Positions 1 through 56,745 of a stretch of DNA of 56,745 nucleotides are shown here, piece by piece. Origin of the DNA: Actinomycetes bacterium. GTDB lineage: Bacteria > Actinomycetota > Acidimicrobiia > Acidimicrobiales > Aldehydirespiratoraceae. The stretch is taken from positions 1-56,745 of the forward strand of contig JAJRXJ010000315.1 of assembly GCA_024276355.1 (NCBI GenBank), in the 5' to 3' direction. Under the pieces are notes generated by a model. It saw nothing but the letters and a program-made list of their open reading frames with translations, was not told the DNA's origin and did no database searches. A program made the position numbers and the translations under genes. Numbering within the stretch: the first letter of the stretch is position 1; every line of letters starts with the position of its first letter.

Positions 1-1381
1 ACCCCGGTGTGTCGCAGAGAAACACGATCGGCAGGCCGTGGGCGTCGCACAATTGCATGAAGCGTGCCGCCTTGTCGGCCGCGTCGGAGTCGATGGCTCC
101 TCCGAGATGGCCGGGATTGTTGGCGATGACACCGACCGGGCGACCCTCGAGCCGCGCCAGCGAGGTGACGATCCCGATTCCGAACCCGGAACGAAGCTCC
201 ATGACAGAGCCGACATCGGACAACAGCTCGATCGCGTCGCGCACCGGGTAGACGCGTTTGCGGTTCTCGGGTACGACGTCGCGGAGGAGTGTCTGGTCGG
301 CACAATCCCAATTGTCGATCGGGCCCTGGAAGTAGGACAGATAGCGCTTCACGGCCGCCACGGCGGCGGCGTCATCGTCGACCAGGATGTCGACGACTCC
401 GTTGGTCGACTGCACGTTCATGGGGCCGATCTCGTCCGGTGAGAATGAGCCCAGCCCACCCCCTTCGATCATCGCCGGACCGGCCATGCCGAGATTGGCA
501 TCGCGGGTGGCGATGATCACGTCGCACACGCCGGCCAGAGCGGCGTTTCCGGCGAAGCAGCGACCCGACACGACGGCAACGGTGGGCACCGTGCCGCTGA
601 GTCTCGCCATCCAGGCAAATGACATCACGTTGAGGCCGGCAACGATCGGGACGTCGGTGTCGCCGGGACGGCCTCCCCCTCCCTCGGCAAAAATGACCAC
701 CGGTAGGTGGAGGCGATCGGCAATGTCGAGCAGGCGATCCTTCTTCTGATGGCCCCGAACGCCCTGGGTTCCGGCCAGTACCGTGTAGTCGTACGACATG
801 ACTGCACACCGACTCCGTTCGTCGGTGAACAAATCACCGTTGACCCGGGCGAGTCCGCCGACGATGCCATCGGCGGGGGTGTTGGCGATCAGGTCTTCGC
901 GGCTGCGTCGGGCGGTCTGGGCGGCATACATGAAGCCGCCGTACTCCTCGAAGCTTCCGGGGTCGACCAGATCGGCGAGGTTTTCGCGGGCGGTTCGACG
1001 GCCCTTGGCATGGACTCTGGCCACAGCCTCCGGACGGGCGCCGTCGAACAGCATGTTTCGCCGCTCGGTCACTTCAGCGAGGTCGGGTCGGATCCCGTGC
1101 GTGCCGATGTCGGTGGCGCGCGAGTCGATGTGATCGGGCGGGCTGTCGGTGAGGGCCTGCCGCTCGATGGACACCAATGTGTCGCCCGGCGCGACCACCG
1201 AGCCCACCTCGACGTGGATCTCGGATACAAGGCCGGTTGCAGGCGCGGCGATGAGATGTTCCATCTTCATCACCTCGACCACGGCCACCGGGTCTCCCTC
1301 TCGAATCGGGTCGCCGACCCCTACGCGGAGATCAACGACCGTGCATGCACTGCCCGCTGATGCTCTTGCGACGTCCGACAT
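1..1381 (-). CDS. Biotin carboxyl carrier + carboxyltransferase fusion (acyl-CoA carboxylase family), 3' end runs off the window
   Basis: Not in the ORF track because it has no stop in the window. ATG at 1381 follows GGAGG. Reads MSDVARASAGSACTVVDLRVGVGDPIREGDPVAVVEVMKMEH (biotinyl-Lys motif MKM), then the CT motifs DYTVLAGTQG and FAEGGGGRPGD. Confidence 0.88.
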   Translation of the reverse strand, partial: MSDVARASAGSACTVVDLRVGVGDPIREGDPVAVVEVMKMEHLIAAPATGLVSEIHVEVGSVVAPGDTLVSIERQALTDSPPDHIDSRATDIGTHGIRPDLAEVTERRNMLFDGARPEAVARVHAKGRRTARENLADLVDPGSFEEYGGFMYAAQTARRSREDLIANTPADGIVGGLARVNGDLFTDERSRCAVMSYDYTVLAGTQGVRGHQKKDRLLDIADRLHLPVVIFAEGGGGRPGDTDVPIVAGLNVMSFAWMARLSGTVPTVAVVSGRCFAGNAALAGVCDVIIATRDANLGMAGPAMIEGGGLGSFSPDEIGPMNVQSTNGVVDILVDDDAAAVAAVKRYLSYFQGPIDNWDCADQTLLRDVVPENRKRVYPVRDAIELLSDVGSVMELRSGFGIGIVTSLARLEGRPVGVIANNPGHLGGAIDSDAADKAARFMQLCDAHGLPIVFLCDTPG

Positions 1382-1471
1382 GTTTCCTCCGTGGTCGGCC
1401 TACAAGATGGCCGATGTCCACGGGTCATGCCGAATCGAACGTGGGGGGGGGGTTCGGGTCGGGTGCACGAA

Positions 1472-1503
1472 CGGGGATGCCCCGAAGGGGAGGGGCATCC
1501 CCG
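1472..1503 (-). terminator. GC-rich hairpin, probable intrinsic terminator of the 54-aa ORF
   Basis: Perfect 12-bp stem CGGGGATGCCCC-N8-GGGGCATCCCCG about 30 nt after the stop at 1536. Confidence 0.65.
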
Positions 1504-1535
1504 CCGTGTCTTCCGGGGTGCGATGTTGATTGGAC

Positions 1536-1700
1536 TCAGGCCGCCGCCGGAAGGTCTCTCCCTGGCAATCGAATCACCGCCCAGCGCTCCTGGCCGACCG
1601 GGTGGACCGACGTCGCTCCACCCACGGCGTTCGCCATGGTTATCGCGGCCGGGTGTGAAGTCACCGTGGCCATCACGATTCCGTTGTTGTAAGGCGCCAT
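1536..1700 (-). CDS. Small 54-aa hypothetical protein (not in ORF track)
   Basis: GGAGG-N8-ATG; MAPYNNGIVMATVTSHPAAITMANAVGGATSVHPVGQERWAVIRLPGRDLPAAA*; upstream promoter motif and downstream terminator hairpin. Confidence 0.6.
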   Translation of the reverse strand: MAPYNNGIVMATVTSHPAAITMANAVGGATSVHPVGQERWAVIRLPGRDLPAAA

Positions 1701-1767
1701 GGACCTGTCCTCCGTTAGCGTCTGTGGGGCGAGTCGTTCGACTCGCCGTTTGATCCGTACACGTCCC

Positions 1768-1795
1768 TGATCGGCGAAAGGCTCGTGCTGCTGGA
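1768..1795 (-). promoter_or_regulatory. Candidate sigma28 (FliA/WhiG)-type promoter
   Basis: Minus strand TCCAG-N15-GCCGATCA, compared with the sigma28 consensus TAAAG-N14-GCCGATAA. Confidence 0.4.
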
Positions 1796-1969
1796 TCGAA
1801 AAGGGTCACCGGAACCAGCGATTCGGGACCACTGCCGGATCACCGGGACCGGAGCGGAACCGGTTGGGTCCAAATGTCAGAGCCCGGGTGGGTCGGACGG
1901 CCCGGACCGGTCGCTTTGCGAGCAGGCATCGTGGCATCTACCGTTCGTTGATCCATCGATGGAGGTCCA

Positions 1970-2437
1970 GTGAGCAGAAATCGCCGAGACGCGATTCGGA
2001 TGACCGACAGTGAAGTCGAGCGGTTCATCGACACCCACAAGAGCCTCCAGGTGGGCACCATAGAAAGAGACGGCAGCGTTCACCTGTCGACACTCTGGTT
2101 CGCGGTCGTCGACTCGCGCATCGTGTTCGAGACGTACACCAAGTCGCAGAAGATCAAGAACCTCGAACGCGACAACCGGATCACGGTGCTTCTCGAGGAC
2201 GGCACGGTCTACGAAAAGCTCCGTGGGGTGATGATCAAGGGAACAGCCCGTTTGGTGACAGACCCGGCTGAGGTACATCCGTTGGCGTTGGAGGTGATGA
2301 AGCGAAACCAGCCCGACATCCCCGAGGATCTGTTGAGCAAGGCTGCTGAACACATGGCTTCCAAACGCACGGCGGTGATCGTCGAGCCCACGCGGATCGT
2401 CTCGTGGGATCACACCAAACTCGACGCCTCCTACTGA
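1970..2437 (+). CDS. Pyridoxamine 5'-phosphate oxidase-like (PPOX, probably F420-dependent) protein
   Basis: GGAGG RBS; split-barrel pattern QVGTIERDGSVHLSTLWF...SQKIKNLERDNRITVLLE...LRGVMIKG...SWDHTKL. Confidence 0.85.
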   Translation: MSRNRRDAIRMTDSEVERFIDTHKSLQVGTIERDGSVHLSTLWFAVVDSRIVFETYTKSQKIKNLERDNRITVLLEDGTVYEKLRGVMIKGTARLVTDPAEVHPLALEVMKRNQPDIPEDLLSKAAEHMASKRTAVIVEPTRIVSWDHTKLDASY

Positions 2438-2457
2438 GAGACCCGCGCGGAGCCCGC

Positions 2458-3642
2458 TCAACCCAAGCGGAGCGTCTCGAGGGGTTCGAGCCGGGCGGCC
2501 TTGGTGGACGGATACAGGCCGGCCAAAACCGACACGCCGATTGCCGCGGCCACACCCATGAGCAGAAGTCCCGGGCGAAGGACCACCACCCAGCCGCGCG
2601 ACCTCGACACGAACGCCACCACCAGGGACCCCACCCCTGCACCTGCCATTCCGCCGAACAGGCCCACCACCACCGACTCGAGCATGAACTGTCCGGCAAT
2701 GAGGCCCCGACCGTGGCCCAGCGCCCGTCTGATCCCGATTTCGGATGAGCGCTGAATGACGGAAATCGACATCACGTTGGCGATACCGACCCCTCCGACG
2801 ACAAGAGCCAGGCCACCCATGAGCGCCACGATGGCCTGCAACGTGGTGTCGGCAGCAGCCGCCGATTCGAGCGCATCGGTGGGCACCGAGGTATTCACCT
2901 CCTCGTTTCCGCCGAGGTTGATCGCCACCGGTAGAGCCGCTTCGGTGACCAAGGTCTGGGACGGGTCTGATCGCACGTAGAGGGTGGTGGCCTCCAAGCC
3001 GGTGTCGAAATCCCTGTCGGCGGCTTGGGGGGAGATGACCACAGCGTTGTCGAGAGTGGGTTCGAGCACCACTCGATCCATGACCCCCACCACGCCGTAC
3101 TTGAAACCGCCGACCGAGATCGTGCGTTCGGTGCCGGGAATGTAGGCGAACTCATCGGCCAGTCCGGCACCGATCACCGCAGCCCGTCCGGCGGTCGACA
3201 CATCGAACGAGTTGATCCATCGGCCAGACACGAGGCCGACATCCATTACATCGAGGAAGGCCGAGTCGGCCGCGATCACGGGGATCGGAAATGCCGTGTA
3301 GTAACTGTCGGCCGCGGAGTAGGGGCTGGTGACGACACCAGCGATGTTGATCACCGCGGTCGCACTCTCAACGGTGGAAAGCGACTCGACCCTGACAACG
3401 ACGTCCTCGGGAAAGGTGGGATCCTGGGTGCCGAACGATCCGGCAGCCTCGGCCTTGATCAGGTTGGTACCGAGCTGCGAAAGGGTCTGTTGAAGGTCTC
3501 CCTTGGCCGACTCCGTGAGGCCGACCGCGGCGACGATCGCCGAGACGCCGATGATCGGTCCGAGCATGATCAGCAGGGTTCGTGTGAGCTTTGCGGTGAG
3601 GCCGCTGGACGCCACCCCCAACAAGTCCCGGATGTTGCTCAT
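2458..3642 (-). CDS. ABC transporter permease, MacB/FtsX family
   Basis: Start reassigned to ATG 3642 (ATGA overlap with the ATPase stop). N-terminal TM, extracellular domain, GGVGIANVMSISVIQRSSEIGIRRALG signature, C-terminal GLYPSTKAARLEPLETLR. Confidence 0.93.
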   Translation of the reverse strand: MSNIRDLLGVASSGLTAKLTRTLLIMLGPIIGVSAIVAAVGLTESAKGDLQQTLSQLGTNLIKAEAAGSFGTQDPTFPEDVVVRVESLSTVESATAVINIAGVVTSPYSAADSYYTAFPIPVIAADSAFLDVMDVGLVSGRWINSFDVSTAGRAAVIGAGLADEFAYIPGTERTISVGGFKYGVVGVMDRVVLEPTLDNAVVISPQAADRDFDTGLEATTLYVRSDPSQTLVTEAALPVAINLGGNEEVNTSVPTDALESAAAADTTLQAIVALMGGLALVVGGVGIANVMSISVIQRSSEIGIRRALGHGRGLIAGQFMLESVVVGLFGGMAGAGVGSLVVAFVSRSRGWVVVLRPGLLLMGVAAAIGVSVLAGLYPSTKAARLEPLETLRLG

Positions 3643-4403
3643 GACAGCGTGCCCGAGGTGGATGTGGCTGACGGATCGCCGAGCGTTCCGCCGAACGCCG
3701 AGCCGGCATCGCCGCGGCGGACGATTTCGTCGGCCACGATCTTGCCGTCTCGCATGGAGATTCGGCGCCCGGCTGACGCGGCCACCGCGGGGTCGTGGGT
3801 GACGATGGCCACCGCCCGTTCGGGAGAATGAAGGCCGCGAAAGATCTCCATGACGTTGGCGGCGTTGGTGGAATCGAGGGCCCCGGTCGGTTCGTCGGCG
3901 AGGATGAGAGCGGGGTCGGTGACGATGGCTCTGGCAATGGCGACACGCTGCTGTTCCCCGCCGGAGAGTTGTACCGGACGGTGGTCGGCTCGGTCGGCCA
4001 GACCGATCCTTTCCAGGGCGTTCATGGCCAGCCGGCGACGGGCGGAGGACGACAGCCCGCGGTAGAGCAGCGCCGTCTCCACGTTGCGTCGCGCGTCGAG
4101 GTAGGGGATGAGGTGGAACTGCTGGAAAACGAATCCCACCACATCGCCGCGTAGACGGGATCGCTCCGCATCCGTGAGCTCCGAAACCGCGGCGCCGGTG
4201 ACCCACAACTCACCGAGGGAAGGCAGGTCGAGCAAACCCAACAGACCCAGCATGGTGGACTTTCCGGATCCCGAGGGGCCGACGATCGAGACGAACTCTC
4301 CTGACTCGATAGTGAGCGACACCCCATCAAGGGCATGGACCTGGACCTCGTCGCCGTAGATGCGCGACACATTGTCGAGTCGGAGAAGGGGTTCAGCACT
4401 CAT
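3639..4403 (-). CDS. ABC transporter ATP-binding protein, LolD/MacB type
   Basis: Walker [31 protein letters not shown], Walker [13 protein letters not shown]-loop VTHD. Confidence 0.96.
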
Positions 4404-6604
4404 TGTCCGCCGGTGACGTCGACGATCACTACCTCTCCGCCGGTCAATCCGGACACGATTTCCGTGAACGACCCATCCTGCAGCCCCGTGACTATCTCGG
4501 TCGGGGTGACAATCCCGGTCTCAGGATCAACGACCCTCACGATGTCCTTGCCGGTGCCGTCCTGGGACACAGCGGCGCGCGGCACCACCAGGGCATCGAC
4601 ACGTTCGTCGAGAGTCACATCGATGGTCACGTTGGCACCGTCGACAGCGATGAGATCGTCGGACACACTGACGATGCCTTCGTAGGTTTCGCCACCGGAA
4701 CCGTTGACCGTGGCCACGTCATCGAGCTGGGAAATGAATCCGTCCGACTTCTGATTGCCGGCCTCGATGTCGACGGTGACCACCTGCCCGACGGACAGTT
4801 CGGAGCGGTCGGTCGGATTGGCGAACAGCTTGATGGTGAAATCGGGTTCGGTGAGGGTGAGAAGCTCCTGGCCGAGTTGCACGGTCTGGCCCTCGTCGAC
4901 GAACACGGTTCCGACACGCGCCGGCCACGATGCCACGATCATGTCGGAAGGCACGAATATGACGTCGTCGTCGATGGTGGTGATGATCACGTCGACGTGG
5001 GTGCGACCGGCCCTGAGGTTGACCGTGCCGGTCAGCACCTCGTAGTCGCTGCCCATGGTGGCGGTGCCCGAGATCGAGTAGTCGACCGACACGTCGGTGG
5101 ACGGTGCCTCGCTGGCCCTGACGCGAATGGCGACGGATCCGCCTTCCCCGACGGTTCCGCCTCCCTCGAGCGTGAGGGTGGGCTGATCGTCGTCCTCGAT
5201 GATGACGGTCGCCGATACGGAGTTGACGTCGAGGTCGTATTCGTTGTCGGGGTCGTTGCTGTCGATCAGGGTGAGAGTGAGTGACTCGTCGCTCTCGATG
5301 GCTTGGTCCTGGACCGTTGCGATCGAGATCGATGCCTGATCGCTTCCGGCCGGGAAGGTGAACACCGGGGCCGGATCCTGCTCGGCGTAGTCGTCGATTT
5401 CGGTGGCCGAACCGGCCAGCGAGTAGGAGACATCCAGGGCATGATCGATGACCACGTCGGACTTGAGCTTGTAGACGACGTTGGCACCCTCGGTTATCCG
5501 GTCGGCGCCCCGATCGAGGCTCAGCGACAGCAGAGGTACGACGTTGGGGGTGGTGTCGACGATCGTGACCGTCAGGGAGTTGAGAGGGGCCACGTCGTAG
5601 TTGATGCCGGCTCCGATCGGTTGATCCGGTGTGATGGTGATGGTCCAGTCCTCGTCGACCTCATCCACGGTGTCGGTGAAGGTCTCGAACGGCAGAGTGA
5701 GGGTGGTTGCACCGGCGGGCCACACAATCGGAGAGTTCTCGAGGGGATCGTTGCGATAGTCGACATCGATGTTGGGGTCGTCGATCGCCGCTTGGTCGCC
5801 TCCGGTGGCGGTTCCGGTGAAACCGAGGTTGATCTGCATGTCGGCGGGAGGGGCCGGATCGGCGGTGAGCACGATGTCGACGGTGTCGCCCTCATTCAAC
5901 GTGATCTCGGTGTCGCGTACGCCTATTGCCGGTATCGGGGTCGACTGAAACGGAATCAGGATGGCGCCGGTGCCAACCGTGGTGTTTTTCTCGCCGCCGA
6001 CTCTCTCCGGCACCGAGGGACCAATTTTCACGGCCGCGGTGTCCTTGTCGCCCACCGTGTACCCGTTGGACGGGCGCAACGACATCACCACCGTCTCGAC
6101 CGGCTCCGGCGTGGCTCCGCCGTAGCCGTAGTCGATCTGCCATTCGCGGAGCGCTGCCCGGGTGGCCTCGGTGTAGAGCCGATCCACGGTGCCGGGGTCG
6201 TAGCCGTTCTCCTGCAGTATCCGTTCGAGCTGCAGGACATCCGGGCCGTCGGATCCCACATCGAGCGTGCGGTAGAAAGAGAAATCACCGTTGACGGCCA
6301 CCGCCGGACGGCCGTCGAGAGACAACAGAACGTCGCCGGGGTTGACCTGATCGCCGTCGGAAACATCGACCTGGCTGACCCTCCCGTCGAACGGAGAGTT
6401 GACCTTCTGCAACTCCTCACGGCGCAGTTCGCCCGACACTGTGAGGGTGTCGGTGAGGGTTCGATGCCCGATGGTGTCGGTGAGGATCTCCCTGGGAGCG
6501 ACCTGTGGGTCGGACGTGCCGGTGGTCTGCCAAGCAATGACACCTCCGACGAACAGGGCCACCACCACCACGGCTGAGATCATCTGGCGACGGTTGATGG
6601 TCAT
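4400..6604 (-). CDS. Efflux adaptor (MFP-like) with peptidoglycan-binding domain and inserted Calx-beta domains
   Basis: Start at 6604 (ATGA overlap). N-terminal TM; lipoyl half GRVSQVDVSDGDQVNPGDVL; PG_binding_1 GSDGPDVLQLERILQENGY...TRAALREWQ; Calx-beta patterns EG..V...GTAT...DY; second lipoyl half; C-terminal ALVVPRAAV...TGLQDGSFTEIVSGLTGGE. Confidence 0.85.
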   Translation of the reverse strand: MTINRRQMISAVVVVALFVGGVIAWQTTGTSDPQVAPREILTDTIGHRTLTDTLTVSGELRREELQKVNSPFDGRVSQVDVSDGDQVNPGDVLLSLDGRPAVAVNGDFSFYRTLDVGSDGPDVLQLERILQENGYDPGTVDRLYTEATRAALREWQIDYGYGGATPEPVETVVMSLRPSNGYTVGDKDTAAVKIGPSVPERVGGEKNTTVGTGAILIPFQSTPIPAIGVRDTEITLNEGDTVDIVLTADPAPPADMQINLGFTGTATGGDQAAIDDPNIDVDYRNDPLENSPIVWPAGATTLTLPFETFTDTVDEVDEDWTITITPDQPIGAGINYDVAPLNSLTVTIVDTTPNVVPLLSLSLDRGADRITEGANVVYKLKSDVVIDHALDVSYSLAGSATEIDDYAEQDPAPVFTFPAGSDQASISIATVQDQAIESDESLTLTLIDSNDPDNEYDLDVNSVSATVIIEDDDQPTLTLEGGGTVGEGGSVAIRVRASEAPSTDVSVDYSISGTATMGSDYEVLTGTVNLRAGRTHVDVIITTIDDDVIFVPSDMIVASWPARVGTVFVDEGQTVQLGQELLTLTEPDFTIKLFANPTDRSELSVGQVVTVDIEAGNQKSDGFISQLDDVATVNGSGGETYEGIVSVSDDLIAVDGANVTIDVTLDERVDALVVPRAAVSQDGTGKDIVRVVDPETGIVTPTEIVTGLQDGSFTEIVSGLTGGEVVIVDVTGGQ

Positions 6605-7353
6605 GGGGATTCGCTTTCCACTTGTGCGACCGCAATGTCGCGGCATTCCTTCATGTCGTCCGACTCGAGGATCGACTGGCCCTGGGGAGGTGTCAGGTCC
6701 TGGGGGATCTGAAGCAGCCCCCTGGCGTCGGGCTTCAGATCACCGATCTTCCATCCGCGCCCCTTGAGACAGTCGGCCCACTGGACCAACCCCCGGTTGC
6801 GTCCCTCGATCTCGTCGGCCGGGATGTTGTCGCTGGCTGTCTGGAGCTTCTGGAAGGCCCCTTGGATCTGACTCACGGCGGCGCACTCGATCAGGTCGTT
6901 GATGTATTGGGAATCGTTGACGGGATCCTTGGGATCGCCGCCGGCCGTCGGTATTCCGATGAAGGCCGTCCCTTTGTCGGTGAGGCATCCGTTGAAAACC
7001 TTCATGGCCGCGAACAGGCCGTCGACGGGGTCGGAGGTGTCGGCGTTCAGGGGAATCGTGGTCGTGGCCGGTGGCGCGGTTGTCGTCGTGGACCGCGGCG
7101 AGTCGACCGGTGCTGACGCAGAGGCTCCCGAATCGGACTCCGGGGTTGAGGTGGTCGCGACGGTCGTGGTGGTGACCGTTGTGGTCGGATGGGCGAGATT
7201 CTCCGGCTTGATGCTGACCTGCTCAGCGTCGCGGTAGACGACAGCGGCGGTACTTGCTGTGGATGCTCCGCACGCAGCAGCAGCCAACATGATCACCATG
7301 GCGACAGCTGTCATGGCGAATGGTTGGGGCTTCACCGGGAGTCCTAGTGACAC
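6601..7353 (-). CDS. Lipoprotein with Thr-rich linker and two Cys-containing helical repeats
   Basis: Lipobox-like MLAAAAC-G; Thr/Ser/Pro linker; repeats FNGCLTDKG..IEC and WADCLKGRG..KEC. Start could be ATG 7314. Confidence 0.8.
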   Translation of the reverse strand: MSLGLPVKPQPFAMTAVAMVIMLAAAACGASTASTAAVVYRDAEQVSIKPENLAHPTTTVTTTTVATTSTPESDSGASASAPVDSPRSTTTTAPPATTTIPLNADTSDPVDGLFAAMKVFNGCLTDKGTAFIGIPTAGGDPKDPVNDSQYINDLIECAAVSQIQGAFQKLQTASDNIPADEIEGRNRGLVQWADCLKGRGWKIGDLKPDARGLLQIPQDLTPPQGQSILESDDMKECRDIAVAQVESESP

Positions 7354-7429
7354 GAGCAGGGCACAGGTCGGCGGCAGGGGCGACCGCTGCCGACTCTAGT
7401 TGAAATCGGGTGGCCATCGACAATCGCGA

Positions 7430-8425
7430 TCATGCCCCCCCGAGGAGACTCCACACCGATCGCTGGGGATACCCGGATCCCGGGGACACGGAGATGCCTT
7501 GATGGGATGAACTGAACGCCGCGGCGGTGGCGATGTCGATCAACCCGGGGGCCAGGCTGAAGTCGGGCCACGGGGCGGCATCACCTCTGGCCATGGCCCC
7601 GAGCCTTTCGATCTGGGCCTTGAACCCCAGCTCGGTGTAGGGGTCGTCGGAATCGGCGATCATCACCGTTTCACCGTTCACCTCGAGCGTGGGTGGGGGA
7701 GCGAGCTCGAGTTGGACCACGGTGTCGTCGCTGGCGACTTCGAGGGAGGTGGAGGGGGAATCGTCACCCCAGGTGATGTCGACGGTGATGTCGCGGTGCA
7801 GAAGATTGTCGGTCCGGAGCTCGAGGCTGGCCCGAACGTCGATCCGTTCGGAATCTGCCGGTAGTTCAGCACAGACCGACACCACTGGCGCCCCGAGGGC
7901 AGCCAGCAGCAGGGGCATGATCCTGCATCCGGGGTCGATGACCGCTCCACCCCCGAATCTGGGGGTTCCGTGATCGCCCCAGTCGGGTCTGGGGCCGTGG
8001 CTCCGAAGCGCGAAGTGGAACGGTGAATCCATTGATGCGATCTCTTGGAGCGCCCGGCGTGTGATCGGAGCGTGCAGGAGGTTGGCGGCGGCCATCGTCG
8101 GTGGGAGAGCGGTGTCGGCGAGGGCATCGAGATCCGGTGTTGATGACCCGGAAGGGGTCTCGACAAGAACCGCCGATACCCGGCCGGCGACCGCCGCGAG
8201 CACTGACGGGGTGTCGGCAGGGGGCACGGCAACCACGACGGCCTCCGACTTGCCCAGTGCCTGCTCAAGCGTGAGTTCCGGTACCTCGGCCTGTGCCGCG
8301 AGCTCGGACGCCTTGCCGAGGTGTCTGCCGACAACTCCCTCCAACTCCACGTGTTCGGCGAGCAAGGCGGCCGCTGCGTGAAATGCGGCGGCACGTCCCG
8401 TACCGATGATCGAGATCGATGTCAT
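7430..8425 (-). CDS. Gfo/Idh/MocA-family oxidoreductase-like protein (divergent)
   Basis: Start reassigned to 8425. Rossmann start MTSISIIGTGRAA; VLVETP at the EKP position; FGGGAVID. Confidence 0.75.
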   Translation of the reverse strand: MTSISIIGTGRAAAFHAAAALLAEHVELEGVVGRHLGKASELAAQAEVPELTLEQALGKSEAVVVAVPPADTPSVLAAVAGRVSAVLVETPSGSSTPDLDALADTALPPTMAAANLLHAPITRRALQEIASMDSPFHFALRSHGPRPDWGDHGTPRFGGGAVIDPGCRIMPLLLAALGAPVVSVCAELPADSERIDVRASLELRTDNLLHRDITVDITWGDDSPSTSLEVASDDTVVQLELAPPPTLEVNGETVMIADSDDPYTELGFKAQIERLGAMARGDAAPWPDFSLAPGLIDIATAAAFSSSHQGISVSPGSGYPQRSVWSLLGGA

Positions 8426-8501
8426 GGGGCAATCGTGGCACGTCGAACGTCTCAAACCGACGACGGCAAATGAGGGAATATGGCAGGTACGGTTCAGGAC
8501 G

Positions 8502-10766
8502 GTGCGTGGAATAGTCAGACTCCTGCGCCTGGCCGCTGTGATAGCGGGTGGAGCGCTCGCGACTGTGGTGTCGCTGGCCGCGCTCGCACCCAGGGTAGGC
8601 GAGATCTTCACGGCGAATGTTTCCACTTCCGCCGAGGTCAATCTCGATCAGCTGGCACTTCGTTCCATCGTCTACGACGCCAACGGTGACCAGTTCGATG
8701 TTCTCTACGACGTCGAGAACCGTGCACTGGTGAAACTGCCGGACATCAGCCACGAGCTGATCACGTCGGTGGTCACCGTGGAGGATGCCGGTTTCTGGCA
8801 GCACAACGGGGTCGATGCGGCTGCCATCGCGCGGGCACTGGTGCGAAACGTCTCCGCCGGCGGAATCCAGCAGGGCGGGTCGACCATCACACAGCAGCTG
8901 ATCAAGAACGGGGTGGTGGGCAATGCCCGCAACCTCGACCGCAAGGTCCCTGAGGCCGCTCTGGCGATCCGTCTCGAACGTCAGTTGACAAAGCAGGAAA
9001 TCCTCGAGGCCTACCTCAACACGGTGTACTTCGGCGGCGGTACCTACGGGGTGAGAGCGGCGGCGGAGGTCTATTTCGGCGTTGAGCCGAGCGAACTCGA
9101 CTGGGGTCAGTCGGCCTTGCTGGCCAGCCTCATCTCCAATCCGGTGCAATACGACCCGACCAGATTCCCCGACGTGGCCCGCGAGCGGCGTCGTATCGCG
9201 CTGAAGCTGCTGCTGAACGCCGGAGACATCACCCAGGCCCAATTCGACAGATACAACGATTCGGATGTGCCATCCACCAGGAGAGTGGCCGTCCAGTGGC
9301 AGCCCTCCAATTACTTCATCGAGGAGGTGCGCAGTCAGCTTCTGGCCGACAAGCGACTGGGCGATACCAAGGCCGAGCGGGAAGAGGCGGTGTTCGGGGG
9401 TGGGTTGCGCGTGTTCACCACCTACGACCCGGTCGCCCAGGCACAGATCGAAAAGGCAATCGCCGACAACCTGCCCGACGACCCGCGTTTCTTCACGGCG
9501 GCCAGTGCGAGTGTGGAGCCGGGAACCGGGGCGGTCCGGGCCCTGGTCGGTGGACCAGGATTCGATCTGTTCAAGTACGACATTGCCACTCACCCGAATG
9601 GGCGTCCGACCGGTTCCGCCTTCAAGCCGTTCGTCTTGGCGGCCGCGATGGAGAAGGGGTTTGTTCCCGCCGACCAGGTGAGCGGACTCAGCCCGTGCGA
9701 GTTCGACAACCCCGGCGGCGACCCTGATCCATACGAGGCCTCCAACTTCGGTGGCGGCAAGGGTGCGTTCCAGGCGATCTACTCCCAAACTCTCGCATCA
9801 TCCAACTGTGCGTATCTTCGATTGGGTCAGATAGTGGGACTGTCCAATGTTGCCGACACCGCCCGAGCGCTCGGGATAAAGGCCGACATGTCCGAACTGC
9901 CCATGTCCATGCCGCTCGGCCCCCTCGAGATCACCCCACTCGAAATGGCCACGGCCTACGCAACCTTCGCCAACGACGGCGTCCATGTCGATCCGATCTT
10001 CATAACCCGGGTCGAAGATCGTTCCGGGAATGTTCTGTTCGAAAACGTTCCCCACCCCACCCGTGCCATCTCAACCCAGTCGGCGAGGCTGGTGACCAAT
10101 GTGTTGGCCGCCAACGTGAGGGGCGGAACCGGCACCAGGGCCCGGCTCGAATCGCAGCCGGCCGCCGGTAAGACCGGAACCGCACAGGACTTCGGCGACG
10201 CGTGGTTTGTGGGATTCACCCCCCGTCTGGCCACCGCGATCTGGATGGGCAACCCCGACGCCAGGGTGCCGATGCGACGAGTGGCAGGGGTCGGAAATGT
10301 CACCGGAGGTTCAATCCCGGCGCGAATCTGGGGCGCGTTCAACAACGCCTACCACGCGAACCGGCCCGTCATCGAGTTCAACAAGCCCGAGCCGACTCGC
10401 GCCGGAGTGATCCTGCGCACCGACTCCGACAACGTGAAGTACAAGGAGACGGCGAAGAGTCTCTGCGGCGACCCGGAGGCCGAGGTGGACACCGACGGTG
10501 ACGGTGTCGCCGACACTTGCGTCGACCCGCAGTTCGAGTTCGACCCGAACATCGGCATATGCCCGACATTGCTCGAGCCTGTCGATGAGGACGGCGACGG
10601 CAAGACCGATGGCTGTGTTCCGCCCACCACGACCACCACGACAACGACTACGGTCCCGGACGGTACCACTCCAACGACCACCGGCGGCGGTACAACAACA
10701 ACGACGACCACCACGCCACCATCCACCGGCACCACAATCCCCCCGCCGCCCACGACCGTGCCATGA
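8502..10766 (+). CDS. Class A penicillin-binding protein (transglycosylase/transpeptidase)
   Basis: EDAGFWQHNGVD, GGSTITQQLIKN, RKVPE, ILEAYLNTVYFG; SAFK, SSN, KTGT. Start GTG 8502 precedes the TM helix. Confidence 0.95.
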   Translation: MRGIVRLLRLAAVIAGGALATVVSLAALAPRVGEIFTANVSTSAEVNLDQLALRSIVYDANGDQFDVLYDVENRALVKLPDISHELITSVVTVEDAGFWQHNGVDAAAIARALVRNVSAGGIQQGGSTITQQLIKNGVVGNARNLDRKVPEAALAIRLERQLTKQEILEAYLNTVYFGGGTYGVRAAAEVYFGVEPSELDWGQSALLASLISNPVQYDPTRFPDVARERRRIALKLLLNAGDITQAQFDRYNDSDVPSTRRVAVQWQPSNYFIEEVRSQLLADKRLGDTKAEREEAVFGGGLRVFTTYDPVAQAQIEKAIADNLPDDPRFFTAASASVEPGTGAVRALVGGPGFDLFKYDIATHPNGRPTGSAFKPFVLAAAMEKGFVPADQVSGLSPCEFDNPGGDPDPYEASNFGGGKGAFQAIYSQTLASSNCAYLRLGQIVGLSNVADTARALGIKADMSELPMSMPLGPLEITPLEMATAYATFANDGVHVDPIFITRVEDRSGNVLFENVPHPTRAISTQSARLVTNVLAANVRGGTGTRARLESQPAAGKTGTAQDFGDAWFVGFTPRLATAIWMGNPDARVPMRRVAGVGNVTGGSIPARIWGAFNNAYHANRPVIEFNKPEPTRAGVILRTDSDNVKYKETAKSLCGDPEAEVDTDGDGVADTCVDPQFEFDPNIGICPTLLEPVDEDGDGKTDGCVPPTTTTTTTTTVPDGTTPTTTGGGTTTTTTTTPPSTGTTIPPPPTTVP

Positions 10767-10805
10767 TCCGACCAGCGACGCCCCTTACCACGTGAGATCC
10801 AAACC

Positions 10806-11516
10806 ATGAGCCTCGAGCGCCTACTCCAGATCCAATCGATCGACGTTGAGATCAAACAGCTTCGTCATCGAAAGAAGACTCTTGAGCAGCGTGATCTACT
10901 GGCCGACGCACACACCGAGCGAGCATCGAAGCAGGAGGCCATCGACGAGGTGGCGGCCCGACGTGTGGAGGCCGCCAGCCGTCAGCGCCGACTGGAGGAC
11001 GAAGCCCAGACCGTCGCCGACAAGGCCGCCGCCGATGAGAAGCGTCTCTACAGCGGTGAGGTTGGGGGAATGAAGGATCTTCAGGCCCTCCAGAACGAGA
11101 TCGCCCATCTGAAGCAGCGTCAGGAATCGATCGAAGACGACGAGCTCGAAGCCATGGAGCAGGCCGAGGCGCTCCGTGCCGAGGTCGAGAAGATGGAGGC
11201 CGCGTGCGCCGATCTCGACCATCGCATCGATGTCCTGTCCCGCGAGATCTCCGAGGCCGAGCACGACATCGACGCCAAGTTGTCGGCACTCGAGGTCCAG
11301 CGTGAAGAGATGGTCCCCGAAGTCTCCCCGTCGATGTTGGCCGAGTACGAACAGCTGCGACCCACGTTCGGATCAGCGACGGTGGTGAGATTCGACGGCA
11401 AGAATTGTGTGGGCTGTCCGTCGATGATGCCCTCGATGGAGGTCGACCGTCTCAAACATGCGGAGTCCGGCACTTTGGAGCACTGCTCCGAGTGCGGTCG
11501 TATGGTCGTCAACTGA
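10806..11516 (+). CDS. Coiled-coil protein with C-terminal C4 zinc ribbon (DUF164 / CT398-like)
   Basis: LLQIQSID start, long heptad coiled coil, RLYSG, CVGC...CSECGRM. Confidence 0.88.
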   Translation: MSLERLLQIQSIDVEIKQLRHRKKTLEQRDLLADAHTERASKQEAIDEVAARRVEAASRQRRLEDEAQTVADKAAADEKRLYSGEVGGMKDLQALQNEIAHLKQRQESIEDDELEAMEQAEALRAEVEKMEAACADLDHRIDVLSREISEAEHDIDAKLSALEVQREEMVPEVSPSMLAEYEQLRPTFGSATVVRFDGKNCVGCPSMMPSMEVDRLKHAESGTLEHCSECGRMVVN

Positions 11517-11547
11517 ATCTCGTCGACCCGGCATCGGAGTTGTGGAA

Positions 11548-12036
11548 ATGTTCTTCTGGTTCCTGGCGTCCGCGGTGCTGATGGTGTTCTTCGTGTTCGA
11601 CAGCCCCGCGGCCGATTATCGATTTGTGGCCCTTGGCGGTGTGTTGCCGTTGATCGAGGATCTCACCGGCAGGCCCCTCGTTCTCCACACGCTTGTGGGC
11701 CCGGTGGCGTTGATGGCTTTGATCATGCTGGCCACCCGCGGGCGTCGAATCCTCCGGCGTCAACTACTCGGGCTTCCCATCGGCTCCTTCGTGTTCTTGC
11801 TGGTTGCCGGCATTTGGGCTCGAACTTCGTTGTTCTGGTGGCCGATGGCCGGCTTCGACGCGATAGCCACCGGCCCGCTTCCGGAGTTCGATAGGCCGTT
11901 CGTGCTGCTGGTCCTCTTGGAGAGCGTGGGAGTGGCCGGGCTGCTATGGCTGGCCATTCGGGTCCGTCTGGCCGATGAGGGGAACGCTTCGAGACTTCTT
12001 CAAACCGGACGGTTGCCCAGGAACCCCGCTCCATGA
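11548..12036 (+). CDS. Hypothetical membrane protein
   Basis: Several hydrophobic helices; DYRFVALGGVLP, LHTL and FWWP motifs. Start ATG 11548. Confidence 0.75.
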   Translation: MFFWFLASAVLMVFFVFDSPAADYRFVALGGVLPLIEDLTGRPLVLHTLVGPVALMALIMLATRGRRILRRQLLGLPIGSFVFLLVAGIWARTSLFWWPMAGFDAIATGPLPEFDRPFVLLVLLESVGVAGLLWLAIRVRLADEGNASRLLQTGRLPRNPAP

Positions 12037-12058
12037 GGCCAGCGGCCACCATCGCACC

Positions 12059-12652
12059 ATGCTGACCATCGTCAGGCACGGCCGGACTCTTGCCAATGCG
12101 TCCGGTGAGCTTCTGGGGCGACGCGACCCGCCCCTGGATGATCTCGGCAGGGTCCAGGCTCTCAAGATCGGCGAGGCGCTACACGACGTCGAGAGGATCA
12201 TTTCGAGCCCCTTGACACGATGCATCGAGACGGCCCAGGCCATTCGCGACTGTGGACACAACGATGTGGGGATCGAAGTCGACGAGCGCTTCATCGAGAT
12301 CGATTACGGAACTCTGGAGGGCGCTCTCGTCGGCGACGTCCCGGCCGAGACCTGGGCGCGGTGGCGATCGGACCCGAGTTGGTCCCCAGGCGGGGCCGAA
12401 AGCCTCGACGACGTTTCAATCCGGGTTGCCGATGCCCTTGATTCCCTGCGGGATTCGCGGACGGCCGACCGTTCCGTGGTGATCGTGAGCCACGTGTCGC
12501 CGATCAAGGCGGCGATCGGATGGGCGCTGGGTATGGGGCCCGACATTGCGTGGAGGTGCCACGTCGCCCAGGCGTCGATTCATCGAATCATCATCGAGGG
12601 TGATTTGCCCAGGCTGCTCGAATTCAATCAGACATCACACCTGTCGGGCTGA
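12059..12652 (+). CDS. Histidine phosphatase (phosphoglycerate mutase) family protein
   Basis: RHG catalytic motif, SSPLTRCIETA, EIDYG, VSH. Confidence 0.92.
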   Translation: MLTIVRHGRTLANASGELLGRRDPPLDDLGRVQALKIGEALHDVERIISSPLTRCIETAQAIRDCGHNDVGIEVDERFIEIDYGTLEGALVGDVPAETWARWRSDPSWSPGGAESLDDVSIRVADALDSLRDSRTADRSVVIVSHVSPIKAAIGWALGMGPDIAWRCHVAQASIHRIIIEGDLPRLLEFNQTSHLSG

Positions 12653-12658
12653 TGCCGT

Positions 12659-12877
12659 TCAGTCCGATGTTCCAGCCGAGACCGTCTCGACCACTCGCAG
12701 TTCGAGTTCTCCGGATTGGTGGAGCCTCACCTGGAGTCGGTTGTCACGAAGCACTGCGGCCATGCCGGCACGCCGAGATGCGGCCGGCGTCAGGTCACGC
12801 GTTCTGAGCATCTCCTCGGGGGAGATTCTCTTGGAGTTGAGGTCGTACATGGGCCTGTCCTTGTCCTGGTCGACCAC
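12659..12877 (-). CDS. Small hypothetical protein
   Basis: Fills the gap divergent from the XRE gene. Alternative ATG at 12850 follows AAGGACAGG. No recognisable family. Confidence 0.45.
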   Translation of the reverse strand: MVDQDKDRPMYDLNSKRISPEEMLRTRDLTPAASRRAGMAAVLRDNRLQVRLHQSGELELRVVETVSAGTSD

Positions 12878-13180
12878 GTCTCGATCGTCCGGTTGGGCGG
12901 TCGATGTTCATCCAACGTCGCCTTGGGCACGACTCTGAAGCTGATCCGATCGACCGACCCACGTTCAGAGGGCCACCGGCCCTGAGCCTGCTGTGGCGTG
13001 GTGGTCCGCTTGGATCGGCCGCCGGGGACCGGAGTCACATTCGACTTCCCGAAAGCACCATCCGGAAACGCCGCCGATTGGATTTCCCGAGGTGGGCGTG
13101 GGGGTCGTGTTGCGCCTAGAGTTCCAGTGTGGTTGGGCTTGACGAGGTGTCGATCCCAAGATCTATCGGCGGAGGTTTCC

Positions 13181-13456
13181 ATGGCGAAGAGGGCTCATGA
13201 ACAGTGTCTCGACGAGGCGGAATACGGGGCGATGATGAGAGAGACGCAGGCAAGAATTCTCGATCGTCTCGAGACAGCGAGAGCTGCGTCGCGGATCTCC
13301 CAGCGACGACTGGCGGGGGTCATCGGGGTGAACCGTGAGGCGATGCGCGACCGACTGTCCGGACGCACGCAGGTGAAGGCCCATGAGCTGGCCGCGTTGG
13401 CCGCATTCCTCCAGGTCGACATCAGCGAGTTTTTCGCCATCGGCGCCGACCACTGA
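13181..13456 (+). CDS. XRE-family helix-turn-helix regulator
   Basis: GGAGG-N5-ATG at 13181; ISQRRLAGVIGVNREAMRDRLSGRT...ELAALAAFLQVDISEFF. Confidence 0.85.
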   Translation: MAKRAHEQCLDEAEYGAMMRETQARILDRLETARAASRISQRRLAGVIGVNREAMRDRLSGRTQVKAHELAALAAFLQVDISEFFAIGADH

Positions 13457-13851
13457 TGAATTCCGGTTGGGTGGTGCCCGACGACGAGGTCGAGGTCCAC
13501 TTCGTCGCATCGGGTGGCCCGGGCGGGCAACATGCCAACAGGTCCAACACCAAGGTCGATGCCGTGTTTCGGCCGGCGGAGTCGGAGACCATGCCGGATC
13601 ACCTTCGTGAACGGGTTCTGGCCAAGCTCGGTCCGGTGGTGAGGGTTGCGGTCGACGATGAGCGGTCCCAGTACCGCAACCGGGTGTTGGCGGTTGAGAG
13701 AATCCGGGAGAAGGTTCGTGTGGCGGGGGTCGTTGAGCGCAAACGACGCCCGACGAAACCCACACGGGGAAGTCAGAGGCGGCGAGTCGACGGGAAGAAG
13801 CGCCGGGGCCAGACCAAGAGACTGCGCCGCAGACCGACCGCCGACGACTGA
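13456..13851 (+). CDS. arfB: Alternative ribosome rescue peptidyl-tRNA hydrolase ArfB
   Basis: SGGPGGQHAN (GGQ), ERSQYRNR, basic tail RRPTKPTRGSQRRRVDGKKRRGQTKRLRR. Confidence 0.93.
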   Translation: MNSGWVVPDDEVEVHFVASGGPGGQHANRSNTKVDAVFRPAESETMPDHLRERVLAKLGPVVRVAVDDERSQYRNRVLAVERIREKVRVAGVVERKRRPTKPTRGSQRRRVDGKKRRGQTKRLRRRPTADD

Positions 13852-13870
13852 GCTTTCCGCTGGCGAGGGT

Positions 13871-14210
<340 letters not shown>

Positions 14211-14234
<24 letters not shown>

Positions 14235-14618
14235 GCTGTCAAGTGTGCCGCGTCTGGCCCCGAACCACGCACCGATCACACCGATTGATGCCGCCAACAG
14301 CGCGTTGAAGACGAGCGCACCGATCGAGATGCCCCGGCCATCAGCCAGCCGCCGTGCGATTCCGAAGGTCTGGAGAATCGCGAAGGCGAGGAAGGTGGCG
14401 GCGGCACCGTGGACGAACGCCGTCGACGGTTGCTGTCTTCCGGCCAGTGCGCCACCGAGCAGGTATCCGGTGATTATCAGGAGATACAGGGCCAGGACCC
14501 ACAAGGACGTGTCGGACGAGTCATCGATCGAGGCACGGATGATCGCCGCCGGGCCGGTGAGGAGAAGCGTCATCATCGCGCCGGCGGTGACCACGCTGAG
14601 GTCGAGTTGGGAGATCAT
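14211..14618 (-). CDS. Small 4-TM membrane protein
   Basis: Start reassigned to ATG 14618; four hydrophobic helices with G/A-rich motifs (GYLLGGALAG, FVHGAAA). Confidence 0.75.
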
Positions 14619-14696
14619 GGGTATCGATGCTCCGAGACGATGGGGTCGTGGCAGTGATTGGTTGCTGAGGCTAGCGGTGCCGACAAAAGCCGCGAT

Positions 14697-14730
14697 AATT
14701 CCAACAATCATTGTTGGAATTGGGTATGGT
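14697..14730 (+). promoter_or_regulatory. Fur/PerR-type operator overlapping the leaderless fur promoter
   Basis: Perfect AT-rich 12-1-12 inverted repeat AATTCCAACAAT-C-ATTGTTGGAATT (14697-14721), then -10 TATGGT (14725-14730) and GTG 14737. Confidence 0.8.
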
Positions 14731-14736
14731 GTCCGG

Positions 14737-15219
14737 GTGCGCAGCCCGGAGACCTTGGCCCAAAGATTCAGAGAATCCGACCTGAAGGTCACCAGTCAGC
14801 GAGTGGCCGTGTTCGAGGCCCTCGGGACCATGCCCGGTCACCGAACTGCCGAACAGATTCACCGGGCAGTCATTGAGACGGTACCCAACATGTCGCTGCG
14901 CACCGTCTACCAGATCCTTCGTGAGCTGGTCGACCTGGGCGAGCTCCAGATGTTGGAGCTCGGAACCGGCGCCATCCAGTACGACCACAATTTGTCCCCC
15001 CACCATCACCTCGTGTGCAACGAGTGTGGAGCGGTGGTCGACATCCCATCCCATCTGGCCATGGTGAGCCATGAAGCCGTGGCCGATCTCGGAGTCACGG
15101 TTTCGTCGACAGAACTGGTCATGCGAGGCACGTGCCGAGCATGTTGCGACACCGGCCAGGATTCGAACAAGTCAAGATCCCAACAAACCAAGCAACAAAT
15201 AGGAGACCCCCATGCCTGA
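14737..15219 (+). CDS. Fur-family transcriptional regulator (PerR/FurA-like)
   Basis: LKVTSQRVAV, SLRTVYQIL, HHHLVCNECG, CRAC; heads an oxidative-stress operon. Confidence 0.92.
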   Translation: MRSPETLAQRFRESDLKVTSQRVAVFEALGTMPGHRTAEQIHRAVIETVPNMSLRTVYQILRELVDLGELQMLELGTGAIQYDHNLSPHHHLVCNECGAVVDIPSHLAMVSHEAVADLGVTVSSTELVMRGTCRACCDTGQDSNKSRSQQTKQQIGDPHA

Positions 15220-15631
15220 ACTGGCTGGTTCACAGACCCTCGAAAACCTCAAGGCCGCGTTCGCAGGCGAGAGCCAGGCCAACCGCCGCTACCTCTACTT
15301 CGCCCAGAAGGCCGACATCGAGGGCTACCCCGACACCGCCGCGCTGTTCCGCTCGGTCGCCGAAGGCGAGACCGGACACGCCCACGGACACCTCGACTAC
15401 ATCGCCGAGGTCGGCGATCCGGCCACCGGTGAGCCGATCGGCGACACCGAGGACAACCTCAAGGCATCGATAGCCGGTGAGACCTACGAATACACCGAGA
15501 TGTACCCGGGCATGGCGAAGACCGCCCGCGAAGAGGGCTTCGACGAAGTCGCCGAGTGGATGGAAACCCTGGCCAAGGCCGAGAAGAGCCACGCCGGCCG
15601 CTTTGGTCTCGGGCTCGAGAACCTGAGCTGA
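15212..15631 (+). CDS. rbr: Rubrerythrin (short, without rubredoxin domain)
   Basis: [44 protein letters not shown] diiron ligands; no C-terminal CxxC. Confidence 0.95.
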
Positions 15632-15640
15632 ACGTCCCGC

Positions 15641-15677
15641 CTTGCCCTGCCGCCCCCACCGCGGGCGGCAGGGCAGG
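15641..15677 (+). terminator. Intra-operon hairpin after rbr
   Basis: 13-bp perfect stem TGCCCTGCCGCCC / GGGCGGCAGGGCA. Confidence 0.6.
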
Positions 15678-15719
15678 CCAGTCGAGTCTGAATCCGGCCG
15701 CCACATACAGGAGATCGAA

Positions 15720-17057
15720 GTGACCACGACCTACGACCCGTTCGACGCGGCCTATTTCGTCGAGTCCGACCTTCGTGAGGAGATGACACGGGTTTTCGAC
15801 CTGTGTCATGGATGCCGGCTCTGTTTCAAGTTCTGCGGGTCATTCCCCACGATGGTCGCGTTCATCGACGAACACGAAGATCAGGACGCCGCCCGACTCA
15901 CCAGCGACCAGCAGGATCAGGTGGTCGATGAGTGTTTCAACTGCAAGCTCTGCTACGTCAACTGCCCCTACACGCCCAACCTCCACGAGTGGAACCTCGA
16001 TTTTCCAAGGTTGATGTTGCGTGCCGAGCAGGTGTTGCATCGCGAACGAAAGCAGCCGTTGCGCCACAAGCTCGCCGACAAGGCCCTGGCCAACACCGAC
16101 CTCGTCGGTCGGGTCAACACCGCGATGGCGCCCGTTGTCAACAAGGCCATCTCCACCCCCGACAGCCGGGTTCGTCGTCTGATCGAGAAGACCGTCGGCA
16201 TCTCTTCTCAGCGTGTGCTGCCACCCTACGCCCGCCAGCGTTTCTCCACATGGTTCAAGAAACACGCGCCGCGTCTCGGTCGCGACCGGCAGGCCACGGC
16301 GGTTCTCTTTCCAACCTGCATCGTCGAATACCAGGACACCGCGGTGGGCCACGACATGGTCAAGGTCTACGAACGCAACGGCATCAGTTGCGATCTGCCT
16401 CCCGGGGAGGTCTGTTGCGGCGCGCCGTATCTTCATCATGGCGACGTCGAGACTTTTCGTGAACACGCGCGCAAGAACATCAAGGTGATTTCCGAGGCCC
16501 TCCACTCCGCCGACAGCGCCGCCGGTTCCGGTGATCCCGACGCGGTGGTGGTGGTTCCCCAGCCAACCTGCGCATACGTTCTCAAGTACGACTACGCCGA
16601 CTACGTGGGCGGTGACGACGCTGAGTTCGTGGCCTCGCGCACCCGCGATGCCGCGGAGTACCTGGTGGAGATTCGCAAAACCGACGGACTCGAGCTCGAC
16701 GAGGAATTCCCGGGCGAGGTACCGACCAGCATCACCTATCACGCTCCCTGCCACCTGAGAGCCCAGAACATGGGCCTCAAGAGTCGCGATCTCATGAAGC
16801 TCACAGGTGCCAAGATCAAGGTTGTCGCCGAATGCTCCGGCATCGACGGAACCTGGGGGCTCAAGGAACGCAACTTCGACATGGCCCGAGGAGTGGCCAA
16901 GAAGATGGCCAAGGCCATCGACTCTGCCGACAGCGAGATCGTGGCCGGCGACTGCAACCTGGCCAATGGTGGCATCGTGCTCGAGACCGGCCGAACACCG
17001 CTACACCCGCTGCAGGTTCTGGCCAGAGCCTACGGAATACCCGAGGAGAGATCGTGA
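15720..17057 (+). CDS. Rubrerythrin-associated Fe-S oxidoreductase (GlpC/HdrD-like, CCG domains)
   Basis: AGGAG RBS, GTG 15720; [34 protein letters not shown]. Confidence 0.9.
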
Positions 17058-17665
17058 ACACCAAGCTCACCATCGACGACATCGCCGATCAGAGAGAATA
17101 CGAACGCGAACGAGACGACTATCGATCCGGCATCATCGCCCTCAAGAAGCTGCGTCGGGTGTCGGGCGGTCCGATCATCACGTTCGTATTCGAGAATCGC
17201 GACCCGATCCGGTTCCAGATTCAGGAAATGGCCCGGGTGGAGAAGTTGCTCACCGACGAGGCGATCCAAGTCGAGCTCGACACCTACAACCCTCTGATTC
17301 CGGCCGCGGGTGAGCTGTCGGCAACAATGTTCATAGAGATGGTCACCGACGAGGAGCAACGCCACTGGAAGCCGTTGCTCATCGGCGTTCTCGATTGCAT
17401 GTGGCTCCGGATCGGATCCGGTGAAGATGCGCTGATGGTCAAGGCCGAGATCGAGGAGGCCCACGCCGAGATGCTCACCCGGGATGTGCCGCCGTCGGTC
17501 AACTATGTGAGGTTCCGGATCGGCGACGACACGGCGATACGGGCCTTCGAGACCGGCCCGGTGGAGCTCCGGGTCGAGCATCCCAACTACAACGAATCGA
17601 CTGTCCTGTCCGAAGCCACGGTGGCCGAGCTGCTGAGAGACCTGCGGGCAGAGTCGGGGATCTGA
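17054..17665 (+). CDS. DUF3501 family protein
   Basis: GTGA overlap; FENR..RFQIQEMARVE, ELDTYNPLIP, LSATMFIE, HPNY; typical neighbour of rbr. Confidence 0.88.
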   Translation: MNTKLTIDDIADQREYERERDDYRSGIIALKKLRRVSGGPIITFVFENRDPIRFQIQEMARVEKLLTDEAIQVELDTYNPLIPAAGELSATMFIEMVTDEEQRHWKPLLIGVLDCMWLRIGSGEDALMVKAEIEEAHAEMLTRDVPPSVNYVRFRIGDDTAIRAFETGPVELRVEHPNYNESTVLSEATVAELLRDLRAESGI

Positions 17666-17666
17666 C

Positions 17667-18719
17667 ATGCACTCTCTCAGCGAGTTTGGTGGTTGGCCGG
17701 GCATCCTCGGCCGGCTGGCCGCCGGCAGGGACCTCGACGCCACCGTTACACGAGCAGTGATGGCGTGCATCCTGGCCGGTGAGGCCTCCGATTCGCAGAT
17801 GGCCGCCTTCATCGTCGGGATGCAGATCAAGGGTGCCACCACCGACGAGCTGTCGGGAATGCAGGGATCGATGCTCGAAGTCTCGAGTCCGCTCAATCTC
17901 CCTCCCGACACCATCGACATTGTCGGCATGGGTGGAGGGGCGTCGCGGCGATCCCATGCTCTCAACGTGTCGACGATGGCCGCGTTCGTGGCCGCTGGTG
18001 CCGGCGCAACCGTGTGCAAGCACGGCAATCGGAAGGCTTCCTCCACCTCCGGAAGCTTCGACCTGCTCGAGGCCCTGGGCGTGCCGGTCGACATCGACCC
18101 GACCACGCTGGAGTCACACGTTGCCGAGGTGGGTGTGGGGTTTGCGTTTGCCCGCACCTTCCATCCGTCGATGCGTCATGTAGGGCCGGTTCGAGCCCAG
18201 CTTGGTATACCCACAGTGTTCAATGTGTTGGGTCCGCTCGCTCATCCCGCCCGGCTGACCCGGCAGGTGATCGGGGTCGCTGATTGGAGTCTGGCGCCGA
18301 CCATGGCCGGGGTTCTGATGGCCACCGGATCGGTGCGGGCTCTGGTTGTCCACGGACAGGCCGGCGACCCGGACGATGCCGGTCTCGACGAACTCACCAC
18401 GGCCGGAAAGTCGCGGATGCTGTCGATCGATCATGGGCGAGTGTCCGAGGTGGAGGTCGATGCCACCGAGTTCGGGCTGGCCCTGGTGGCCGAGTCCGAT
18501 CTGGCCGGAGGTGATGCCGCGGCCAACGCCCGCATCGCCCGGTCGGTGCTCGCGGGCGAACGTTCGGCAGCGCGCGACATCGTGGTGCTCAACGCGGCTG
18601 CAGGTCTTGTCGTGGCCGGCTTGGCCCGGGACCTGGGAGAGGGTGTGATTCAGGCGTCGGCGGCGATCGATGACGGTCGGGCCGAGGCCAAACTGTCGGC
18701 GCTGGTCTCGCGGCGCTGA
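17667..18719 (+). CDS. trpD: Anthranilate phosphoribosyltransferase
   Basis: NVST, KHGNRKASSTSGS, FHPSMRHVGPVR, PTVFNVLGPL, GLDE, LNAAAGL. Confidence 0.92.
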   Translation: MHSLSEFGGWPGILGRLAAGRDLDATVTRAVMACILAGEASDSQMAAFIVGMQIKGATTDELSGMQGSMLEVSSPLNLPPDTIDIVGMGGGASRRSHALNVSTMAAFVAAGAGATVCKHGNRKASSTSGSFDLLEALGVPVDIDPTTLESHVAEVGVGFAFARTFHPSMRHVGPVRAQLGIPTVFNVLGPLAHPARLTRQVIGVADWSLAPTMAGVLMATGSVRALVVHGQAGDPDDAGLDELTTAGKSRMLSIDHGRVSEVEVDATEFGLALVAESDLAGGDAAANARIARSVLAGERSAARDIVVLNAAAGLVVAGLARDLGEGVIQASAAIDDGRAEAKLSALVSRR

Positions 18720-20389
18720 CCCCGCCACACCGCGTGTCGGCCGGTGCCCTTGTGGCCGGCCGAGAATTCGCGGACCGGCTCGGCGTATTCCGCGAGCGGG
18801 CCGGTGACACATTCGAGGGTCATCCGGTGGGCGTTGGCGGAGATCCAGTTGACGATGCAGAGCATCTCGTCGGCATCGGATCGGGAAGGAGGCGTATCGG
18901 GTAGGGCGGTCGGGAAGGAAGATTCCCGCGGGGCGGGTGGCAACAAGGGATGATGGAGAAGTCCGTCGATGATCCGCATGTGGACGCCATCCACGGTAAA
19001 GAGGATGTCTCCGGCGCGGCGAATGGCCTCGAACTTTCTTCTGCGGGACAGAGCCAGCGACAGAGCTGATGCCCGGTCCCTCATGTCGGCAGCCTCTTCG
19101 TATCGCTCCTCGGCTGCCAGTGTGGTCATCCGCTCGCCGAGGCGGTCGAGCAGGGAATTGGGATTCTTGACGATGCCATCAATCAGGAAGGCGACCGATT
19201 TCGAGTAGTCGGCTTCGTCGACGGTTCCGGAACACGGGCATGCAGCAACCCTGAGTTGAGCGGCGGTGCACAGGCCGTCTCGTGTCGGTCGGGGAGACGA
19301 CGGGCCTGACGGAATCCTCGCGTTGCACCGACGTATCGGCACGGCGGTGTGGATGGCCTCGACAATGAGCCGGGCCTGTCTCGTCGAAGAGACCGGACCC
19401 AGATGGAGGTCGCCATCGTTGCTCGGCTGTCGAACGATCGAGAGTCGCGGGAACCGCTCGTGGAGCGTGAGCTTCACGTATCGATATCGATTACTGGTTG
19501 TGCCCTGCTTGTTGAATCTGGGAAGGTGGGCATGGATCAGGCGGATTTCGAGCACAGCCGCCTCCAAGCCGTTGGCGCACACCCGGTGTTCGATGGTGGA
19601 GGTCTGGCGCAGCAACTGCGACACCATGCGACGCTGATCCGACGAGAAATAGCTGCGCACACGGGACCTCAGGTTGGAGGCCTTGCCGACGTAGAGAATG
19701 GCGCCACTGCGTCCGCGGAACATGTAGACACCAGGAGCGCGCGGCAGGCCTTCGGTGAGTCCGAGCTTCGAGGCTTCGGGGTTGCCGGCCATGGTCGGAA
19801 GAGAGATGAGATCGTCGAGTCCGGTGGCGCCCATGGCCGCCGCCCGTTCGATGAGCAGGTGGAGCAGATCACCGGTGGCGAGAGCATCGTCGAGAGCCCG
19901 GTGGCTGGGCTGATGATCGAGCCTGAACCGGTCGGCGAGTGTGTGGAGCCTGCAGTTGGGCACCTCCGGTCTGAGCAGCCGCCGGGCCAGCGCCAGCGTG
20001 TCGATCGACCGGTTCGGCAGGCGCTGACGGTCTTGGGCCCGGAGGGTGGCGTTGATGAATGACAGGTCGAACCTGACGTTGTGGCCAACCACCACCGAGT
20101 CTCCGATGAACTCCAGCAATGACGGGGTGACCGACTCGATACGGGGGGCATCGGCCACCATTGATTCGGTTATGCCGGTGATCACGGTTATCCGGGGAGG
20201 AATCGCACAGCCGGGATTGACCATGGTCTGGTATGTGCCCAGGCATTCACCCCCTCGAAGCTTCACGGCTCCGATTTCGGTGATCATGCTGGTTACGGGG
20301 GAGGTGCCGGTGGTTTCGAGATCAAGCACGCAGAATGTGACATCACGAAGCGGAGTGCCCAGGTCGTCGAAACTTCGCTGGCGAGGCAT
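18650..20389 (-). CDS. DEDDh exonuclease + GIY-YIG/UvrC-like nuclease fusion (Rv2191-like)
   Basis: DLETTG, HNVRFD, HRALDDA; PGVYMFR..LYVGKASNLRSRVRSYF; UVR-like EERYEEAADMRD. ATG 20389. Confidence 0.93.
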   Translation of the reverse strand: MPRQRSFDDLGTPLRDVTFCVLDLETTGTSPVTSMITEIGAVKLRGGECLGTYQTMVNPGCAIPPRITVITGITESMVADAPRIESVTPSLLEFIGDSVVVGHNVRFDLSFINATLRAQDRQRLPNRSIDTLALARRLLRPEVPNCRLHTLADRFRLDHQPSHRALDDALATGDLLHLLIERAAAMGATGLDDLISLPTMAGNPEASKLGLTEGLPRAPGVYMFRGRSGAILYVGKASNLRSRVRSYFSSDQRRMVSQLLRQTSTIEHRVCANGLEAAVLEIRLIHAHLPRFNKQGTTSNRYRYVKLTLHERFPRLSIVRQPSNDGDLHLGPVSSTRQARLIVEAIHTAVPIRRCNARIPSGPSSPRPTRDGLCTAAQLRVAACPCSGTVDEADYSKSVAFLIDGIVKNPNSLLDRLGERMTTLAAEERYEEAADMRDRASALSLALSRRRKFEAIRRAGDILFTVDGVHMRIIDGLLHHPLLPPAPRESSFPTALPDTPPSRSDADEMLCIVNWISANAHRMTLECVTGPLAEYAEPVREFSAGHKGTGRHAVWRGQRRETSADSLASARPSSIAADA

Positions 20390-20394
20390 CGCGA

Positions 20395-20424
20395 AATGTT
20401 GGACGAACAAACGTTCGGTGTCAA
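20395..20424 (-). promoter_or_regulatory. LexA (SOS) box within a sigma70-type promoter
   Basis: CGAAC-AAAC-GTTCG at 20404-20417 lies between -35 TTGACA (20424-20419) and a -10-like element just before ATG 20389. Confidence 0.85.
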
Positions 20425-20454
20425 ACCGGATCGTTCACGGCGAGGCGACCGGTG

Positions 20455-22068
20455 TCATCGGGACAGGTTCGGCACCACCGAGGTGAGGTGGTCCGCCAAT
20501 CTCAGTGCAAGGGCCACGATGTTGAAGGTGGGGGTGGCCACGCCGCCGGTGGCGAAAACCGAACTACCCGCCATCCAGAGATTGTCGATGCCGTGGACGC
20601 GACAGTCGGCGTCGACCACGCCCTCGGTGGGATCCGTGGCCATGCGGGTGGTGCACATGTGATGGAAGCCGACGCCCACCGGAAACCCGAGAGGGTCGAA
20701 CTCTTCCGGAGACGACCGGTAGAGCGACAAGAATTCACCGGGGATCATGTGGTCGGCGGCGTCGGCATGGACGCCACCCGGAATGATCTGGAAGCGGCCT
20801 GCACCAGCGGCTCCGACCTGCTCGGCGACCGTGCGAAGCCCCGAGAGGATCGCGGCTCTGTCCTGAGGGGTGTGTCGCCAGTCGAGTCGGGCGCGAGGCA
20901 TCCCGAACGGGTCGGACTCCGATGAGAGGGTGACCCTGCTGTCGGGGTTGAGGCGCTGTTCGGCCAGAACCTGCACGTAGGCCGCGGTGGACGGCCGTTC
21001 TCCGGCGACTGCCGACAGCAGCGCTCCGATCTCGGCCATGGTGTCGCCCCCGGGCTGGTACGGGACACCATCGGGGAGATGCCCGAGAGCGAACTGAACC
21101 TCGAGGCCGGTGGTGTTGGCCGAAGCCACATGTTCGCTCGTGAGGGCGAGAGCGTACTTGACACCGTGTACCGAGCCGGCATGACGACCCCGGGTGATCT
21201 CCACGTCCTCGCCGTGGAAGCCGACCAGATCCTCCAGTGGAGCCTCGAACAGACCGAAACCGGCGTATGACTGGAGATGCTCGGTGAAGTAGCGGCCAAC
21301 CAGGTCGTGGTTGTTGCCGAGGCCGGAGGGGTTGCCGTCGGTCGAAGCGAGCAGCAGTCGAGCGTTCTCGATTCCACCGGACGCAACAACGAATGCCTCG
21401 GATCTTGCCCTGAGTCTCAACCCGCCGAGGGTGCGAATCTCAGCTGATGTCACGTGCCGACCGTCGTCGGCGAGATTGGTCACGTTGGCCCCCAGGATCA
21501 CCCGAAGCCGTGTCGACCTGGCAAGGTCGTCGCGGTAGACCTCGCCGAAGGGCATCGGGAACGCGATCTGAAAAGCGACAGGAGCCACGACCCGGTTCGA
21601 TATCGGCGGCAACTTCATGCCGGATCGCTCCTGCCAGACGGCAGGTGAGAACTCGCTGTCGGTGATCCGGCACCACTCGGCGGCCCGGGCCCAGAACGGC
21701 AGGAGGTCGTCGTGGTCGATGGGCCAGCCCGACACCTCGAGATGGTCGCGACGTTGGAAGTCGACCGGCTGGAGAGGGCGGCAGTAGCCGGCCCAGTGGT
21801 TGGTTGTGCCGCCCAGCCACCGAAGCCTGATCTCGTCGAGATCAACCTCTCCTCCGAGCACGGTCAAAGGCTCCCCGACATTGTCGCCTCGGTAGAGGTC
21901 CTGGGTGGCTGCATCGAAGTCGAGAAAGCCCGACTCGAGAAGGGTGACATTCATGCCGCCTGCGGCGAGTTCCAATGCCAGCGTGATACCCGCAGCTCCA
22001 CCTCCGACAATGCACACGTCGGACTCGATGACGTGGTTGTCGTCAAGGCTGTCGGCACGAATCAGCAT
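20455..22068 (-). CDS. FAD-dependent GMC-family oxidoreductase
   Basis: DVCIVGGGAAG, LGGTTNHWAG, GGIENARLLL, VGRYFTEH, HHMCTTRM, GSSVF...PTFNIVALALRLA. ATG 22068. Confidence 0.92.
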   Translation of the reverse strand: MLIRADSLDDNHVIESDVCIVGGGAAGITLALELAAGGMNVTLLESGFLDFDAATQDLYRGDNVGEPLTVLGGEVDLDEIRLRWLGGTTNHWAGYCRPLQPVDFQRRDHLEVSGWPIDHDDLLPFWARAAEWCRITDSEFSPAVWQERSGMKLPPISNRVVAPVAFQIAFPMPFGEVYRDDLARSTRLRVILGANVTNLADDGRHVTSAEIRTLGGLRLRARSEAFVVASGGIENARLLLASTDGNPSGLGNNHDLVGRYFTEHLQSYAGFGLFEAPLEDLVGFHGEDVEITRGRHAGSVHGVKYALALTSEHVASANTTGLEVQFALGHLPDGVPYQPGGDTMAEIGALLSAVAGERPSTAAYVQVLAEQRLNPDSRVTLSSESDPFGMPRARLDWRHTPQDRAAILSGLRTVAEQVGAAGAGRFQIIPGGVHADAADHMIPGEFLSLYRSSPEEFDPLGFPVGVGFHHMCTTRMATDPTEGVVDADCRVHGIDNLWMAGSSVFATGGVATPTFNIVALALRLADHLTSVVPNLSR

Positions 22069-22547
22069 GCGACGTCCCCGTCGCACACGTAGGCCACGAT
22101 GGCCGCGGCGCGAGCTTCGGATGCGGACAGTACCCATCCGGCCACCGAGACCGTGTCTCCGGCCAGGAATTCGGCGGCCACGGTTGATGCGGCTGCTTGG
22201 ATGGGGTCGGAGGCCGGGTCGGGGAGCAGATCGATCAGGACCTGCGGATCGGCTTCGTCGGGATGTTCGGATAGGTATCGGCGCCCGACCCGGGATATCG
22301 CCGGGTCGAGCTTGGAGATCGCCTGCTTGTCGAGCGAGTCCAGAGCAGCCATCTGATCGGGTGACACCGGTGGGATGGCGTGAACAGCAGGGTCTGACAC
22401 GGTGGTGGCGGCGGGTTCGGGTCGGCCGGCCGGTCGATCGGGCCGAAGCTGCAGCCATGTGGCACCTCCGCCGATGGCGAGGGCCACGACTCCGGCGCCG
22501 ATGCCCATGGCTTGACGTCGTGAGTACTCGTGGTCCGGCTGCGTCAC
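22062..22547 (-). CDS. Small exported partner of the GMC oxidoreductase
   Basis: GTG 22547 after -10 TACCAT; SRRQAM followed by a hydrophobic helix (Tat-like); C-terminal FLAGDTVSVAGWVLSASEAR; overlaps the GMC start. Confidence 0.72.
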   Translation of the reverse strand: MTQPDHEYSRRQAMGIGAGVVALAIGGGATWLQLRPDRPAGRPEPAATTVSDPAVHAIPPVSPDQMAALDSLDKQAISKLDPAISRVGRRYLSEHPDEADPQVLIDLLPDPASDPIQAAASTVAAEFLAGDTVSVAGWVLSASEARAAAIVAYVCDGDVAC

Positions 22548-22591
22548 GGGGCTGAATGGTACTGCCGGGTCCGGTCGGCGACCCCTGGGCG

Positions 22592-22628
22592 GGGGTGTGA
22601 CGAGAGTGTCACACCCCATCTCTAGGGT
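22592..22628 (+). promoter_or_regulatory. Inverted repeat with PafBC/RecA-NDp-like promoter
   Basis: GGGGTGTGAC-N6-GTCACACCCC; the right arm gives TGTCAC-N10-TAGGGT, 6 nt before ATG 22635 (mycobacterial motif is TGTCGG-N10-TANNNT). Confidence 0.55.
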
Positions 22629-22634
22629 GACCCC

Positions 22635-22889
22635 ATGGTCATCAGCAAACACCTGAGCATCGTTCCCGATCTCCCCCCTACGGATGAAGAGCCCCTCGTC
22701 ATCGATTGCGACGAGTGCTCCGCGCAAGACACCGAGGTGTGCGCGGAGTGTGTCGTCAGCTACATCGTCAGCAAGGAGCCCGGTCGGCCGATCGAGCTGG
22801 AGCGGAGTGAAGCCAACGCCGTCAGGCTCCTTGCCAACGCCGGCCTCGTGCCGGGTTCGAGATTCACCCGCGTGCAGCCGGTCGCCTGA
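22635..22889 (+). CDS. Small four-Cys actinobacterial protein (Rv2190A-like)
   Basis: IDCDEC-x7-CAECVVS...AVRLLANAGLVP. Confidence 0.8.
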   Translation: MVISKHLSIVPDLPPTDEEPLVIDCDECSAQDTEVCAECVVSYIVSKEPGRPIELERSEANAVRLLANAGLVPGSRFTRVQPVA

Positions 22890-22918
22890 TTCGTTGGGGA
22901 TCATGCCACGATGTAGCG

Positions 22919-23983
22919 GTGGAAGTGATCCGACACGAACTTGAGGAGATCGGTCTTGGGGCCGGCCTGTGCGCGGTCGGCTTTGCCGGTGCCGACCGAT
23001 TCCCCGACACTCTCCGGGATCTCGAGGGCAGAAAGGCGGCCGGTCTCCACGGAGGGATTCAATTCACTTACCGCAACCCGGCCAGGTCCACCAACCCTTC
23101 GGCAACGATGCCGTCGGCGAGGTCCCTCGTGGTCGGTGCCCTCGACTATTCATCGGCCGTGCCGGCCAAGCCGACACACGCCCCCATGGGCCGGGTGGCG
23201 TCCTACGCGTGGCACGACCACTACCGGTTTCTCCGCGCTGCGCTCGACCGGATGGCCGAACATCTGCGGGCCCGGGGCCACCGCGCCGAGGTATACGCCG
23301 ATCAGAACAATCTTGTCGACCGCGCCGTCGCGCACCGATCGGGAATCGGCTGGTGGGGGAAGAGCTCCAACATTCTCATTCCCGGTACCGGGAGCATGGT
23401 CGTGCTCGGCGCGGTGCTCACCGACGCGGAGATGGCAATGAGCCACGTAGAGCCGGTGCCCGACCAGTGCGGCTCCTGCAATTCGTGCATCACCTCGTGC
23501 CCCACCGATGCCATCGTCTCACCCGGGGTGATCGATGCCCGCAGGTGTCTCGCTTGGCTCCTTCAGCTCGACGGGGATTTCCCCGAGGAGTTCCGGGCGG
23601 CGCTCGGCGATCGCATCTACGGCTGCGACGACTGCCAGGACGCCTGCCCACCAAACCAGATCACGCTTCGCCGCACAGCGGATCGTGACCGAGACTACGG
23701 AGCCGAACCCGGTGCCTGGGTGCCGATCCTCGGCCTACTGAGCCTCGGCGACGCCGAACTGATGTCCCGATACGGCCGGTGGTACATACCCCGTAGAGAC
23801 CCCGACATCATTCGTCGCAACGCATACGTGGTGCTGGGCAACATCGGCGACCGTGACGACCCGGCAACCAGGGCCGCCATACGCGCCGGGATCTCCCACA
23901 AGAGCGAGGTGGTGCGTACCCACGCATCATGGGCGGCAGCCCAACTTGGTCTCGATCGTCTCACTCCAACAGCAACCGCCTAG
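22919..23983 (+). CDS. queG: tRNA epoxyqueuosine(34) reductase
   Basis: GRVASYAW.DHY, GIGWWGKSS, CGSCNSCITSCPT, DARRC, IYGCDDCQDACP. Confidence 0.92.
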   Translation: MEVIRHELEEIGLGAGLCAVGFAGADRFPDTLRDLEGRKAAGLHGGIQFTYRNPARSTNPSATMPSARSLVVGALDYSSAVPAKPTHAPMGRVASYAWHDHYRFLRAALDRMAEHLRARGHRAEVYADQNNLVDRAVAHRSGIGWWGKSSNILIPGTGSMVVLGAVLTDAEMAMSHVEPVPDQCGSCNSCITSCPTDAIVSPGVIDARRCLAWLLQLDGDFPEEFRAALGDRIYGCDDCQDACPPNQITLRRTADRDRDYGAEPGAWVPILGLLSLGDAELMSRYGRWYIPRRDPDIIRRNAYVVLGNIGDRDDPATRAAIRAGISHKSEVVRTHASWAAAQLGLDRLTPTATA

Positions 23984-23995
23984 AGTTCTCTCGCT

Positions 23996-25126
23996 GTGGC
24001 CCGCCATCTGCTTGTCACCAACGACTTCCCGCCCAAGATCGGCGGCATACAGAACTACCTTTGGGAGCTCTGGCGCCGTCTCCCCGCCGACGAGGTGGTG
24101 GTACACACCACCCCATACAAGGGCGCGGCCGAGTTCGACTCGGAGCAGGACTACACCATCATCCGCAGCCGGGAGCCGTGGCTGCTTCCCACCCCGATCC
24201 TGGCCAGACGGGTCGACTCATTGGCCCGTAGCCATGCGGTCGATCTGGTGCTCATCGACCCCGCAGTTCCCGCCGGCCTCATAGGGCCGCATCTGGATCA
24301 TCCCTATGGTGTGATTCTCCATGGTGCGGAAGTCACGATTCCCGGACGAGTACCGGTGAGCCGGCAGCTCCTGTCGAGGGTGCTCGACAAGTCGGTGGGC
24401 GTGATCGCCGCCGGTGGGTACCCGGCCGACGAGGCCGAGCGGGCGGCAGGAAGATCGTTGCCCACAACCATCATTCCCCCCGGTGTCGACGTCGAGCGGT
24501 TCGTGCCTCTCTCGGAGTCCGACCGTGTCGCGGCCCGACGAAGGTTGGGGCTTCCCGAATCCGGGCCGCTGGTGGTGTCGGTGTCGCGACTGGTGCCCCG
24601 CAAGGGCATGGACACGCTGATTCGTGCATCGGTCGAGATCCGCAAACGGCATCCGGAGGTCACCGTCGCCATTGCCGGAAAGGGTCGCGACTCGAAACGT
24701 CTGGCGGCGCTGATAGCCGAGCTCGACGCGCCGGTTCGGCTTCTGGGGAGGGTCGACGACTCCGACATGCCGGCCCTCTACGGGTGCGGTGATGTGTTCA
24801 CCATGTTGTGCCGCACCCGGTGGGGCGGCCTCGAGCAGGAAGGGTTCGGCATTGTGTTCCTGGAGGCGGCCGCGGCCGGAGTTCCCCAGGTGGCCGGCCG
24901 CAGCGGCGGTGCCCACGAGGCCGTGGTCCACGATCAGACCGGGCTGATCGTCGACAATCCGACCGACCCCCTCGAGGCTGCAGACGCGATCAGCAGTCTG
25001 CTCGACCAACCCGACCAGCGAGCGGCAATGTCGCGTGCGGGTCGTGACAGGTCGGTGGCCGAGTTCTCCTACGACGTGCTCACAGCCAGGCTCGCCGAAG
25101 CCATCAAGGAGATGGCGGGCAGGTGA
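23996..25126 (+). CDS. pimB: GT4 glycosyltransferase, PimB'-like phosphatidylinositol mannosyltransferase
   Basis: LLVTNDFPPKIGGIQ, SRLVPRKGMD, CRTRWGGLEQEGFGIVFLEA; synteny matches Rv2188c. Confidence 0.85.
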   Translation: MARHLLVTNDFPPKIGGIQNYLWELWRRLPADEVVVHTTPYKGAAEFDSEQDYTIIRSREPWLLPTPILARRVDSLARSHAVDLVLIDPAVPAGLIGPHLDHPYGVILHGAEVTIPGRVPVSRQLLSRVLDKSVGVIAAGGYPADEAERAAGRSLPTTIIPPGVDVERFVPLSESDRVAARRRLGLPESGPLVVSVSRLVPRKGMDTLIRASVEIRKRHPEVTVAIAGKGRDSKRLAALIAELDAPVRLLGRVDDSDMPALYGCGDVFTMLCRTRWGGLEQEGFGIVFLEAAAAGVPQVAGRSGGAHEAVVHDQTGLIVDNPTDPLEAADAISSLLDQPDQRAAMSRAGRDRSVAEFSYDVLTARLAEAIKEMAGR

Positions 25127-25569
25127 GCCACAACTCCACAAGCCGGCCCGAGGGTCGTGCGATCATCCGAGCGTCGTGGACCTCCACAGTTGTCTTCTCG
25201 ATCACCGCTGTCGCGGCCACCATGAGTCCGGGAATCCTGCGGTGGCCGGCGCTGGTGGTTGCCCTCGGCATGTTTGCCGTCGGCTGCATTGTCTTCCTCT
25301 GGGCGTTCGCCGTCGCGGTCGGTCGCAGCCGAACCGATGCCATTGGCATAGGTGGATTGTTTTTCCTGGCCGGCTCTGCTCCCCGCGGTGTGCAGTTCAC
25401 CCTCATGGGCTCGCTGGCCGTTCAGGTGATGGTGGCGATTGCCACCGCATCGGCACGAATATTCACCACTCTTGCCTTTGGTTCGCTGGCACCGATGATG
25501 GGGTTGGCGATGGCCGGGCTCTGGGGTGCAAAGTTCGGTAGATTCGGACCACGAAGCCCGGCAGAGTGA
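25123..25569 (+). CDS. Hypothetical membrane protein
   Basis: GTGA overlap; about 4 TM helices; AVGRSR..IGIGGLFFLAGSAP, LAFG.L.P. Confidence 0.78.
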   Translation: MSHNSTSRPEGRAIIRASWTSTVVFSITAVAATMSPGILRWPALVVALGMFAVGCIVFLWAFAVAVGRSRTDAIGIGGLFFLAGSAPRGVQFTLMGSLAVQVMVAIATASARIFTTLAFGSLAPMMGLAMAGLWGAKFGRFGPRSPAE

Positions 25570-25628
25570 CCCCCAAGTCCGGTTCAGTTGTTAGTGTCAC
25601 GTTTCGACACACGAGGAGCGATTCGCAC

Positions 25629-26081
25629 ATGGTCGATCAAGCCACCGAGCGCACCACCATCAACGCCACACCCGATGAATGTTTCGATGTGGCCATCGAT
25701 TTCGAGAAGTATCCCGAGTGGGCGTCCGACATCAAGATGTCACGTGTCCTGTCGCGCGACGATCAGGGCCGGGCGGTCGACGTCGAGTTTCGTGCCGCGG
25801 CCATGGGACGAAGCACGACCTACACGTTGCGATACTTCTATGGGTCCAATCCCCGACGGCTCGCGTGGCGACTACAGGCCGGCGATGTGACCCGTCGACT
25901 CGACGGCGAATACGAGTTTCTCCCCGTCAAGGGCGACCCGGGAAGAACCGACGTCGTCTACCACCTGGCCGTCGATCTCTCCGTACCATTGCCCGGATTC
26001 GTGAAGCGCAGGGCCGAGGCCCGGCTGTTGCGGACCGCGCTCGAGGATTTCACGTGCGCGGTCGAGGGGCGCAAGAAGTGA
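25629..26081 (+). CDS. SRPBCC / polyketide cyclase family protein
   Basis: GAGGAG RBS; DFEKYPEWA, LDGEY, VPLPGFVKRRAE. Confidence 0.9.
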   Translation: MVDQATERTTINATPDECFDVAIDFEKYPEWASDIKMSRVLSRDDQGRAVDVEFRAAAMGRSTTYTLRYFYGSNPRRLAWRLQAGDVTRRLDGEYEFLPVKGDPGRTDVVYHLAVDLSVPLPGFVKRRAEARLLRTALEDFTCAVEGRKK

Positions 26082-26332
26082 CTCAGCCCTCGGGCGATTC
26101 CGATCATTCGACTCCAGATCCGCTTGAGGACGTACGGGAGGCCGCCAGCGAGGTGATCGGATCGTTGAAGCGTCTGATCGAGGCCACCGAGAAGGTCGTG
26201 GCTGATCCGGCATCGTTCGATCAGGTGGTAAGCGGGGGCAAGAGCATCATCGATGCATTCACCAGCGGTTTCGTCGGTGGTCCCGATGAAGCGCCGGAAC
26301 CCCGGGGCCCACTGGGCGACACCCAGGTCTGA
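26078..26332 (+). CDS. Small hypothetical helical protein
   Basis: GTGA overlap; amphipathic LEDVREAASEVIGSLKRLIEATEKVV; occupies the position of the SCO2127/Rv2183c-type gene. Confidence 0.65.
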   Translation: MTQPSGDSDHSTPDPLEDVREAASEVIGSLKRLIEATEKVVADPASFDQVVSGGKSIIDAFTSGFVGGPDEAPEPRGPLGDTQV

Positions 26333-26384
26333 TTCTCTCCTCCGCGGCCGGGAATCGGCCTCGGGGGTGGTCGGATCGCACCGC

Positions 26385-26411
26385 TTTAGAAGACCTCCAC
26401 CATGCCGACAG
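26385..26411 (+). promoter_or_regulatory. Candidate sigma28-type promoter
   Basis: TTTAG-N14-GCCGACAG, 9 nt before ATG 26421. Confidence 0.45.
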
Positions 26412-26420
26412 GGTCAAACG

Positions 26421-28319
26421 ATGCGTCTGGTATGCCTGCGTCCATGGCCCAATGGCCCGGAACTGAACCTGAACCCGAGGATCACTCTGATCGTCGGGCT
26501 CTTGCCGTTCGAGAGGGTCGAGTTGGTGTCGACCGTTCACAGCATCGCTCTTGGTGAGGTCCCGGTCTGGGAAGGCCGCCTGGAAGTGGCCGGTACAGAA
26601 ATGAACTTCATCGAGTCGGCTGAGGTGGTGGGATTCCGGGCCGACAATGCTCCGGTGATCACAACCGATGAGATCCCGACGATTGTTGCCGAGTCCCTCG
26701 CCGACTCGGAAACACTCACGGCTGACCCTGACGGTTCGGTCGAGGCCGCGCTGAGGAAGTTGGCCGAGATCGAAGATGAGTTGAGTGGGGCCGAGGTATT
26801 GCGCTCCGAACTCCGGGGCAAGGTGGCGTCCGACGCTGCGAACTTCGATGAGAGCGTGTTCGACGAACTTGCCCGAGCCGACGGGGAACTGAAGCGAGCT
26901 GCTGATCTCGCCGAACGCCCGGATCCATGGACCGGTGTGGCAGACCCGGTGCTGAGGTTGCAGCGGGTCGAGGAGCTGCTGTCCGATGTGGAGGCCAGGT
27001 TGACCACCGTCCCCTCCGGCGACCGGGCGGGCCTGGCCCACGCGACGGCGAGGCTCAAGGTTGCTCTCGGAGATGGCGATCTACCGCTCCCCGACGCTGT
27101 TCGCCTGGCCGAACAGTGGCAGATCCTCGAAGAGCGACGCTCTGATTTGTCCCGTCGCTTCCGTTCGCAGGGGTTCGACCATGATGGTGCCCTGGCCAGA
27201 CTCGAGTCGGCCAGGGCCGCTCTTCGTGCAGCAGAACAGGCCGCTACTCCTCGCCACGTGACCCCCGATGAGGATGCCGAGATCGAAAGGATTCACGAGG
27301 CCTGCCTCGGCCTGCGTGACAAGGCCGGCGGGGGGATCAGGAGAGGTGCAGCCCGCAAACGGCTCGAAGAGACACAGGCGGCCCTTGATGCCCTGCTCGA
27401 GTCGATCGGCTACGCGACCTGGTCGCAGTATCGAATGGGAAACGGCATGGTGAAGGTCACCGATGAGGCCATGCGGGAGTTCGAGTTGGCTCGCGCTGAA
27501 CTCGACGGCACGGAGCTCGAATGGGCCGAGCTGCGAACAATGCTCGAGACGGACCCTGATCTGCTCGACACCGAAGCCGAACTGGCATCGGTTCGCAGTG
27601 AGGCGGTTCGGTTGCTCGGCCACGATCCGGGCGGGTCTGATGTGACAACGCGCGCGGCCAGGCTGATAGCGGCGCTGTCAGGTGCGCTGGTTGACGCCTC
27701 ATCATCCCCGGTGGATGCCGGGGAGGCCGCCGACGAACTGAAGGCGACGCTTTCGGATTGCGGGATCACCGGACATCTGGCGGTGTCATCGAAGCGGGGC
27801 ATTCTGGCGCTGGGGGAGTCCTGGCTGGCGGTCCTGAGATCAGCAACTCCGGCGCGCCTTCATCTGGCCATGTTGCAGAGACGTCTCGAGGCGGAACGGG
27901 ATGCGCTCAAGTCGCTCGGAAACACGTCGCGGGTCGACCGTCTCGACCAGCAGCGTCAGACGGTCATCGACGCGGAGAATCTGGTCGCGCCATCCCTTGA
28001 CGCGATGTGCGGGCTTCTCGAGGCCCGAATCGAACTACATGTCCTGGCCACGACCGAACTGGTGATGGCCGAGGAACACGACGCCAACGTTGACCTCATC
28101 GAGGAGATGACATCCGCCAACAGCCGATCCGCTGCTGAGGACCTGCTCCCGGTGGTTGTCATGGTGGGCGATGACGACCCTGCCCTGCTCGATCCGCTGG
28201 TGGAGTTGTCGCGTCTCCGTCAAATAGTCGTGGTGGGTGACGGCGATGCTCTCGTCGACTGGGCACGATGGATCGGTTCCGAGGGCGCTAGCGTCATCGA
28301 TCGGGGTGTTCTGGTCTGA
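26421..28319 (+). CDS. Long coiled-coil protein with degenerate SMC/SbcC-like head
   Basis: N-terminus ELNLNPRITLIVG with no GxxGxGKS; heptad-rich centre; C-terminus LPVVVMVGDDDP...LVELSRLRQIVVV resembles Walker B and the last head strand. Confidence 0.75.
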   Translation: MRLVCLRPWPNGPELNLNPRITLIVGLLPFERVELVSTVHSIALGEVPVWEGRLEVAGTEMNFIESAEVVGFRADNAPVITTDEIPTIVAESLADSETLTADPDGSVEAALRKLAEIEDELSGAEVLRSELRGKVASDAANFDESVFDELARADGELKRAADLAERPDPWTGVADPVLRLQRVEELLSDVEARLTTVPSGDRAGLAHATARLKVALGDGDLPLPDAVRLAEQWQILEERRSDLSRRFRSQGFDHDGALARLESARAALRAAEQAATPRHVTPDEDAEIERIHEACLGLRDKAGGGIRRGAARKRLEETQAALDALLESIGYATWSQYRMGNGMVKVTDEAMREFELARAELDGTELEWAELRTMLETDPDLLDTEAELASVRSEAVRLLGHDPGGSDVTTRAARLIAALSGALVDASSSPVDAGEAADELKATLSDCGITGHLAVSSKRGILALGESWLAVLRSATPARLHLAMLQRRLEAERDALKSLGNTSRVDRLDQQRQTVIDAENLVAPSLDAMCGLLEARIELHVLATTELVMAEEHDANVDLIEEMTSANSRSAAEDLLPVVVMVGDDDPALLDPLVELSRLRQIVVVGDGDALVDWARWIGSEGASVIDRGVLV

Positions 28320-28364
28320 ACCCGCGATCCCGCGTCGCTGCTCGGCCGATCACCGTGGGCCAAC

Positions 28365-29327
28365 GTGGGGGAGTCAGCAACCGTGAGATGTGGAATCGAT
28401 ATCGGCGGCACCAAGGTCCTTGGAATAGCCGTCGAGTCCAATCCGCTCGAGCCTGCCGCCGAGACGAAAACTCGCACCGTCTACGACAAGGACGTGCTGA
28501 TCGAGTCGATAATCGGGGTCATTACCGGCCTCGAGCATCAGGCCGGCAAGCCAATGGGGTCGATCGGCATCGGGATAGCGGGCATTGTCGATCGACGGGG
28601 CACTCTGCGATACTCGCCGAACATCCCCGGCGTGGTCGACCTGCCCATCCATGAGATCGTTTCAGAGCGTCTCGGCCGACCGATTCGTATCGAAAACGAT
28701 GCCACCACCGCAGCCTGGGCCGAGCACCTGATCGGTGCCGGGGCGGGAAGCGAGAACATGTTGTTCGTGGGTCTCGGCACCGGTATCGGCACAGGGTTCG
28801 TGCTCGACGGCACCCTGCATCGGGGCTGGAACGGATTCTCGGGCGAGTCGGGACACATGACCATCGACAAGAACGGCCCCGTCCATCTCACCGGTGCCCG
28901 CGGTCCTTGGGAGCTGACGGCGTCCGGATCGGGTCTGGCCAGGCTGGCTTCACGATTCGCCTCCGAAGGGAAACTCGACTCGGTGGTGGAACTGGCCGGA
29001 TCGGTCGATGAGATCGACGCTGAACACATTCAGCAGGCTGTTGAGGCGGGGGCAACAGATGTGTTGGACCTGCTGGATGAGTTCGCCATCGATGTGGGGA
29101 TCGGCCTGGCCAATCTCATCCACCTGCTGGACCCGGAGGTGATCGTCATCGGTGGGGGGCTGGTCGATCTCGGTGATCCACTTCTCGGGGCCATTCGACG
29201 TCGAACCGAGTCATTCGTGCTGGGTGGCCGCCATCGGCCGGCAGTCGACATCAGGGCGGCCAAGCTCGGAAGCCGGGCCGGGGCTATCGGGGCTGCCCTT
29301 CTTGCTCCCGATCCGACTCCGGGCTGA
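28365..29327 (+). CDS. ROK family sugar kinase (glucokinase-like)
   Basis: GIDIGGTK, ENDATTAAWAE, LGTGIGTG, GESGH, VIGGG, AGAIGAA. Confidence 0.9.
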   Translation: MGESATVRCGIDIGGTKVLGIAVESNPLEPAAETKTRTVYDKDVLIESIIGVITGLEHQAGKPMGSIGIGIAGIVDRRGTLRYSPNIPGVVDLPIHEIVSERLGRPIRIENDATTAAWAEHLIGAGAGSENMLFVGLGTGIGTGFVLDGTLHRGWNGFSGESGHMTIDKNGPVHLTGARGPWELTASGSGLARLASRFASEGKLDSVVELAGSVDEIDAEHIQQAVEAGATDVLDLLDEFAIDVGIGLANLIHLLDPEVIVIGGGLVDLGDPLLGAIRRRTESFVLGGRHRPAVDIRAAKLGSRAGAIGAALLAPDPTPG

Positions 29328-29374
29328 TCAACAAACCGGGGATCCGTGCAGCTCGGTGGCGATAGCGTGACCGA

Positions 29375-30553
29375 ATGGATTTCCGCCGCATAAACGGGCT
29401 CCCGCCCTACGTGTTCACGATCATCGACTCGTTGAAGGTCGAGGCTCGCCGAGCCGGCCGGGATGTGATCGACCTGGGGTTCGGCAACCCCGACCTGCCG
29501 TCCCCCGAGGTGGCGGTGTCGAAACTGTGTGAGTCGGCGGGCAACCCGCGCAATCACAGGTATTCGTCGAGCCGTGGCATCCCGAAGCTTCGCGAGGCAG
29601 TGGCCGGTCTCTACCAGCGGAGGTTCGGGGTCGACGTGGACCCCGAGACCGAAGTGATCCAGACCATCGGTGCGAAGGAAGGGTTCAGCCACCTGATGTG
29701 GGTGCTGCTGCAAGCCGGCGACGCGGTTCTGGTGCCGGCACCCTCATACCCGATCCATCTGTTTGCGCCACTGTTCGCCGGTGCCAACGTGAGAGAGATG
29801 CCTCTCACCAACAACCAGGACGACTTCTTCGACACGCTCACCGAGCGTTTCGAGTATTCCTGGCCCCGCCCCAGGGTGATCGTGTTGTCGTTCCCCCACA
29901 ACCCGACCACCACCTGTGTCGATCTCGACTTCATGCAGCGCGTCGTGGATTTCGCGCGTGAGCGAGAAGTGTTCTTGGTTCATGATTTCGCCTATGCCGA
30001 ACTGGGCTTCGATGGTTTCCGACCCCCATCGATTCTCGAGGCCGAGGGGGCCAAGGAGGTGGCTGTCGAGCTCTACTCCATGACCAAGAGCTTCTCGATG
30101 GCCGGTTGGCGCATCGCCTACATGGTCGGCAACGCGGAGGTGGTGGCCGCCCTGGCGAAGCTCAAGTCGTATCTCGACTACGGCACCTTCCAGCCGATCC
30201 AGATCGCAGCCACCGTGACCCTGAACGAGGCCGTCGATTATCCGGCCGAGGTTGGTGAGATCTACCAGAGACGCCGCGACACCCTGTGTGATGGCCTGGA
30301 GCGGATCGGATGGCACATCGACCCTCCGATGGGGACCATGTTCGCTTGGGCTCCGATCCCGGAGCAGTACTCCCACATGGGATCGGTGGAGTTCGCGTCG
30401 ATGCTGGTGAGAGAGGCCGATGTGGCCACTTCCCCGGGGGTGGGTTTCGGACCCGGTGGCGAAGGGTTCGTACGGTTCGCCCTCATCGAGAACGAGCAGA
30501 GAATCAATCAGGCGGTGCGCAACCTCCGGGGCACGCTCGACCTGCTCGGCTGA
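29375..30553 (+). CDS. alaC: PLP-dependent class I/II aminotransferase, AlaC-like
   Basis: LPPYVF, DLGFGNPD, FPHNPT, HDFAY, SMTKSFSMAGWR, KSYLDYGTF. Confidence 0.85.
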   Translation: MDFRRINGLPPYVFTIIDSLKVEARRAGRDVIDLGFGNPDLPSPEVAVSKLCESAGNPRNHRYSSSRGIPKLREAVAGLYQRRFGVDVDPETEVIQTIGAKEGFSHLMWVLLQAGDAVLVPAPSYPIHLFAPLFAGANVREMPLTNNQDDFFDTLTERFEYSWPRPRVIVLSFPHNPTTTCVDLDFMQRVVDFAREREVFLVHDFAYAELGFDGFRPPSILEAEGAKEVAVELYSMTKSFSMAGWRIAYMVGNAEVVAALAKLKSYLDYGTFQPIQIAATVTLNEAVDYPAEVGEIYQRRRDTLCDGLERIGWHIDPPMGTMFAWAPIPEQYSHMGSVEFASMLVREADVATSPGVGFGPGGEGFVRFALIENEQRINQAVRNLRGTLDLLG

Positions 30554-30556
30554 TCA

Positions 30557-32038
30557 TCAAACCGAATGGTCCCAGTCGAGCGACCTCTTCAGGGCCCGGC
30601 TCCAATTGGTGTGGAGCGCGTCGGCTGACTCGCGATCGTCGTTGGGCGTGAACTCGGCGTCGGCATCCCACTTGGATGCCAGCTCGTTGGTGTCCGACCA
30701 GATTCCTTCCGCCAGTCCCGCCAGATAGGCCGCGCCCATTGCGGTGGTCTCCTGGATGCTCGATCTGATCACCGGCACACCGAGCTGGTCGGCCTGGAAC
30801 TGAAGCAGGAAGTCCATGACCGAGGCACCGCCGTCGACACGAAGGTCGGTCACCGAGGTGCCACTGGCTGAACTCATGGCGTCGACCACGTCGCGGCTCT
30901 GGTAGGCGATCGCCTCAACGGTGGCCCGCACGATCTCAGCCCGGCCGGTGCCGCGTGTGATCCCGATGATGGTGCCGCGTGCCCGGGCATCCCACCATGG
31001 GCTCCCGAGCCCGGCAAGAGCGGGTACGAACACGACCCCACCGGTGTCGGGCACGGATTCAGCCAATGGCCCGGTGTCGGATGCCTGTTCGATGATGCCC
31101 AGCCCGTCGCGCAGCCACTGGATGGCTGCGCCGGTCGCGAATATGGCGCCCTCGTACGCGTAGTTGGTGGTGGTTTCGTCCCCGCCGATGGTCCATGCCA
31201 CGGTGGTCAGCAGTCCCTCGACCGGCGGAGGGCAGCTCCGGCCGACGTTCATCAGGACAAACGAACCGGTCCCGTAGGTGTTCTTGGCCTGACCGGGGGA
31301 GAAGCAGGCTTGGCCGAACAACGCTGCCTGCTGGTCGCCGGCGACCCCGCTCACGGGTATCCCGGCCCCGGTGGGAATCTCGGATGTGGTCACGCCGAAA
31401 CGGCCCGACGAGGGTCGGACCTCGGGCAGACATGATCGGGGAACACCGAGCATCTCGCACAGGTCGTCGTCCCATGCGAGTCGGTGGATGTCGAACAACA
31501 ACGTTCGGCTGGCATTGCTGGTGTCGGTGAGGTGGGCCCCGCCGGTGAGATTCCAGATCAACCAGGAGTCGATGGTGCCGAACGCCAGGTGTTGATCAGA
31601 TGTGACACCTCCTTCGTTGAGCAACCATTCGAGCTTCGTGCCGGAGAAGTACGGATCGAGAACCAAGCCGGTTCTGTCCCGGACGAGATCAAGGTGTCCC
31701 CGCTCGGTGAGTTGCTCACATCGGCTGGCCGTGCGGCGGTCCTGCCATACGATCGCCCGATGGAGCGGGCGGCCGGTTCGCTTGTCCCAGACGACGACGG
31801 TTTCGCGTTGGTCGGTGATGCCGATGGCCGCGATCGGTTCGCTGATGGTCGCGGTGATTTCGGCCAACGTGGCCAGCACGGCCTGCCATATTTCGTCGGC
31901 ATCGTGCTCCACCCAGCCTGGTCGGGGGAAGTGTTGGGTGAACTCGCGGTAGGCAAAACCGACGGGTCGGCCGTGTTCGTTCACCGCGAACGACCTGACC
32001 CCGGTCGTGCCGGCATCTATGGCTATGACGATTCCCAT
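30557..32038 (-). CDS. glpK: Glycerol kinase
   Basis: AIDAGTTG, GITDQRET, VWQDRR, DPYFSGTK, GDQQAALFGQ, KNTYGTG, DGGA. ATG 32038. Confidence 0.96.
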   Translation of the reverse strand: MGIVIAIDAGTTGVRSFAVNEHGRPVGFAYREFTQHFPRPGWVEHDADEIWQAVLATLAEITATISEPIAAIGITDQRETVVVWDKRTGRPLHRAIVWQDRRTASRCEQLTERGHLDLVRDRTGLVLDPYFSGTKLEWLLNEGGVTSDQHLAFGTIDSWLIWNLTGGAHLTDTSNASRTLLFDIHRLAWDDDLCEMLGVPRSCLPEVRPSSGRFGVTTSEIPTGAGIPVSGVAGDQQAALFGQACFSPGQAKNTYGTGSFVLMNVGRSCPPPVEGLLTTVAWTIGGDETTTNYAYEGAIFATGAAIQWLRDGLGIIEQASDTGPLAESVPDTGGVVFVPALAGLGSPWWDARARGTIIGITRGTGRAEIVRATVEAIAYQSRDVVDAMSSASGTSVTDLRVDGGASVMDFLLQFQADQLGVPVIRSSIQETTAMGAAYLAGLAEGIWSDTNELASKWDADAEFTPNDDRESADALHTNWSRALKRSLDWDHSV

Positions 32039-32120
32039 TGCGGTCCGACAATAACCGGCCAAGCGCCATGTGTCGGCATACGATGACGGCTCCGTTCGAG
32101 ATGGACCATCTGGGGGACCG

Positions 32121-33149
32121 ATGCGTGTTGGAGTACTCACCGGCGGGGGCGACTGCCCCGGGCTGAACGCTGTCATTCGGGCGGTGGTCAGGAGGGCCGA
32201 GCGGGGCTTCGGGGATGAGGTGATCGGCTTCGTCGACGGGTATCGGGGGCTCATCGACGATGAATGGATGCCTCTGGATGTGGGTTCATGTCGGGGGATA
32301 CTTCCAAGAGGCGGAACCATCATCGGTACCTCCAGGATCCAGCCCTACATGTTCGACGACGGCGTGGACCGGGCCCGGGCCACCATGGCACTCCACGACA
32401 TCGACTCCCTGATCGTGATTGGTGGTGAGGGAACGCTGTCGGCGGCCAGCCGCCTCGACTCTGAGGGTTTCAGGGTGGTCGGGGTGCCCAAGACGATCGA
32501 CAACGACATCGGGGGCACCGACATGACCTTCGGTTTCGACACCGCGGTGCAGATCGCCACCGATGCGATCGACCGGCTCCACACCACCGCCGAGTCACAC
32601 GACAGGGTGATCGTGGTGGAGGTCATGGGCCGCCATGTCGGCCACATCGCCACGTGGGCCGGGATTGCGGGCGGGGCCACGGTGATTCTTGTTCCGGAGG
32701 AACCATTCGATATTGCCAAGGTCTGCGACTCGCTCCACCGGCGTCATGCCAAGGGGCGCTACGCGTCGATTGTCGTGGTTGCCGAAGGGGCCCGACCCGC
32801 CGAGGGCACGTTTGAGCTTGCCGAGCCCAGCCTCGACGAATACGGCCACCAGAGACTGGGTGGAATAGCCAACGTGGTGGCATCCGAGATCGAAGCCCGT
32901 ACGGGCTACGAAACGAGGGTCACAATCCTCGGATACGTCCAACGTGGCGGCACCCCGACGGCCTTCGACAGGGTCCTTTCCACCAGGTTCGGTGTGGAGG
33001 CCATGAACGCGGCCCACGAGTCCGACACCGGCAAGATGGTGGCGCTCGACGGTGGCGTGGTCGTCCGCAAGCCCTTCGCCGACTGCATCGCCGATCTCAA
33101 GGTGGTCCCACCGGCCCTGCTGGAGGTCTCCCACACGTTCACCGCCTGA
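32121..33149 (+). CDS. pfkA: 6-phosphofructokinase (ATP-type GGEG motif)
   Basis: LTGGGDCPGLNAVIR, GGEGT, PKTIDND, EVMGR, GYVQRGG. Confidence 0.95.
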   Translation: MRVGVLTGGGDCPGLNAVIRAVVRRAERGFGDEVIGFVDGYRGLIDDEWMPLDVGSCRGILPRGGTIIGTSRIQPYMFDDGVDRARATMALHDIDSLIVIGGEGTLSAASRLDSEGFRVVGVPKTIDNDIGGTDMTFGFDTAVQIATDAIDRLHTTAESHDRVIVVEVMGRHVGHIATWAGIAGGATVILVPEEPFDIAKVCDSLHRRHAKGRYASIVVVAEGARPAEGTFELAEPSLDEYGHQRLGGIANVVASEIEARTGYETRVTILGYVQRGGTPTAFDRVLSTRFGVEAMNAAHESDTGKMVALDGGVVVRKPFADCIADLKVVPPALLEVSHTFTA

Positions 33150-33169
33150 CGGCGGCCCGGTCGTCGGAC

Positions 33170-33859
33170 TTAGGGGGTGGTGGTCGAGTCGGGCTGAAGC
33201 GAGGTGGTCGTGGTGGTGGTCGTGTTGGGGGGTACGAATTCGGGGTCGAAACGGTCGTAGTCCGACCTCGACACGGGTGCGCCCACCTCGGTGTCTCCGT
33301 GGTTGGTCGGGATGGTCACCTGGTCGCCGTTGATGAGGATCTGGACCCGGTTGATGCCGGGCATGGCGGTGGCGGTCCACACCAGCTGGGCGGCCACCTC
33401 GATGAGGTCGCCTTCGTACGGTTGATCGCTGGGCAATCCCTCGGGAGTGAGGTTCACGAGGTTGATGATCGCCATGTCCCCCGAGACCGATGCGTCGAGC
33501 AACTCGAATTCGGTGAGGGTGGTGATGTAGTTCGCGGCTTCCTCGTCGGTGGTGACAGCTCCCTCCCCGAACAGTCGACTGATCACATCGGTGATGGTCG
33601 GGTTCAAGGGGACCTCGCGTTGGACCTCGACAACCGTGGCTCGGGTGGTCTCGGCTTGCCGGGTGAGCAGATAGATGGATGCCAGCGTGGTGATCGGAGC
33701 CTGAATGGTGGTGGTGGTGGTGGTGAAGTCGGGGCGGAGGCTCTCGGGCAACGAGTCTGATGGAATCACCTGGGCAGCATTGTCGCTCGGGATCGAACAC
33801 GCGCCGGCCAACAGGGCAATCACGGCAACCCCGGATGCGAGGCGGAATCGGATGCTCAT
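33170..33859 (-). CDS. GerMN-domain lipoprotein (accessory component of the two-component system)
   Basis: Lipobox LLAGAC, Thr-rich linkers, AAQLVWTAT..GINRVQILING. Confidence 0.85.
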   Translation of the reverse strand: MSIRFRLASGVAVIALLAGACSIPSDNAAQVIPSDSLPESLRPDFTTTTTTIQAPITTLASIYLLTRQAETTRATVVEVQREVPLNPTITDVISRLFGEGAVTTDEEAANYITTLTEFELLDASVSGDMAIINLVNLTPEGLPSDQPYEGDLIEVAAQLVWTATAMPGINRVQILINGDQVTIPTNHGDTEVGAPVSRSDYDRFDPEFVPPNTTTTTTTSLQPDSTTTP

Positions 33860-35262
33860 TCGTTGATCTCCCCAAACGGCAACATCACCACGAAACGTGC
33901 CCCCGGTTTACCGTCTCGGCGGTCTTCGACCCAGATTCGCCCGCCGTGCAGTCCGACGTGTTCGGCGACCAGCGATAGACCGAGCCCGGAGCCGGTGTCC
34001 TGGCCTCGCCGTCCGCCGGCACTCCCGCGTGAGAATCGGTCGAAGATCACGAATCTCTCACGGGCCGGCACGCCGGGGCCGTTGTCCTCGACGGCCAGAA
34101 GGATCGAGTTGTCGACGCGATCGAGGGAGACAGTGATTTCGCCGTCGCCGTACTTGGCAGCGTTGTCGATCAGGTTGGCGAGCACCTGGGCCAGGCGTCG
34201 TTTGTCGGCAACCACGATTGTCGATTGTGCGTCGAGAGAGGTCTGCACCACTGTGTCGGGCCTCGACGAGTGGGATATTGCCTGGCGCACGAATTCAGAG
34301 AAATCGATTTCTTCCGCCTGAAGTGAGGCCGAGCCGACGTCGTATCTGCTGATCTCGAGAAGATCCTCGACGAGGCGGGTGAAACGTTTGACGTCGTCGG
34401 TGAGCAGGTCGAGCGCTGTTCGGCTGCGTTCGTTGAGTTCGTCCCTGTTGTTGTTGAGCACCTCGACGGACGCGTTGAGGGTCATGAGCGGGCTGCGCAG
34501 CTCGTGGCTGACCTCGGATGCAAACCGCGAATCGCGCTGGATACGGTCTTCGAGCGCACCAGCCATCTCGTTGAACGACGCGGTGAGGGAGGCGAGATCG
34601 GCGTCGGCGGGAGGCTCGAGGCGAGTGTCGAGTTCACCCGCGGCGAGCGACTCGGCGGCCGCGCGAACGTCGGCCAAGGGTGTGAGGGTGCGGCGTGACG
34701 CCCACCAACCGACCGAGGCCGCGAGGACGGTCGAGGCCGCGGCGACGCCGGAGACGATGAGCCCCAAGGCACTGAGGGTGGCCTCGATGTCGTCGAGAAA
34801 TATCGCTTCGAAATAGGCAGCGTCGCGGTTGGGCAGGGGAATCCCGGTGATCACGGCGGGGCGACCGTCGAGATCAGTACGTATGGTGCCCGCCTCGGAG
34901 CTCGACACGATCTCCAGCAACGAGGGGGGGACGTTGTCGCTGTTGAACACCTGGGTGTCGGAGGCTGTCCAGTCGTCGCCGAACCGCAGCAGGGGATAGG
35001 CACCCTTGGTGGTGCTCAGAGAATCGATGATGGCGCCGAGGCCCTCAGCGTCGATCTCGGGTGTGAGACGGGCCTGCACCCTCCGGCCATTGGCGGTGAC
35101 CACCCGGAACGCGGTCTGCTCACGCGTCTCAAGAAGATTCTGTCGGGTGAGGGTGAGGGTTGCGAGCGCGATGGTGGCCGAGAGCAGCAGTCCGCCGAAC
35201 GCGAAAAAGAGGGTGAGACGGGCCCTCAGCCCCAAGCGTTCGAAATGGGGGCGCAGCTTCAT
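33856..35262 (-). CDS. Sensor histidine kinase (HAMP, HisKA, HATPase)
   Basis: Two TMs, SFNEMA, SHELRSPL, NLIDNAAKY, DNGPG, GLGLSLV. Confidence 0.96.
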   Translation of the reverse strand: MKLRPHFERLGLRARLTLFFAFGGLLLSATIALATLTLTRQNLLETREQTAFRVVTANGRRVQARLTPEIDAEGLGAIIDSLSTTKGAYPLLRFGDDWTASDTQVFNSDNVPPSLLEIVSSSEAGTIRTDLDGRPAVITGIPLPNRDAAYFEAIFLDDIEATLSALGLIVSGVAAASTVLAASVGWWASRRTLTPLADVRAAAESLAAGELDTRLEPPADADLASLTASFNEMAGALEDRIQRDSRFASEVSHELRSPLMTLNASVEVLNNNRDELNERSRTALDLLTDDVKRFTRLVEDLLEISRYDVGSASLQAEEIDFSEFVRQAISHSSRPDTVVQTSLDAQSTIVVADKRRLAQVLANLIDNAAKYGDGEITVSLDRVDNSILLAVEDNGPGVPARERFVIFDRFSRGSAGGRRGQDTGSGLGLSLVAEHVGLHGGRIWVEDRRDGKPGARFVVMLPFGEINE

Positions 35263-35280
35263 CGGATCATCGACCTGCGC

Positions 35281-35961
35281 TCAGGCCTGCAACTTGTAGC
35301 CCAATCCTCGCACGGTCACCACATGGCGGGGATTGGCAGCGTCGGACTCGATCTTCGTTCGTAGCCGACGAATATGAACATCGACGAGGCGACCGTCGCC
35401 GAAGTACCCGTAACCCCAGACCTTCTCGAGGAGAACCTCGCGACTGAAGACCCGTCCGGGATTCGATGCCAACTCGACCAGAAGACGGAACTCGGTCTTG
35501 GTGAGGTGGAGCTCGGTTCCGGCAAGACGGACGACACCCTCATCAGGGATTATCTCGAGATCGCCAAAAACCATGTGGCGACTACCGGCGTCGCTGGAAC
35601 GCACGCGACGCAGCAGCGCCCTGATGCGGGCCGACAGCTCCTTGGGAGCGAACGGTTTGGTGAGGTAGTCGTCGGCACCGGCTTCGAGACCGGCCACCAC
35701 ATCGTGGGTGTCGATGCGTGCGGTGACCATGACGATGGGTACATCGCTGACCCTTCGAATGGCCCGGCACACGTCGAACCCGTCGATGCCCGGAAGCATG
35801 ATGTCGATGAGGACGACATCGGCGGGCTCGCGTGTGAACGCGTTGAGTGCGTCCTCTCCGGACGCGGCTTCTTCGACCACCCACCCCTCATCTTCGAGAG
35901 CGAGTTTCACCGAAGTTCGGATTCTCTCATCGTCTTCGACTGTCAGGATTCGTGTACCCAC
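35281..35961 (-). CDS. OmpR-family response regulator (MtrA/AfsQ1-like)
   Basis: VEDD, DIMLPG, GADDYLTKPF, LTKTEFRLL, VDVHIRRLR, TVRGLGY. Confidence 0.96.
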   Translation of the reverse strand: MGTRILTVEDDERIRTSVKLALEDEGWVVEEAASGEDALNAFTREPADVVLIDIMLPGIDGFDVCRAIRRVSDVPIVMVTARIDTHDVVAGLEAGADDYLTKPFAPKELSARIRALLRRVRSSDAGSRHMVFGDLEIIPDEGVVRLAGTELHLTKTEFRLLVELASNPGRVFSREVLLEKVWGYGYFGDGRLVDVHIRRLRTKIESDAANPRHVVTVRGLGYKLQA

Positions 35962-36015
35962 AACTGCGATGCTGCCAGAAATCGGGGCCGATGGGGCGCC
36001 ATCTCCCCAATTGGA

Positions 36016-36807
36016 TCAGGCCGAGTGGGCCCCGGCTTCTTCGAGGAGCTTCGAGAACTGATCGAAAATGGCCGGTGCGGATCCGAAAAAGGCCCCGTCT
36101 GCAACGCTGTCATGATCGAGAACCGCCCCGGCCTCGGACGCAATGAGTGCTCCGGCGGCGGTGTCCCATGGAGCGAGTCCGCGTTCGAAGTATGCGTCGA
36201 CTCGACCGCAGGCGAGGGCGCAAAGATCAAGGGCCGCTCCTCCCATGCGCCTGATGTCGCGCACTGCCGGCAGGATCGTGACCAGCGAACCGGCTTGGGC
36301 CCGGCGACGTTCGCTGTCGTAGGAGAAGCCGGTGGCCACCAGTGCGGTCGACAGATCATCGGCAGCACTCACGGAGATGGTCGCACCGTTTCGTGTGGCA
36401 CCGCCGCCCCGGGTGGCACGAAATCGTTCGTTTCGTACCGGATCGTGGACCAGCCCGGCCACGGTCCGCCCTTCGACATTCGCGGCAACCGATATCGAAT
36501 AACCGGGAATGTCGTAGATGAAGTTGGTGGTGCCGTCGATGGGGTCGATCACCCATGTGACTCCGCTCTCCGAGGGGCGCGATGAGCCCTCCTCCCCGAG
36601 TATCCCGTCGCGGGGGCGATTTCCGAGGATGCTTTCCACGAGCTGGGCCTCGACCCAACGATCGATGTCGGTCACCATGTCGGTGCGGCTGGACTTGGTG
36701 TCTATGGCCAGGGTCGGCTGTGTACCGGAGCGATCCAGTCGATGGGTGACCAGATCAACCGCGGCGTCGGCTATGCCGAGCAACTCGGCCGCCGGTGTGG
36801 GGCTCAC
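36016..36807 (-). CDS. Inositol monophosphatase family protein
   Basis: DMVT, GEE, WVIDPIDGTTNF, RRMGGAALD, PWDTAAG. Confidence 0.93.
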   Translation of the reverse strand: MSPTPAAELLGIADAAVDLVTHRLDRSGTQPTLAIDTKSSRTDMVTDIDRWVEAQLVESILGNRPRDGILGEEGSSRPSESGVTWVIDPIDGTTNFIYDIPGYSISVAANVEGRTVAGLVHDPVRNERFRATRGGGATRNGATISVSAADDLSTALVATGFSYDSERRRAQAGSLVTILPAVRDIRRMGGAALDLCALACGRVDAYFERGLAPWDTAAGALIASEAGAVLDHDSVADGAFFGSAPAIFDQFSKLLEEAGAHSA

Positions 36808-37097
36808 TTGCCGGCACCGCGTGCGTGATCACGAGCCTGCTTGGCATTCCATTCGGCCATGGCCCGCAGGGTCAGCACGGCCACGATCGCCACCCCCAGA
36901 GCAGTGCCGACGGCGCTGGCAATGCCGACCGCACCTGCCAGTGTGGTGCATCCATCGTTGCATTGGAGGTCGGTGACGGAATACCCGATGAGCCCGCCGC
37001 AGAGGCCGCCGACCAGAATCGCGGCGACCGCGAGGGCACGGGCCAGCACCGGCGGGATGGCCGAGTCAGCGGGGGACATTTTGGCTTGATCTGACAT
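36804..37097 (-). CDS. Small 2-TM membrane protein
   Basis: ATG 37097 after -10 TAGGAT; SAIPPVLAR, two TMs around a CxxxC loop, LRAMAEW. Confidence 0.75.
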   Translation of the reverse strand: MSDQAKMSPADSAIPPVLARALAVAAILVGGLCGGLIGYSVTDLQCNDGCTTLAGAVGIASAVGTALGVAIVAVLTLRAMAEWNAKQARDHARGAGK

Positions 37098-37162
37098 TGC
37101 CTGAATCCTAGCGACGCGTGGGTGTCCCTCACCGGGCCAATGCGGCTCTAGAGTGCGCAGCC

Positions 37163-37885
37163 GTGCGTGTGTTGGCCGTGTTACCCACATTTCAAGAGTC
37201 GGCGAACATCGAAGAGGTGCTCCGCAAGTCGCTGGAAGCGGTGCCGTCGTTGTGCGTGCTCGTGGTCGACGACAGCAGTCCCGACGGCACCGCCGAGATC
37301 GCTGAGCGTGTGGGCAAAGAGATCGGCAACATCAGTGTCATGAAGCGGCCGGCCAAGTCCGGTCTGGGTTCTGCCTACCGGGACGGCTTCCGTCGTGGTT
37401 TGGCCGAGGGCTTCGACGTCCTCATCGAGATGGATTCCGATCTGTCACACGACCCGGCCGCACTCCCGGATCTGATCGCCGGTATCGAGGCGGGAGCCGA
37501 CCTGGTGATCGGCAGCCGCTACGTGCCCGGTGGGTCCATCCCCGACTGGACATGGCACCGTCGGGCGCTGTCGCGATGGGGAAACCGCTACGCCTCGAAG
37601 GTTCTCGCCATCGATGTCAACGATGCCACCAGTGGGTACCGCGCCTACCGGTCCGAATTGATGGCCAAAGTGGATTTCCATGATGTGAAGGCTGATGGCT
37701 ACGGCTTCCAGATCGAAATGGCCTACCGCGTCCTACGGGCCGGTGGATCGGTCAGCGAGGTACCGATCTCGTTCGTGGATCGAGCCCGTGGCACCTCCAA
37801 GATGTCGAGTCGGATCGTGGTCGAGGCCTTGCTGCTGGTCACCTGGTGGGGAATTCGCGACCGGCTGCTCAAACCGAGGGGCTGA
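37163..37885 (+). CDS. ppm1: Polyprenol monophosphomannose synthase (GT2)
   Basis: VVDDSSPDGT, GLGSAY, EMDSDLSH, GSRYVPGG, GYGFQIEM, GTSKMS. Confidence 0.92.
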   Translation: MRVLAVLPTFQESANIEEVLRKSLEAVPSLCVLVVDDSSPDGTAEIAERVGKEIGNISVMKRPAKSGLGSAYRDGFRRGLAEGFDVLIEMDSDLSHDPAALPDLIAGIEAGADLVIGSRYVPGGSIPDWTWHRRALSRWGNRYASKVLAIDVNDATSGYRAYRSELMAKVDFHDVKADGYGFQIEMAYRVLRAGGSVSEVPISFVDRARGTSKMSSRIVVEALLLVTWWGIRDRLLKPRG

Positions 37886-37895
37886 CAGCCGAAAG
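37869..37895 (+). promoter_or_regulatory. Candidate sigma28-type promoter
   Basis: (C)TCAAA-N14-GCCGAAAG, 8 nt before ATG 37904; equivalent to CTCA-N16-GCCGAA. Confidence 0.55.
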
Positions 37896-37903
37896 GAATA
37901 GCG

Positions 37904-38653
37904 ATGAACTCCGATCAAGTCGCACTTGTGCCTCCGCGTCGTCTCGGTTCCTTGCTGCGTCAGGCCAGAATCGCCGCGGGCTCCGAACTCGATGAGTTCG
38001 CCACCAGAGGCGACTTCGGAGTGGTCGATCTCGACGACATCGAGCATGGCCGTCGGCCGATAGACGACTCCACTCTGGCCATGCTTCTCTCGCTCTACGG
38101 GATAGAAGACTCCGGGCTGCTGCCTGAGCGGTCGAGACTGGTGATCGATCTCGATGCCGGCCGGATCGCGGTGGATCAGGACGACATGAGCATTGGCACA
38201 TCGGCCGACGCCGACAGGGTGTTGGCTCGTTACCTGGCGCTCGTGTACCGGTTGCGTGACCTTCCTCTGGGAACGCGGCTGCACCTGAGAGACGTTGACC
38301 TCGATGTGTTGTCGACCGCTCTGTCGATCGACTCGATCGATGTCGAGACCCGTCTCGAACGGCTCATGCGCGACAAGTCCGATGTGGGTCGCGACCAGGG
38401 CAGGCTCCGCCGTCGGTTGCTCGTGCCTCTGGCCGGGGTGGTCGTGGCAGCCACCGCTGTCGGCGTTCTGGTGCTGGTGTCACAGAGCACCGACACCGCA
38501 CCTGTGGTTGGCGACACCCCCACCACCGCGGTCTCCACCGACCTCGGGTCCGGGGCGGCTGTGGTCGACAACCCCTCCACCCCAACGGTCTCCACCGATT
38601 TGGGTAGCGGCGCTGCCGTGCAGACGAACCCCGCGGGCGGGTCCGGCGGCTGA
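37904..38653 (+). CDS. BldD-like XRE regulator with C-terminal TM anchor and repeated extracellular tail
   Basis: XRE domain LGSLLRQAR...IEHGRR...LLSLYGI..LLP; RLVIDLD; LARY...R-D-L-x8-R-D-V-D-L; RRR followed by a TM helix; 2x VSTDLGSGAAV. Confidence 0.72.
   Translation: MNSDQVALVPPRRLGSLLRQARIAAGSELDEFATRGDFGVVDLDDIEHGRRPIDDSTLAMLLSLYGIEDSGLLPERSRLVIDLDAGRIAVDQDDMSIGTSADADRVLARYLALVYRLRDLPLGTRLHLRDVDLDVLSTALSIDSIDVETRLERLMRDKSDVGRDQGRLRRRLLVPLAGVVVAATAVGVLVLVSQSTDTAPVVGDTPTTAVSTDLGSGAAVVDNPSTPTVSTDLGSGAAVQTNPAGGSGG
38523..38632 (+). repeat. Imperfect 57-bp (19-aa) tandem duplication within the CDS
   Basis: CGGTCTCCACCGA starts at 38529 and 38586; peptides AVSTDLGSGAAVVDNP and TVSTDLGSGAAVQTNP. 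Confidence 0.85.
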
Positions 38654-38698
38654 TCGGGGCTGCTTCCAAGTTCCGGTCGGCGGTGGCATGCTGTGGCG

Positions 38699-39193
38699 AT
38701 GCGCTATTGGAGTGTTGCCGGGGGCCTGCTGAGCGATGAACGGGGCTTGTTGCTGGTTGCCAACCAGCGGCCTGGCGGCATCGTCGACTGGACCACCCCC
38801 GGCGGAGTGGTCGACGATGGCGAGACATCGTTGGCGGCCCTCCAGCGCGAGGTGGCGGAGGAGACGGGCATGGTCGTCGACTCCTGGAGTTCGCTTTGCT
38901 GGACCGTTGAGGTCGATTTCGTCGACCTCGAGATGCACTTGGATGTGGAGGTCCATTCGGCGGCCTCGTTCAGCGGGGAAATATGCCTCGATGATCCCGA
39001 CCGGATCGTGACCGCCGCGGAGTTCGTGTCGCCGAAGACCGCGGTGGAGCTGCTGGCCGGGAGCCCGATGTGGGTGTCCGAGCCCCTGTGCTCGTGGATC
39101 ACCGAGCCATGGCCCGGGGAGCGCCGCCATTTCGCGTACACGGCCCACGGCATCAGCCCGGCCCGAATGAGGGCTGAACGGGTCTCTCCGTGA
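38699..39193 (+). CDS. NUDIX hydrolase
   Basis: Nudix box GGVVDDGETSLAALQREVAEETG. Confidence 0.92.
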   Translation: MRYWSVAGGLLSDERGLLLVANQRPGGIVDWTTPGGVVDDGETSLAALQREVAEETGMVVDSWSSLCWTVEVDFVDLEMHLDVEVHSAASFSGEICLDDPDRIVTAAEFVSPKTAVELLAGSPMWVSEPLCSWITEPWPGERRHFAYTAHGISPARMRAERVSP

Positions 39194-40467
39194 GCCAGGC
39201 CCTGACCGTGGGGTTGCCGCCCGACGGCACCCTCGGTTTTCTCCACGTCGACATGGATGCCTTTTTTGCTTCGGTGGAGCTGCGGCGGCATCCCGAACTG
39301 AAGGGGAAGCCGGTGGTCGTGGGAGGCACCGGGGACCGGGGGGTCGTCGCGGCAGCAAGCTACGCGGCCCGGTCATATGGCATCCATTCGGCGATGCCAT
39401 CGAGTCGTGCCCGGAGGCTCTGTCCCCACCTGGTTTTCATCAGCGGTGACCACGCACACTACGGCGAGGTGTCGGCGCGGGTCATGGCGATCATGGGCGA
39501 GTTCACTCCGCTCGTGGAGCCGTTGTCGCTCGATGAGGCCTTCCTCGATGTGCGAGGTGCGCTTCACGGCGGTGTTCGACCAAGTGAGATCGCGTCGGAG
39601 ATTCGACGTCTGATCATCGAAAAGGAGGCCCTCACCTGTTCGGTGGGGGTGGCCACGAGCAAGTTCCTCGCCAAGCTGGCAACCGAGAGGGCCAAACCCC
39701 GGGCCACGCCGACCGGCCCGGTGTTCGGCAGCGGCGTGTTCGTGGTCGAACCCGGGACCGAGCTCGACTTTCTGCATCCCATGCCCGTTCGCCGTCTCTG
39801 GGGGGTGGGGCCGGCGACGGGGGAGAAACTGTCCCGAAGGGGAATCGAGACGGTTGGTGACCTCGCCGCGCAACCGGAGTCCCGACTCATTGCCTCGCTC
39901 GGCCGGGCCCAGGGACGCCACCTCCACAGACTGGCCAACGCGGTCGACGAGCGTCCAGTGTCGATCACCCACGGCCTCAAGTCGGTTGGTCACGAGGAGA
40001 CGTTCTCGCGCGACATCGTCGACCCGGAGACCCTGAGAAGGCAGTTGGTGCGAATGAGCGACGCAGTGGCCGCGCGCCTCCGGTCGGGTGGCCAGAGGGG
40101 GCGCACGGTCAGCATCAAGGTCCGGTTCGGGGACTTCACCACGATCACGAGATCGGCAACATCGGAGTTTCCGGTGGATGGGACCGGTCTGATCACATCG
40201 GAGGCGGCCAGGCTGCTCGACGCGATCGATATCTCGCCCGGAGTGCGACTGCTGGGGGTAAGCGTCAGCCAGCTCTCGAGTGGTGAGGCTCGCCAACTCA
40301 GTCTCGACGATCTCGGTCGATCATCCGACGACGCCATCGATCCGGTTGTCGACGAGATCCGGAACCGCTTTGGCGGAGATGCCATCGGTCGGGCCGCGTC
40401 GATGTCCGGTTCCGGTCGATTGTCGAACAAGAAGCTCGGCGAATCGCAGTGGGGGCCATCGCAATGA
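39190..40467 (+). CDS. dinB: DNA polymerase IV (Y family)
   Basis: HVDMDAFFASVE, AASYAARSYG, SLDEAFLD, KFLAKLA, LWGVG, RLLGV. Confidence 0.96.
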   Translation: MSQALTVGLPPDGTLGFLHVDMDAFFASVELRRHPELKGKPVVVGGTGDRGVVAAASYAARSYGIHSAMPSSRARRLCPHLVFISGDHAHYGEVSARVMAIMGEFTPLVEPLSLDEAFLDVRGALHGGVRPSEIASEIRRLIIEKEALTCSVGVATSKFLAKLATERAKPRATPTGPVFGSGVFVVEPGTELDFLHPMPVRRLWGVGPATGEKLSRRGIETVGDLAAQPESRLIASLGRAQGRHLHRLANAVDERPVSITHGLKSVGHEETFSRDIVDPETLRRQLVRMSDAVAARLRSGGQRGRTVSIKVRFGDFTTITRSATSEFPVDGTGLITSEAARLLDAIDISPGVRLLGVSVSQLSSGEARQLSLDDLGRSSDDAIDPVVDEIRNRFGGDAIGRAASMSGSGRLSNKKLGESQWGPSQ

Positions 40468-40628
40468 GCGGGCCGGCGGGATTCGCGCCACGCGGTCAGC
40501 GCGCGAACATCCGGCGGAAGTGTTCCAGTACGGCAAAGATTCCAGAGTGTGGAAGGTCGCGCGTTGTTAGGCGGTTCCCGGTGTGAGACACTGTGAGAGC
40601 TAGGGAAGCCGGGCGAGAGGAATCAAAG

Positions 40629-41015
40629 GTGCCCCTTTCAGAGGACGAGAAGCGAATCCTCACCGAGATAGAGCAGCATCTCTACGAGTCAGACCCAAAG
40701 CTCGTGAACGAGGTGTCCAAGACCACTGTCTACACGCACGCGTTCCGCAACATGAAGTGGGCCACTCTCGGCTTCATCTCGGGCGTGGTGTTGATGATCG
40801 CACTCCTGCCCGTCAGCTATGTGCTGGCCTTCGGTGGATTCCTCCTGATGCTGGCCAGCGTTCTGATGTTCGAACGCAACGCCCGTCGCCTCGGCAAGGT
40901 GGGGATCGATCAGATGACCCGTTCGGTCAGGGGCGGATCAATCAAGGACGCCATGGGCGGCGCCGGCGCCCGCATGCGGGAGCGGTTCAATCGCCCCGAC
41001 GACCGCACCGACTGA
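40629..41015 (+). CDS. DUF3040 domain membrane protein
   Basis: MPLSEDEKRILTEIEQHLYESDP, two TMs, RMRERF. Confidence 0.9.
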   Translation: MPLSEDEKRILTEIEQHLYESDPKLVNEVSKTTVYTHAFRNMKWATLGFISGVVLMIALLPVSYVLAFGGFLLMLASVLMFERNARRLGKVGIDQMTRSVRGGSIKDAMGGAGARMRERFNRPDDRTD

Positions 41016-41058
41016 GTTCGAAACCCGGTCGTGAGCGATTGGGCGGGTCGGCGATGTT

Positions 41059-43401
41059 TCAGCCGACCGCCTTCACCCTGCGGGGGTCGAGGAATCGTGT
41101 CGTGAGCTTGCCCCTGCCCACCAACGATCGGCAGTGGTCGACAATCTGCGCCGAAGACCGGCACGCGTCGTCGGCCACGACGAGCGGCTCGGTGGGGCGT
41201 CCGTAGCGCATCACCGTGACGGCCCGCATGAGCTCGTGGACCCCGTTTATCGGCTGGGGCCATTCGCGGCTGATTCTCCGCTCGTACTCAAGAGGTGTCT
41301 CGTTCGGACGGTGCGGGAGTCCCAGCATCGCCAGCATCGCCGCGGCCTCGTCGAACGCGACCTCCGTGCGGGCCAAAGGACTTCCCGATATTCGACGGTG
41401 CAGCGACGCCCGGCGAACGGTGCGGGCCAGGGGAACGGCCAACACGGCGGCAATCAGGAGAGCGAGGGCCTTCAACGGCCCCGGAATACCGGTGCCGGTG
41501 TCGGATGGTGGTGTGACCGGGCTGGTGGGCTGATCCGTGAGGGTCGGGTCCTTGAGCGCCGACAGATCGCTACCGGATTTGACCCCGGCCCCGGCCCCGG
41601 CCGATGCCTCGGCTCGTTGGGTGGTGGTGGTTGTCGGCAGATCGGTGGAGACCTGACGGTTGGCACCGTCGTTCACACCGAACTGTGCGGCCTGCAGGCC
41701 GGTGATATCGGCGTCCTGGGGGCGGGCCCGGCCGGGGGTGGGGTCGAACGCAACCCAGCCGGCGCCGGCGAAGTAGACCTCGGGCCAGGCATGGGCGTTG
41801 CGGCCGCGCACGATGTATTCGCCTCGCGACTCATCCCAGTCGCCCCAGGTGAAACCGACGGCCACCCGGGCCGGAATCCCCAGTGATCGGGCCATGGCGG
41901 CAAACGTCGATGAGAACTGCTCGCAGTAGCCCCGGCGGCTCACGAACAGGAAGTCCTCCACATCGGCGACGTTTTCGTGGAGGGCCACGTCGAGGTCGTA
42001 GGTGAACAGAGTCGGGTCGAGGAAGTAATTCTGCAGCATCAGAGCGCGCTCGTGGTCGGTGGTGGCTCCGCTGGTGATCCGACGGGCCAACGCCGACACC
42101 GAATCAGGCCAGCACTGGCTGGTGGCGGGTGACTCGTTGGGGCCACAGGAAGGAGGCAGGGCGGTGTTTTCCGCCACGAACTCCGGGTCGAGACCTGCTG
42201 TGGAGTCGGCGGGCAGATCCGACGGCTCGAAGTCGGGTACCGACGACTCGATCGTGTAGGTGAACCCGGCCCTGGCCCTGTCCTGGTCGCCCGCTTTCAC
42301 CACCAGTGCACCTGTGGCCTTTTCGTATTCAAGGCCGATCCCACCGCTGTCGGTGACCGCCGAGACCTCGTAGGCAGCCGGCAGGTAGATGTTGCCGAGC
42401 CGTCGCGTGGTGATGGTCTGGGTGATCGTTCGTCGTCGAATGCTGGGATCGACATCGGATCCCACCGGCCCGCGTATGTCGCTGAACTTCGATGACCGAC
42501 GCCACACGTTTCCGTCGAAGGAATTGAGGGCCATGAGCCGCCAGTAGTCGTTGTCGGCTCTGTTGACAGCCACTGAGAAGATCTCGAAATTGGACTGTTG
42601 CACAAGGGAGGTGGAGATCTCGACCAACGGACTGATGACCGTTCGGGAGTCCGGTCCGCCGGTTATCTGCTTGAAGTCGACGATGGGATCGTCGGCGGCG
42701 CCGGGAAGCGTAGGAGCCACGACGACGCCGACGAGGACGGCCATCACCGCGCTGACGCCACCGAGGCGGATGGTGGTGGCGACACCCCGGCGGGCGCCGT
42801 TGCCAACCCACGATTCCTCGCGGGCCTGACGCTCGGCTCTCATCGTGATGAGAACGGCCGCCGAGGCTCCCGCGAAGACCGCCCCATTCCTGACGCCGTT
42901 GTCGCCGGTGCCCATCAAGGCGCCGAACACGAACACCGACAGCGCCGGTGCCAGTGATTCCAGTGGCGACCGGAGTCGAAAGGCGGCCCAATCGGCGAGG
43001 TGGGCCAGCCACCATCCGACGAATGCCAACACGGCCACGAAACCCGGGGCCACGGGTACGGGAGCAGACTGATCGGTGTAGATCCGCCATGCGTCGCCGA
43101 GGTCGTTTCCGAGCAGATCGAATGTGGCTCGTGAGGGGAGGAAGACACCGGCCGTGTCGGGGTAGAGCACGTTGGTGATCACGAACACCGACGCGACCGC
43201 ACTCACCAGAGTGGAGACCATCAATGTGGCGCCGAGACGCCGCAGCACGATGGCGAGAACATGGGAAATGAGCGTGATGGTGATCACCTTGGCAAGAAAC
43301 GACGAGTCGACGAAGAGTCGCTCAAGGCTGATCATCGCGACGACGGAGAGCGCGGCAAGGGCCAGTTCGGCAGCCGTCTGAGCCATCTGCCTGGGGCTCA
43401 T
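41059..43401 (-). CDS. Membrane transglutaminase-like protein (DUF3488/TgpA)
   Basis: Multi-TM N-terminus; GYCEQFS, ARVAVGF, HAWPEVYF..GWVAFDPTP triad. Confidence 0.92.
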   Translation of the reverse strand: MSPRQMAQTAAELALAALSVVAMISLERLFVDSSFLAKVITITLISHVLAIVLRRLGATLMVSTLVSAVASVFVITNVLYPDTAGVFLPSRATFDLLGNDLGDAWRIYTDQSAPVPVAPGFVAVLAFVGWWLAHLADWAAFRLRSPLESLAPALSVFVFGALMGTGDNGVRNGAVFAGASAAVLITMRAERQAREESWVGNGARRGVATTIRLGGVSAVMAVLVGVVVAPTLPGAADDPIVDFKQITGGPDSRTVISPLVEISTSLVQQSNFEIFSVAVNRADNDYWRLMALNSFDGNVWRRSSKFSDIRGPVGSDVDPSIRRRTITQTITTRRLGNIYLPAAYEVSAVTDSGGIGLEYEKATGALVVKAGDQDRARAGFTYTIESSVPDFEPSDLPADSTAGLDPEFVAENTALPPSCGPNESPATSQCWPDSVSALARRITSGATTDHERALMLQNYFLDPTLFTYDLDVALHENVADVEDFLFVSRRGYCEQFSSTFAAMARSLGIPARVAVGFTWGDWDESRGEYIVRGRNAHAWPEVYFAGAGWVAFDPTPGRARPQDADITGLQAAQFGVNDGANRQVSTDLPTTTTTQRAEASAGAGAGVKSGSDLSALKDPTLTDQPTSPVTPPSDTGTGIPGPLKALALLIAAVLAVPLARTVRRASLHRRISGSPLARTEVAFDEAAAMLAMLGLPHRPNETPLEYERRISREWPQPINGVHELMRAVTVMRYGRPTEPLVVADDACRSSAQIVDHCRSLVGRGKLTTRFLDPRRVKAVG

Positions 43402-44561
43402 GCGCTCACCTTGGTGCGACTCCACAGCGAGCTCCACGCCGGGCCGAGCTGGCCGGGGCCGTACAGGTGGGCCCATGCGTGTCCACCGGTTGGAGGTGGT
43501 GCCTGGGAGCCCCATGTGGACGGGTCGACGGTTATGCATGCCGAGGCACTGAGCCGAGCCATCAACCCCGACCTGGTGCCGGGATCGGCCACCACCGAGG
43601 GGCTGGAGCTGATCACGACGACCCTTCCCCCCGTGGCCGGCACGGACTCGTGAATGGCTCGGTCACCGGAGTCGAGACGGGCCAGGAACTCGAGCGCCTC
43701 GAGTATGTGGGCCGGGCCGGTGATGACGTTCGTGGACCGGCCCTCGGTGGTCTGGATCCTCACGGAGTCGCCGGCGTTCAGAACCGAGTTGGTGATCGAC
43801 GCTGCCACCGAGGTCGTGATGTCGAGGACCTCGTCGGTGTCGCCGGGGGGACGAGTGTCGATGACGATGGTGAGGCGACCGTGACGCGGCGGCTGGAACT
43901 GGCGGACGAGAAGCTCGTCGTGTCGGGCCGAGGATGGCCAGTGGACTTTCCGGAGGTCGTCGCCGGGCTGGTACTCGCGAAGCCCGTCGAATTCTGCGTC
44001 GCTTATGCCGAGGGTTTGCCTTTGCTGATCACCCATCATCGGGTCGTGACCGCTGAGGATCCTGATCTCGGGGACCGCCTCGATCGGCGGGTGGACCAGC
44101 AGCGTGGAGATGGTTTCGAACGAATGGCGTCGTCTGGCCAGGCCGGCCGGATCGGTGTCGACGATCTCAACGGGACCGATCCGGACGAGTCCACGACGGG
44201 TTGTGGGCAATCGGTATGACGCGATCGTGGAACGTCCACGGTCGATCGGGGACAGCGACAGCCGCACTCCCCTCGTGCTGCTGATCGAGTCGTGGATCCG
44301 GAGGAGCGGGGATCGGTGGTGGGCCAGGTTTCTGATCTCGAGATCGATCTGGATCGGCCTGCCGGCCTCCACCCGCGAGGAGGACAGGCGCCGTGCGACC
44401 ATCAGATCGGAACGACGGGTGGCCCTCACCCCGACGGCGATGACGACGGCCGAGATGGCCACGACCCCGGCGACGATGAACTCGATCGGGCCGAGAAGGC
44501 GGCCGGACAGGGCGGTGAGAATGCCGCCTCCGAGGAGAAGCCAACCACCTCTCGTGGGCAT
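43398..44561 (-). CDS. DUF58 domain protein
   Basis: LREYQPGDDLRKVHWPSSAR..LLVRQ; ATG 44561. Confidence 0.92.
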   Translation of the reverse strand: MPTRGGWLLLGGGILTALSGRLLGPIEFIVAGVVAISAVVIAVGVRATRRSDLMVARRLSSSRVEAGRPIQIDLEIRNLAHHRSPLLRIHDSISSTRGVRLSLSPIDRGRSTIASYRLPTTRRGLVRIGPVEIVDTDPAGLARRRHSFETISTLLVHPPIEAVPEIRILSGHDPMMGDQQRQTLGISDAEFDGLREYQPGDDLRKVHWPSSARHDELLVRQFQPPRHGRLTIVIDTRPPGDTDEVLDITTSVAASITNSVLNAGDSVRIQTTEGRSTNVITGPAHILEALEFLARLDSGDRAIHESVPATGGRVVVISSSPSVVADPGTRSGLMARLSASACITVDPSTWGSQAPPPTGGHAWAHLYGPGQLGPAWSSLWSRTKVSA

Positions 44562-44562
44562 T

Positions 44563-45576
44563 TCAGCGGGCTGCCGGACGCGGCACCGGGACGCCGTCGA
44601 GCACTTCGGCGACCACATCGCCGGGTCGCGTGCCCCGCAGGGTGCTCTCCGGGGAGACGATGAGTCGGTGGGGCAGGACGAACGGGGCCATTGCCTTGAC
44701 GTCGTCGGGGATCACGAATCCGCGCCCATGGGAGGCCGCCTGCGCCCGTGAGGCCCTCTGTAGGTCGAGCAGGCCACGAGGTGACAAACCCAACGACAGG
44801 GAGTGGTGACGACGGGTAGCCACGGCGATGTCGAGCAGGTAGTTGGCCAGGGGTTCGGCTACGTGAACCCGGCTGATCGCGAGGGCGATCTGCGACAGGG
44901 CGGTCGACGATGTGACGGCCGACAGCGACTCGACTCCGTCGGACGATCCGGCGTGGGTTGAAAGCATCAACCGTTCGGACTCGCGTTCGGGGTACCCAAC
45001 GGCGATGCGCATCAGGAACCGATCTAGTTGAGCTTCGGGGAGGGGATAGGTGCCCTCGTGCTCGATCGGATTCTGGGTGGCGATCACCATGAACGATGAG
45101 CCGAGGCGATGGGTGACGCCGTCGGCCGTGACCTGCTTTTCGGCCATGGCTTCCAACAGCGCGGACTGGGTCTTGGGTGAGGCCCGGTTGATCTCATCGG
45201 CGAGCAGGATCTCCGCGAAGACCGGTCCGGGCCTGAAGTCGAAGGTGTTGGTGGCTCGGTTCCATACCGACATTCCGGTGACATCGGATGGGAGCAGATC
45301 CGGCGTGAACTGCACACGACCGAACCGGCCGTCGATGCTTCTGGCGAGGGCCTTGGCCAGTGTGGTCTTGCCGACCCCGGGAACATCCTCGATCAGCACA
45401 TGCACCTCGGACACGAGCGCGATCATCAACAGGTGGACGACATCCCGTTTCCCCTGGATGACGGTTTCTATGTTTGCCTGAACAGCTGCGAGGTGGTGGG
45501 CCAGTTCCGCCGCGGCCTGCGCATCGGATTGGTTCCCGGGTCCTTGACTCGGGAGCTGCTCGTCTGTTGTTGTCAC
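44563..45576 (-). CDS. moxR: MoxR family AAA+ ATPase
   Basis: EDVPGVGKT, QFTPDLLPSD, LADEINRASPKTQSALLEAM, ATQNPIE; GGAGG before GTG 45576. Confidence 0.95.
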   Translation of the reverse strand: MTTTDEQLPSQGPGNQSDAQAAAELAHHLAAVQANIETVIQGKRDVVHLLMIALVSEVHVLIEDVPGVGKTTLAKALARSIDGRFGRVQFTPDLLPSDVTGMSVWNRATNTFDFRPGPVFAEILLADEINRASPKTQSALLEAMAEKQVTADGVTHRLGSSFMVIATQNPIEHEGTYPLPEAQLDRFLMRIAVGYPERESERLMLSTHAGSSDGVESLSAVTSSTALSQIALAISRVHVAEPLANYLLDIAVATRRHHSLSLGLSPRGLLDLQRASRAQAASHGRGFVIPDDVKAMAPFVLPHRLIVSPESTLRGTRPGDVVAEVLDGVPVPRPAAR

Positions 45577-45698
45577 TTGGCCTCCGGCCGCCGGCGATGC
45601 CCCGAGAATAGGCGCTGAGGGGCCATTAGGCACGCCGCCCCGGAGTGGGGCGTGCCCATCGCTTCCGGGGCGCCGTGTCAGCGCGTAGGTTTCTCTCC

Positions 45699-46568
45699 AT
45701 GACCTGTGCGATCGCCATAGACATCGGGGGTACCAAGATCGAGGTCGGGTTGGTCGACGATTCGGCCACGATTCTCGAGCGCCACCGGGCCGCGTCAACC
45801 GGCGCCGCCGACGGAGAGGAGTTGTTTCAGCGCATGGCCGATCTCGTCGAGACGATCGGGGCGGGGCGCGCCGGTGTCTGCGGTGTGGGAACGGGCGGGC
45901 CGATGAGATCGGCAGGTGAGAAGGTCTCACCGCTCAACATCGAGGTGTGGCGCGATTTCCCGCTGCGAGGAAGGCTGGCATCGCTCACCGGGCTTCCGAC
46001 CTTCGTCGACAACGATGCCAAGGCCCTTGCCCTGGCCGAGGGCTGGCGGGGAGCGGCCCGTGGCGAGTCAGATTTCATGGCCATGGTCGTGTCAACCGGT
46101 GTGGGCGGTGGGATAGTTCTCAACGGGCGGTTGCTCGACGGGGCCGACGGCAACGCCGGTCATATCGGACATGTGGTCGTGGAGCCGGCCGGTACGGAAC
46201 TTCCGCTGCATGTGCGAGGGGTTCTGGAAGCCGAGGCGTCGGGAACCGCCCTGGAGTTCCGCACCGGTCGTCCGGCGGCCGAGGCCGACGATACGGAGAT
46301 CCGGAGGGCGGGAACCCTTGTAGGGCGGGCCGTGGGTTCGGTGGCGAATCTACTCGACCTTCGTCTGGCGGTGGTTGCGGGTTCGGTGGCTCTCGGATTC
46401 GGTGATCCCTTCTTCGTTGCTGCCCAGCGCGAGATCGACCGGGTGGCCAGGCTCGATCACAGTCTCGGCACGCGGATCGTGCCGGCCGGACTGGGGGCCG
46501 ATGGGCCACTGATCGGGGCGGCCGCAGTGGGGTTTCGCGGGCTCGGCATCGATGTGGGGGTCTCCTGA
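45699..46568 (+). CDS. ROK family kinase (NanK-like GHIGH subtype)
   Basis: IDIGGTK, DNDAKALALAE, VSTGVGGG, AGHIGH. Confidence 0.88.
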   Translation: MTCAIAIDIGGTKIEVGLVDDSATILERHRAASTGAADGEELFQRMADLVETIGAGRAGVCGVGTGGPMRSAGEKVSPLNIEVWRDFPLRGRLASLTGLPTFVDNDAKALALAEGWRGAARGESDFMAMVVSTGVGGGIVLNGRLLDGADGNAGHIGHVVVEPAGTELPLHVRGVLEAEASGTALEFRTGRPAAEADDTEIRRAGTLVGRAVGSVANLLDLRLAVVAGSVALGFGDPFFVAAQREIDRVARLDHSLGTRIVPAGLGADGPLIGAAAVGFRGLGIDVGVS

Positions 46569-46569
46569 G

Positions 46570-46827
46570 ATGCCGTCGTGGGCGTCGCCGGGGGTGGTGG
46601 CAGCGGTCGCACTCCGGCCGACGCTGTGGGCCACCGCGGTCGTTGAGGCCCGCCGAATGGTGCCGCGCGGCTGGTGGCGTCGGTCGCCATTTCTGCCGGT
46701 ACCCGATCCCGCACTGGTTGCATTCAGAGCCGAGACACAATATGGCGACCCCGCTCATCGTTTCGAGCCAGGTGATGTCGTGGTGTGGCTCCAGTGGTGT
46801 CGGGCGGAGAATCGGCGGCGTCGGTGA
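46570..46827 (+). CDS. Small hypothetical protein
   Basis: Tightly packed in operon; GWWRRSPFLPVPD..FR.ETQYG..DVVVWLQWC. Confidence 0.72.
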   Translation: MPSWASPGVVAAVALRPTLWATAVVEARRMVPRGWWRRSPFLPVPDPALVAFRAETQYGDPAHRFEPGDVVVWLQWCRAENRRRR

Positions 46828-47516
46828 GCTTCGCCGCGGCGGGAGCCCCCGAATCATGGACGGTGGTTCACCAGACCGGGTCGGTAGAGGATCTGCACCA
46901 CCTTCCGGATCCGGAGTCCCTCTCCAGAACTGTTCGCGTGCTCGAGCCGACTCGGCCGGCGATCGTGCTCGGCAGTTCGCAATCGGAGTCGATCGTCGAC
47001 CACCCGGCTGCCGCCAGCCACGGATTCGACATCGTGAGACGGCGAAGCGGCGGGGGAGCCGTGCTGGTGATTCCCGGTGAGCAGGTGTGGCTCGACCTCC
47101 TGATACCGGCTGCTGATCCACTCTGGAACGACGACATAGTCAAGGCGGCCGGCTGGGTCGGTGCCGCCTGGGCGGAGGCACTGTCGACCGTGGGGGTTGA
47201 CGGGGCCGCGGTTCACTCCGGTCGACTGGTCACCACTCGTTGGTCGAGTCTTGTGTGCTTCGCCGGCTTGGGCCCGGGTGAGGTGACAGTGGGCGGGATG
47301 AAGGTCATGGGCCTGAGTCAGCGACGCGGTCGTCACTGGACGCGGATCCAGTCGGCGGTTCACCTTCGCTGGCGCCCCGATGCATTGCTCGGCTGTCTCG
47401 ACATGAGTCCGGAGCGGCGTTCCGAGTGCCTTGCCGATGTGATCGACAGCGTTGTGTGCGTGGATGCGAGCCCGCATTCTCTCACCGGCGCGCTGTTGGC
47501 TTCTCTGCCCGACTGA
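46824..47516 (+). CDS. Lipoate-protein ligase A / LipM family protein
   Basis: VLGSSQ, RRRSGGGAV, CFAG.GPGE, KVMGLSQRR. Confidence 0.85.
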   Translation: MSFAAAGAPESWTVVHQTGSVEDLHHLPDPESLSRTVRVLEPTRPAIVLGSSQSESIVDHPAAASHGFDIVRRRSGGGAVLVIPGEQVWLDLLIPAADPLWNDDIVKAAGWVGAAWAEALSTVGVDGAAVHSGRLVTTRWSSLVCFAGLGPGEVTVGGMKVMGLSQRRGRHWTRIQSAVHLRWRPDALLGCLDMSPERRSECLADVIDSVVCVDASPHSLTGALLASLPD

Positions 47517-47588
47517 GCAGCAGCACCGGGCGGGATCTCTCTGGGTGGTCATCGGCGCGCTCGGTGTCACGCGGGGCGAGAAATGTGT

Positions 47589-47602
47589 CGAACGCTTGTT
47601 CG
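47589..47602. promoter_or_regulatory. LexA (SOS) box-like palindrome upstream of mraZ
   Basis: CGAAC-GCTT-GTTCG in an intergenic position. Confidence 0.65.
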
Positions 47603-47636
47603 GTCGCGCAGAAAGTGGAGTTTTCTGTTGCCCAAG

Positions 47637-47721
47637 TGGCTCATTTAGGGTAATAGTGGGGCGACTAGGAGAGAGTAGGGGAGTTCAGGGGAACTCAGGT
47701 GAGAGTCGGAGTCGGCTGGTG
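47637..47721 (+). repeat. MraZ-binding direct repeats (10-bp period)
   Basis: NGGNG at 47657, 47667, 47677, 47687, 47697, 47707 and 47717, plus in-phase NGG at 47637 and 47647; overlaps putative TTGCCC-N17-TAATAG promoter. Confidence 0.8.
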
Positions 47722-47762
47722 AAACAGTCGAAATCGGCAACGAGACGGAAAGGAGGGTGAAG

Positions 47763-48215
47763 ATGGCAAGGTTCGTCGGGGCATACGAGTACACGATAGA
47801 TGGCCAGGGACGGCTCATTCTTCCGCCCTCGTTTCGCTCCAAGCTCGCCGACGGCGCCTACGTGACCGCACTCGACAATTGCCTGGCCATCATCCCCACC
47901 GAGGAGTTCGACGCCATGTCGGACCTGATGGAGGAGAGCGTCGCCGACGGCGAGTTCGACATCGAGGGCTATCGAGAGTTCTTCAGCCAGGCGATGGACG
48001 TCGTTCCCGACGGTCAGGGCCGCATCAAGATCAGGCCACAGCACGCAGAACTGGCCGGGCTCAACCGCAATGTCGTTGTGGCCGGCGTGGGTAAGCGGGT
48101 CGAGATCTGGGACCAGGAGCGATGGCAGGCCAAGAGCGCCGACCGCTCCGAGAAGCTGGCCGAAGGCGTTGGCAAGGGAATCGGGATCGGTCCCGGGACC
48201 AGACGAAACCGCTGA
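47763..48215 (+). CDS. mraZ: Division/cell wall cluster repressor MraZ
   Basis: AAGGAGG RBS; FVGAYEYTIDGQGR, DGQGRI, GVGKRVEIW. Confidence 0.96.
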   Translation: MARFVGAYEYTIDGQGRLILPPSFRSKLADGAYVTALDNCLAIIPTEEFDAMSDLMEESVADGEFDIEGYREFFSQAMDVVPDGQGRIKIRPQHAELAGLNRNVVVAGVGKRVEIWDQERWQAKSADRSEKLAEGVGKGIGIGPGTRRNR

Positions 48216-48421
48216 ACCACACGGCTCGAATCAGCACACGACCACCAAGAAGCAGACCAACCGAAGATTTCGACAAGACGAAAGGACCCAACACCACACG
48301 ACCGACCAGCGATCATCTGCAGTCTTCCGATCATCAAATGGAAGACCCGTACTCCGCCCGCTTGCCATTAGCCCGATCGGGGGAGAAATCCCGACGAGCG
48401 ACGTTGATCGGGAGACTGCAG

Positions 48422-49450
48422 ATGACCGGTGCCGGGTCCCGCACAGGTGCGATCACAATGCCATCTACAGGCTCCTCCCCGAACAAAGACGACTCCGACT
48501 CCGACACCGACGAGATCGGGTTCGCCCATGTGCCCGTGATGAAACGCGAGGTGATCGAAGTGCTGTCGCAGGTTCCCCCGGGAGTGGTTGTCGACGCGAC
48601 ACTCGGCGGAGCGGGCCACTCGGAGGCCCTCCTCGATGCCAATCCCGAAATCGTGATAGTCGGCCTGGATCGCGACGAAATGGCACTGGCCGCCGCCGGC
48701 AAGAGGCTGGCCAACCACTCCCACAGGGTGAGCCTCCACCATTGCAGATTCGACTCGCTCGGAGAGGTCGTGCGATCGCTCGGACACGAGGAGATCTCCG
48801 GATGTCTGTTCGATCTCGGAGTCAGCTCACCCCAACTCGATCGGGCCGACCGTGGATTCAGCTTTCGAAATGACGGGCCTCTCGACATGCGAATGGATCG
48901 CAGCCAGGGCCCGACAGCCGCCGATGTGGTCAACGGATATGACGAACCCTCCATCGTCGACATCCTCAGACGACACGGTGACGAGCCGCACGCTCGCCGG
49001 ATCGCCCGGGCGATCGTTGCGGCTCGTCCGTTCTCCTCCACCGCCGAGCTGGCCGAGGTCGTGCGTGATGCCGTCCCCGCGCCGGCAAGGCGGCGGGGTG
49101 GGCATCCCGCCCGGCGAACCTTTCAGGCGATTCGTATCGAGGTCAACGATGAACTCTCGATCCTGGCCGACGCGATCGGCCAGGCCATCGACCTGCTCTG
49201 CCCGGAGGGCCGGTGTGCCGTGCTCGCCTATCACTCCGGGGAGGATCGAATCGTGAAGCGCCTGTTCCGCCGGGCAGCCGGTGAGGTCGCACCCCCGCGG
49301 CCCGATCTGCCACCACCTCCGGGCACGGTGGCCGAGGTCGAGTTGCTGTGGCGCGGTGCCCGCAAGCCCTCAGCCGCGGAAATCGAACGCAACCCGCGCG
49401 CCGAGGCGGCCCGATTCCGAGCGGTTTCCAAGTTGAGGAGGGCGGCCTGA
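48422..49450 (+). CDS. rsmH: 16S rRNA m4C1402 methyltransferase
   Basis: HVPVM, DATLGGAGHS, DLGVSSPQLD, HPARRTFQAIRIEVNDEL, YHSGEDR. Start is 48422 or 48458. Confidence 0.96.
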   Translation: MTGAGSRTGAITMPSTGSSPNKDDSDSDTDEIGFAHVPVMKREVIEVLSQVPPGVVVDATLGGAGHSEALLDANPEIVIVGLDRDEMALAAAGKRLANHSHRVSLHHCRFDSLGEVVRSLGHEEISGCLFDLGVSSPQLDRADRGFSFRNDGPLDMRMDRSQGPTAADVVNGYDEPSIVDILRRHGDEPHARRIARAIVAARPFSSTAELAEVVRDAVPAPARRRGGHPARRTFQAIRIEVNDELSILADAIGQAIDLLCPEGRCAVLAYHSGEDRIVKRLFRRAAGEVAPPRPDLPPPPGTVAEVELLWRGARKPSAAEIERNPRAEAARFRAVSKLRRAA

Positions 49451-49863
49451 TGGCGGCGGTGACACCGGCATCGAGGCCTCGTCCGGCAGCAAGGCCGCAG
49501 GAGCGCAGGGCCAACCTCAGGGTCGTACGAACCAACGAGCGGGTCAGGGCTGTCGGAGCGGTCGGCACGTTCATCGGGGTGATCCTGATGACCACTCTTC
49601 TCCTTCTGGCCGGGCTCCACGCCGTGCTGGTGCAGACGCAGGCCAAGCTCGACTCGCTCGACACCGAGATCTCGGGACTCGAGGTACAGAGGAACGAGGT
49701 GCTCGCCGAGCTGGCCTGGCATGACTCTCCGGAGGGATTGGCGGAATCCGCGGCCGCAGCCGGTCTGGTACACGCGACAGATCTGAAGATTCTCGCGCCG
49801 GTGGCCGAGGGTTCGCTGCTTCCTCCAGCCGGGCTCGACCCGTTTGGTGGGGTCGACGGGTGA
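49450..49863 (+). CDS. ftsL: Cell division protein FtsL-like
   Basis: Between rsmH and ftsI; LRVV motif, single TM, coiled coil, SPEGLAESA..GLV. Confidence 0.8.
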   Translation: MAAVTPASRPRPAARPQERRANLRVVRTNERVRAVGAVGTFIGVILMTTLLLLAGLHAVLVQTQAKLDSLDTEISGLEVQRNEVLAELAWHDSPEGLAESAAAAGLVHATDLKILAPVAEGSLLPPAGLDPFGGVDG

Positions 49864-51677
49864 CTTCGGGACGCCGTCGCTCGAACAAGAAGAAAGTGGC
49901 TGCCGTACGCCCTCAGGTCGGCTCCGGCAGGGTCGCCACGGTGGCGGTCTTGGCCGGCATCATCCTGGGCGGCTTCATGTGGCGGCTGGTGGATCTGCAG
50001 CTCACCCCCGACCCGGAGCTGGCGTCGGGGATCGGCACCCGCACAGTGGAGAGACCAATACCCGCTCCCCGCGGTGAGATTCTCGACCGCCACGGTCGTC
50101 CGATGGCGCTGTCGCTGCCATCCCCGACCATCATCGCCAACCCGCGGATGGTTCCGGCCGAGATGGTTCCCGAGATCGTGGATGCACTCAGCGAGTTGTT
50201 GTCGACCGACCCGGACGTACTCACAAGGCGGTTGAGTGGTGATGGCTACTTCGCATACCTCGAGCGTCAGGTCGATCCCAGTGTGGGAGAGGCGGTTGAG
50301 GCACTGAATCTTCCGGGCATCTCCACAATCGAGGAACCTCGCCGTGAGCACCCCAACGGTGACTGTTCGGGCATCGACGTGGTCGGGAGAGTCGACCCGG
50401 ATCACCGGGGAAGCACCGGACTCGAGCTGAAGTACGACGATCTGCTCACCGGATCGGACGGCAAGGTGGTCCTCCAGTCGAGTGCCAACGGGCGCAGCAC
50501 CATTCCCGGCGGCCGCCAGGTCGTTGAGCCGGCCCGGCCCGGTTCCAGTCTCGAGTTGACCATCGATCGCAACATCCAGTTCAAGTCGGAGAACCTGATA
50601 GAGCAGGCCGTCGAGGAGACCGGAGGATCACTGGGAATCGTGATCGTGACGATTCCGAGCACGGGCGAGATCGTGGCCATGGCCAGTGCCCGGCGCAGCG
50701 ACACCACCGGCCTTGTCGATTGCACCACCACCAACCTGGGTGTGATCTGGTCGTACGAACCCGGATCGGTCATGAAACCGATGACCGTTTCGAGCCTGCT
50801 GGAGAACCACCCCGACGCGGCGAACGAGCGTATCGAGGTTCCGTATTCGATAGTGAGAGACGACGGCGCCGGCGGCAAGACGTTCACCGATCACAGGTAT
50901 CGCGAGACCGAGATGATGTCCCTCACCGACATAATCTCGCGATCATCCAACGTGGGGGCCATCCTTACCGGCGAAAAGGTCGGGGCGTCCGATCTCCATG
51001 GCACGCTTGTCGACATGGGATTCGGATCAAAGACCGCGCTCGACTTCAAGGGTGAGGCCAGCGGGATTCTCAACCGGCTCGACATCGACTCTCTCGCACT
51101 GTCGAACGTCTCGATGGGTCAGGGCGTCGCCGTCACCCCGCTGCAGCTCATCACCGCCTACAACACCATCGCGAACGGGGGTATCCAACCGGCGCCCGTC
51201 CTGGTGAAGGACGATGTTGGGAAGATCCCGGGTCGACGCGTTCTTGCACAGGCCACCGCCGAAAAGGTTTATGCGATGTTGCGACAAGTGGTGATCGACG
51301 GAACCGGCACCGCTGCGGCTCTCCCGGGTTTCGACGTGGCCGGGAAGACCGGAACCGCCTGGCAACCCTGCTCGCCCGGATTGGGATACGACTGCGAAGG
51401 TGGCGGCAGGCACTACACCGCCACGTTCGTGGGCATGATCGGTGACGATTCCGGTCCGCAGCTTTCGGCCATCGTGGTCGTCGATGATCCCCAAGAGGAG
51501 TTGGGCTCCTACTACGGCGGTTCCGTGGCCGCACCGGTGTTCAAGAAGGTGATGGCCTACGCGACCGGCCAACTGAGAATCGCTCCGTTGGGCGACCCCG
51601 GGTCTCCAACCGAGCGATTGCGCTCCCTTCCGGCATCCGAACCGATCCTGCCCACCCCGACCGAGGCCAACTCGTGA
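49860..51677 (+). CDS. ftsI: Class B PBP, FtsI
   Basis: PRGEILDRHG, YEPGSVMK (SxxK), SSN, KTGT; dcw position. Confidence 0.93.
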   Translation: MTSGRRRSNKKKVAAVRPQVGSGRVATVAVLAGIILGGFMWRLVDLQLTPDPELASGIGTRTVERPIPAPRGEILDRHGRPMALSLPSPTIIANPRMVPAEMVPEIVDALSELLSTDPDVLTRRLSGDGYFAYLERQVDPSVGEAVEALNLPGISTIEEPRREHPNGDCSGIDVVGRVDPDHRGSTGLELKYDDLLTGSDGKVVLQSSANGRSTIPGGRQVVEPARPGSSLELTIDRNIQFKSENLIEQAVEETGGSLGIVIVTIPSTGEIVAMASARRSDTTGLVDCTTTNLGVIWSYEPGSVMKPMTVSSLLENHPDAANERIEVPYSIVRDDGAGGKTFTDHRYRETEMMSLTDIISRSSNVGAILTGEKVGASDLHGTLVDMGFGSKTALDFKGEASGILNRLDIDSLALSNVSMGQGVAVTPLQLITAYNTIANGGIQPAPVLVKDDVGKIPGRRVLAQATAEKVYAMLRQVVIDGTGTAAALPGFDVAGKTGTAWQPCSPGLGYDCEGGGRHYTATFVGMIGDDSGPQLSAIVVVDDPQEELGSYYGGSVAAPVFKKVMAYATGQLRIAPLGDPGSPTERLRSLPASEPILPTPTEANS

Positions 51678-53083
51678 CGTGCAGCATCCAGGTGGTGGCC
51701 CGCGAGCTCGGATCCATGGTTGTTGCCACGACCGGCCCACTGGAACGCGTCGCCGATGTTGAGCACGATTCGCGACGCGTCGGACCAGGGAGCCTCTTCG
51801 CATGCATCCCCGGGAAGAACACCGACGGCCATGATCACGCCACGGCGGCGATCGAGGCCGGCGCGGTGGCCCTTCTGACGGAGCGCAGTCTTGATCTCGG
51901 GGTGGCGGAGATTGAAGTCGAATCGGTGAGGCGGGCGGTGGGGCCGGCGGCGTCATTGGTCCACGGTCATCCGAGCCGCAGGATGGACGTGGTCGGCATT
52001 ACCGGTACCAACGGAAAGACCACCACGCTGAGGCTTCTCGCCGGGGTGCTGAGGCGCCTCGGTGGATCGGTCCACGAGATCGGCACGCTCACCGGTGCCC
52101 GAACCACTCCGGAGGCCCCGGAGCTGCAAAGAGAGCTTGCGCTTGCGCTGGCCGGCGGCGATTCGACGGTGGCGATGGAGGTCTCTTCCCATGCTCTCGA
52201 CCTTCATCGTGTCGACGGCACCCGCTTCCGGGTCGCAGCGTTCACGAACCTGGGCATGGACCACCTTGATCATCACGGAACCCTCGAGGCCTACTTCGAG
52301 GCCAAGGCCAAGTTGTTCACCCCCGAGTTGGCCGATGTCGCCGTGATCGACGCAACATCCCAGGCCGGTGAGGAGCTGGCCGGCCGATGCCGGATACCCG
52401 CCACCGTCATCGGCCGGGACGCCATCGAGATCATCGACTCCGGTCCGGCGGCCACCACATTCGCATGGCGGGATTCGGTCGTGCAGCTGCCTTTGGGAGG
52501 CGCGTTCAACGTTTCCAATGCGGTGCTTGCCGCCGAGATCGCGGTGGCTCTGGGACATGGGAAGTCGGCCGTGGCCGGGGCGTTGTCGGCCAGTCGATCG
52601 GTACCGGGGAGATTCGAGCGAATCGATCAGGGTCAGGACTTCACCGTGATAGTCGATTACGCCCATACGCCGGATGGCCTGGCCGCGGTGCTCGAGACGG
52701 CCAGGAACGTCACTGATGGAAAGCTGGTGGTTGTGTTCGGCGCCGGTGGCGACCGTGATGCCGGCAAGCGTCCGCGCATGGGAGAGGTGGCCAGAAGGTG
52801 GGCCGACAGGGTCGTGGTCACCAGCGACAACCCGAGAGGTGAGAATCCTCTCGACATCGCCGAGGCGATTGTCTCAGGCATGGAACATCCTCCCGAGCTT
52901 GTCGAACTCGACAGACGAACCGCTATCCGTCACGCCCTGGCCGGTGCCCGGCCCGGAGACCTGGTCCTGATCGCAGGGAAGGGCCACGAAACCACCCAGA
53001 CAATCGGTGACCAGATCATCGAGTTCGATGATCGCCAGGTGGTGCGCGAAGAACTCGAGCGGCGCGAAGGCAGGAACTCATGA
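51674..53083 (+). CDS. murE: UDP-MurNAc-tripeptide synthetase (DAP-adding)
   Basis: GITGTNGKTT, TTPEAP, MEVSSH, VDYAHTPDG, DNPR, AGKGHE. Confidence 0.96.
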   Translation: MTCSIQVVARELGSMVVATTGPLERVADVEHDSRRVGPGSLFACIPGKNTDGHDHATAAIEAGAVALLTERSLDLGVAEIEVESVRRAVGPAASLVHGHPSRRMDVVGITGTNGKTTTLRLLAGVLRRLGGSVHEIGTLTGARTTPEAPELQRELALALAGGDSTVAMEVSSHALDLHRVDGTRFRVAAFTNLGMDHLDHHGTLEAYFEAKAKLFTPELADVAVIDATSQAGEELAGRCRIPATVIGRDAIEIIDSGPAATTFAWRDSVVQLPLGGAFNVSNAVLAAEIAVALGHGKSAVAGALSASRSVPGRFERIDQGQDFTVIVDYAHTPDGLAAVLETARNVTDGKLVVVFGAGGDRDAGKRPRMGEVARRWADRVVVTSDNPRGENPLDIAEAIVSGMEHPPELVELDRRTAIRHALAGARPGDLVLIAGKGHETTQTIGDQIIEFDDRQVVREELERREGRNS

Positions 53084-54111
53084 CCCGTTTGCTGACGGCC
53101 GCTGCACTGTCGATGTTGGTGTCGTTGTTCGGCACCAAGGCTCTCATCGTGTGGCTCACGCGGCTACATGTCGGACAGCCGATCCGGGACGACGGTCCCC
53201 AGGGGCACCAGGTCAAGGCCGGCACTCCCACGATGGGAGGAGTGGCGATCGTGGCCGGAGCGGTCGTTGGATACATCGTGTCAGACGTGTTCGGCGGCAT
53301 ATACACCCGCAGTGGAATCTTCGTGATGTTGGCCATCGTGGGTGGCGGCGCGGTCGGGTTGATGGACGACTGGATCAAGGTGGTGGCTGCGAGAAACCTG
53401 GGCCTCAACAAGCGAGCGAAGATGCTGGGCCTGCTGGTGGTGGCCGTCGGATTCGCCACCCTGATGAGTCAGTACACATCGGTCCACACCACGATTTCGT
53501 TCACCCGTTTCGACAATCCCGGGTGGGAAATCGGCCACGTTCTCTGGATCATCTGGGCCGTCCTGTTGCTGGTGGGCACCGCCAATGCCGTCAACCTCAC
53601 CGATGGCCTCGACGGCCTTGCCGCGGGCGCGTCATCCTTTGCGTTCGCGGCGTTCACCTTCATCGGGTTCTGGCAGTTCCGCCACCAGGATGTCTACATG
53701 ATCAGCCATGCGCTCGATCTCGCGGTGGTGTCGGCCGCGATGATCGGGGGCATCATCGGGTTTCTCTGGTGGAACGCTGCTCCGGCCCAGATCTTCATGG
53801 GCGACACCGGGTCACTGGCAATCGGCACGGGTTTGGCCGCCCTGGCTCTGGCCACCGGAACCCAGCTCCTCCTGCCGATAATCGCCGGGCTGTTCGTGAT
53901 CGAGACTCTCTCAGTGATCATCCAGGTCCTGTGGTTCAAGAAGTTCCATCGGAGAGTGTTCAAGATGGCGCCGGTGCACCATCACTTCGAGCTGGCCGGA
54001 TGGCCGGAAACGACCGTGATCGTTCGTCTCTGGATCATGTCGGGTCTGTGCACCGCCGTCGGACTCGGCCTGTTCTACGCCGATGCCATCAGCGCCGGGT
54101 TCACAGCATGA
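53080..54111 (+). CDS. mraY: Phospho-MurNAc-pentapeptide transferase
   Basis: KAGTPTMGG, DDWIK, NAVNLTDGLDGL, IFMGDTGS, HHHFE. Confidence 0.97.
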   Translation: MTRLLTAAALSMLVSLFGTKALIVWLTRLHVGQPIRDDGPQGHQVKAGTPTMGGVAIVAGAVVGYIVSDVFGGIYTRSGIFVMLAIVGGGAVGLMDDWIKVVAARNLGLNKRAKMLGLLVVAVGFATLMSQYTSVHTTISFTRFDNPGWEIGHVLWIIWAVLLLVGTANAVNLTDGLDGLAAGASSFAFAAFTFIGFWQFRHQDVYMISHALDLAVVSAAMIGGIIGFLWWNAAPAQIFMGDTGSLAIGTGLAALALATGTQLLLPIIAGLFVIETLSVIIQVLWFKKFHRRVFKMAPVHHHFELAGWPETTVIVRLWIMSGLCTAVGLGLFYADAISAGFTA

Positions 54112-55499
54112 ACACCACCTCATCTCCATCGGGTTCCGCCCCGAGCCGGAGGTGGTTGCTGGTCGGCATGGGCGTCACCAACCGGGCGGTCGCCGGCGCG
54201 CTGTTGCGCCGGGGCGGCTCGGTGGCGGTGGTCGACGAGAACCCCGACGACGATCTCCGCGATGCCTGCTCCAAGCTTGGTCTCGAACTTGTCGAATCGC
54301 CATCGACGGATCAGTTGGCCGACATGATCTCGAGAACCGATTCGGTCGTTCCCGCGCCGGGTCTTCCCGAGTCGCATGCCGCGTTCGCTCTGGCCGACGA
54401 GGCTCACAAGCCGGTGGTGAGCGAGCTGGATCTCGCCGCCGATTGGGATGATCGTCCGGTGATCGCGATCACCGGGACCAACGGCAAGACCACGGTGGTC
54501 GAGTTGGTGCTCGACTGTCTGGGCCGATCCGGGATCAAGGCTGTTGGTGCGGGGAACACCGAGATTCCCATGGTCAGTGCGATCGATGACCGGTCCGTGG
54601 AGGTATTCGTGGTCGAGGCCTCGTCGTTTCGTCTGGCCCGCACCGCCAGATTCCGGCCATCGGTGGCCACTTGGCTCAACTTCGCGCCCGACCACCTCGA
54701 CATCCATTCGAGCCTTGATGCCTACGAAGCGTCGAAGGCCAAGATATGGGCGAGGTGTTCGCAATCGACCACCGCCGTGGCCAACGCCGACGATCCGGCG
54801 GTGATGGCGCATGTGCCGGCGATGGGTGACCTGGTCACCTTCGGTTCCGGAGACGCCGATTGGAGAGTCGACGAAGACGGAGCTCTGCGTGGCCCCGACG
54901 GACCCGTACTTCGACAGGAAGAGCTTTGGCGTTCCCTTCCCCACGATGTCATCGATGCCCTCGCGGCGGCGGCCACAGCCACTGCCGCGGGTGCAACGCG
55001 TGAGGCCGTGGCCGGGGCCCTCCGGTCGTTCCCTGGTTTGGCTCACCGTGTTCAGGAAGTGGCGACCATCGACGGGTCGGTCTTCTACGACGACTCCAAG
55101 GCCACGACCCCCCACGCCACGGTGTCCGCCCTGCGGGGCTTCGACTCGGTGGTGTTGATCGCCGGGGGGCGCAACAAGGAGATCGATCTTTCCACCATGG
55201 TCTCGGCCGTGGATCATGTGGCGGCCGTCGTGGCCATTGGAGAATCCGCCGATGAGGTCACCCGAGCCTTCGAGTCTCATCGCCACGTCGAGACCGCGTC
55301 CAACATGGACGACGCCGTGGCCAGGGCCGCTCGGCTGGCGCGAGGGGGGCTACCGGTGCTGCTCTCGCCCGGCTGCGCATCGTTCGACTGGTACGTCAAC
55401 TACGGGGAACGAGGCCGCGACTTTGCCAGAGCCGTGGTCGACCATTCGAAATCGGCCCGTACCGGATCACCGACCACACCGGGAGGAGACATCGAGTGA
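54108..55499 (+). CDS. murD: UDP-MurNAc-L-Ala--D-glutamate ligase
   Basis: ATG 54108 (ATGA overlap); ITGTNGKTT, EASSF, APDHLD, DDSKAT, LLSPGCASFD. Confidence 0.96.
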   Translation: MNTTSSPSGSAPSRRWLLVGMGVTNRAVAGALLRRGGSVAVVDENPDDDLRDACSKLGLELVESPSTDQLADMISRTDSVVPAPGLPESHAAFALADEAHKPVVSELDLAADWDDRPVIAITGTNGKTTVVELVLDCLGRSGIKAVGAGNTEIPMVSAIDDRSVEVFVVEASSFRLARTARFRPSVATWLNFAPDHLDIHSSLDAYEASKAKIWARCSQSTTAVANADDPAVMAHVPAMGDLVTFGSGDADWRVDEDGALRGPDGPVLRQEELWRSLPHDVIDALAAAATATAAGATREAVAGALRSFPGLAHRVQEVATIDGSVFYDDSKATTPHATVSALRGFDSVVLIAGGRNKEIDLSTMVSAVDHVAAVVAIGESADEVTRAFESHRHVETASNMDDAVARAARLARGGLPVLLSPGCASFDWYVNYGERGRDFARAVVDHSKSARTGSPTTPGGDIE

Positions 55500-56698
55500 C
55501 CGCCACCCAACGGCGTCCAACGCGCCGCAGTCAGAAGTCGGCCTCGCGTGGCAACCATCCCACGGCGAGAGTCGCTCCGGACGGGCGCGGCCCGCGCCGC
55601 CCCATTGGTCGTCGAACCCCGCTTTTCCTGGCGTTGTTCATGGCGACGACCATGCTGGTGGTGCTCGGGGCGATCATGGTGTTGTCGGCTTCCGCGGCCA
55701 CCAGCATCGCCGACACCAATAGTGCGTGGAGCCTGTTCCGACGTCAGCTGGTCTGGACCGGGCTGGGCGCCGTGGCAATGCTCTTCACAATGCGGATCGA
55801 CTACCACGTGTGGAGGCGTGTTGCCCGGCCGGCGATGATGCTCGGGTTGCTGACGCTGGTGTCGATTCTCGCCCCCGGAGTGGGGATCACGGTGAACGGT
55901 GCCACCAGATGGATCGGCGTCGGCTCACTCACCTTCCAACCGTCGGAATTCGTCAAGCTCACGTTGATCCTTTTCATCGCTGATCTGCTGGCCAGGCCCA
56001 CACGGTCGATGGCCGACAGCAGATCAACCATGCGGCCGGTGCTGTTCGTGACCGGCGCGGTTGTCGCCCTGCTGATGCTCCAACCACACCTTGGGGCCAG
56101 CCTCATCCTCCTGGCCATCGCATCGTCGATGCTGTTCCTGGCCGGCGCTCCGATACTCAAGATGTTCGGCCTTGGTTCGGTCACGGCAGTATTCGGAGCT
56201 CTGGTGATCGCCACCTCCCCGTGGCGCCGCGACCGGCTTCTGGCATTCCTTCATCCGAAGGCCGATCCGAACGGTGCGGGATACCAACCCCTTCAGTCAC
56301 TTCACGCGATCACATCCGGTGGTTTCCTCGGGGTGGGTCTGGGTCAGAGTCGGGCAAAATGGGGGTTCCTTCCCTATGCACACACCGACTTCATATTCGC
56401 GATTCTCGCCGAGGAGCTGGGTCTTCTCGGCGCCACCTTCGTCATCGCCATGTTCACGGTGATCGGCGTGGCCGGATTCATGACCGCCCTGCGGGCCCCG
56501 GACCGATTCGGAATGCTCCTGGCGGTGGGGCTCACCACATGGGTGGTGGCCCAGGCGGTTCTCAACATCGGCGCGGTGATGGCCGTGCTGCCGGTCACCG
56601 GTGTGACCCTGCCGTTCATGTCGTTCGGAGGCTCGTCCGTGGTGATGACCATGGCTGCCATGGGATTGCTCCTCAACGTTGCCAGGCAAAGCCGTTGA
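55496..56698 (+). CDS. ftsW: SEDS peptidoglycan polymerase FtsW
   Basis: NGATRWI, QPSEFVK, GYQ, LPYAHTDFIF, GVTLPFMSFGGSS. Confidence 0.95.
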   Translation: MTATQRRPTRRSQKSASRGNHPTARVAPDGRGPRRPIGRRTPLFLALFMATTMLVVLGAIMVLSASAATSIADTNSAWSLFRRQLVWTGLGAVAMLFTMRIDYHVWRRVARPAMMLGLLTLVSILAPGVGITVNGATRWIGVGSLTFQPSEFVKLTLILFIADLLARPTRSMADSRSTMRPVLFVTGAVVALLMLQPHLGASLILLAIASSMLFLAGAPILKMFGLGSVTAVFGALVIATSPWRRDRLLAFLHPKADPNGAGYQPLQSLHAITSGGFLGVGLGQSRAKWGFLPYAHTDFIFAILAEELGLLGATFVIAMFTVIGVAGFMTALRAPDRFGMLLAVGLTTWVVAQAVLNIGAVMAVLPVTGVTLPFMSFGGSSVVMTMAAMGLLLNVARQSR

Positions 56699-56745
56699 GC
56701 CCCGAGCCATCGACCACCGATGAGGGTGCATGGGTCGTCATCGCG
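56695..56745 (+). CDS. murG: MurG N-terminus (truncated by window end)
   Basis: TTG overlapping the ftsW stop; MSPEPSTTDEGAWVVIA, where GGGTGGH would be expected next; position in the dcw cluster. Confidence 0.6.
   Translation, partial: MSPEPSTTDEGAWVVIA

Follow-up and report, generated by a model that had tools for sequence, protein, structure and literature searches.

Candidate sigma-28-type promoters of a genome-wide CTCA-N16/17-GCCGAYNG class ahead of two conserved genes in an uncultured Acidimicrobiales bacterium

Introduction

A stretch of 56,745 nt from the genome of an uncultured Acidimicrobiales bacterium (the whole of this stretch is called the window below) contains three promoter-like sequences with a GCCGA block. 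An earlier note regarded the genes behind them as orphans sharing a sigma-28 (WhiG/FliA)-type promoter. The question raised by this locus is whether the sites are promoters of one regulon or chance occurrences of GCCGA near gene starts.

Results

Three promoter-like sites in the window and the genes behind them

Reading of the sequence confirmed that all three promoter-like sequences are present as had been quoted. The features concerned are as follows:

37868..37895, plus strand: candidate promoter of gene A; -35 CTCA (37868-37871), 16-nt spacer, -10 GCCGAAAG (37888-37895); an exact CTCA-N16-GCCGA match
37904..38653, plus strand: gene A; 249 aa, XRE-type HTH at the N-terminus, one predicted transmembrane helix (~residues 170-197), low-complexity C-terminal tail
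26384..26411, plus strand: candidate promoter of gene B; -35 CTTTAG (26384-26389), 14-nt spacer (equivalent to CTTT-N16), -10 GCCGACAG (26404-26411)
26421..28319, plus strand: gene B; 632 aa, SMC/Rad50-like split head and long coiled coil
1768..1795, minus strand: site 1; TCCAG (1795-1791), 15-nt spacer, GCCGATCA (1775-1768); candidate promoter, the leader to the ATG at 1700 being 67 nt long
1536..1700, minus strand: 54-aa ORF behind site 1; a GGAGGA Shine-Dalgarno precedes it by 7 nt

The gene A and gene B sites can also be read as TCAAA-N14-GCCGAAAG and TTTAG-N14-GCCGACAG, as the earlier note wrote them, and the near-leaderless spacing ascribed to both was found: 8 nt lie between the -10 8-mer and the ATG at 37904 in gene A, and 9 nt between the 8-mer and the ATG at 26421 in gene B. 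The -35 box of gene A is inside the final codons of the upstream GT2 gene, whose stop codon (TGA, 37883-37885) is followed by the gene A start after 18 nt only.

Neither gene is an orphan, as both are syntenic across at least five genera. The description of gene A as a DNA-binding membrane protein agrees with its predicted HTH (Pfam HTH_31, E 1.8e-5, below the family cut-off in the profile search) and with the single transmembrane helix called by hydropathy. Its description as BldD-like found no support: the NCBIfam BldD model scored 22.3 bits, its cut-off being 250, and the PDB search gave a marginal Xre match only and no BldD. The R.D-X8-R..D motif was absent from the gene A protein in a motif search. 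For gene B, the label "dead SMC-like" proved apt. The best Foldseek matches of its AlphaFold2 model (mean pLDDT 87.4) were Rad50 7zr1 (prob 0.98), MukB, Smc5/6 and the Smc head 5xei, and every one of them had a low TM-score. Gene B lacks the Walker A, signature and Walker B motifs, none of the 12 orthologues had any ATPase motif, and profile searches assigned no Pfam or NCBIfam family. The reading of gene B as a coiled-coil protein of SMC/Rad50 type that lacks ATPase motifs is supported.

The originally proposed pattern occurs at chance level

The window contains 499 GCCGA pentamers and the genome 31,586, i.e., about one per 114 bp of duplex DNA, and the pentamer lies within 100 nt upstream of 1104 of the 3363 genes (33%) called by a home-made caller with approximate start positions. 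A TAAA-N14-16-GCCGATAA site scoring at least 8/12 was found for 380 of these 3363 genes, and TAAA-N14-16-GCCGA occurs nowhere in the window. The TyyAR-like-N14/15-GCCGA pattern, proposed as the defining one, gave 4 matches in the window (0-7 at eight control spacer pairs), 211 in the genome (149-252 at control spacers) and matches within 100 nt upstream of 19 of the 3363 genes (5-19 at control spacers). Since this pattern lies within the chance level, the statistical basis of the earlier note fails; taken by themselves, the three sites could not be told apart from chance. The class found instead has CTCA-N16/17 as its -35 part and GCCGAYNG as an extended -10.

A genome-wide class of CTCA promoters

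The consensus of this class is CTCA-N16/17-(t)GCCGAYNG(g), followed by ATG or GTG 6-9 nt on. In non-coding DNA, CTCA-N16/17-GCCGAYNG was found at 28 sites when about 2.7 were expected, and in this form the hidden sigma-28-type regulon that had been proposed was supported. Among the 401 non-coding GCCGAYNG sequences, an exact CTCA stands at N16 in 17 and at N17 in 11, vs. 0-3 at 12 control spacers (P ~2e-19); the same spacer comparison showed no CTCA enrichment at GCCGAYNG sites in coding DNA. For the shorter CTCA-Nx-GCCGA, the counts with the -10 in non-coding DNA were 28 at N16 and 19 at N17 vs. 2-12 at 17 other spacers, about 13 of these 47 sites being expected by chance; with a start codon required within 30 nt, 19 (N16) and 7 (N17) sites remained vs. 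0-4 (Poisson P ~3e-17). Positions on which the 27 seed sites had not been selected were also biased: 26/27 have Y at +5 and 22/27 have G at +7.

Called starts most often lie 9-10 nt from GCCGAYNG (11 + 9 sites, vs. about 1-4 per position elsewhere), and a count independent of gene calls, CTCA-N16-17-GCCGAYNG-N6-8-RTG, gave 21 occurrences in the genome vs. 2-6 for four control spacer pairs. As the start codon lies 6-9 nt past the 8-mer, we infer that transcription should start at or beside the ATG/GTG, yielding leaderless mRNAs. The CTCA-type architecture stands ahead of ~30 unrelated genes, many of them in true intergenic DNA, and some 25-45 members make up the class in this genome.

Conservation of the gene A and gene B elements

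The check upstream of orthologues suggested in the earlier note gave a positive answer for both genes. All 21 distinct upstream regions of gene B orthologues carry GCCGA 10-12 nt ahead of the ATG, with T at -19 in 21/21 and G at +7 in 20/21, while the spacer varies freely (columns of at most 0.8 bits). In gene A, 14 of 15 homologous loci have GCCGA (12) or TCCGA (2) at the equivalent place, ~10-11 nt before the start (7 nt after the 8-mer); among them is a locus whose upstream context differs and which carries CTTA-N16-GCCGATCC. With the orthologues and the refined motif applied, the two predicted sites prove to be real conserved elements.

Conservation of the gene A -35 is uninformative because the box falls in conserved codons, and the A at +5 of the gene A -10 occurs in only one of the 27 seeds, which is gene A itself. 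The gene B -35 (CTTTAG; CTTGAT in relatives) fits CTCA at 2/4 positions only, and three-of-four CTCA variants as a group were not enriched, so the membership of gene B rests on its conservation, extended -10 and geometry.

Sigma factors, a putative anti-sigma factor and their distribution

The genome encodes a WhiG orthologue (NF004935, 369.6 bits vs. a cut-off of 343; 315.6 bits in the match to S. venezuelae WhiG 6pfj_A). A second paralogue of the sigma-28 family is present too (TIGR02479, 201.8 bits vs. 189.6), and its best PDB matches are WhiG and FliA. The genome also encodes the RsiG homologue that the earlier note had proposed to look for (6pfj_T, E 2.7e-13 across the full length); it is twin-helix-like, with H instead of Q in the second motif, and would serve as the c-di-GMP-armed anti-sigma partner alongside WhiG. 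The gene of the second paralogue is preceded by a conserved predicted promoter T(A/C)AA-N16-GCCGAAAC, suggesting a WhiG-to-paralogue cascade or autoregulation, and by a distal candidate TCAA-N16-GCCGATCA.

In the same family, the strict pattern matched 188 times (31 with the control spacer) in 14 sigma-28-bearing genomes and 32 times (control 23) in 11 genomes lacking sigma-28. Gene A was found in 12/13 and gene B in 11/13 sigma-28-bearing members besides G000, and both in none of the 11 sigma-28-less ones. Over 121 genomes of the order, the mean number of strict matches was 1.4 without sigma-28 (n=19), 2.8 with the WhiG type only (n=40), 4.0 with the second type only (n=16) and 8.6 with both (n=46). 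Because related genomes are not independent, these family- and order-level co-occurrence figures overstate the association. The motif was at background in 11/11 family and 19/19 order-level genomes lacking sigma-28 genes. Exceptions were also seen: G033 has the second-type sigma and yet 1 strict match only, G018 has both sigmas, 4 strict matches only and neither gene A nor gene B, and some WhiG-only genomes have 10-12 strict matches.

Candidate targets

Genes for c-di-GMP enzymes, Flp/Tad pilus parts, exopolysaccharide, the cell envelope and SLH-domain proteins are overrepresented in the predicted class. Three GGDEF/EAL genes are among the 44 candidate targets, with 25 GGDEF loci in the genome (hypergeometric P 0.004); other candidates include Flp pilin (a weak match), TadE-like proteins, ~12 polysaccharide genes, SLH-domain surface proteins and an ECF sigma. 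This content suggests a programme of surface, adhesion or biofilm type, and in a non-flagellated cell the predicted regulon appears to activate pili, surface sugars and c-di-GMP enzymes. Regarding the stage-specific programme imagined earlier, a motile cell is unlikely, as flagellin and FlhA were not found in the genome, while a c-di-GMP link is plausible, given the RsiG homologue and the GGDEF/EAL targets.

Discussion

The promoters of the classical flagellar sigma-28 factors (E. coli FliA, B. subtilis SigD) have the form TAAA-N15-GCCGATAA. The class described here has the GCCGA -10 core and two-block architecture in common with them and differs in the -35 box, the -10 tail, the leaderless geometry and a candidate target list without flagellar/chemotaxis genes. 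The Streptomyces WhiG-RsiG sporulation switch, reportedly described in Mol Cell 2020, is said to target whiH and whiI, the WhiG regulon there being reportedly very small and sporulation-specific. Our genome encodes the orthologous sigma and anti-sigma and has, unlike Streptomyces, tens of candidate promoters with surface/envelope functions. The predicted target content resembles known WhiG regulons.

Closest in sequence is Actinoplanes missouriensis, whose WhiG1/FliA-type consensus was used for phylum-wide WhiG regulon prediction; according to the main text of bioRxiv 10.64898/2026.01.14.699351, the consensus is CTCA-N16-17-GCCGAACT for WhiG1 and T(A/C)AA-N16-GCCGATAA for WhiG2. Judged by that text, the -35 tetramer, spacing and GCCGA core are identical here, and both systems have sigma-28-family paralogues and predicted targets among c-di-GMP enzymes, pili and regulators. 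The -10 tail is YNG(g) here vs. ACT there, most sites here lie 6-8 nt ahead of the start codon in leaderless geometry, and WhiG1 is reported there to co-occur with flagellar clusters, whereas flagellar genes were not found in our genome. A word search of the preprint's main text found no "leaderless", "Acidimicrobi" or "polysaccharide". In the non-sporulating actinobacterium Rubrobacter radiotolerans, the available text of PNAS 2021 (PMC8325347), which also quotes the classical TAAA-N15-GCCGATAA promoter, describes a (RsiG)2-(c-di-GMP)2-WhiG switch and its regulon, with WhiG promoters ahead of pilus and several DGC/PDE genes. As far as that text goes, an RsiG homologue and pilus and c-di-GMP enzyme targets are common to both. 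The R. radiotolerans regulon was identified by means of TAAA / GCCGATAA, and mapped start sites confirmed it, whereas our CTCA -35 was recognised from sequence; the pili there are of the type IV pil cluster rather than Flp/Tad-type, and our twin-helix-like RsiG with H for Q in the second motif also differs.

We consider it probable that a sigma-28-family (WhiG/FliA-type) factor reads the gene A and gene B elements, and that these are genuine promoters belonging to the CTCA class; the WhiG orthologue or the second paralogue would be the acting sigma. That all three sites are chance GCCGA without any regulon is very improbable: the frequency of GCCGA and the background level of the original pattern agree with it, but the conservation around freely varying spacers contradicts it for genes A and B, as do the spacing-specific enrichment, biased unselected positions and fixed start-codon distance for the refined class. 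The class might also be real and read by another factor, e.g., a group-3 or ECF sigma. ECF promoters typically have AAC at -35 and CGT at -10, neither of which is present in the class. A -10 of GCCGA with CGA at its centre is the hallmark of FliA/WhiG promoters. The main text of bioRxiv 10.64898/2026.01.14.699351 reports CTCA-N16-17-GCCGA as the WhiG1 consensus, and the motif is at background in each of the 11 family and 19 order-level genomes without sigma-28 genes. Such a factor is therefore unlikely, even though the motif-to-sigma link comes from sequence comparison, other sigma genes are indicated by weaker matches (C318, C89 and others), the YNG tail departs from the canonical TAA, and the strict pattern is not enriched in G033 and G030-G032 despite their sigma-28 genes. 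Finally, the blocks before genes A and B could be operators, or translation/RNA elements in longer operon transcripts; the short distance of gene A to the upstream stop, the GCCGAAAGGAA stretch overlapping an SD-like AAGGA in G000 and the fixed block-to-start spacing would fit this. It has very little likelihood, given two blocks with a promoter-like fixed 16-17-nt gap, the dissimilarity of GCCGA to a Shine-Dalgarno, several gene A and gene B orthologues without any SD between block and ATG, and the identical architecture ahead of the unrelated genes.

The claim of a shared promoter, which held for the conserved, leaderless-spaced genes A and B, was not supported for site 1, which fits neither published consensus exactly: read as TCCA at N16, its -35 matches 3/4 of T(A/C)AA and 2/4 of CTCA, and its position +7 is A, not G. 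It is possible, if doubtful, that site 1 is a weak, leadered WhiG2-type promoter of the 54-aa gene, distinct from the class of leaderless CTCA promoters. TCCA-N16-GCCGATCA differs from TCAA-N16 by a single mismatch, it has exactly the -10 of the distal site upstream of the second sigma-28 gene, and no sigma-70-like promoter was found in 1500-2000; published WhiG searches, by the preprint's main text (bioRxiv 10.64898/2026.01.14.699351), tolerate no -35 mismatch, and T(A/C)AA-N16-GCCGA is weakly enriched in the genome (14 non-coding sites vs. 4-11 phase-matched controls). Both boxes are unchanged in one close homologue, G005, where 6/15 spacer bases differ, but at 94% mean column identity this is expected by chance (~0.45) and not significant alone. 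The G012 homologue of the gene has GCCGAGCC 61 nt ahead of the ATG, at a contig edge beyond which the -35 falls, and the probability that a GCCGA falls no more than 6 nt from the predicted position by chance is ~6%. The 54-aa ORF, for which profile searches gave no Pfam or NCBIfam family, is probably a real small protein gene: all six differences from G005 within it, read by eye, are synonymous third-position changes, and the homologue in G012, from another genus, is 50% identical (E 4.4e-7).

A promoter class with an extended −10 element

The earlier note had assigned sigma-28 promoters of the form TyyAR-like-N14/15-GCCGA to three orphan genes. Reading of the sequence confirmed all three exactly as they had been written, each with GCCGA and its central CGA:

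37904-38653 (+), gene A, a membrane HTH protein; predicted promoter CTCAAA-N14-GCCGAAAG-gaatagcg-ATG (start codon at 37904)
26421-28319 (+), gene B, an SMC/Rad50-like coiled coil; predicted promoter CTTTAG-N14-GCCGACAG-ggtcaaacg-ATG (start codon at 26421)
1795-1768 (−), site 1; TCCAG-N15-GCCGATCA, followed by a 67-nt leader with a GGAGGA Shine-Dalgarno sequence and a 54-codon ORF (1700-1536)

The window is contig C273 of the genome G000, whose assembly comprises 3.6 Mb in 388 contigs (64% G+C, 90% complete); our own gene call gave 3363 genes (91.7% coding) with approximate start positions. For GCCGA there are 499 occurrences in the window and 31,586 in the whole genome; it lies within 100 nt upstream of 1104 of the 3363 genes. 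The TyyAR-like-N14/15-GCCGA pattern itself did not exceed chance either in the window (4 occurrences vs. 0-7 for control spacer pairs) or in the genome (211 vs. 149-252). When scored against TAAA-N14-16-GCCGATAA, the three sites reached 9, 8 and 9 of 12, a level of at least 8 being attained by sites of 380 of the 3363 genes and of at least 9 by sites of 93. Scoring of all GCCGA sites in this way was dropped because useful enrichment was absent, and a count of GCCGA-to-RTG distances made without start calls was discarded as swamped by in-frame codons.

The consensus sequences quoted in bioRxiv 10.64898/2026.01.14.699351 are T(A/C)AA-N16-GCCGATAA for WhiG2 and CTCA-N16-17-GCCGAACT for WhiG1, and the search rule given there demands an exact −35 element, which is T(A/C)AA with a 16-nt spacer or CTCA with one of 16-17 nt. 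Gene A, with an exact CTCA-N16-GCCGA, conforms to this rule; the −35 elements of gene B (CTTT at N16; CTTG, ATCA, GTCA or TTCA in its relatives) and of site 1 (TCCA at N16) fall outside it. When all spacers from 8 to 26 were scanned, CTCA-Nx-GCCGA with a non-coding −10 was found 28 times at N16 and 19 times at N17 vs. 2-12 times elsewhere; when a start codon no more than 30 nt away was also required, the same scan gave 19 and 7 vs. 0-4. In 27 seed sites, two positions that had not been selected for were strongly biased (Y at +5 in 26, G at +7 in 22), which led us to extend the −10 element to the 8-mer GCCGAYNG. At GCCGAYNG sites, the distance to the called start was sharpest at 9-10 nt past GCCGA (11 and 9 sites vs. 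a background of about 1-4).

Among the 401 non-coding GCCGAYNG sites, exact CTCA was present 17 times at N16 and 11 times at N17, as compared to 0-3 times at 12 control spacers (Poisson P ~2e-19), while the same spacer scan of coding DNA revealed no CTCA enrichment at GCCGAYNG. A count that is independent of gene calls, CTCA-N16-17-GCCGAYNG-N6-8-RTG (hereafter strict hits), gave 21 vs. 2-6. The enrichment sought by the earlier note thus exists and is limited to the right spacing, but it belongs to CTCA-N16/17-GCCGA(YNG) and not to the TyyAR-like pattern at N14/15. Three-of-four variants of the −35 element were not enriched as a group at the non-coding GCCGAYNG sites; TTCA at N16 occurred 7 times vs. 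0-1 in controls. Gene B combines the complete extended −10 with the geometry of the class; since its −35 is a variant one and three-of-four variants are unenriched as a group, its membership rests mainly on conservation.

In this class the start codon lies 6-9 nt past the 8-mer. The usual gap between a sigma-28 −10 element and +1 is about 7 nt, and leaderless mRNAs are frequent in actinobacteria; judging from this geometry, transcription would begin at the start codon and yield a leaderless mRNA.

Conservation upstream of genes A and B

Genes A and B can no longer be regarded as orphans: each occurs in every or almost every genome of the genus, and both are also present in four other genera of the family. 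Across those relatives they keep a separation of about 11.5 kb. The proposed conservation of the motif upstream of orthologues holds for gene B (21 of 21) and gene A (14 of 15), while for site 1 there are only one close homologue and one at a contig edge. The gene B set combined 12 loci with 17 sequences from named MAG records, giving 21 distinct sequences with 37-58% protein identity; the partial locus L140, which has no N-terminus, was left out. In these sequences GCCGA is invariant, 10-12 nt ahead of the ATG, as is a T at −19, and G at +7 is present in 20 of 21, whereas none of the spacer columns exceeds 0.8 bits.

Upstream of gene A, GCCGA was found at 12 of the 15 loci and TCCGA at two, about 10-11 nt ahead of the start (7 nt after the 8-mer); the one locus with neither encodes a protein of 39% identity. 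From the block to the ATG, these loci differ in sequence and often have no Shine-Dalgarno sequence. Conservation of the gene A −35 is uninformative because the box overlaps conserved C-terminal codons of the upstream glycosyltransferase gene; at a locus with a different upstream context, CTTA-N16-GCCGATCC is still present.

Sigma factors, RsiG and co-occurrence with the promoter class

The sigma-28-family factor implied by the promoter reading is encoded in the genome by two genes, and an RsiG homologue, also looked for, is present as well:

C289:2797-3468, WhiG orthologue (NF004935, 369.6 bits vs. a cut-off of 343)
C252, ~7034-7984, second sigma-28 paralogue (TIGR02479, 201.8 bits vs. a cut-off of 189.6)
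C252, ~8054-8165 (−), two sigma-28-type promoters upstream of the second paralogue (loci L145, L147-L159)
C270:7063-7590 (−), RsiG homologue, 175 aa

The best PDB matches of both sigma factors are WhiG and FliA, the WhiG orthologue giving 315.6 bits with S. venezuelae WhiG (PDB 6pfj); its gene adjoins xerC and an M23 peptidase gene. A CTCA-N16-GCCGAT(C/T)T site 125-130 nt upstream of whiG (C289 ~3650-3681, −) was rejected as evidence because it lies inside C-terminal xerC codons that are themselves conserved, and because all 13 of 13 family genomes share it, spacer included. The site may be an internal promoter or reflect coding conservation only.

The RsiG homologue matches the anti-sigma chain of 6pfj (6pfj_T) over residues 21-172 with an E-value of 2.7e-13, and Rubrobacter RsiG (7lq2) with 2e-4; NCBIfam yielded no family for it. 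It is a twin-helix protein with motif 1, E(X)3S(X)2R(X)3Q(X)3D, intact at residue 36, and in our reading of the alignment the second motif is E...S..R...H...D, where H replaces the canonical Q. By motif and match, the protein is a predicted member of the RsiG-WhiG c-di-GMP switch. Flagellin and FlhA were not found in this 90%-complete genome.

Within the family, the 14 genomes bearing sigma-28 had 188 strict hits vs. 31 for an N13-14 control, and the 11 genomes lacking it had 32 vs. 23. Besides G000, gene A is present in 12 and gene B in 11 of the 13 family members with sigma-28, and both are absent from all 11 without it. Hits were also averaged over genomes of the order:

Table. Mean strict hits in 121 genomes of the order, by sigma-28 content
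No sigma-28 (n=19): 1.4
WhiG-type only (n=40): 2.8
Second type only (n=16): 4.0
Both sigmas (n=46): 8.6

These classes follow our own thresholds (WhiG-type, best E-value ≤1e-70; second type, weaker or additional matches) and were taken from per-genome columns among the matches listed, which are all but 12. Two unpublished genomes, G065 and G085, entered the order tallies only; without them the class means are 4.1 and 2.8. There are exceptions: G033 has a second-type sigma and 1 hit, G018 has both sigmas, 4 hits and neither gene A nor gene B, and the WhiG-type-only genomes G146 and G056 have 12 and 10 hits. As related genomes are not independent, all these co-occurrence figures are supportive and do not constitute proof.

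Proteins encoded by genes A and B

The gene A product has an XRE-type HTH, a single transmembrane helix and a tail of repetitive sequence. Its former description as BldD-like was not borne out: it scored 22.3 bits against the NCBIfam BldD model (cut-off 250), no BldD chain was found among its PDB matches, and the c-di-GMP motif of BldD, RXD-X8-RXXD, is absent from the protein. A paralogue with 35% identity is encoded at C197:374-1057 (−), and others are present in the relatives G005 (C159) and G012 (C90). The same contig C197 carries a CTCA-N16-GCCGACTG site at 2996, ahead of a small ORF.

For gene B, the description as a dead SMC-like protein is upheld by a predicted SMC-type fold with missing ATPase motifs. 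The structural model (mean pLDDT 87.4) has a split head and an antiparallel coiled coil, and the best Foldseek matches are Rad50, MukB, Smc5/6, the Smc head, and chains of Lamassu LmuACB and JetABC, with probabilities up to 0.98; TM-scores of only 0.1-0.2 are expected with long coiled coils. None of the 12 gene B orthologues carries Walker A, the signature (LSGG) or Walker B, the Walker A position being occupied by GLxPxERVELV. As modelled, the protein is SMC-like in fold and is not an active member of the SMC/Rad50 ATPases.

Candidate targets and a possible cascade

We listed 47 candidate sites covering 46 genes; chance is expected to account for roughly one in four of the plain CTCA sites. 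Pfam was run on the 44 candidate target genes outside the window, and 14 of the 44 proteins had no Pfam family. The candidate targets include three GGDEF or GGDEF-EAL proteins (25 GGDEF loci genome-wide; hypergeometric P 0.004), about 12 envelope genes, among them sugar-nucleotide, glycosyltransferase, acyltransferase and BacA genes, two SLH-domain proteins, and a sortase, a subtilase, a CAP-domain protein and an ECF sigma, one each. There were also a weak Flp pilin match (27.1 bits, cut-off 32.2) and a weak DivIVA-like match, and related sites precede a TadE-like gene and a PAS histidine kinase. The predicted target content resembles the WhiG regulon of Rubrobacter, with its pili and DGC/PDEs (PMC8325347).

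Of the two promoters upstream of the second paralogue, the proximal one, T(A/C)AA-N16-GCCGAAAC (GCCGAA(A/G)n, with a free spacer), is present in 12 of the 14 family genomes checked and in 3 of 3 both-sigma genomes of other families, i.e., in 15 of 17 with both sigmas; it is absent from both paralogue-only genomes checked. Its −10 is followed by a conserved tcttcgctggaagaag block. The distal one, TCAA-N16-GCCGATCA or GCCGAAT, occurs in the genus as well as in G012. A complete paralogue-only genome, G145, has 21 strict hits. These data hint, on thin evidence, that WhiG drives the paralogue and that the paralogue drives the CTCA class.

It is possible, though on balance we doubt it, that non-motile Acidimicrobiales operate a two-tier sigma-28 cascade. 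RsiG and c-di-GMP would gate WhiG, which would transcribe the second paralogue from T(A/C)AA-N16-GCCGAAAC; the paralogue would in turn fire the leaderless CTCA-N16/17-GCCGAYNG regulon, which would number some 30 genes or more. The output would comprise Tad pili, exopolysaccharide, SLH surface proteins and DGC/PDE enzymes acting in feedback, together with the membrane-anchored HTH protein and the ATPase-dead SMC-like scaffold. If true, a flagellar sigma pair would have been rewired to serve as a switch for adhesion and biofilm.

RsiG has already been reported in three of four Acidimicrobiales species (PMC8325347), and WhiG regulons have been predicted phylum-wide (bioRxiv 10.64898/2026.01.14.699351); the main text of the latter contains no mention of “Acidimicrobi”, “leaderless” or “polysaccharide”. 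We found no WhiG/FliA regulon described for Acidimicrobiales in the main texts of the searchable literature, and beyond Streptomyces, Rubrobacter and Actinoplanes such regulons are known solely via consensus searches. The sigma-28-type promoter class described here is clean and statistically strong, and comes from an uncultured lineage that is widespread in the environment. It extends a known principle rather than establishing a new one; what is distinctive is the −10 extended to GCCGAYNG, an almost uniformly leaderless geometry, and predicted targets in surface polysaccharide, Tad pili and c-di-GMP turnover, not flagella. Two uncharacterised proteins, the ATPase-dead SMC-like coiled coil and the membrane-anchored HTH protein, thereby gain a regulatory context, and the defined motif can be used for annotating such regulons in MAGs.

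Site 1 and other features of the window

At site 1, the −35 and the −10 tail TCA match neither of the two consensus sequences exactly. In the one informative comparison, with the relative G005 (94% mean column identity), both boxes are kept while 6 of 15 spacer bases have changed; with 13 box bases, such retention has a chance probability of about 45% and is not significant by itself. The G012 homologue has GCCGA at a similar distance, and its contig ends before the position of the −35 box. No sigma-70-like promoter was found in window 1500-2000. We treat site 1 as a tentative and rather improbable candidate for the promoter of the 54-aa gene. The ORF itself is probably real: all six differences from G005 are synonymous, and G012 has a homologue with 50% identity. 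The 67-nt leader (MFE −22.6 kcal/mol) includes an 8-bp hairpin, GGCGAGTC-GAAC-GACTCGCC, at window 1728-1747 (−). In G005 the closing pair is missing, and one stem pair has gone from T-A to C-G, a change on both sides that looks compensatory.

Elsewhere in the window, the following features were identified:

13875-14226 (−), bacterial RNase P RNA class A, full length (230.1 bits)
33170-35262 (−), MtrB-like histidine kinase and LpqB-like (Germane) gene
40593-41015, DUF3040
47757-56698 (+), dcw cluster (mraZ, rsmH, PBP, murE, mraY, ftsW)

Rfam gave nothing beyond the RNase P RNA in the whole window, and the tRNA search gave none. The RNase P RNA explains most of the seemingly gene-free region 12650-14210, and the MtrB/LpqB-like pair and the dcw cluster are typical actinobacterial landmarks.

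Follow-up and report, generated by a model that had tools for sequence, protein, structure and literature searches.

Membrane-fusion proteins (periplasmic adaptors) of the HlyD/MFP type carry an alpha-helical hairpin inserted in the lipoyl domain, which is typical of adaptors but not universal; in Gram-negative adaptors the hairpin docks onto TolC, and in the hexamers of MacA and AcrA neighbouring protomers are close together at the lipoyl tip. A TolC-type exit duct is not expected in a single-membrane actinobacterium, and what part adaptors play in bacteria that lack an outer membrane is an open question, for which the adaptors described here give a concrete and widespread case. Gram-positive bacteria have adaptors too, and YknX in purified form is reported to bind peptidoglycan (PMC5985334). 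MacA, YknX and the S. pneumoniae MacA-like adaptors have in common with the adaptor considered here the membrane helix, the split lipoyl domain, the beta-barrel, the membrane-proximal domains and the operon; the present adaptor differs in lacking the alpha-helical hairpin, in place of which it carries a Calx-beta cassette of 383 aa behind a PG_binding_1 domain. BesA of Borrelia (4kku, 4kkt, 4kks) is also hairpin-less, but BesA just lacks the hairpin, whereas the present adaptor puts a predicted wall-binding domain and a putative repeat loop in its place. PG-only adaptors of Actinomycetota (about 350 aa; for example P0194, P0201, and P0217) share the same core and have PG_binding_1 at the same lipoyl tip but, unlike the present adaptor, contain neither Calx-beta repeats nor the F-G piece described below.

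C2 domains are a calcium-binding beta-sandwich known in two circularly permuted topologies; the candidate split domain described here differs from them in that its old termini are bridged by one to 11 whole domains rather than joined directly, and in that its new termini are the insertion point into another domain. It belongs to the same sequence and fold family as CBD1-CBD2 of NCX1 and CALX (2dpk, 2fws, 3us9, and 3rb5), with conserved DY, DDD, and E..E motifs, but unlike those domains it is cut in the E-F loop, runs in the order F-G ... A-E with whole domains nested between the old termini, is extracellular and bacterial, and has no acidic triplet after strand G. For NCX1, the CBD1 calcium ligands are given as E385, D421, D446-448, E451, E454, and D498-500, and calcium is described as rigidifying the CBD1-CBD2 tandem at its junction (PMC3386913). 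Among the papers listed, a literature search returned no description of a PG_binding/Calx-beta adaptor, of PG_binding_1 in combination with HlyD, of circular permutation of a Calx-beta domain, or of a Calx-beta case in Acidimicrobiia.

The window analysed here is the whole 56,745-nucleotide stretch of contig JAJRXJ010000315.1 (assembly GCA_024276355.1). Its adaptor gene (4400..6646, minus strand, as are all features given below) was delimited from the open reading frame and its translation and encodes 748 aa from the first ATG; the true start is probably M15 at 6604, giving 734 aa, and homologues have 726-738 aa. This start overlaps the upstream gene in an ATGA at 6601-6604. The downstream ABC ATPase gene (3639..4403; Pfam ABC_tran, 106.9 bits) begins in an ATGA overlap with the adaptor stop, and the MacB-type permease gene (2458..3642; MacB_PCD, 76 bits, and FtsX, 57.1 bits) begins in another with the ATPase stop. 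An adaptor with an adjacent ABC ATPase and a MacB_PCD/FtsX permease constitutes a MacB-type (type VII) ABC gene set. Across 80 related loci the ATPase lies downstream of the adaptor in 70, the other 10 ending at the adaptor where the contig ends, and the permease is present in 68, the rest being cut by contig ends.

The first gene of the four-gene cluster (6601..7353) encodes a lipoprotein-like protein of 250 aa, with a conserved lipobox cysteine and four further invariant cysteines, and is found upstream in 76 of the 80 loci, the remaining 4 having no upstream DNA. The protein matched no Pfam family, gave only unnamed Actinomycetota clusters in a protein atlas and had no Foldseek match in the PDB at E up to 0.001; its best VIA-align hit (Z 5.6) involved helical segments and is within noise for helical models. 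The host cells would be single-membrane marine and freshwater Acidimicrobiia in which the adaptor works as part of this translationally coupled four-gene MacB-type system.

The adaptor consists of an N-terminal membrane helix (aa 20-37; 6536..6589), seen as a DSSP helix in the AlphaFold2 model and as a hydrophobic stretch of sequence, the first half of a lipoyl domain (aa 80-111; 6314..6409; Biotin_lipoyl_2, 52.8 bits), a peptidoglycan-binding domain (aa 125-175; 6122..6274), the Calx-beta cassette, and a C-terminal region with the second lipoyl half, beta-barrel, and membrane-proximal domains (aa 564-748; 4403..4957), as in other membrane-fusion proteins. PG_binding_1 (PF01471) matches aa 134-174 with 31.2 bits against a gathering cut-off of 23, and the domain is a predicted peptidoglycan binder. 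HlyD_3 matches aa 570-664 with 43.1 bits in the whole protein; this score and that of Biotin_lipoyl_2 exceed their cut-offs of 22.2 and 29.8 bits, and TIGR01730 covers aa 577-743 with 76.7 bits, which is under its cut-off of 94.9. Foldseek matches include AcrA, MacA, MexA, CusB, and BesA, with E-values of 1e-7 to 1e-9 for MacA (5nik_D, 4dk0, and 9qgy_G), AcrA, and MexA; BesA is among the best matches (E 1.8e-8, TMt 0.51). Between aa 119 and 564, DSSP analysis of the model found no coiled-coil hairpin; the only helices there are 135-146 and 160-172 of the peptidoglycan-binding domain. The gene product is thus a MacA/YknX-type adaptor in which PG_binding_1 and the Calx-beta cassette occupy the usual place of the alpha-hairpin.

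The reading preferred here, with a probability of roughly three in four, is that this MacB-type adaptor of Acidimicrobiia carries a peptidoglycan-binding domain followed by an acidic Calx-beta chain that is framed by a single split Calx-beta domain. A preliminary description of this DNA had proposed an acidic insert of about 380 aa between the peptidoglycan-binding domain and the second lipoyl half, with two complete Calx-beta repeats and a third that lacks its last two strands, those strands being found instead at the start of the insert (6106-6023). Each part of this description was borne out. The insert spans aa 181-563 (4958-6106) and comprises 383 aa, with 67 D+E, 15 K+R, and a pI of 4.05. 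The whole adaptor matches Pfam Calx-beta (PF03160; gathering score 27 bits) with 45.5 bits in two stretches. The cassette begins with the F-G strands of the split domain (aa 181-208; 6023..6106) and continues through a variable 31-aa linker (aa 209-239; 5930..6022), in which pLDDT is below 50 over residues 211-237, to two complete Calx-beta repeats and a final repeat limited to strands A-E.

Repeat 1 (aa 240-366; 5549..5929) is complete but divergent, with an 11-residue insertion ahead of the DY motif, and searched alone it gave no match to Pfam Calx-beta; its family profile aligns end to end with repeat 2 in hhalign (99.4%, E 8e-22, 113 columns). Repeat 2 (aa 368-488; 5183..5545), searched as aa 370-492, scores 32.1 bits over positions 36-119 of the 119-position Calx-beta profile, aligns weakly to CALX CBD1, and ends in EDDD, resembling the CBD1-CBD2 junction of NCX1. 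The last repeat (aa 489-563; 4958..5182), searched as aa 485-570, scores 27.9 bits over profile positions 3-84 of 119 only, and the limited match means that it lacks the final two strands; by phmmer it matches NCX1 CBD1 (2dpk, 31-93), the match stopping at IDDDIF, and the A-E piece itself ends in IDDDVI, directly abutting the second lipoyl half. Pfam, hhalign, and phmmer thus all place the repeats in the Calx-beta family. Repeats 1 and 2 are each contiguous from strand A to strand G, whereas the basal domain is not, its F-G equivalent sitting 280 residues upstream of the A-E piece. A plain tandem of three Calx-beta domains was rejected, since positions 85-119 of the profile have no counterpart in the last one.

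The two pieces complement each other in profile-profile comparison. An F-G profile built from 69 sequences aligns with repeat 2 at columns 80-119 of 121 (94.1%, E 1.3e-7) and with repeat 1 at columns 87-126 of 127 (76.5%), and the A-E profile aligns with repeat 2 at columns 4-83 (99.1%). Against repeat 2 the peptidoglycan-binding domain gave 0.1% and the second lipoyl half 0.9%, and the F-G piece compared with the A-E piece gave 1.7%. Set against these controls, the matches show F-G and A-E to be pieces of a single Calx-beta profile that complement each other exactly, to a degree well above chance. A 41-aa query with the F-G piece matched 0 Pfam families at E up to 10, and a phmmer search of the PDB gave a single chance match (alphaRep, E 1.4); the piece is too short for single-sequence searches, so only profile-profile comparison is informative. 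Residues G176, G177, P180, E181, E184, G195, Y196, and P210 are the same in all 69 sequences.

Relatives of the adaptor occur in 94 species-level genomes. Of 270 stored proteins surveyed, 147 have both landmarks, the peptidoglycan-binding domain and the second lipoyl half; repeats are present in 138 of these, and the other nine are PG-only adaptors. Every repeat-bearing relative (138/138) has F-G right after the peptidoglycan-binding domain and ends its array with a truncated repeat directly before the lipoyl half, and neither piece occurs in the nine PG-only adaptors (9/9). Among the species genomes both pieces are found in all 72 loci with complete reading frames, eight of the 80 loci having been dropped as incomplete; the identical order in 72/72 complete loci was the ground for rejecting an assembly chimera. 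The number of inner complete repeats, two in the present adaptor, is 1, 2, 3, 4, 5, or 11 among relatives. Linker length ranges from 17 to 109 aa and does not grow with repeat number, being 17-55 aa in proteins with three to 11 repeats.

In the mechanism proposed for this arrangement, a wall-directed module, the peptidoglycan-binding domain and then the acidic Calx-beta sandwiches, would take the place of the hairpin at the lipoyl tip. F-G (aa 181-208) and A-E (aa 489-563) are modelled to fold into one seven-stranded sandwich, which would place the two ends of the cassette next to each other at the E-F pole, so that a long repeat array could plug into a tight lipoyl loop. A short, variable linker plus the complete repeats would connect the old N- and C-termini of the split sandwich. 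A linker of this length could not accommodate a straight rod, so the array would have to fold back as a closed loop of beads, with pairing presumably within one chain. Such a structure may surround the export or mechanotransmission unit as a collar that anchors to the wall or spans it. In that case a wall-binding domain and a looped, probably calcium-stiffened chain of beads would have replaced the TolC-docking hairpin.

The function of the cassette could be different, namely mainly to bind a ligand or partner, such as the upstream lipoprotein, a wall polymer, or a substrate, rather than to act as a stiff spacer or anchor, with the split merely permitting insertion. The constant presence of the translationally coupled lipoprotein gene beside the adaptor wherever upstream DNA is available, the strongly acidic character of the repeats, and a repeat number that varies widely, as in surface-binding proteins, are all in keeping with a binding module, which nevertheless appears unlikely, though a serious contender, since neither a fold nor a family could be recognised for the lipoprotein and a repeat number this variable is more readily explained by a spacer or loop than by a specific site.

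The residues that bind calcium in NCX1 bear on how the split domain might be held together. Residues D534, D559, D560, D561, and V562 of the A-E piece align with NCX1 D421, D446, D447, D448, and I449, and E181 and E184 of the F-G piece align with the E..E of repeat 2, which in turn aligns with EEDE of CALX CBD1; the equivalents of NCX1 E451 and E454 were therefore mapped by a two-step alignment, and E501, compared with E385, is off by one residue in count. E181, E184, E501, D534, and D559-561 do not vary among 69 sequences and are retained, on both halves, by 201 of 210. The preliminary description had the domain opened at its acidic calcium-binding loop, and alignments to repeat 2, NCX1, and CALX agree, placing the break within the DDD..E..E motif (DDD | E..E); since the cut falls inside this motif, putative ligand residues would come from both halves. 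The acidic triplet that follows strand G in NCX1 (D498-D500) is present after repeat 2 and absent from the split domain (VKIGPSVP), and without it the high-affinity calcium sites of the split domain would be incomplete.

One clade, with seven representatives, lacks the ligand residues and keeps the split, so the frame must be able to do without calcium. The preliminary description suggested a possible calcium-dependent hinge or stalk on the export conduit; to judge from these sequences, the absence of the post-G triplet and the ligand-less clade count against a strict calcium requirement. Covariation of ligand positions across the halves comes from about one clade, with as few as two changes, and for this reason is not counted as independent evidence. 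At the calcium levels of seawater, the most likely role of the composite site would be to staple the clasp and make the junctions between beads stiffer.

Structural models are consistent with the pairing of F-G and A-E. In the full-length AlphaFold2 model (pTM 0.38) the F-G segment forms strands at 184-191 and 203-208, with pLDDT of 81, 90, and 80 along the block and below 50 in the flanks; disorder of this segment would have spoken against the permuted domain, and two strands are predicted there instead. Pairing of F-G with A-E inside this model is suggested by pLDDT. In a co-fold, aa 485-566 and aa 176-212 were given as two chains, both as family alignments, together with three controls; ipSAE was 0.61 in 3 of 3 runs and 0.03 for the best control, at least 96% of contacts were common to the runs, and the partner had a pLDDT of 72-73. 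Of 157 solved complexes 116 reach the mark applied, as do two of 215 mismatched pairs, a calibration that is rough here in that an alignment of our own was used. Strand F (185-191) packs on strand C (522-528) and strand G (197-204) on strand A (490-493), which we take to be the canonical Calx-beta sheet pairing, and the pLDDT of the A-E piece drops from 77 to 60-64 once F-G is swapped for another partner. Together with the presence of both pieces in every repeat-bearing relative, the co-fold lends model-based support to the earlier proposal that the ends of the insert fold into one permuted domain, although the pass may come in part from the memory the predictor has of Calx-beta folds.

As modelled, the two-chain co-fold fits pairing within a chain and between chains alike. 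Between chains, F-G of one protomer would complete A-E of its neighbour, giving an oligomerisation clasp and a daisy-chained ring, presumably of six. The co-fold passed with two separate chains, which makes interchain complementation structurally possible; no more than about 5-8 residues separate either piece from domains at the lipoyl tip, and the persistence of the split after loss of the calcium ligands fits a structural or assembly role. The monomer model, with the pLDDT of 80-90 that it gives the F-G hairpin, suggests a partner in the same chain, and the short stretches that connect the hairpin on either side make the A-E piece of its own chain, as the closest partner, the favoured one. 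Interchain pairing is regarded as improbable.

More speculative, and to be regarded as quite doubtful, is a picture in which a calcium-stapled clasp closes a loop of one to 11 beads on each protomer, or an interchain chain-mail collar forms, with a mechanotransmitting MacB motor physically attached to the peptidoglycan layer of a single-membrane cell and kept open across it. If true, this would be a structural solution to wall crossing unlike that of any known efflux or secretion machine, and a natural case of a domain split serving as a generic plug for the insertion of repeat arrays.

Covariation between the two pieces was assessed by MI-APC in 98 sequences of less than 90% identity. The predicted strand contacts are not enriched (the median rank of the 25 listed contacts is 1520 of 2812), and among the top 30 pairs three are near a contact, compared with a background of 3.7%. 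The notion that the F-G-like segment is the decayed remnant of a lost repeat, the last repeat being a stable five-stranded domain or one completed by lipoyl strands, could appeal to this result and to the failure of F-G alone to match Pfam or PDB sequences, but it is very hard to reconcile with a segment that is among the most conserved parts of the protein (eight residues invariant in 69/69), that accompanies the truncated repeat in all 138 relatives across 1-11 inner repeats, and that is matched both by profile and in a controlled co-fold.

Under the preferred reading, a single split domain framing the repeats, the cassette would be a clean natural example of circular permutation that brings the ends of a long insert together. 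Circular permutation can arise by duplication and truncation, and a piece cut out of a tandem array that starts and ends in mid-domain would give exactly F-G, n repeats, and A-E. A fixed frame with a changing number of repeats is useful for studies of protein evolution and for insertion engineering. On a tree of 32 framed representatives the inner repeat number has changed at least 10 times, and a branch with SH-aLRT 99 separates the framed adaptors from the PG-only adaptors, which form the outgroup.

The MacA/YknX-type membrane-fusion protein (adaptor) encoded at 4400-6646 on the minus strand probably (we put the probability at 0.75-0.85) contains a Calx-beta domain split in the chain, with strands F-G first and strands A-E last. 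The ORF encodes 748 aa and residues are numbered here from its first ATG; the true start is probably M15, since its ATG (6604) overlaps the upstream gene's stop as ATGA, giving a protein of 734 aa, and homologues are 726-738 aa long. Pfam assigns Biotin_lipoyl_2 (aa 80-111), PG_binding_1 (aa 134-174), Calx-beta, and HlyD_3 (aa 570-664); the best NCBIfam model is an RND/MFP adaptor subfamily (76.7 bits, under the cut-off of 94.9). The protein belongs to the adaptor family but lacks the hairpin typical of it, the hairpin position being taken by the PG_binding_1 domain.

The adaptor gene is followed directly by genes for an ABC ATPase (3639-4403, minus strand) and for a permease that combines MacB_PCD and FtsX domains (2458-3642, minus strand), and is preceded by the first gene of the cluster, which encodes a lipoprotein-like protein of 250 aa (6601-7353, minus strand). 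Stop and start codons overlap as ATGA at all three junctions (6601-6604, 4400-4403, and 3639-3642), which suggests that the four genes are translationally coupled. This gene order is conserved among 80 loci compared from related genomes: the upstream gene is found in 76 (the other four have no upstream DNA), and the ATPase and permease in 70 and 68, respectively, with the loci that lack them stopping at or just past the adaptor gene. Nearly all of the genome records are MAGs; the labels they carry are Acidimicrobiales, Acidimicrobiaceae, Microthrix, Ilumatobacteraceae, MedAcidi, or Actinomycetota.

An insert of 383 aa (aa 181-563) separates the PG domain from the second lipoyl half and is acidic, as in the preliminary description, which put it at about 380 aa (D+E 67 vs K+R 15; pI 4.05). 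That description also read the insert as two complete Calx-beta-like repeats and a third without its last two strands, the absent piece standing at the start of the insert, and all of this is borne out. With each piece run alone against Pfam, repeat 2 (aa 368-488) covers positions 36-119 of the 119-position Calx-beta profile and the last repeat (strands A-E, aa 489-563) only positions 3-84; repeat 1 (aa 240-366) and a 41-aa N-terminal piece gave no Calx-beta match. Segments sliced from an alignment of 69 homologues were then compared profile against profile. Repeat 1 aligns with repeat 2 over its full length (99.4%, E 8e-22) and is therefore a divergent Calx-beta domain with an 11-residue insertion. 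The last repeat matches columns 4-83 of repeat 2 (99.1%), and the N-terminal piece (aa 176-212, which includes strands F-G at aa 181-208) matches columns 80-119 (94.1%, E 1.3e-7) as well as columns 87-126 of repeat 1 (76.5%). Because control profiles score low against repeat 2 (PG domain, 0.1%; second lipoyl half, 0.9%) and the F-G and A-E pieces score 1.7% against each other, the two pieces represent complementary, non-overlapping parts of one Calx-beta profile. The repeats are thus members of the Calx-beta family, but the basal domain formed by the two pieces lacks the contiguous A-to-G strand order. Neither a permuted Calx-beta domain nor such an adaptor architecture was found described in the literature covered, which takes in few subscription journals; databases name the relatives only "Calx-beta domain-containing protein" or "AcrA (membrane-fusion protein)".

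Structure prediction favors the proposal that the ends of the insert fold into one domain. In an AlphaFold2 model of the full-length adaptor (mean pLDDT 78.3; pTM 0.38), the F-G piece is not disordered but forms two strands, 184-191 and 203-208 (block pLDDT 81, 90, and 80), between flanks with pLDDT <50 (residues 176-180 and 211-237). When aa 485-566 and aa 176-212 are co-folded, each supplied as its section of the family alignment, the ipSAE is 0.61 in three of three runs vs 0.03 for the best of three controls. This result may owe something to Calx-beta folds that the predictor has memorized, and it fits pairing within one chain and between chains alike. Of 157 solved complexes, 116 reach the tool's mark, as do 2 of 215 mismatched pairs; these rates are a rough guide here, where our own alignment was supplied. 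The runs share at least 96% of contacts (partner pLDDT 72-73), the nearest being 185-191 on 522-528 (strand F on C) and 197-204 on 490-493 (G on A), which is the sheet pairing of Calx-beta domains. Swapping the F-G partner lowers the pLDDT of the A-E piece from 77 to 60-64. Residue covariation between the pieces gave no support for the predicted strand contacts.

Aligned with NCX1 CBD1 (2dpk residues 31-93, E 6e-6), the A-E piece ends in IDDDVI, opposite IDDDIF. In this alignment, with the residue numbering of PMC3386913, D534 corresponds to D421, D559, D560, and D561 to D446, D447, and D448, and V562 to I449. The calcium ligands of CBD1 named in that source are E385, D421, D446, D447, I449, E451, D498, D499, and D500, and E454 is placed at the Ca1 site (PMC3386913). 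E181 and E184 of the F-G piece correspond to E451 and E454 by a two-step mapping through repeat 2, the second step of which is a weak match (E 0.1) to the EEDE of CALX CBD1. From these equivalences the chain would enter the sandwich at PEPVET and leave it after DDDVI, inside the calcium-ligand loop, which agrees with the opening at an acidic calcium-binding loop proposed earlier. The acidic triplet behind strand G of CBD1 is missing in the split domain (VKIGPSVP) and present after repeat 2 (EDDD).

E181, E184, E501, D534, and D559-561 are invariant in all 69 aligned sequences, and E181, E184, E501, D534, D560, and D561 are kept in 201 of 210 family sequences. Where E181 is replaced (7 of 210), E501 and D560 are replaced as well; the seven sequences are essentially one clade (as few as two changes on the tree), so their joint replacement is weak independent evidence. 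This clade (P0143, P0151, P0159, P0166, P0171, P0172, and P0185; e.g., QQADNRN for EEEDDDD), changed at putative ligand positions on both halves of the domain, retains the split, which thus persists without the putative ligands, and provides a natural calcium-free comparison set.

With aa 1-215 as query, phmmer found relatives among 1.84 billion cluster representatives (5124 matches at E <=0.001, the best 150 of which were examined), and segment HMMs were run over 270 collected proteins. Both landmarks, the PG domain and second lipoyl half, are present in 147; the other 123, fragments or non-adaptor PG-repeat proteins, were set aside. Calx repeats occur in 138 of the 147, every one with the F-G piece right behind the PG domain and the truncated last repeat adjoining the lipoyl half, and neither piece occurs in the nine repeat-free (PG-only) adaptors of about 350 aa. 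By HMM count there are two inner repeats in 121 proteins, one in two, three in six, four in three, five in five, and 11 in a single protein of 1705 aa (P0139). Stretches of 160-440 aa without HMM or Pfam match also lie within the frame in P0132 (aa 193-635), P0136 (aa 308-601), and P0146 (aa 308-477), and may be very divergent repeats or another inserted module. At the level of species genomes, all 72 loci with a complete frame have the F-G piece, two repeats, and truncated last repeat (8 of the 80 are incomplete). A quick IQ-TREE analysis of the C-terminal adaptor part (32 framed representatives and seven PG-only outgroup adaptors) places all framed proteins on one side of a branch (SH-aLRT 99) and requires at least 10 changes in inner repeat number among them. 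This makes the frame an old, constant feature whose content grows and shrinks.

A seven-stranded sandwich has its E-F loop and C-terminus at one pole and its N-terminus at the opposite pole. The general topology of the fold, together with where PMC3386913 places the calcium sites, gives this layout. With this layout, a cut at E-F would leave two adjacent chain ends, suited to insertion at the lipoyl tip. To get from strand G back to strand A, the polypeptide would have to cross the linker (aa 209-239) and every inner repeat. The linker measures 31 aa in this adaptor and 17-55 aa in those with three to 11 repeats, reaching 109 aa in one two-repeat locus; a straight rod would need far more, so the chain of Calx-beta beads would have to bend back on itself as a closed loop. 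MacB-type adaptors occur in Gram-positive bacteria, where PMC5985334 describes their role without an outer membrane as unsettled, and purified YknX binds peptidoglycan (PMC5985334). We consider the chances about even that the cassette acts as a collar or anchor directed at the wall, with calcium stiffening the junctions between beads and probably the clasp too. Other Actinomycetota adaptors carry one to four PG_binding_1 domains at the lipoyl-tip site (tandems of two to four in P0207, P0215, and P0233); in this phylum, the hairpin site seems to be a general hot spot for inserts that bind the wall.

The lipoprotein-like protein has a conserved lipobox cysteine (C28) and a linker rich in Thr and Pro. 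Its C-terminal domain, helical and about 140 aa long, contains four further invariant cysteines (C123, C157, C195, and C237), and the AlphaFold2 model is confident and helical there (pLDDT >90 for aa 109-250). It matches no Pfam family, only unnamed Actinomycetota clusters in the protein atlas, and no PDB fold (Foldseek, E <=0.001; best VIA Z 5.6); it may serve the pump as a partner or be its substrate. On the opposite strand, at a distance of about 1.7 kb from the four-gene cluster, an ORF of 786 aa (8406-10766, plus strand) encodes in translation a GGSTITQQ-type glycosyltransferase motif, a penicillin-binding-like region, and then a Thr/Pro-rich tail, and presumably resembles a class A penicillin-binding protein.
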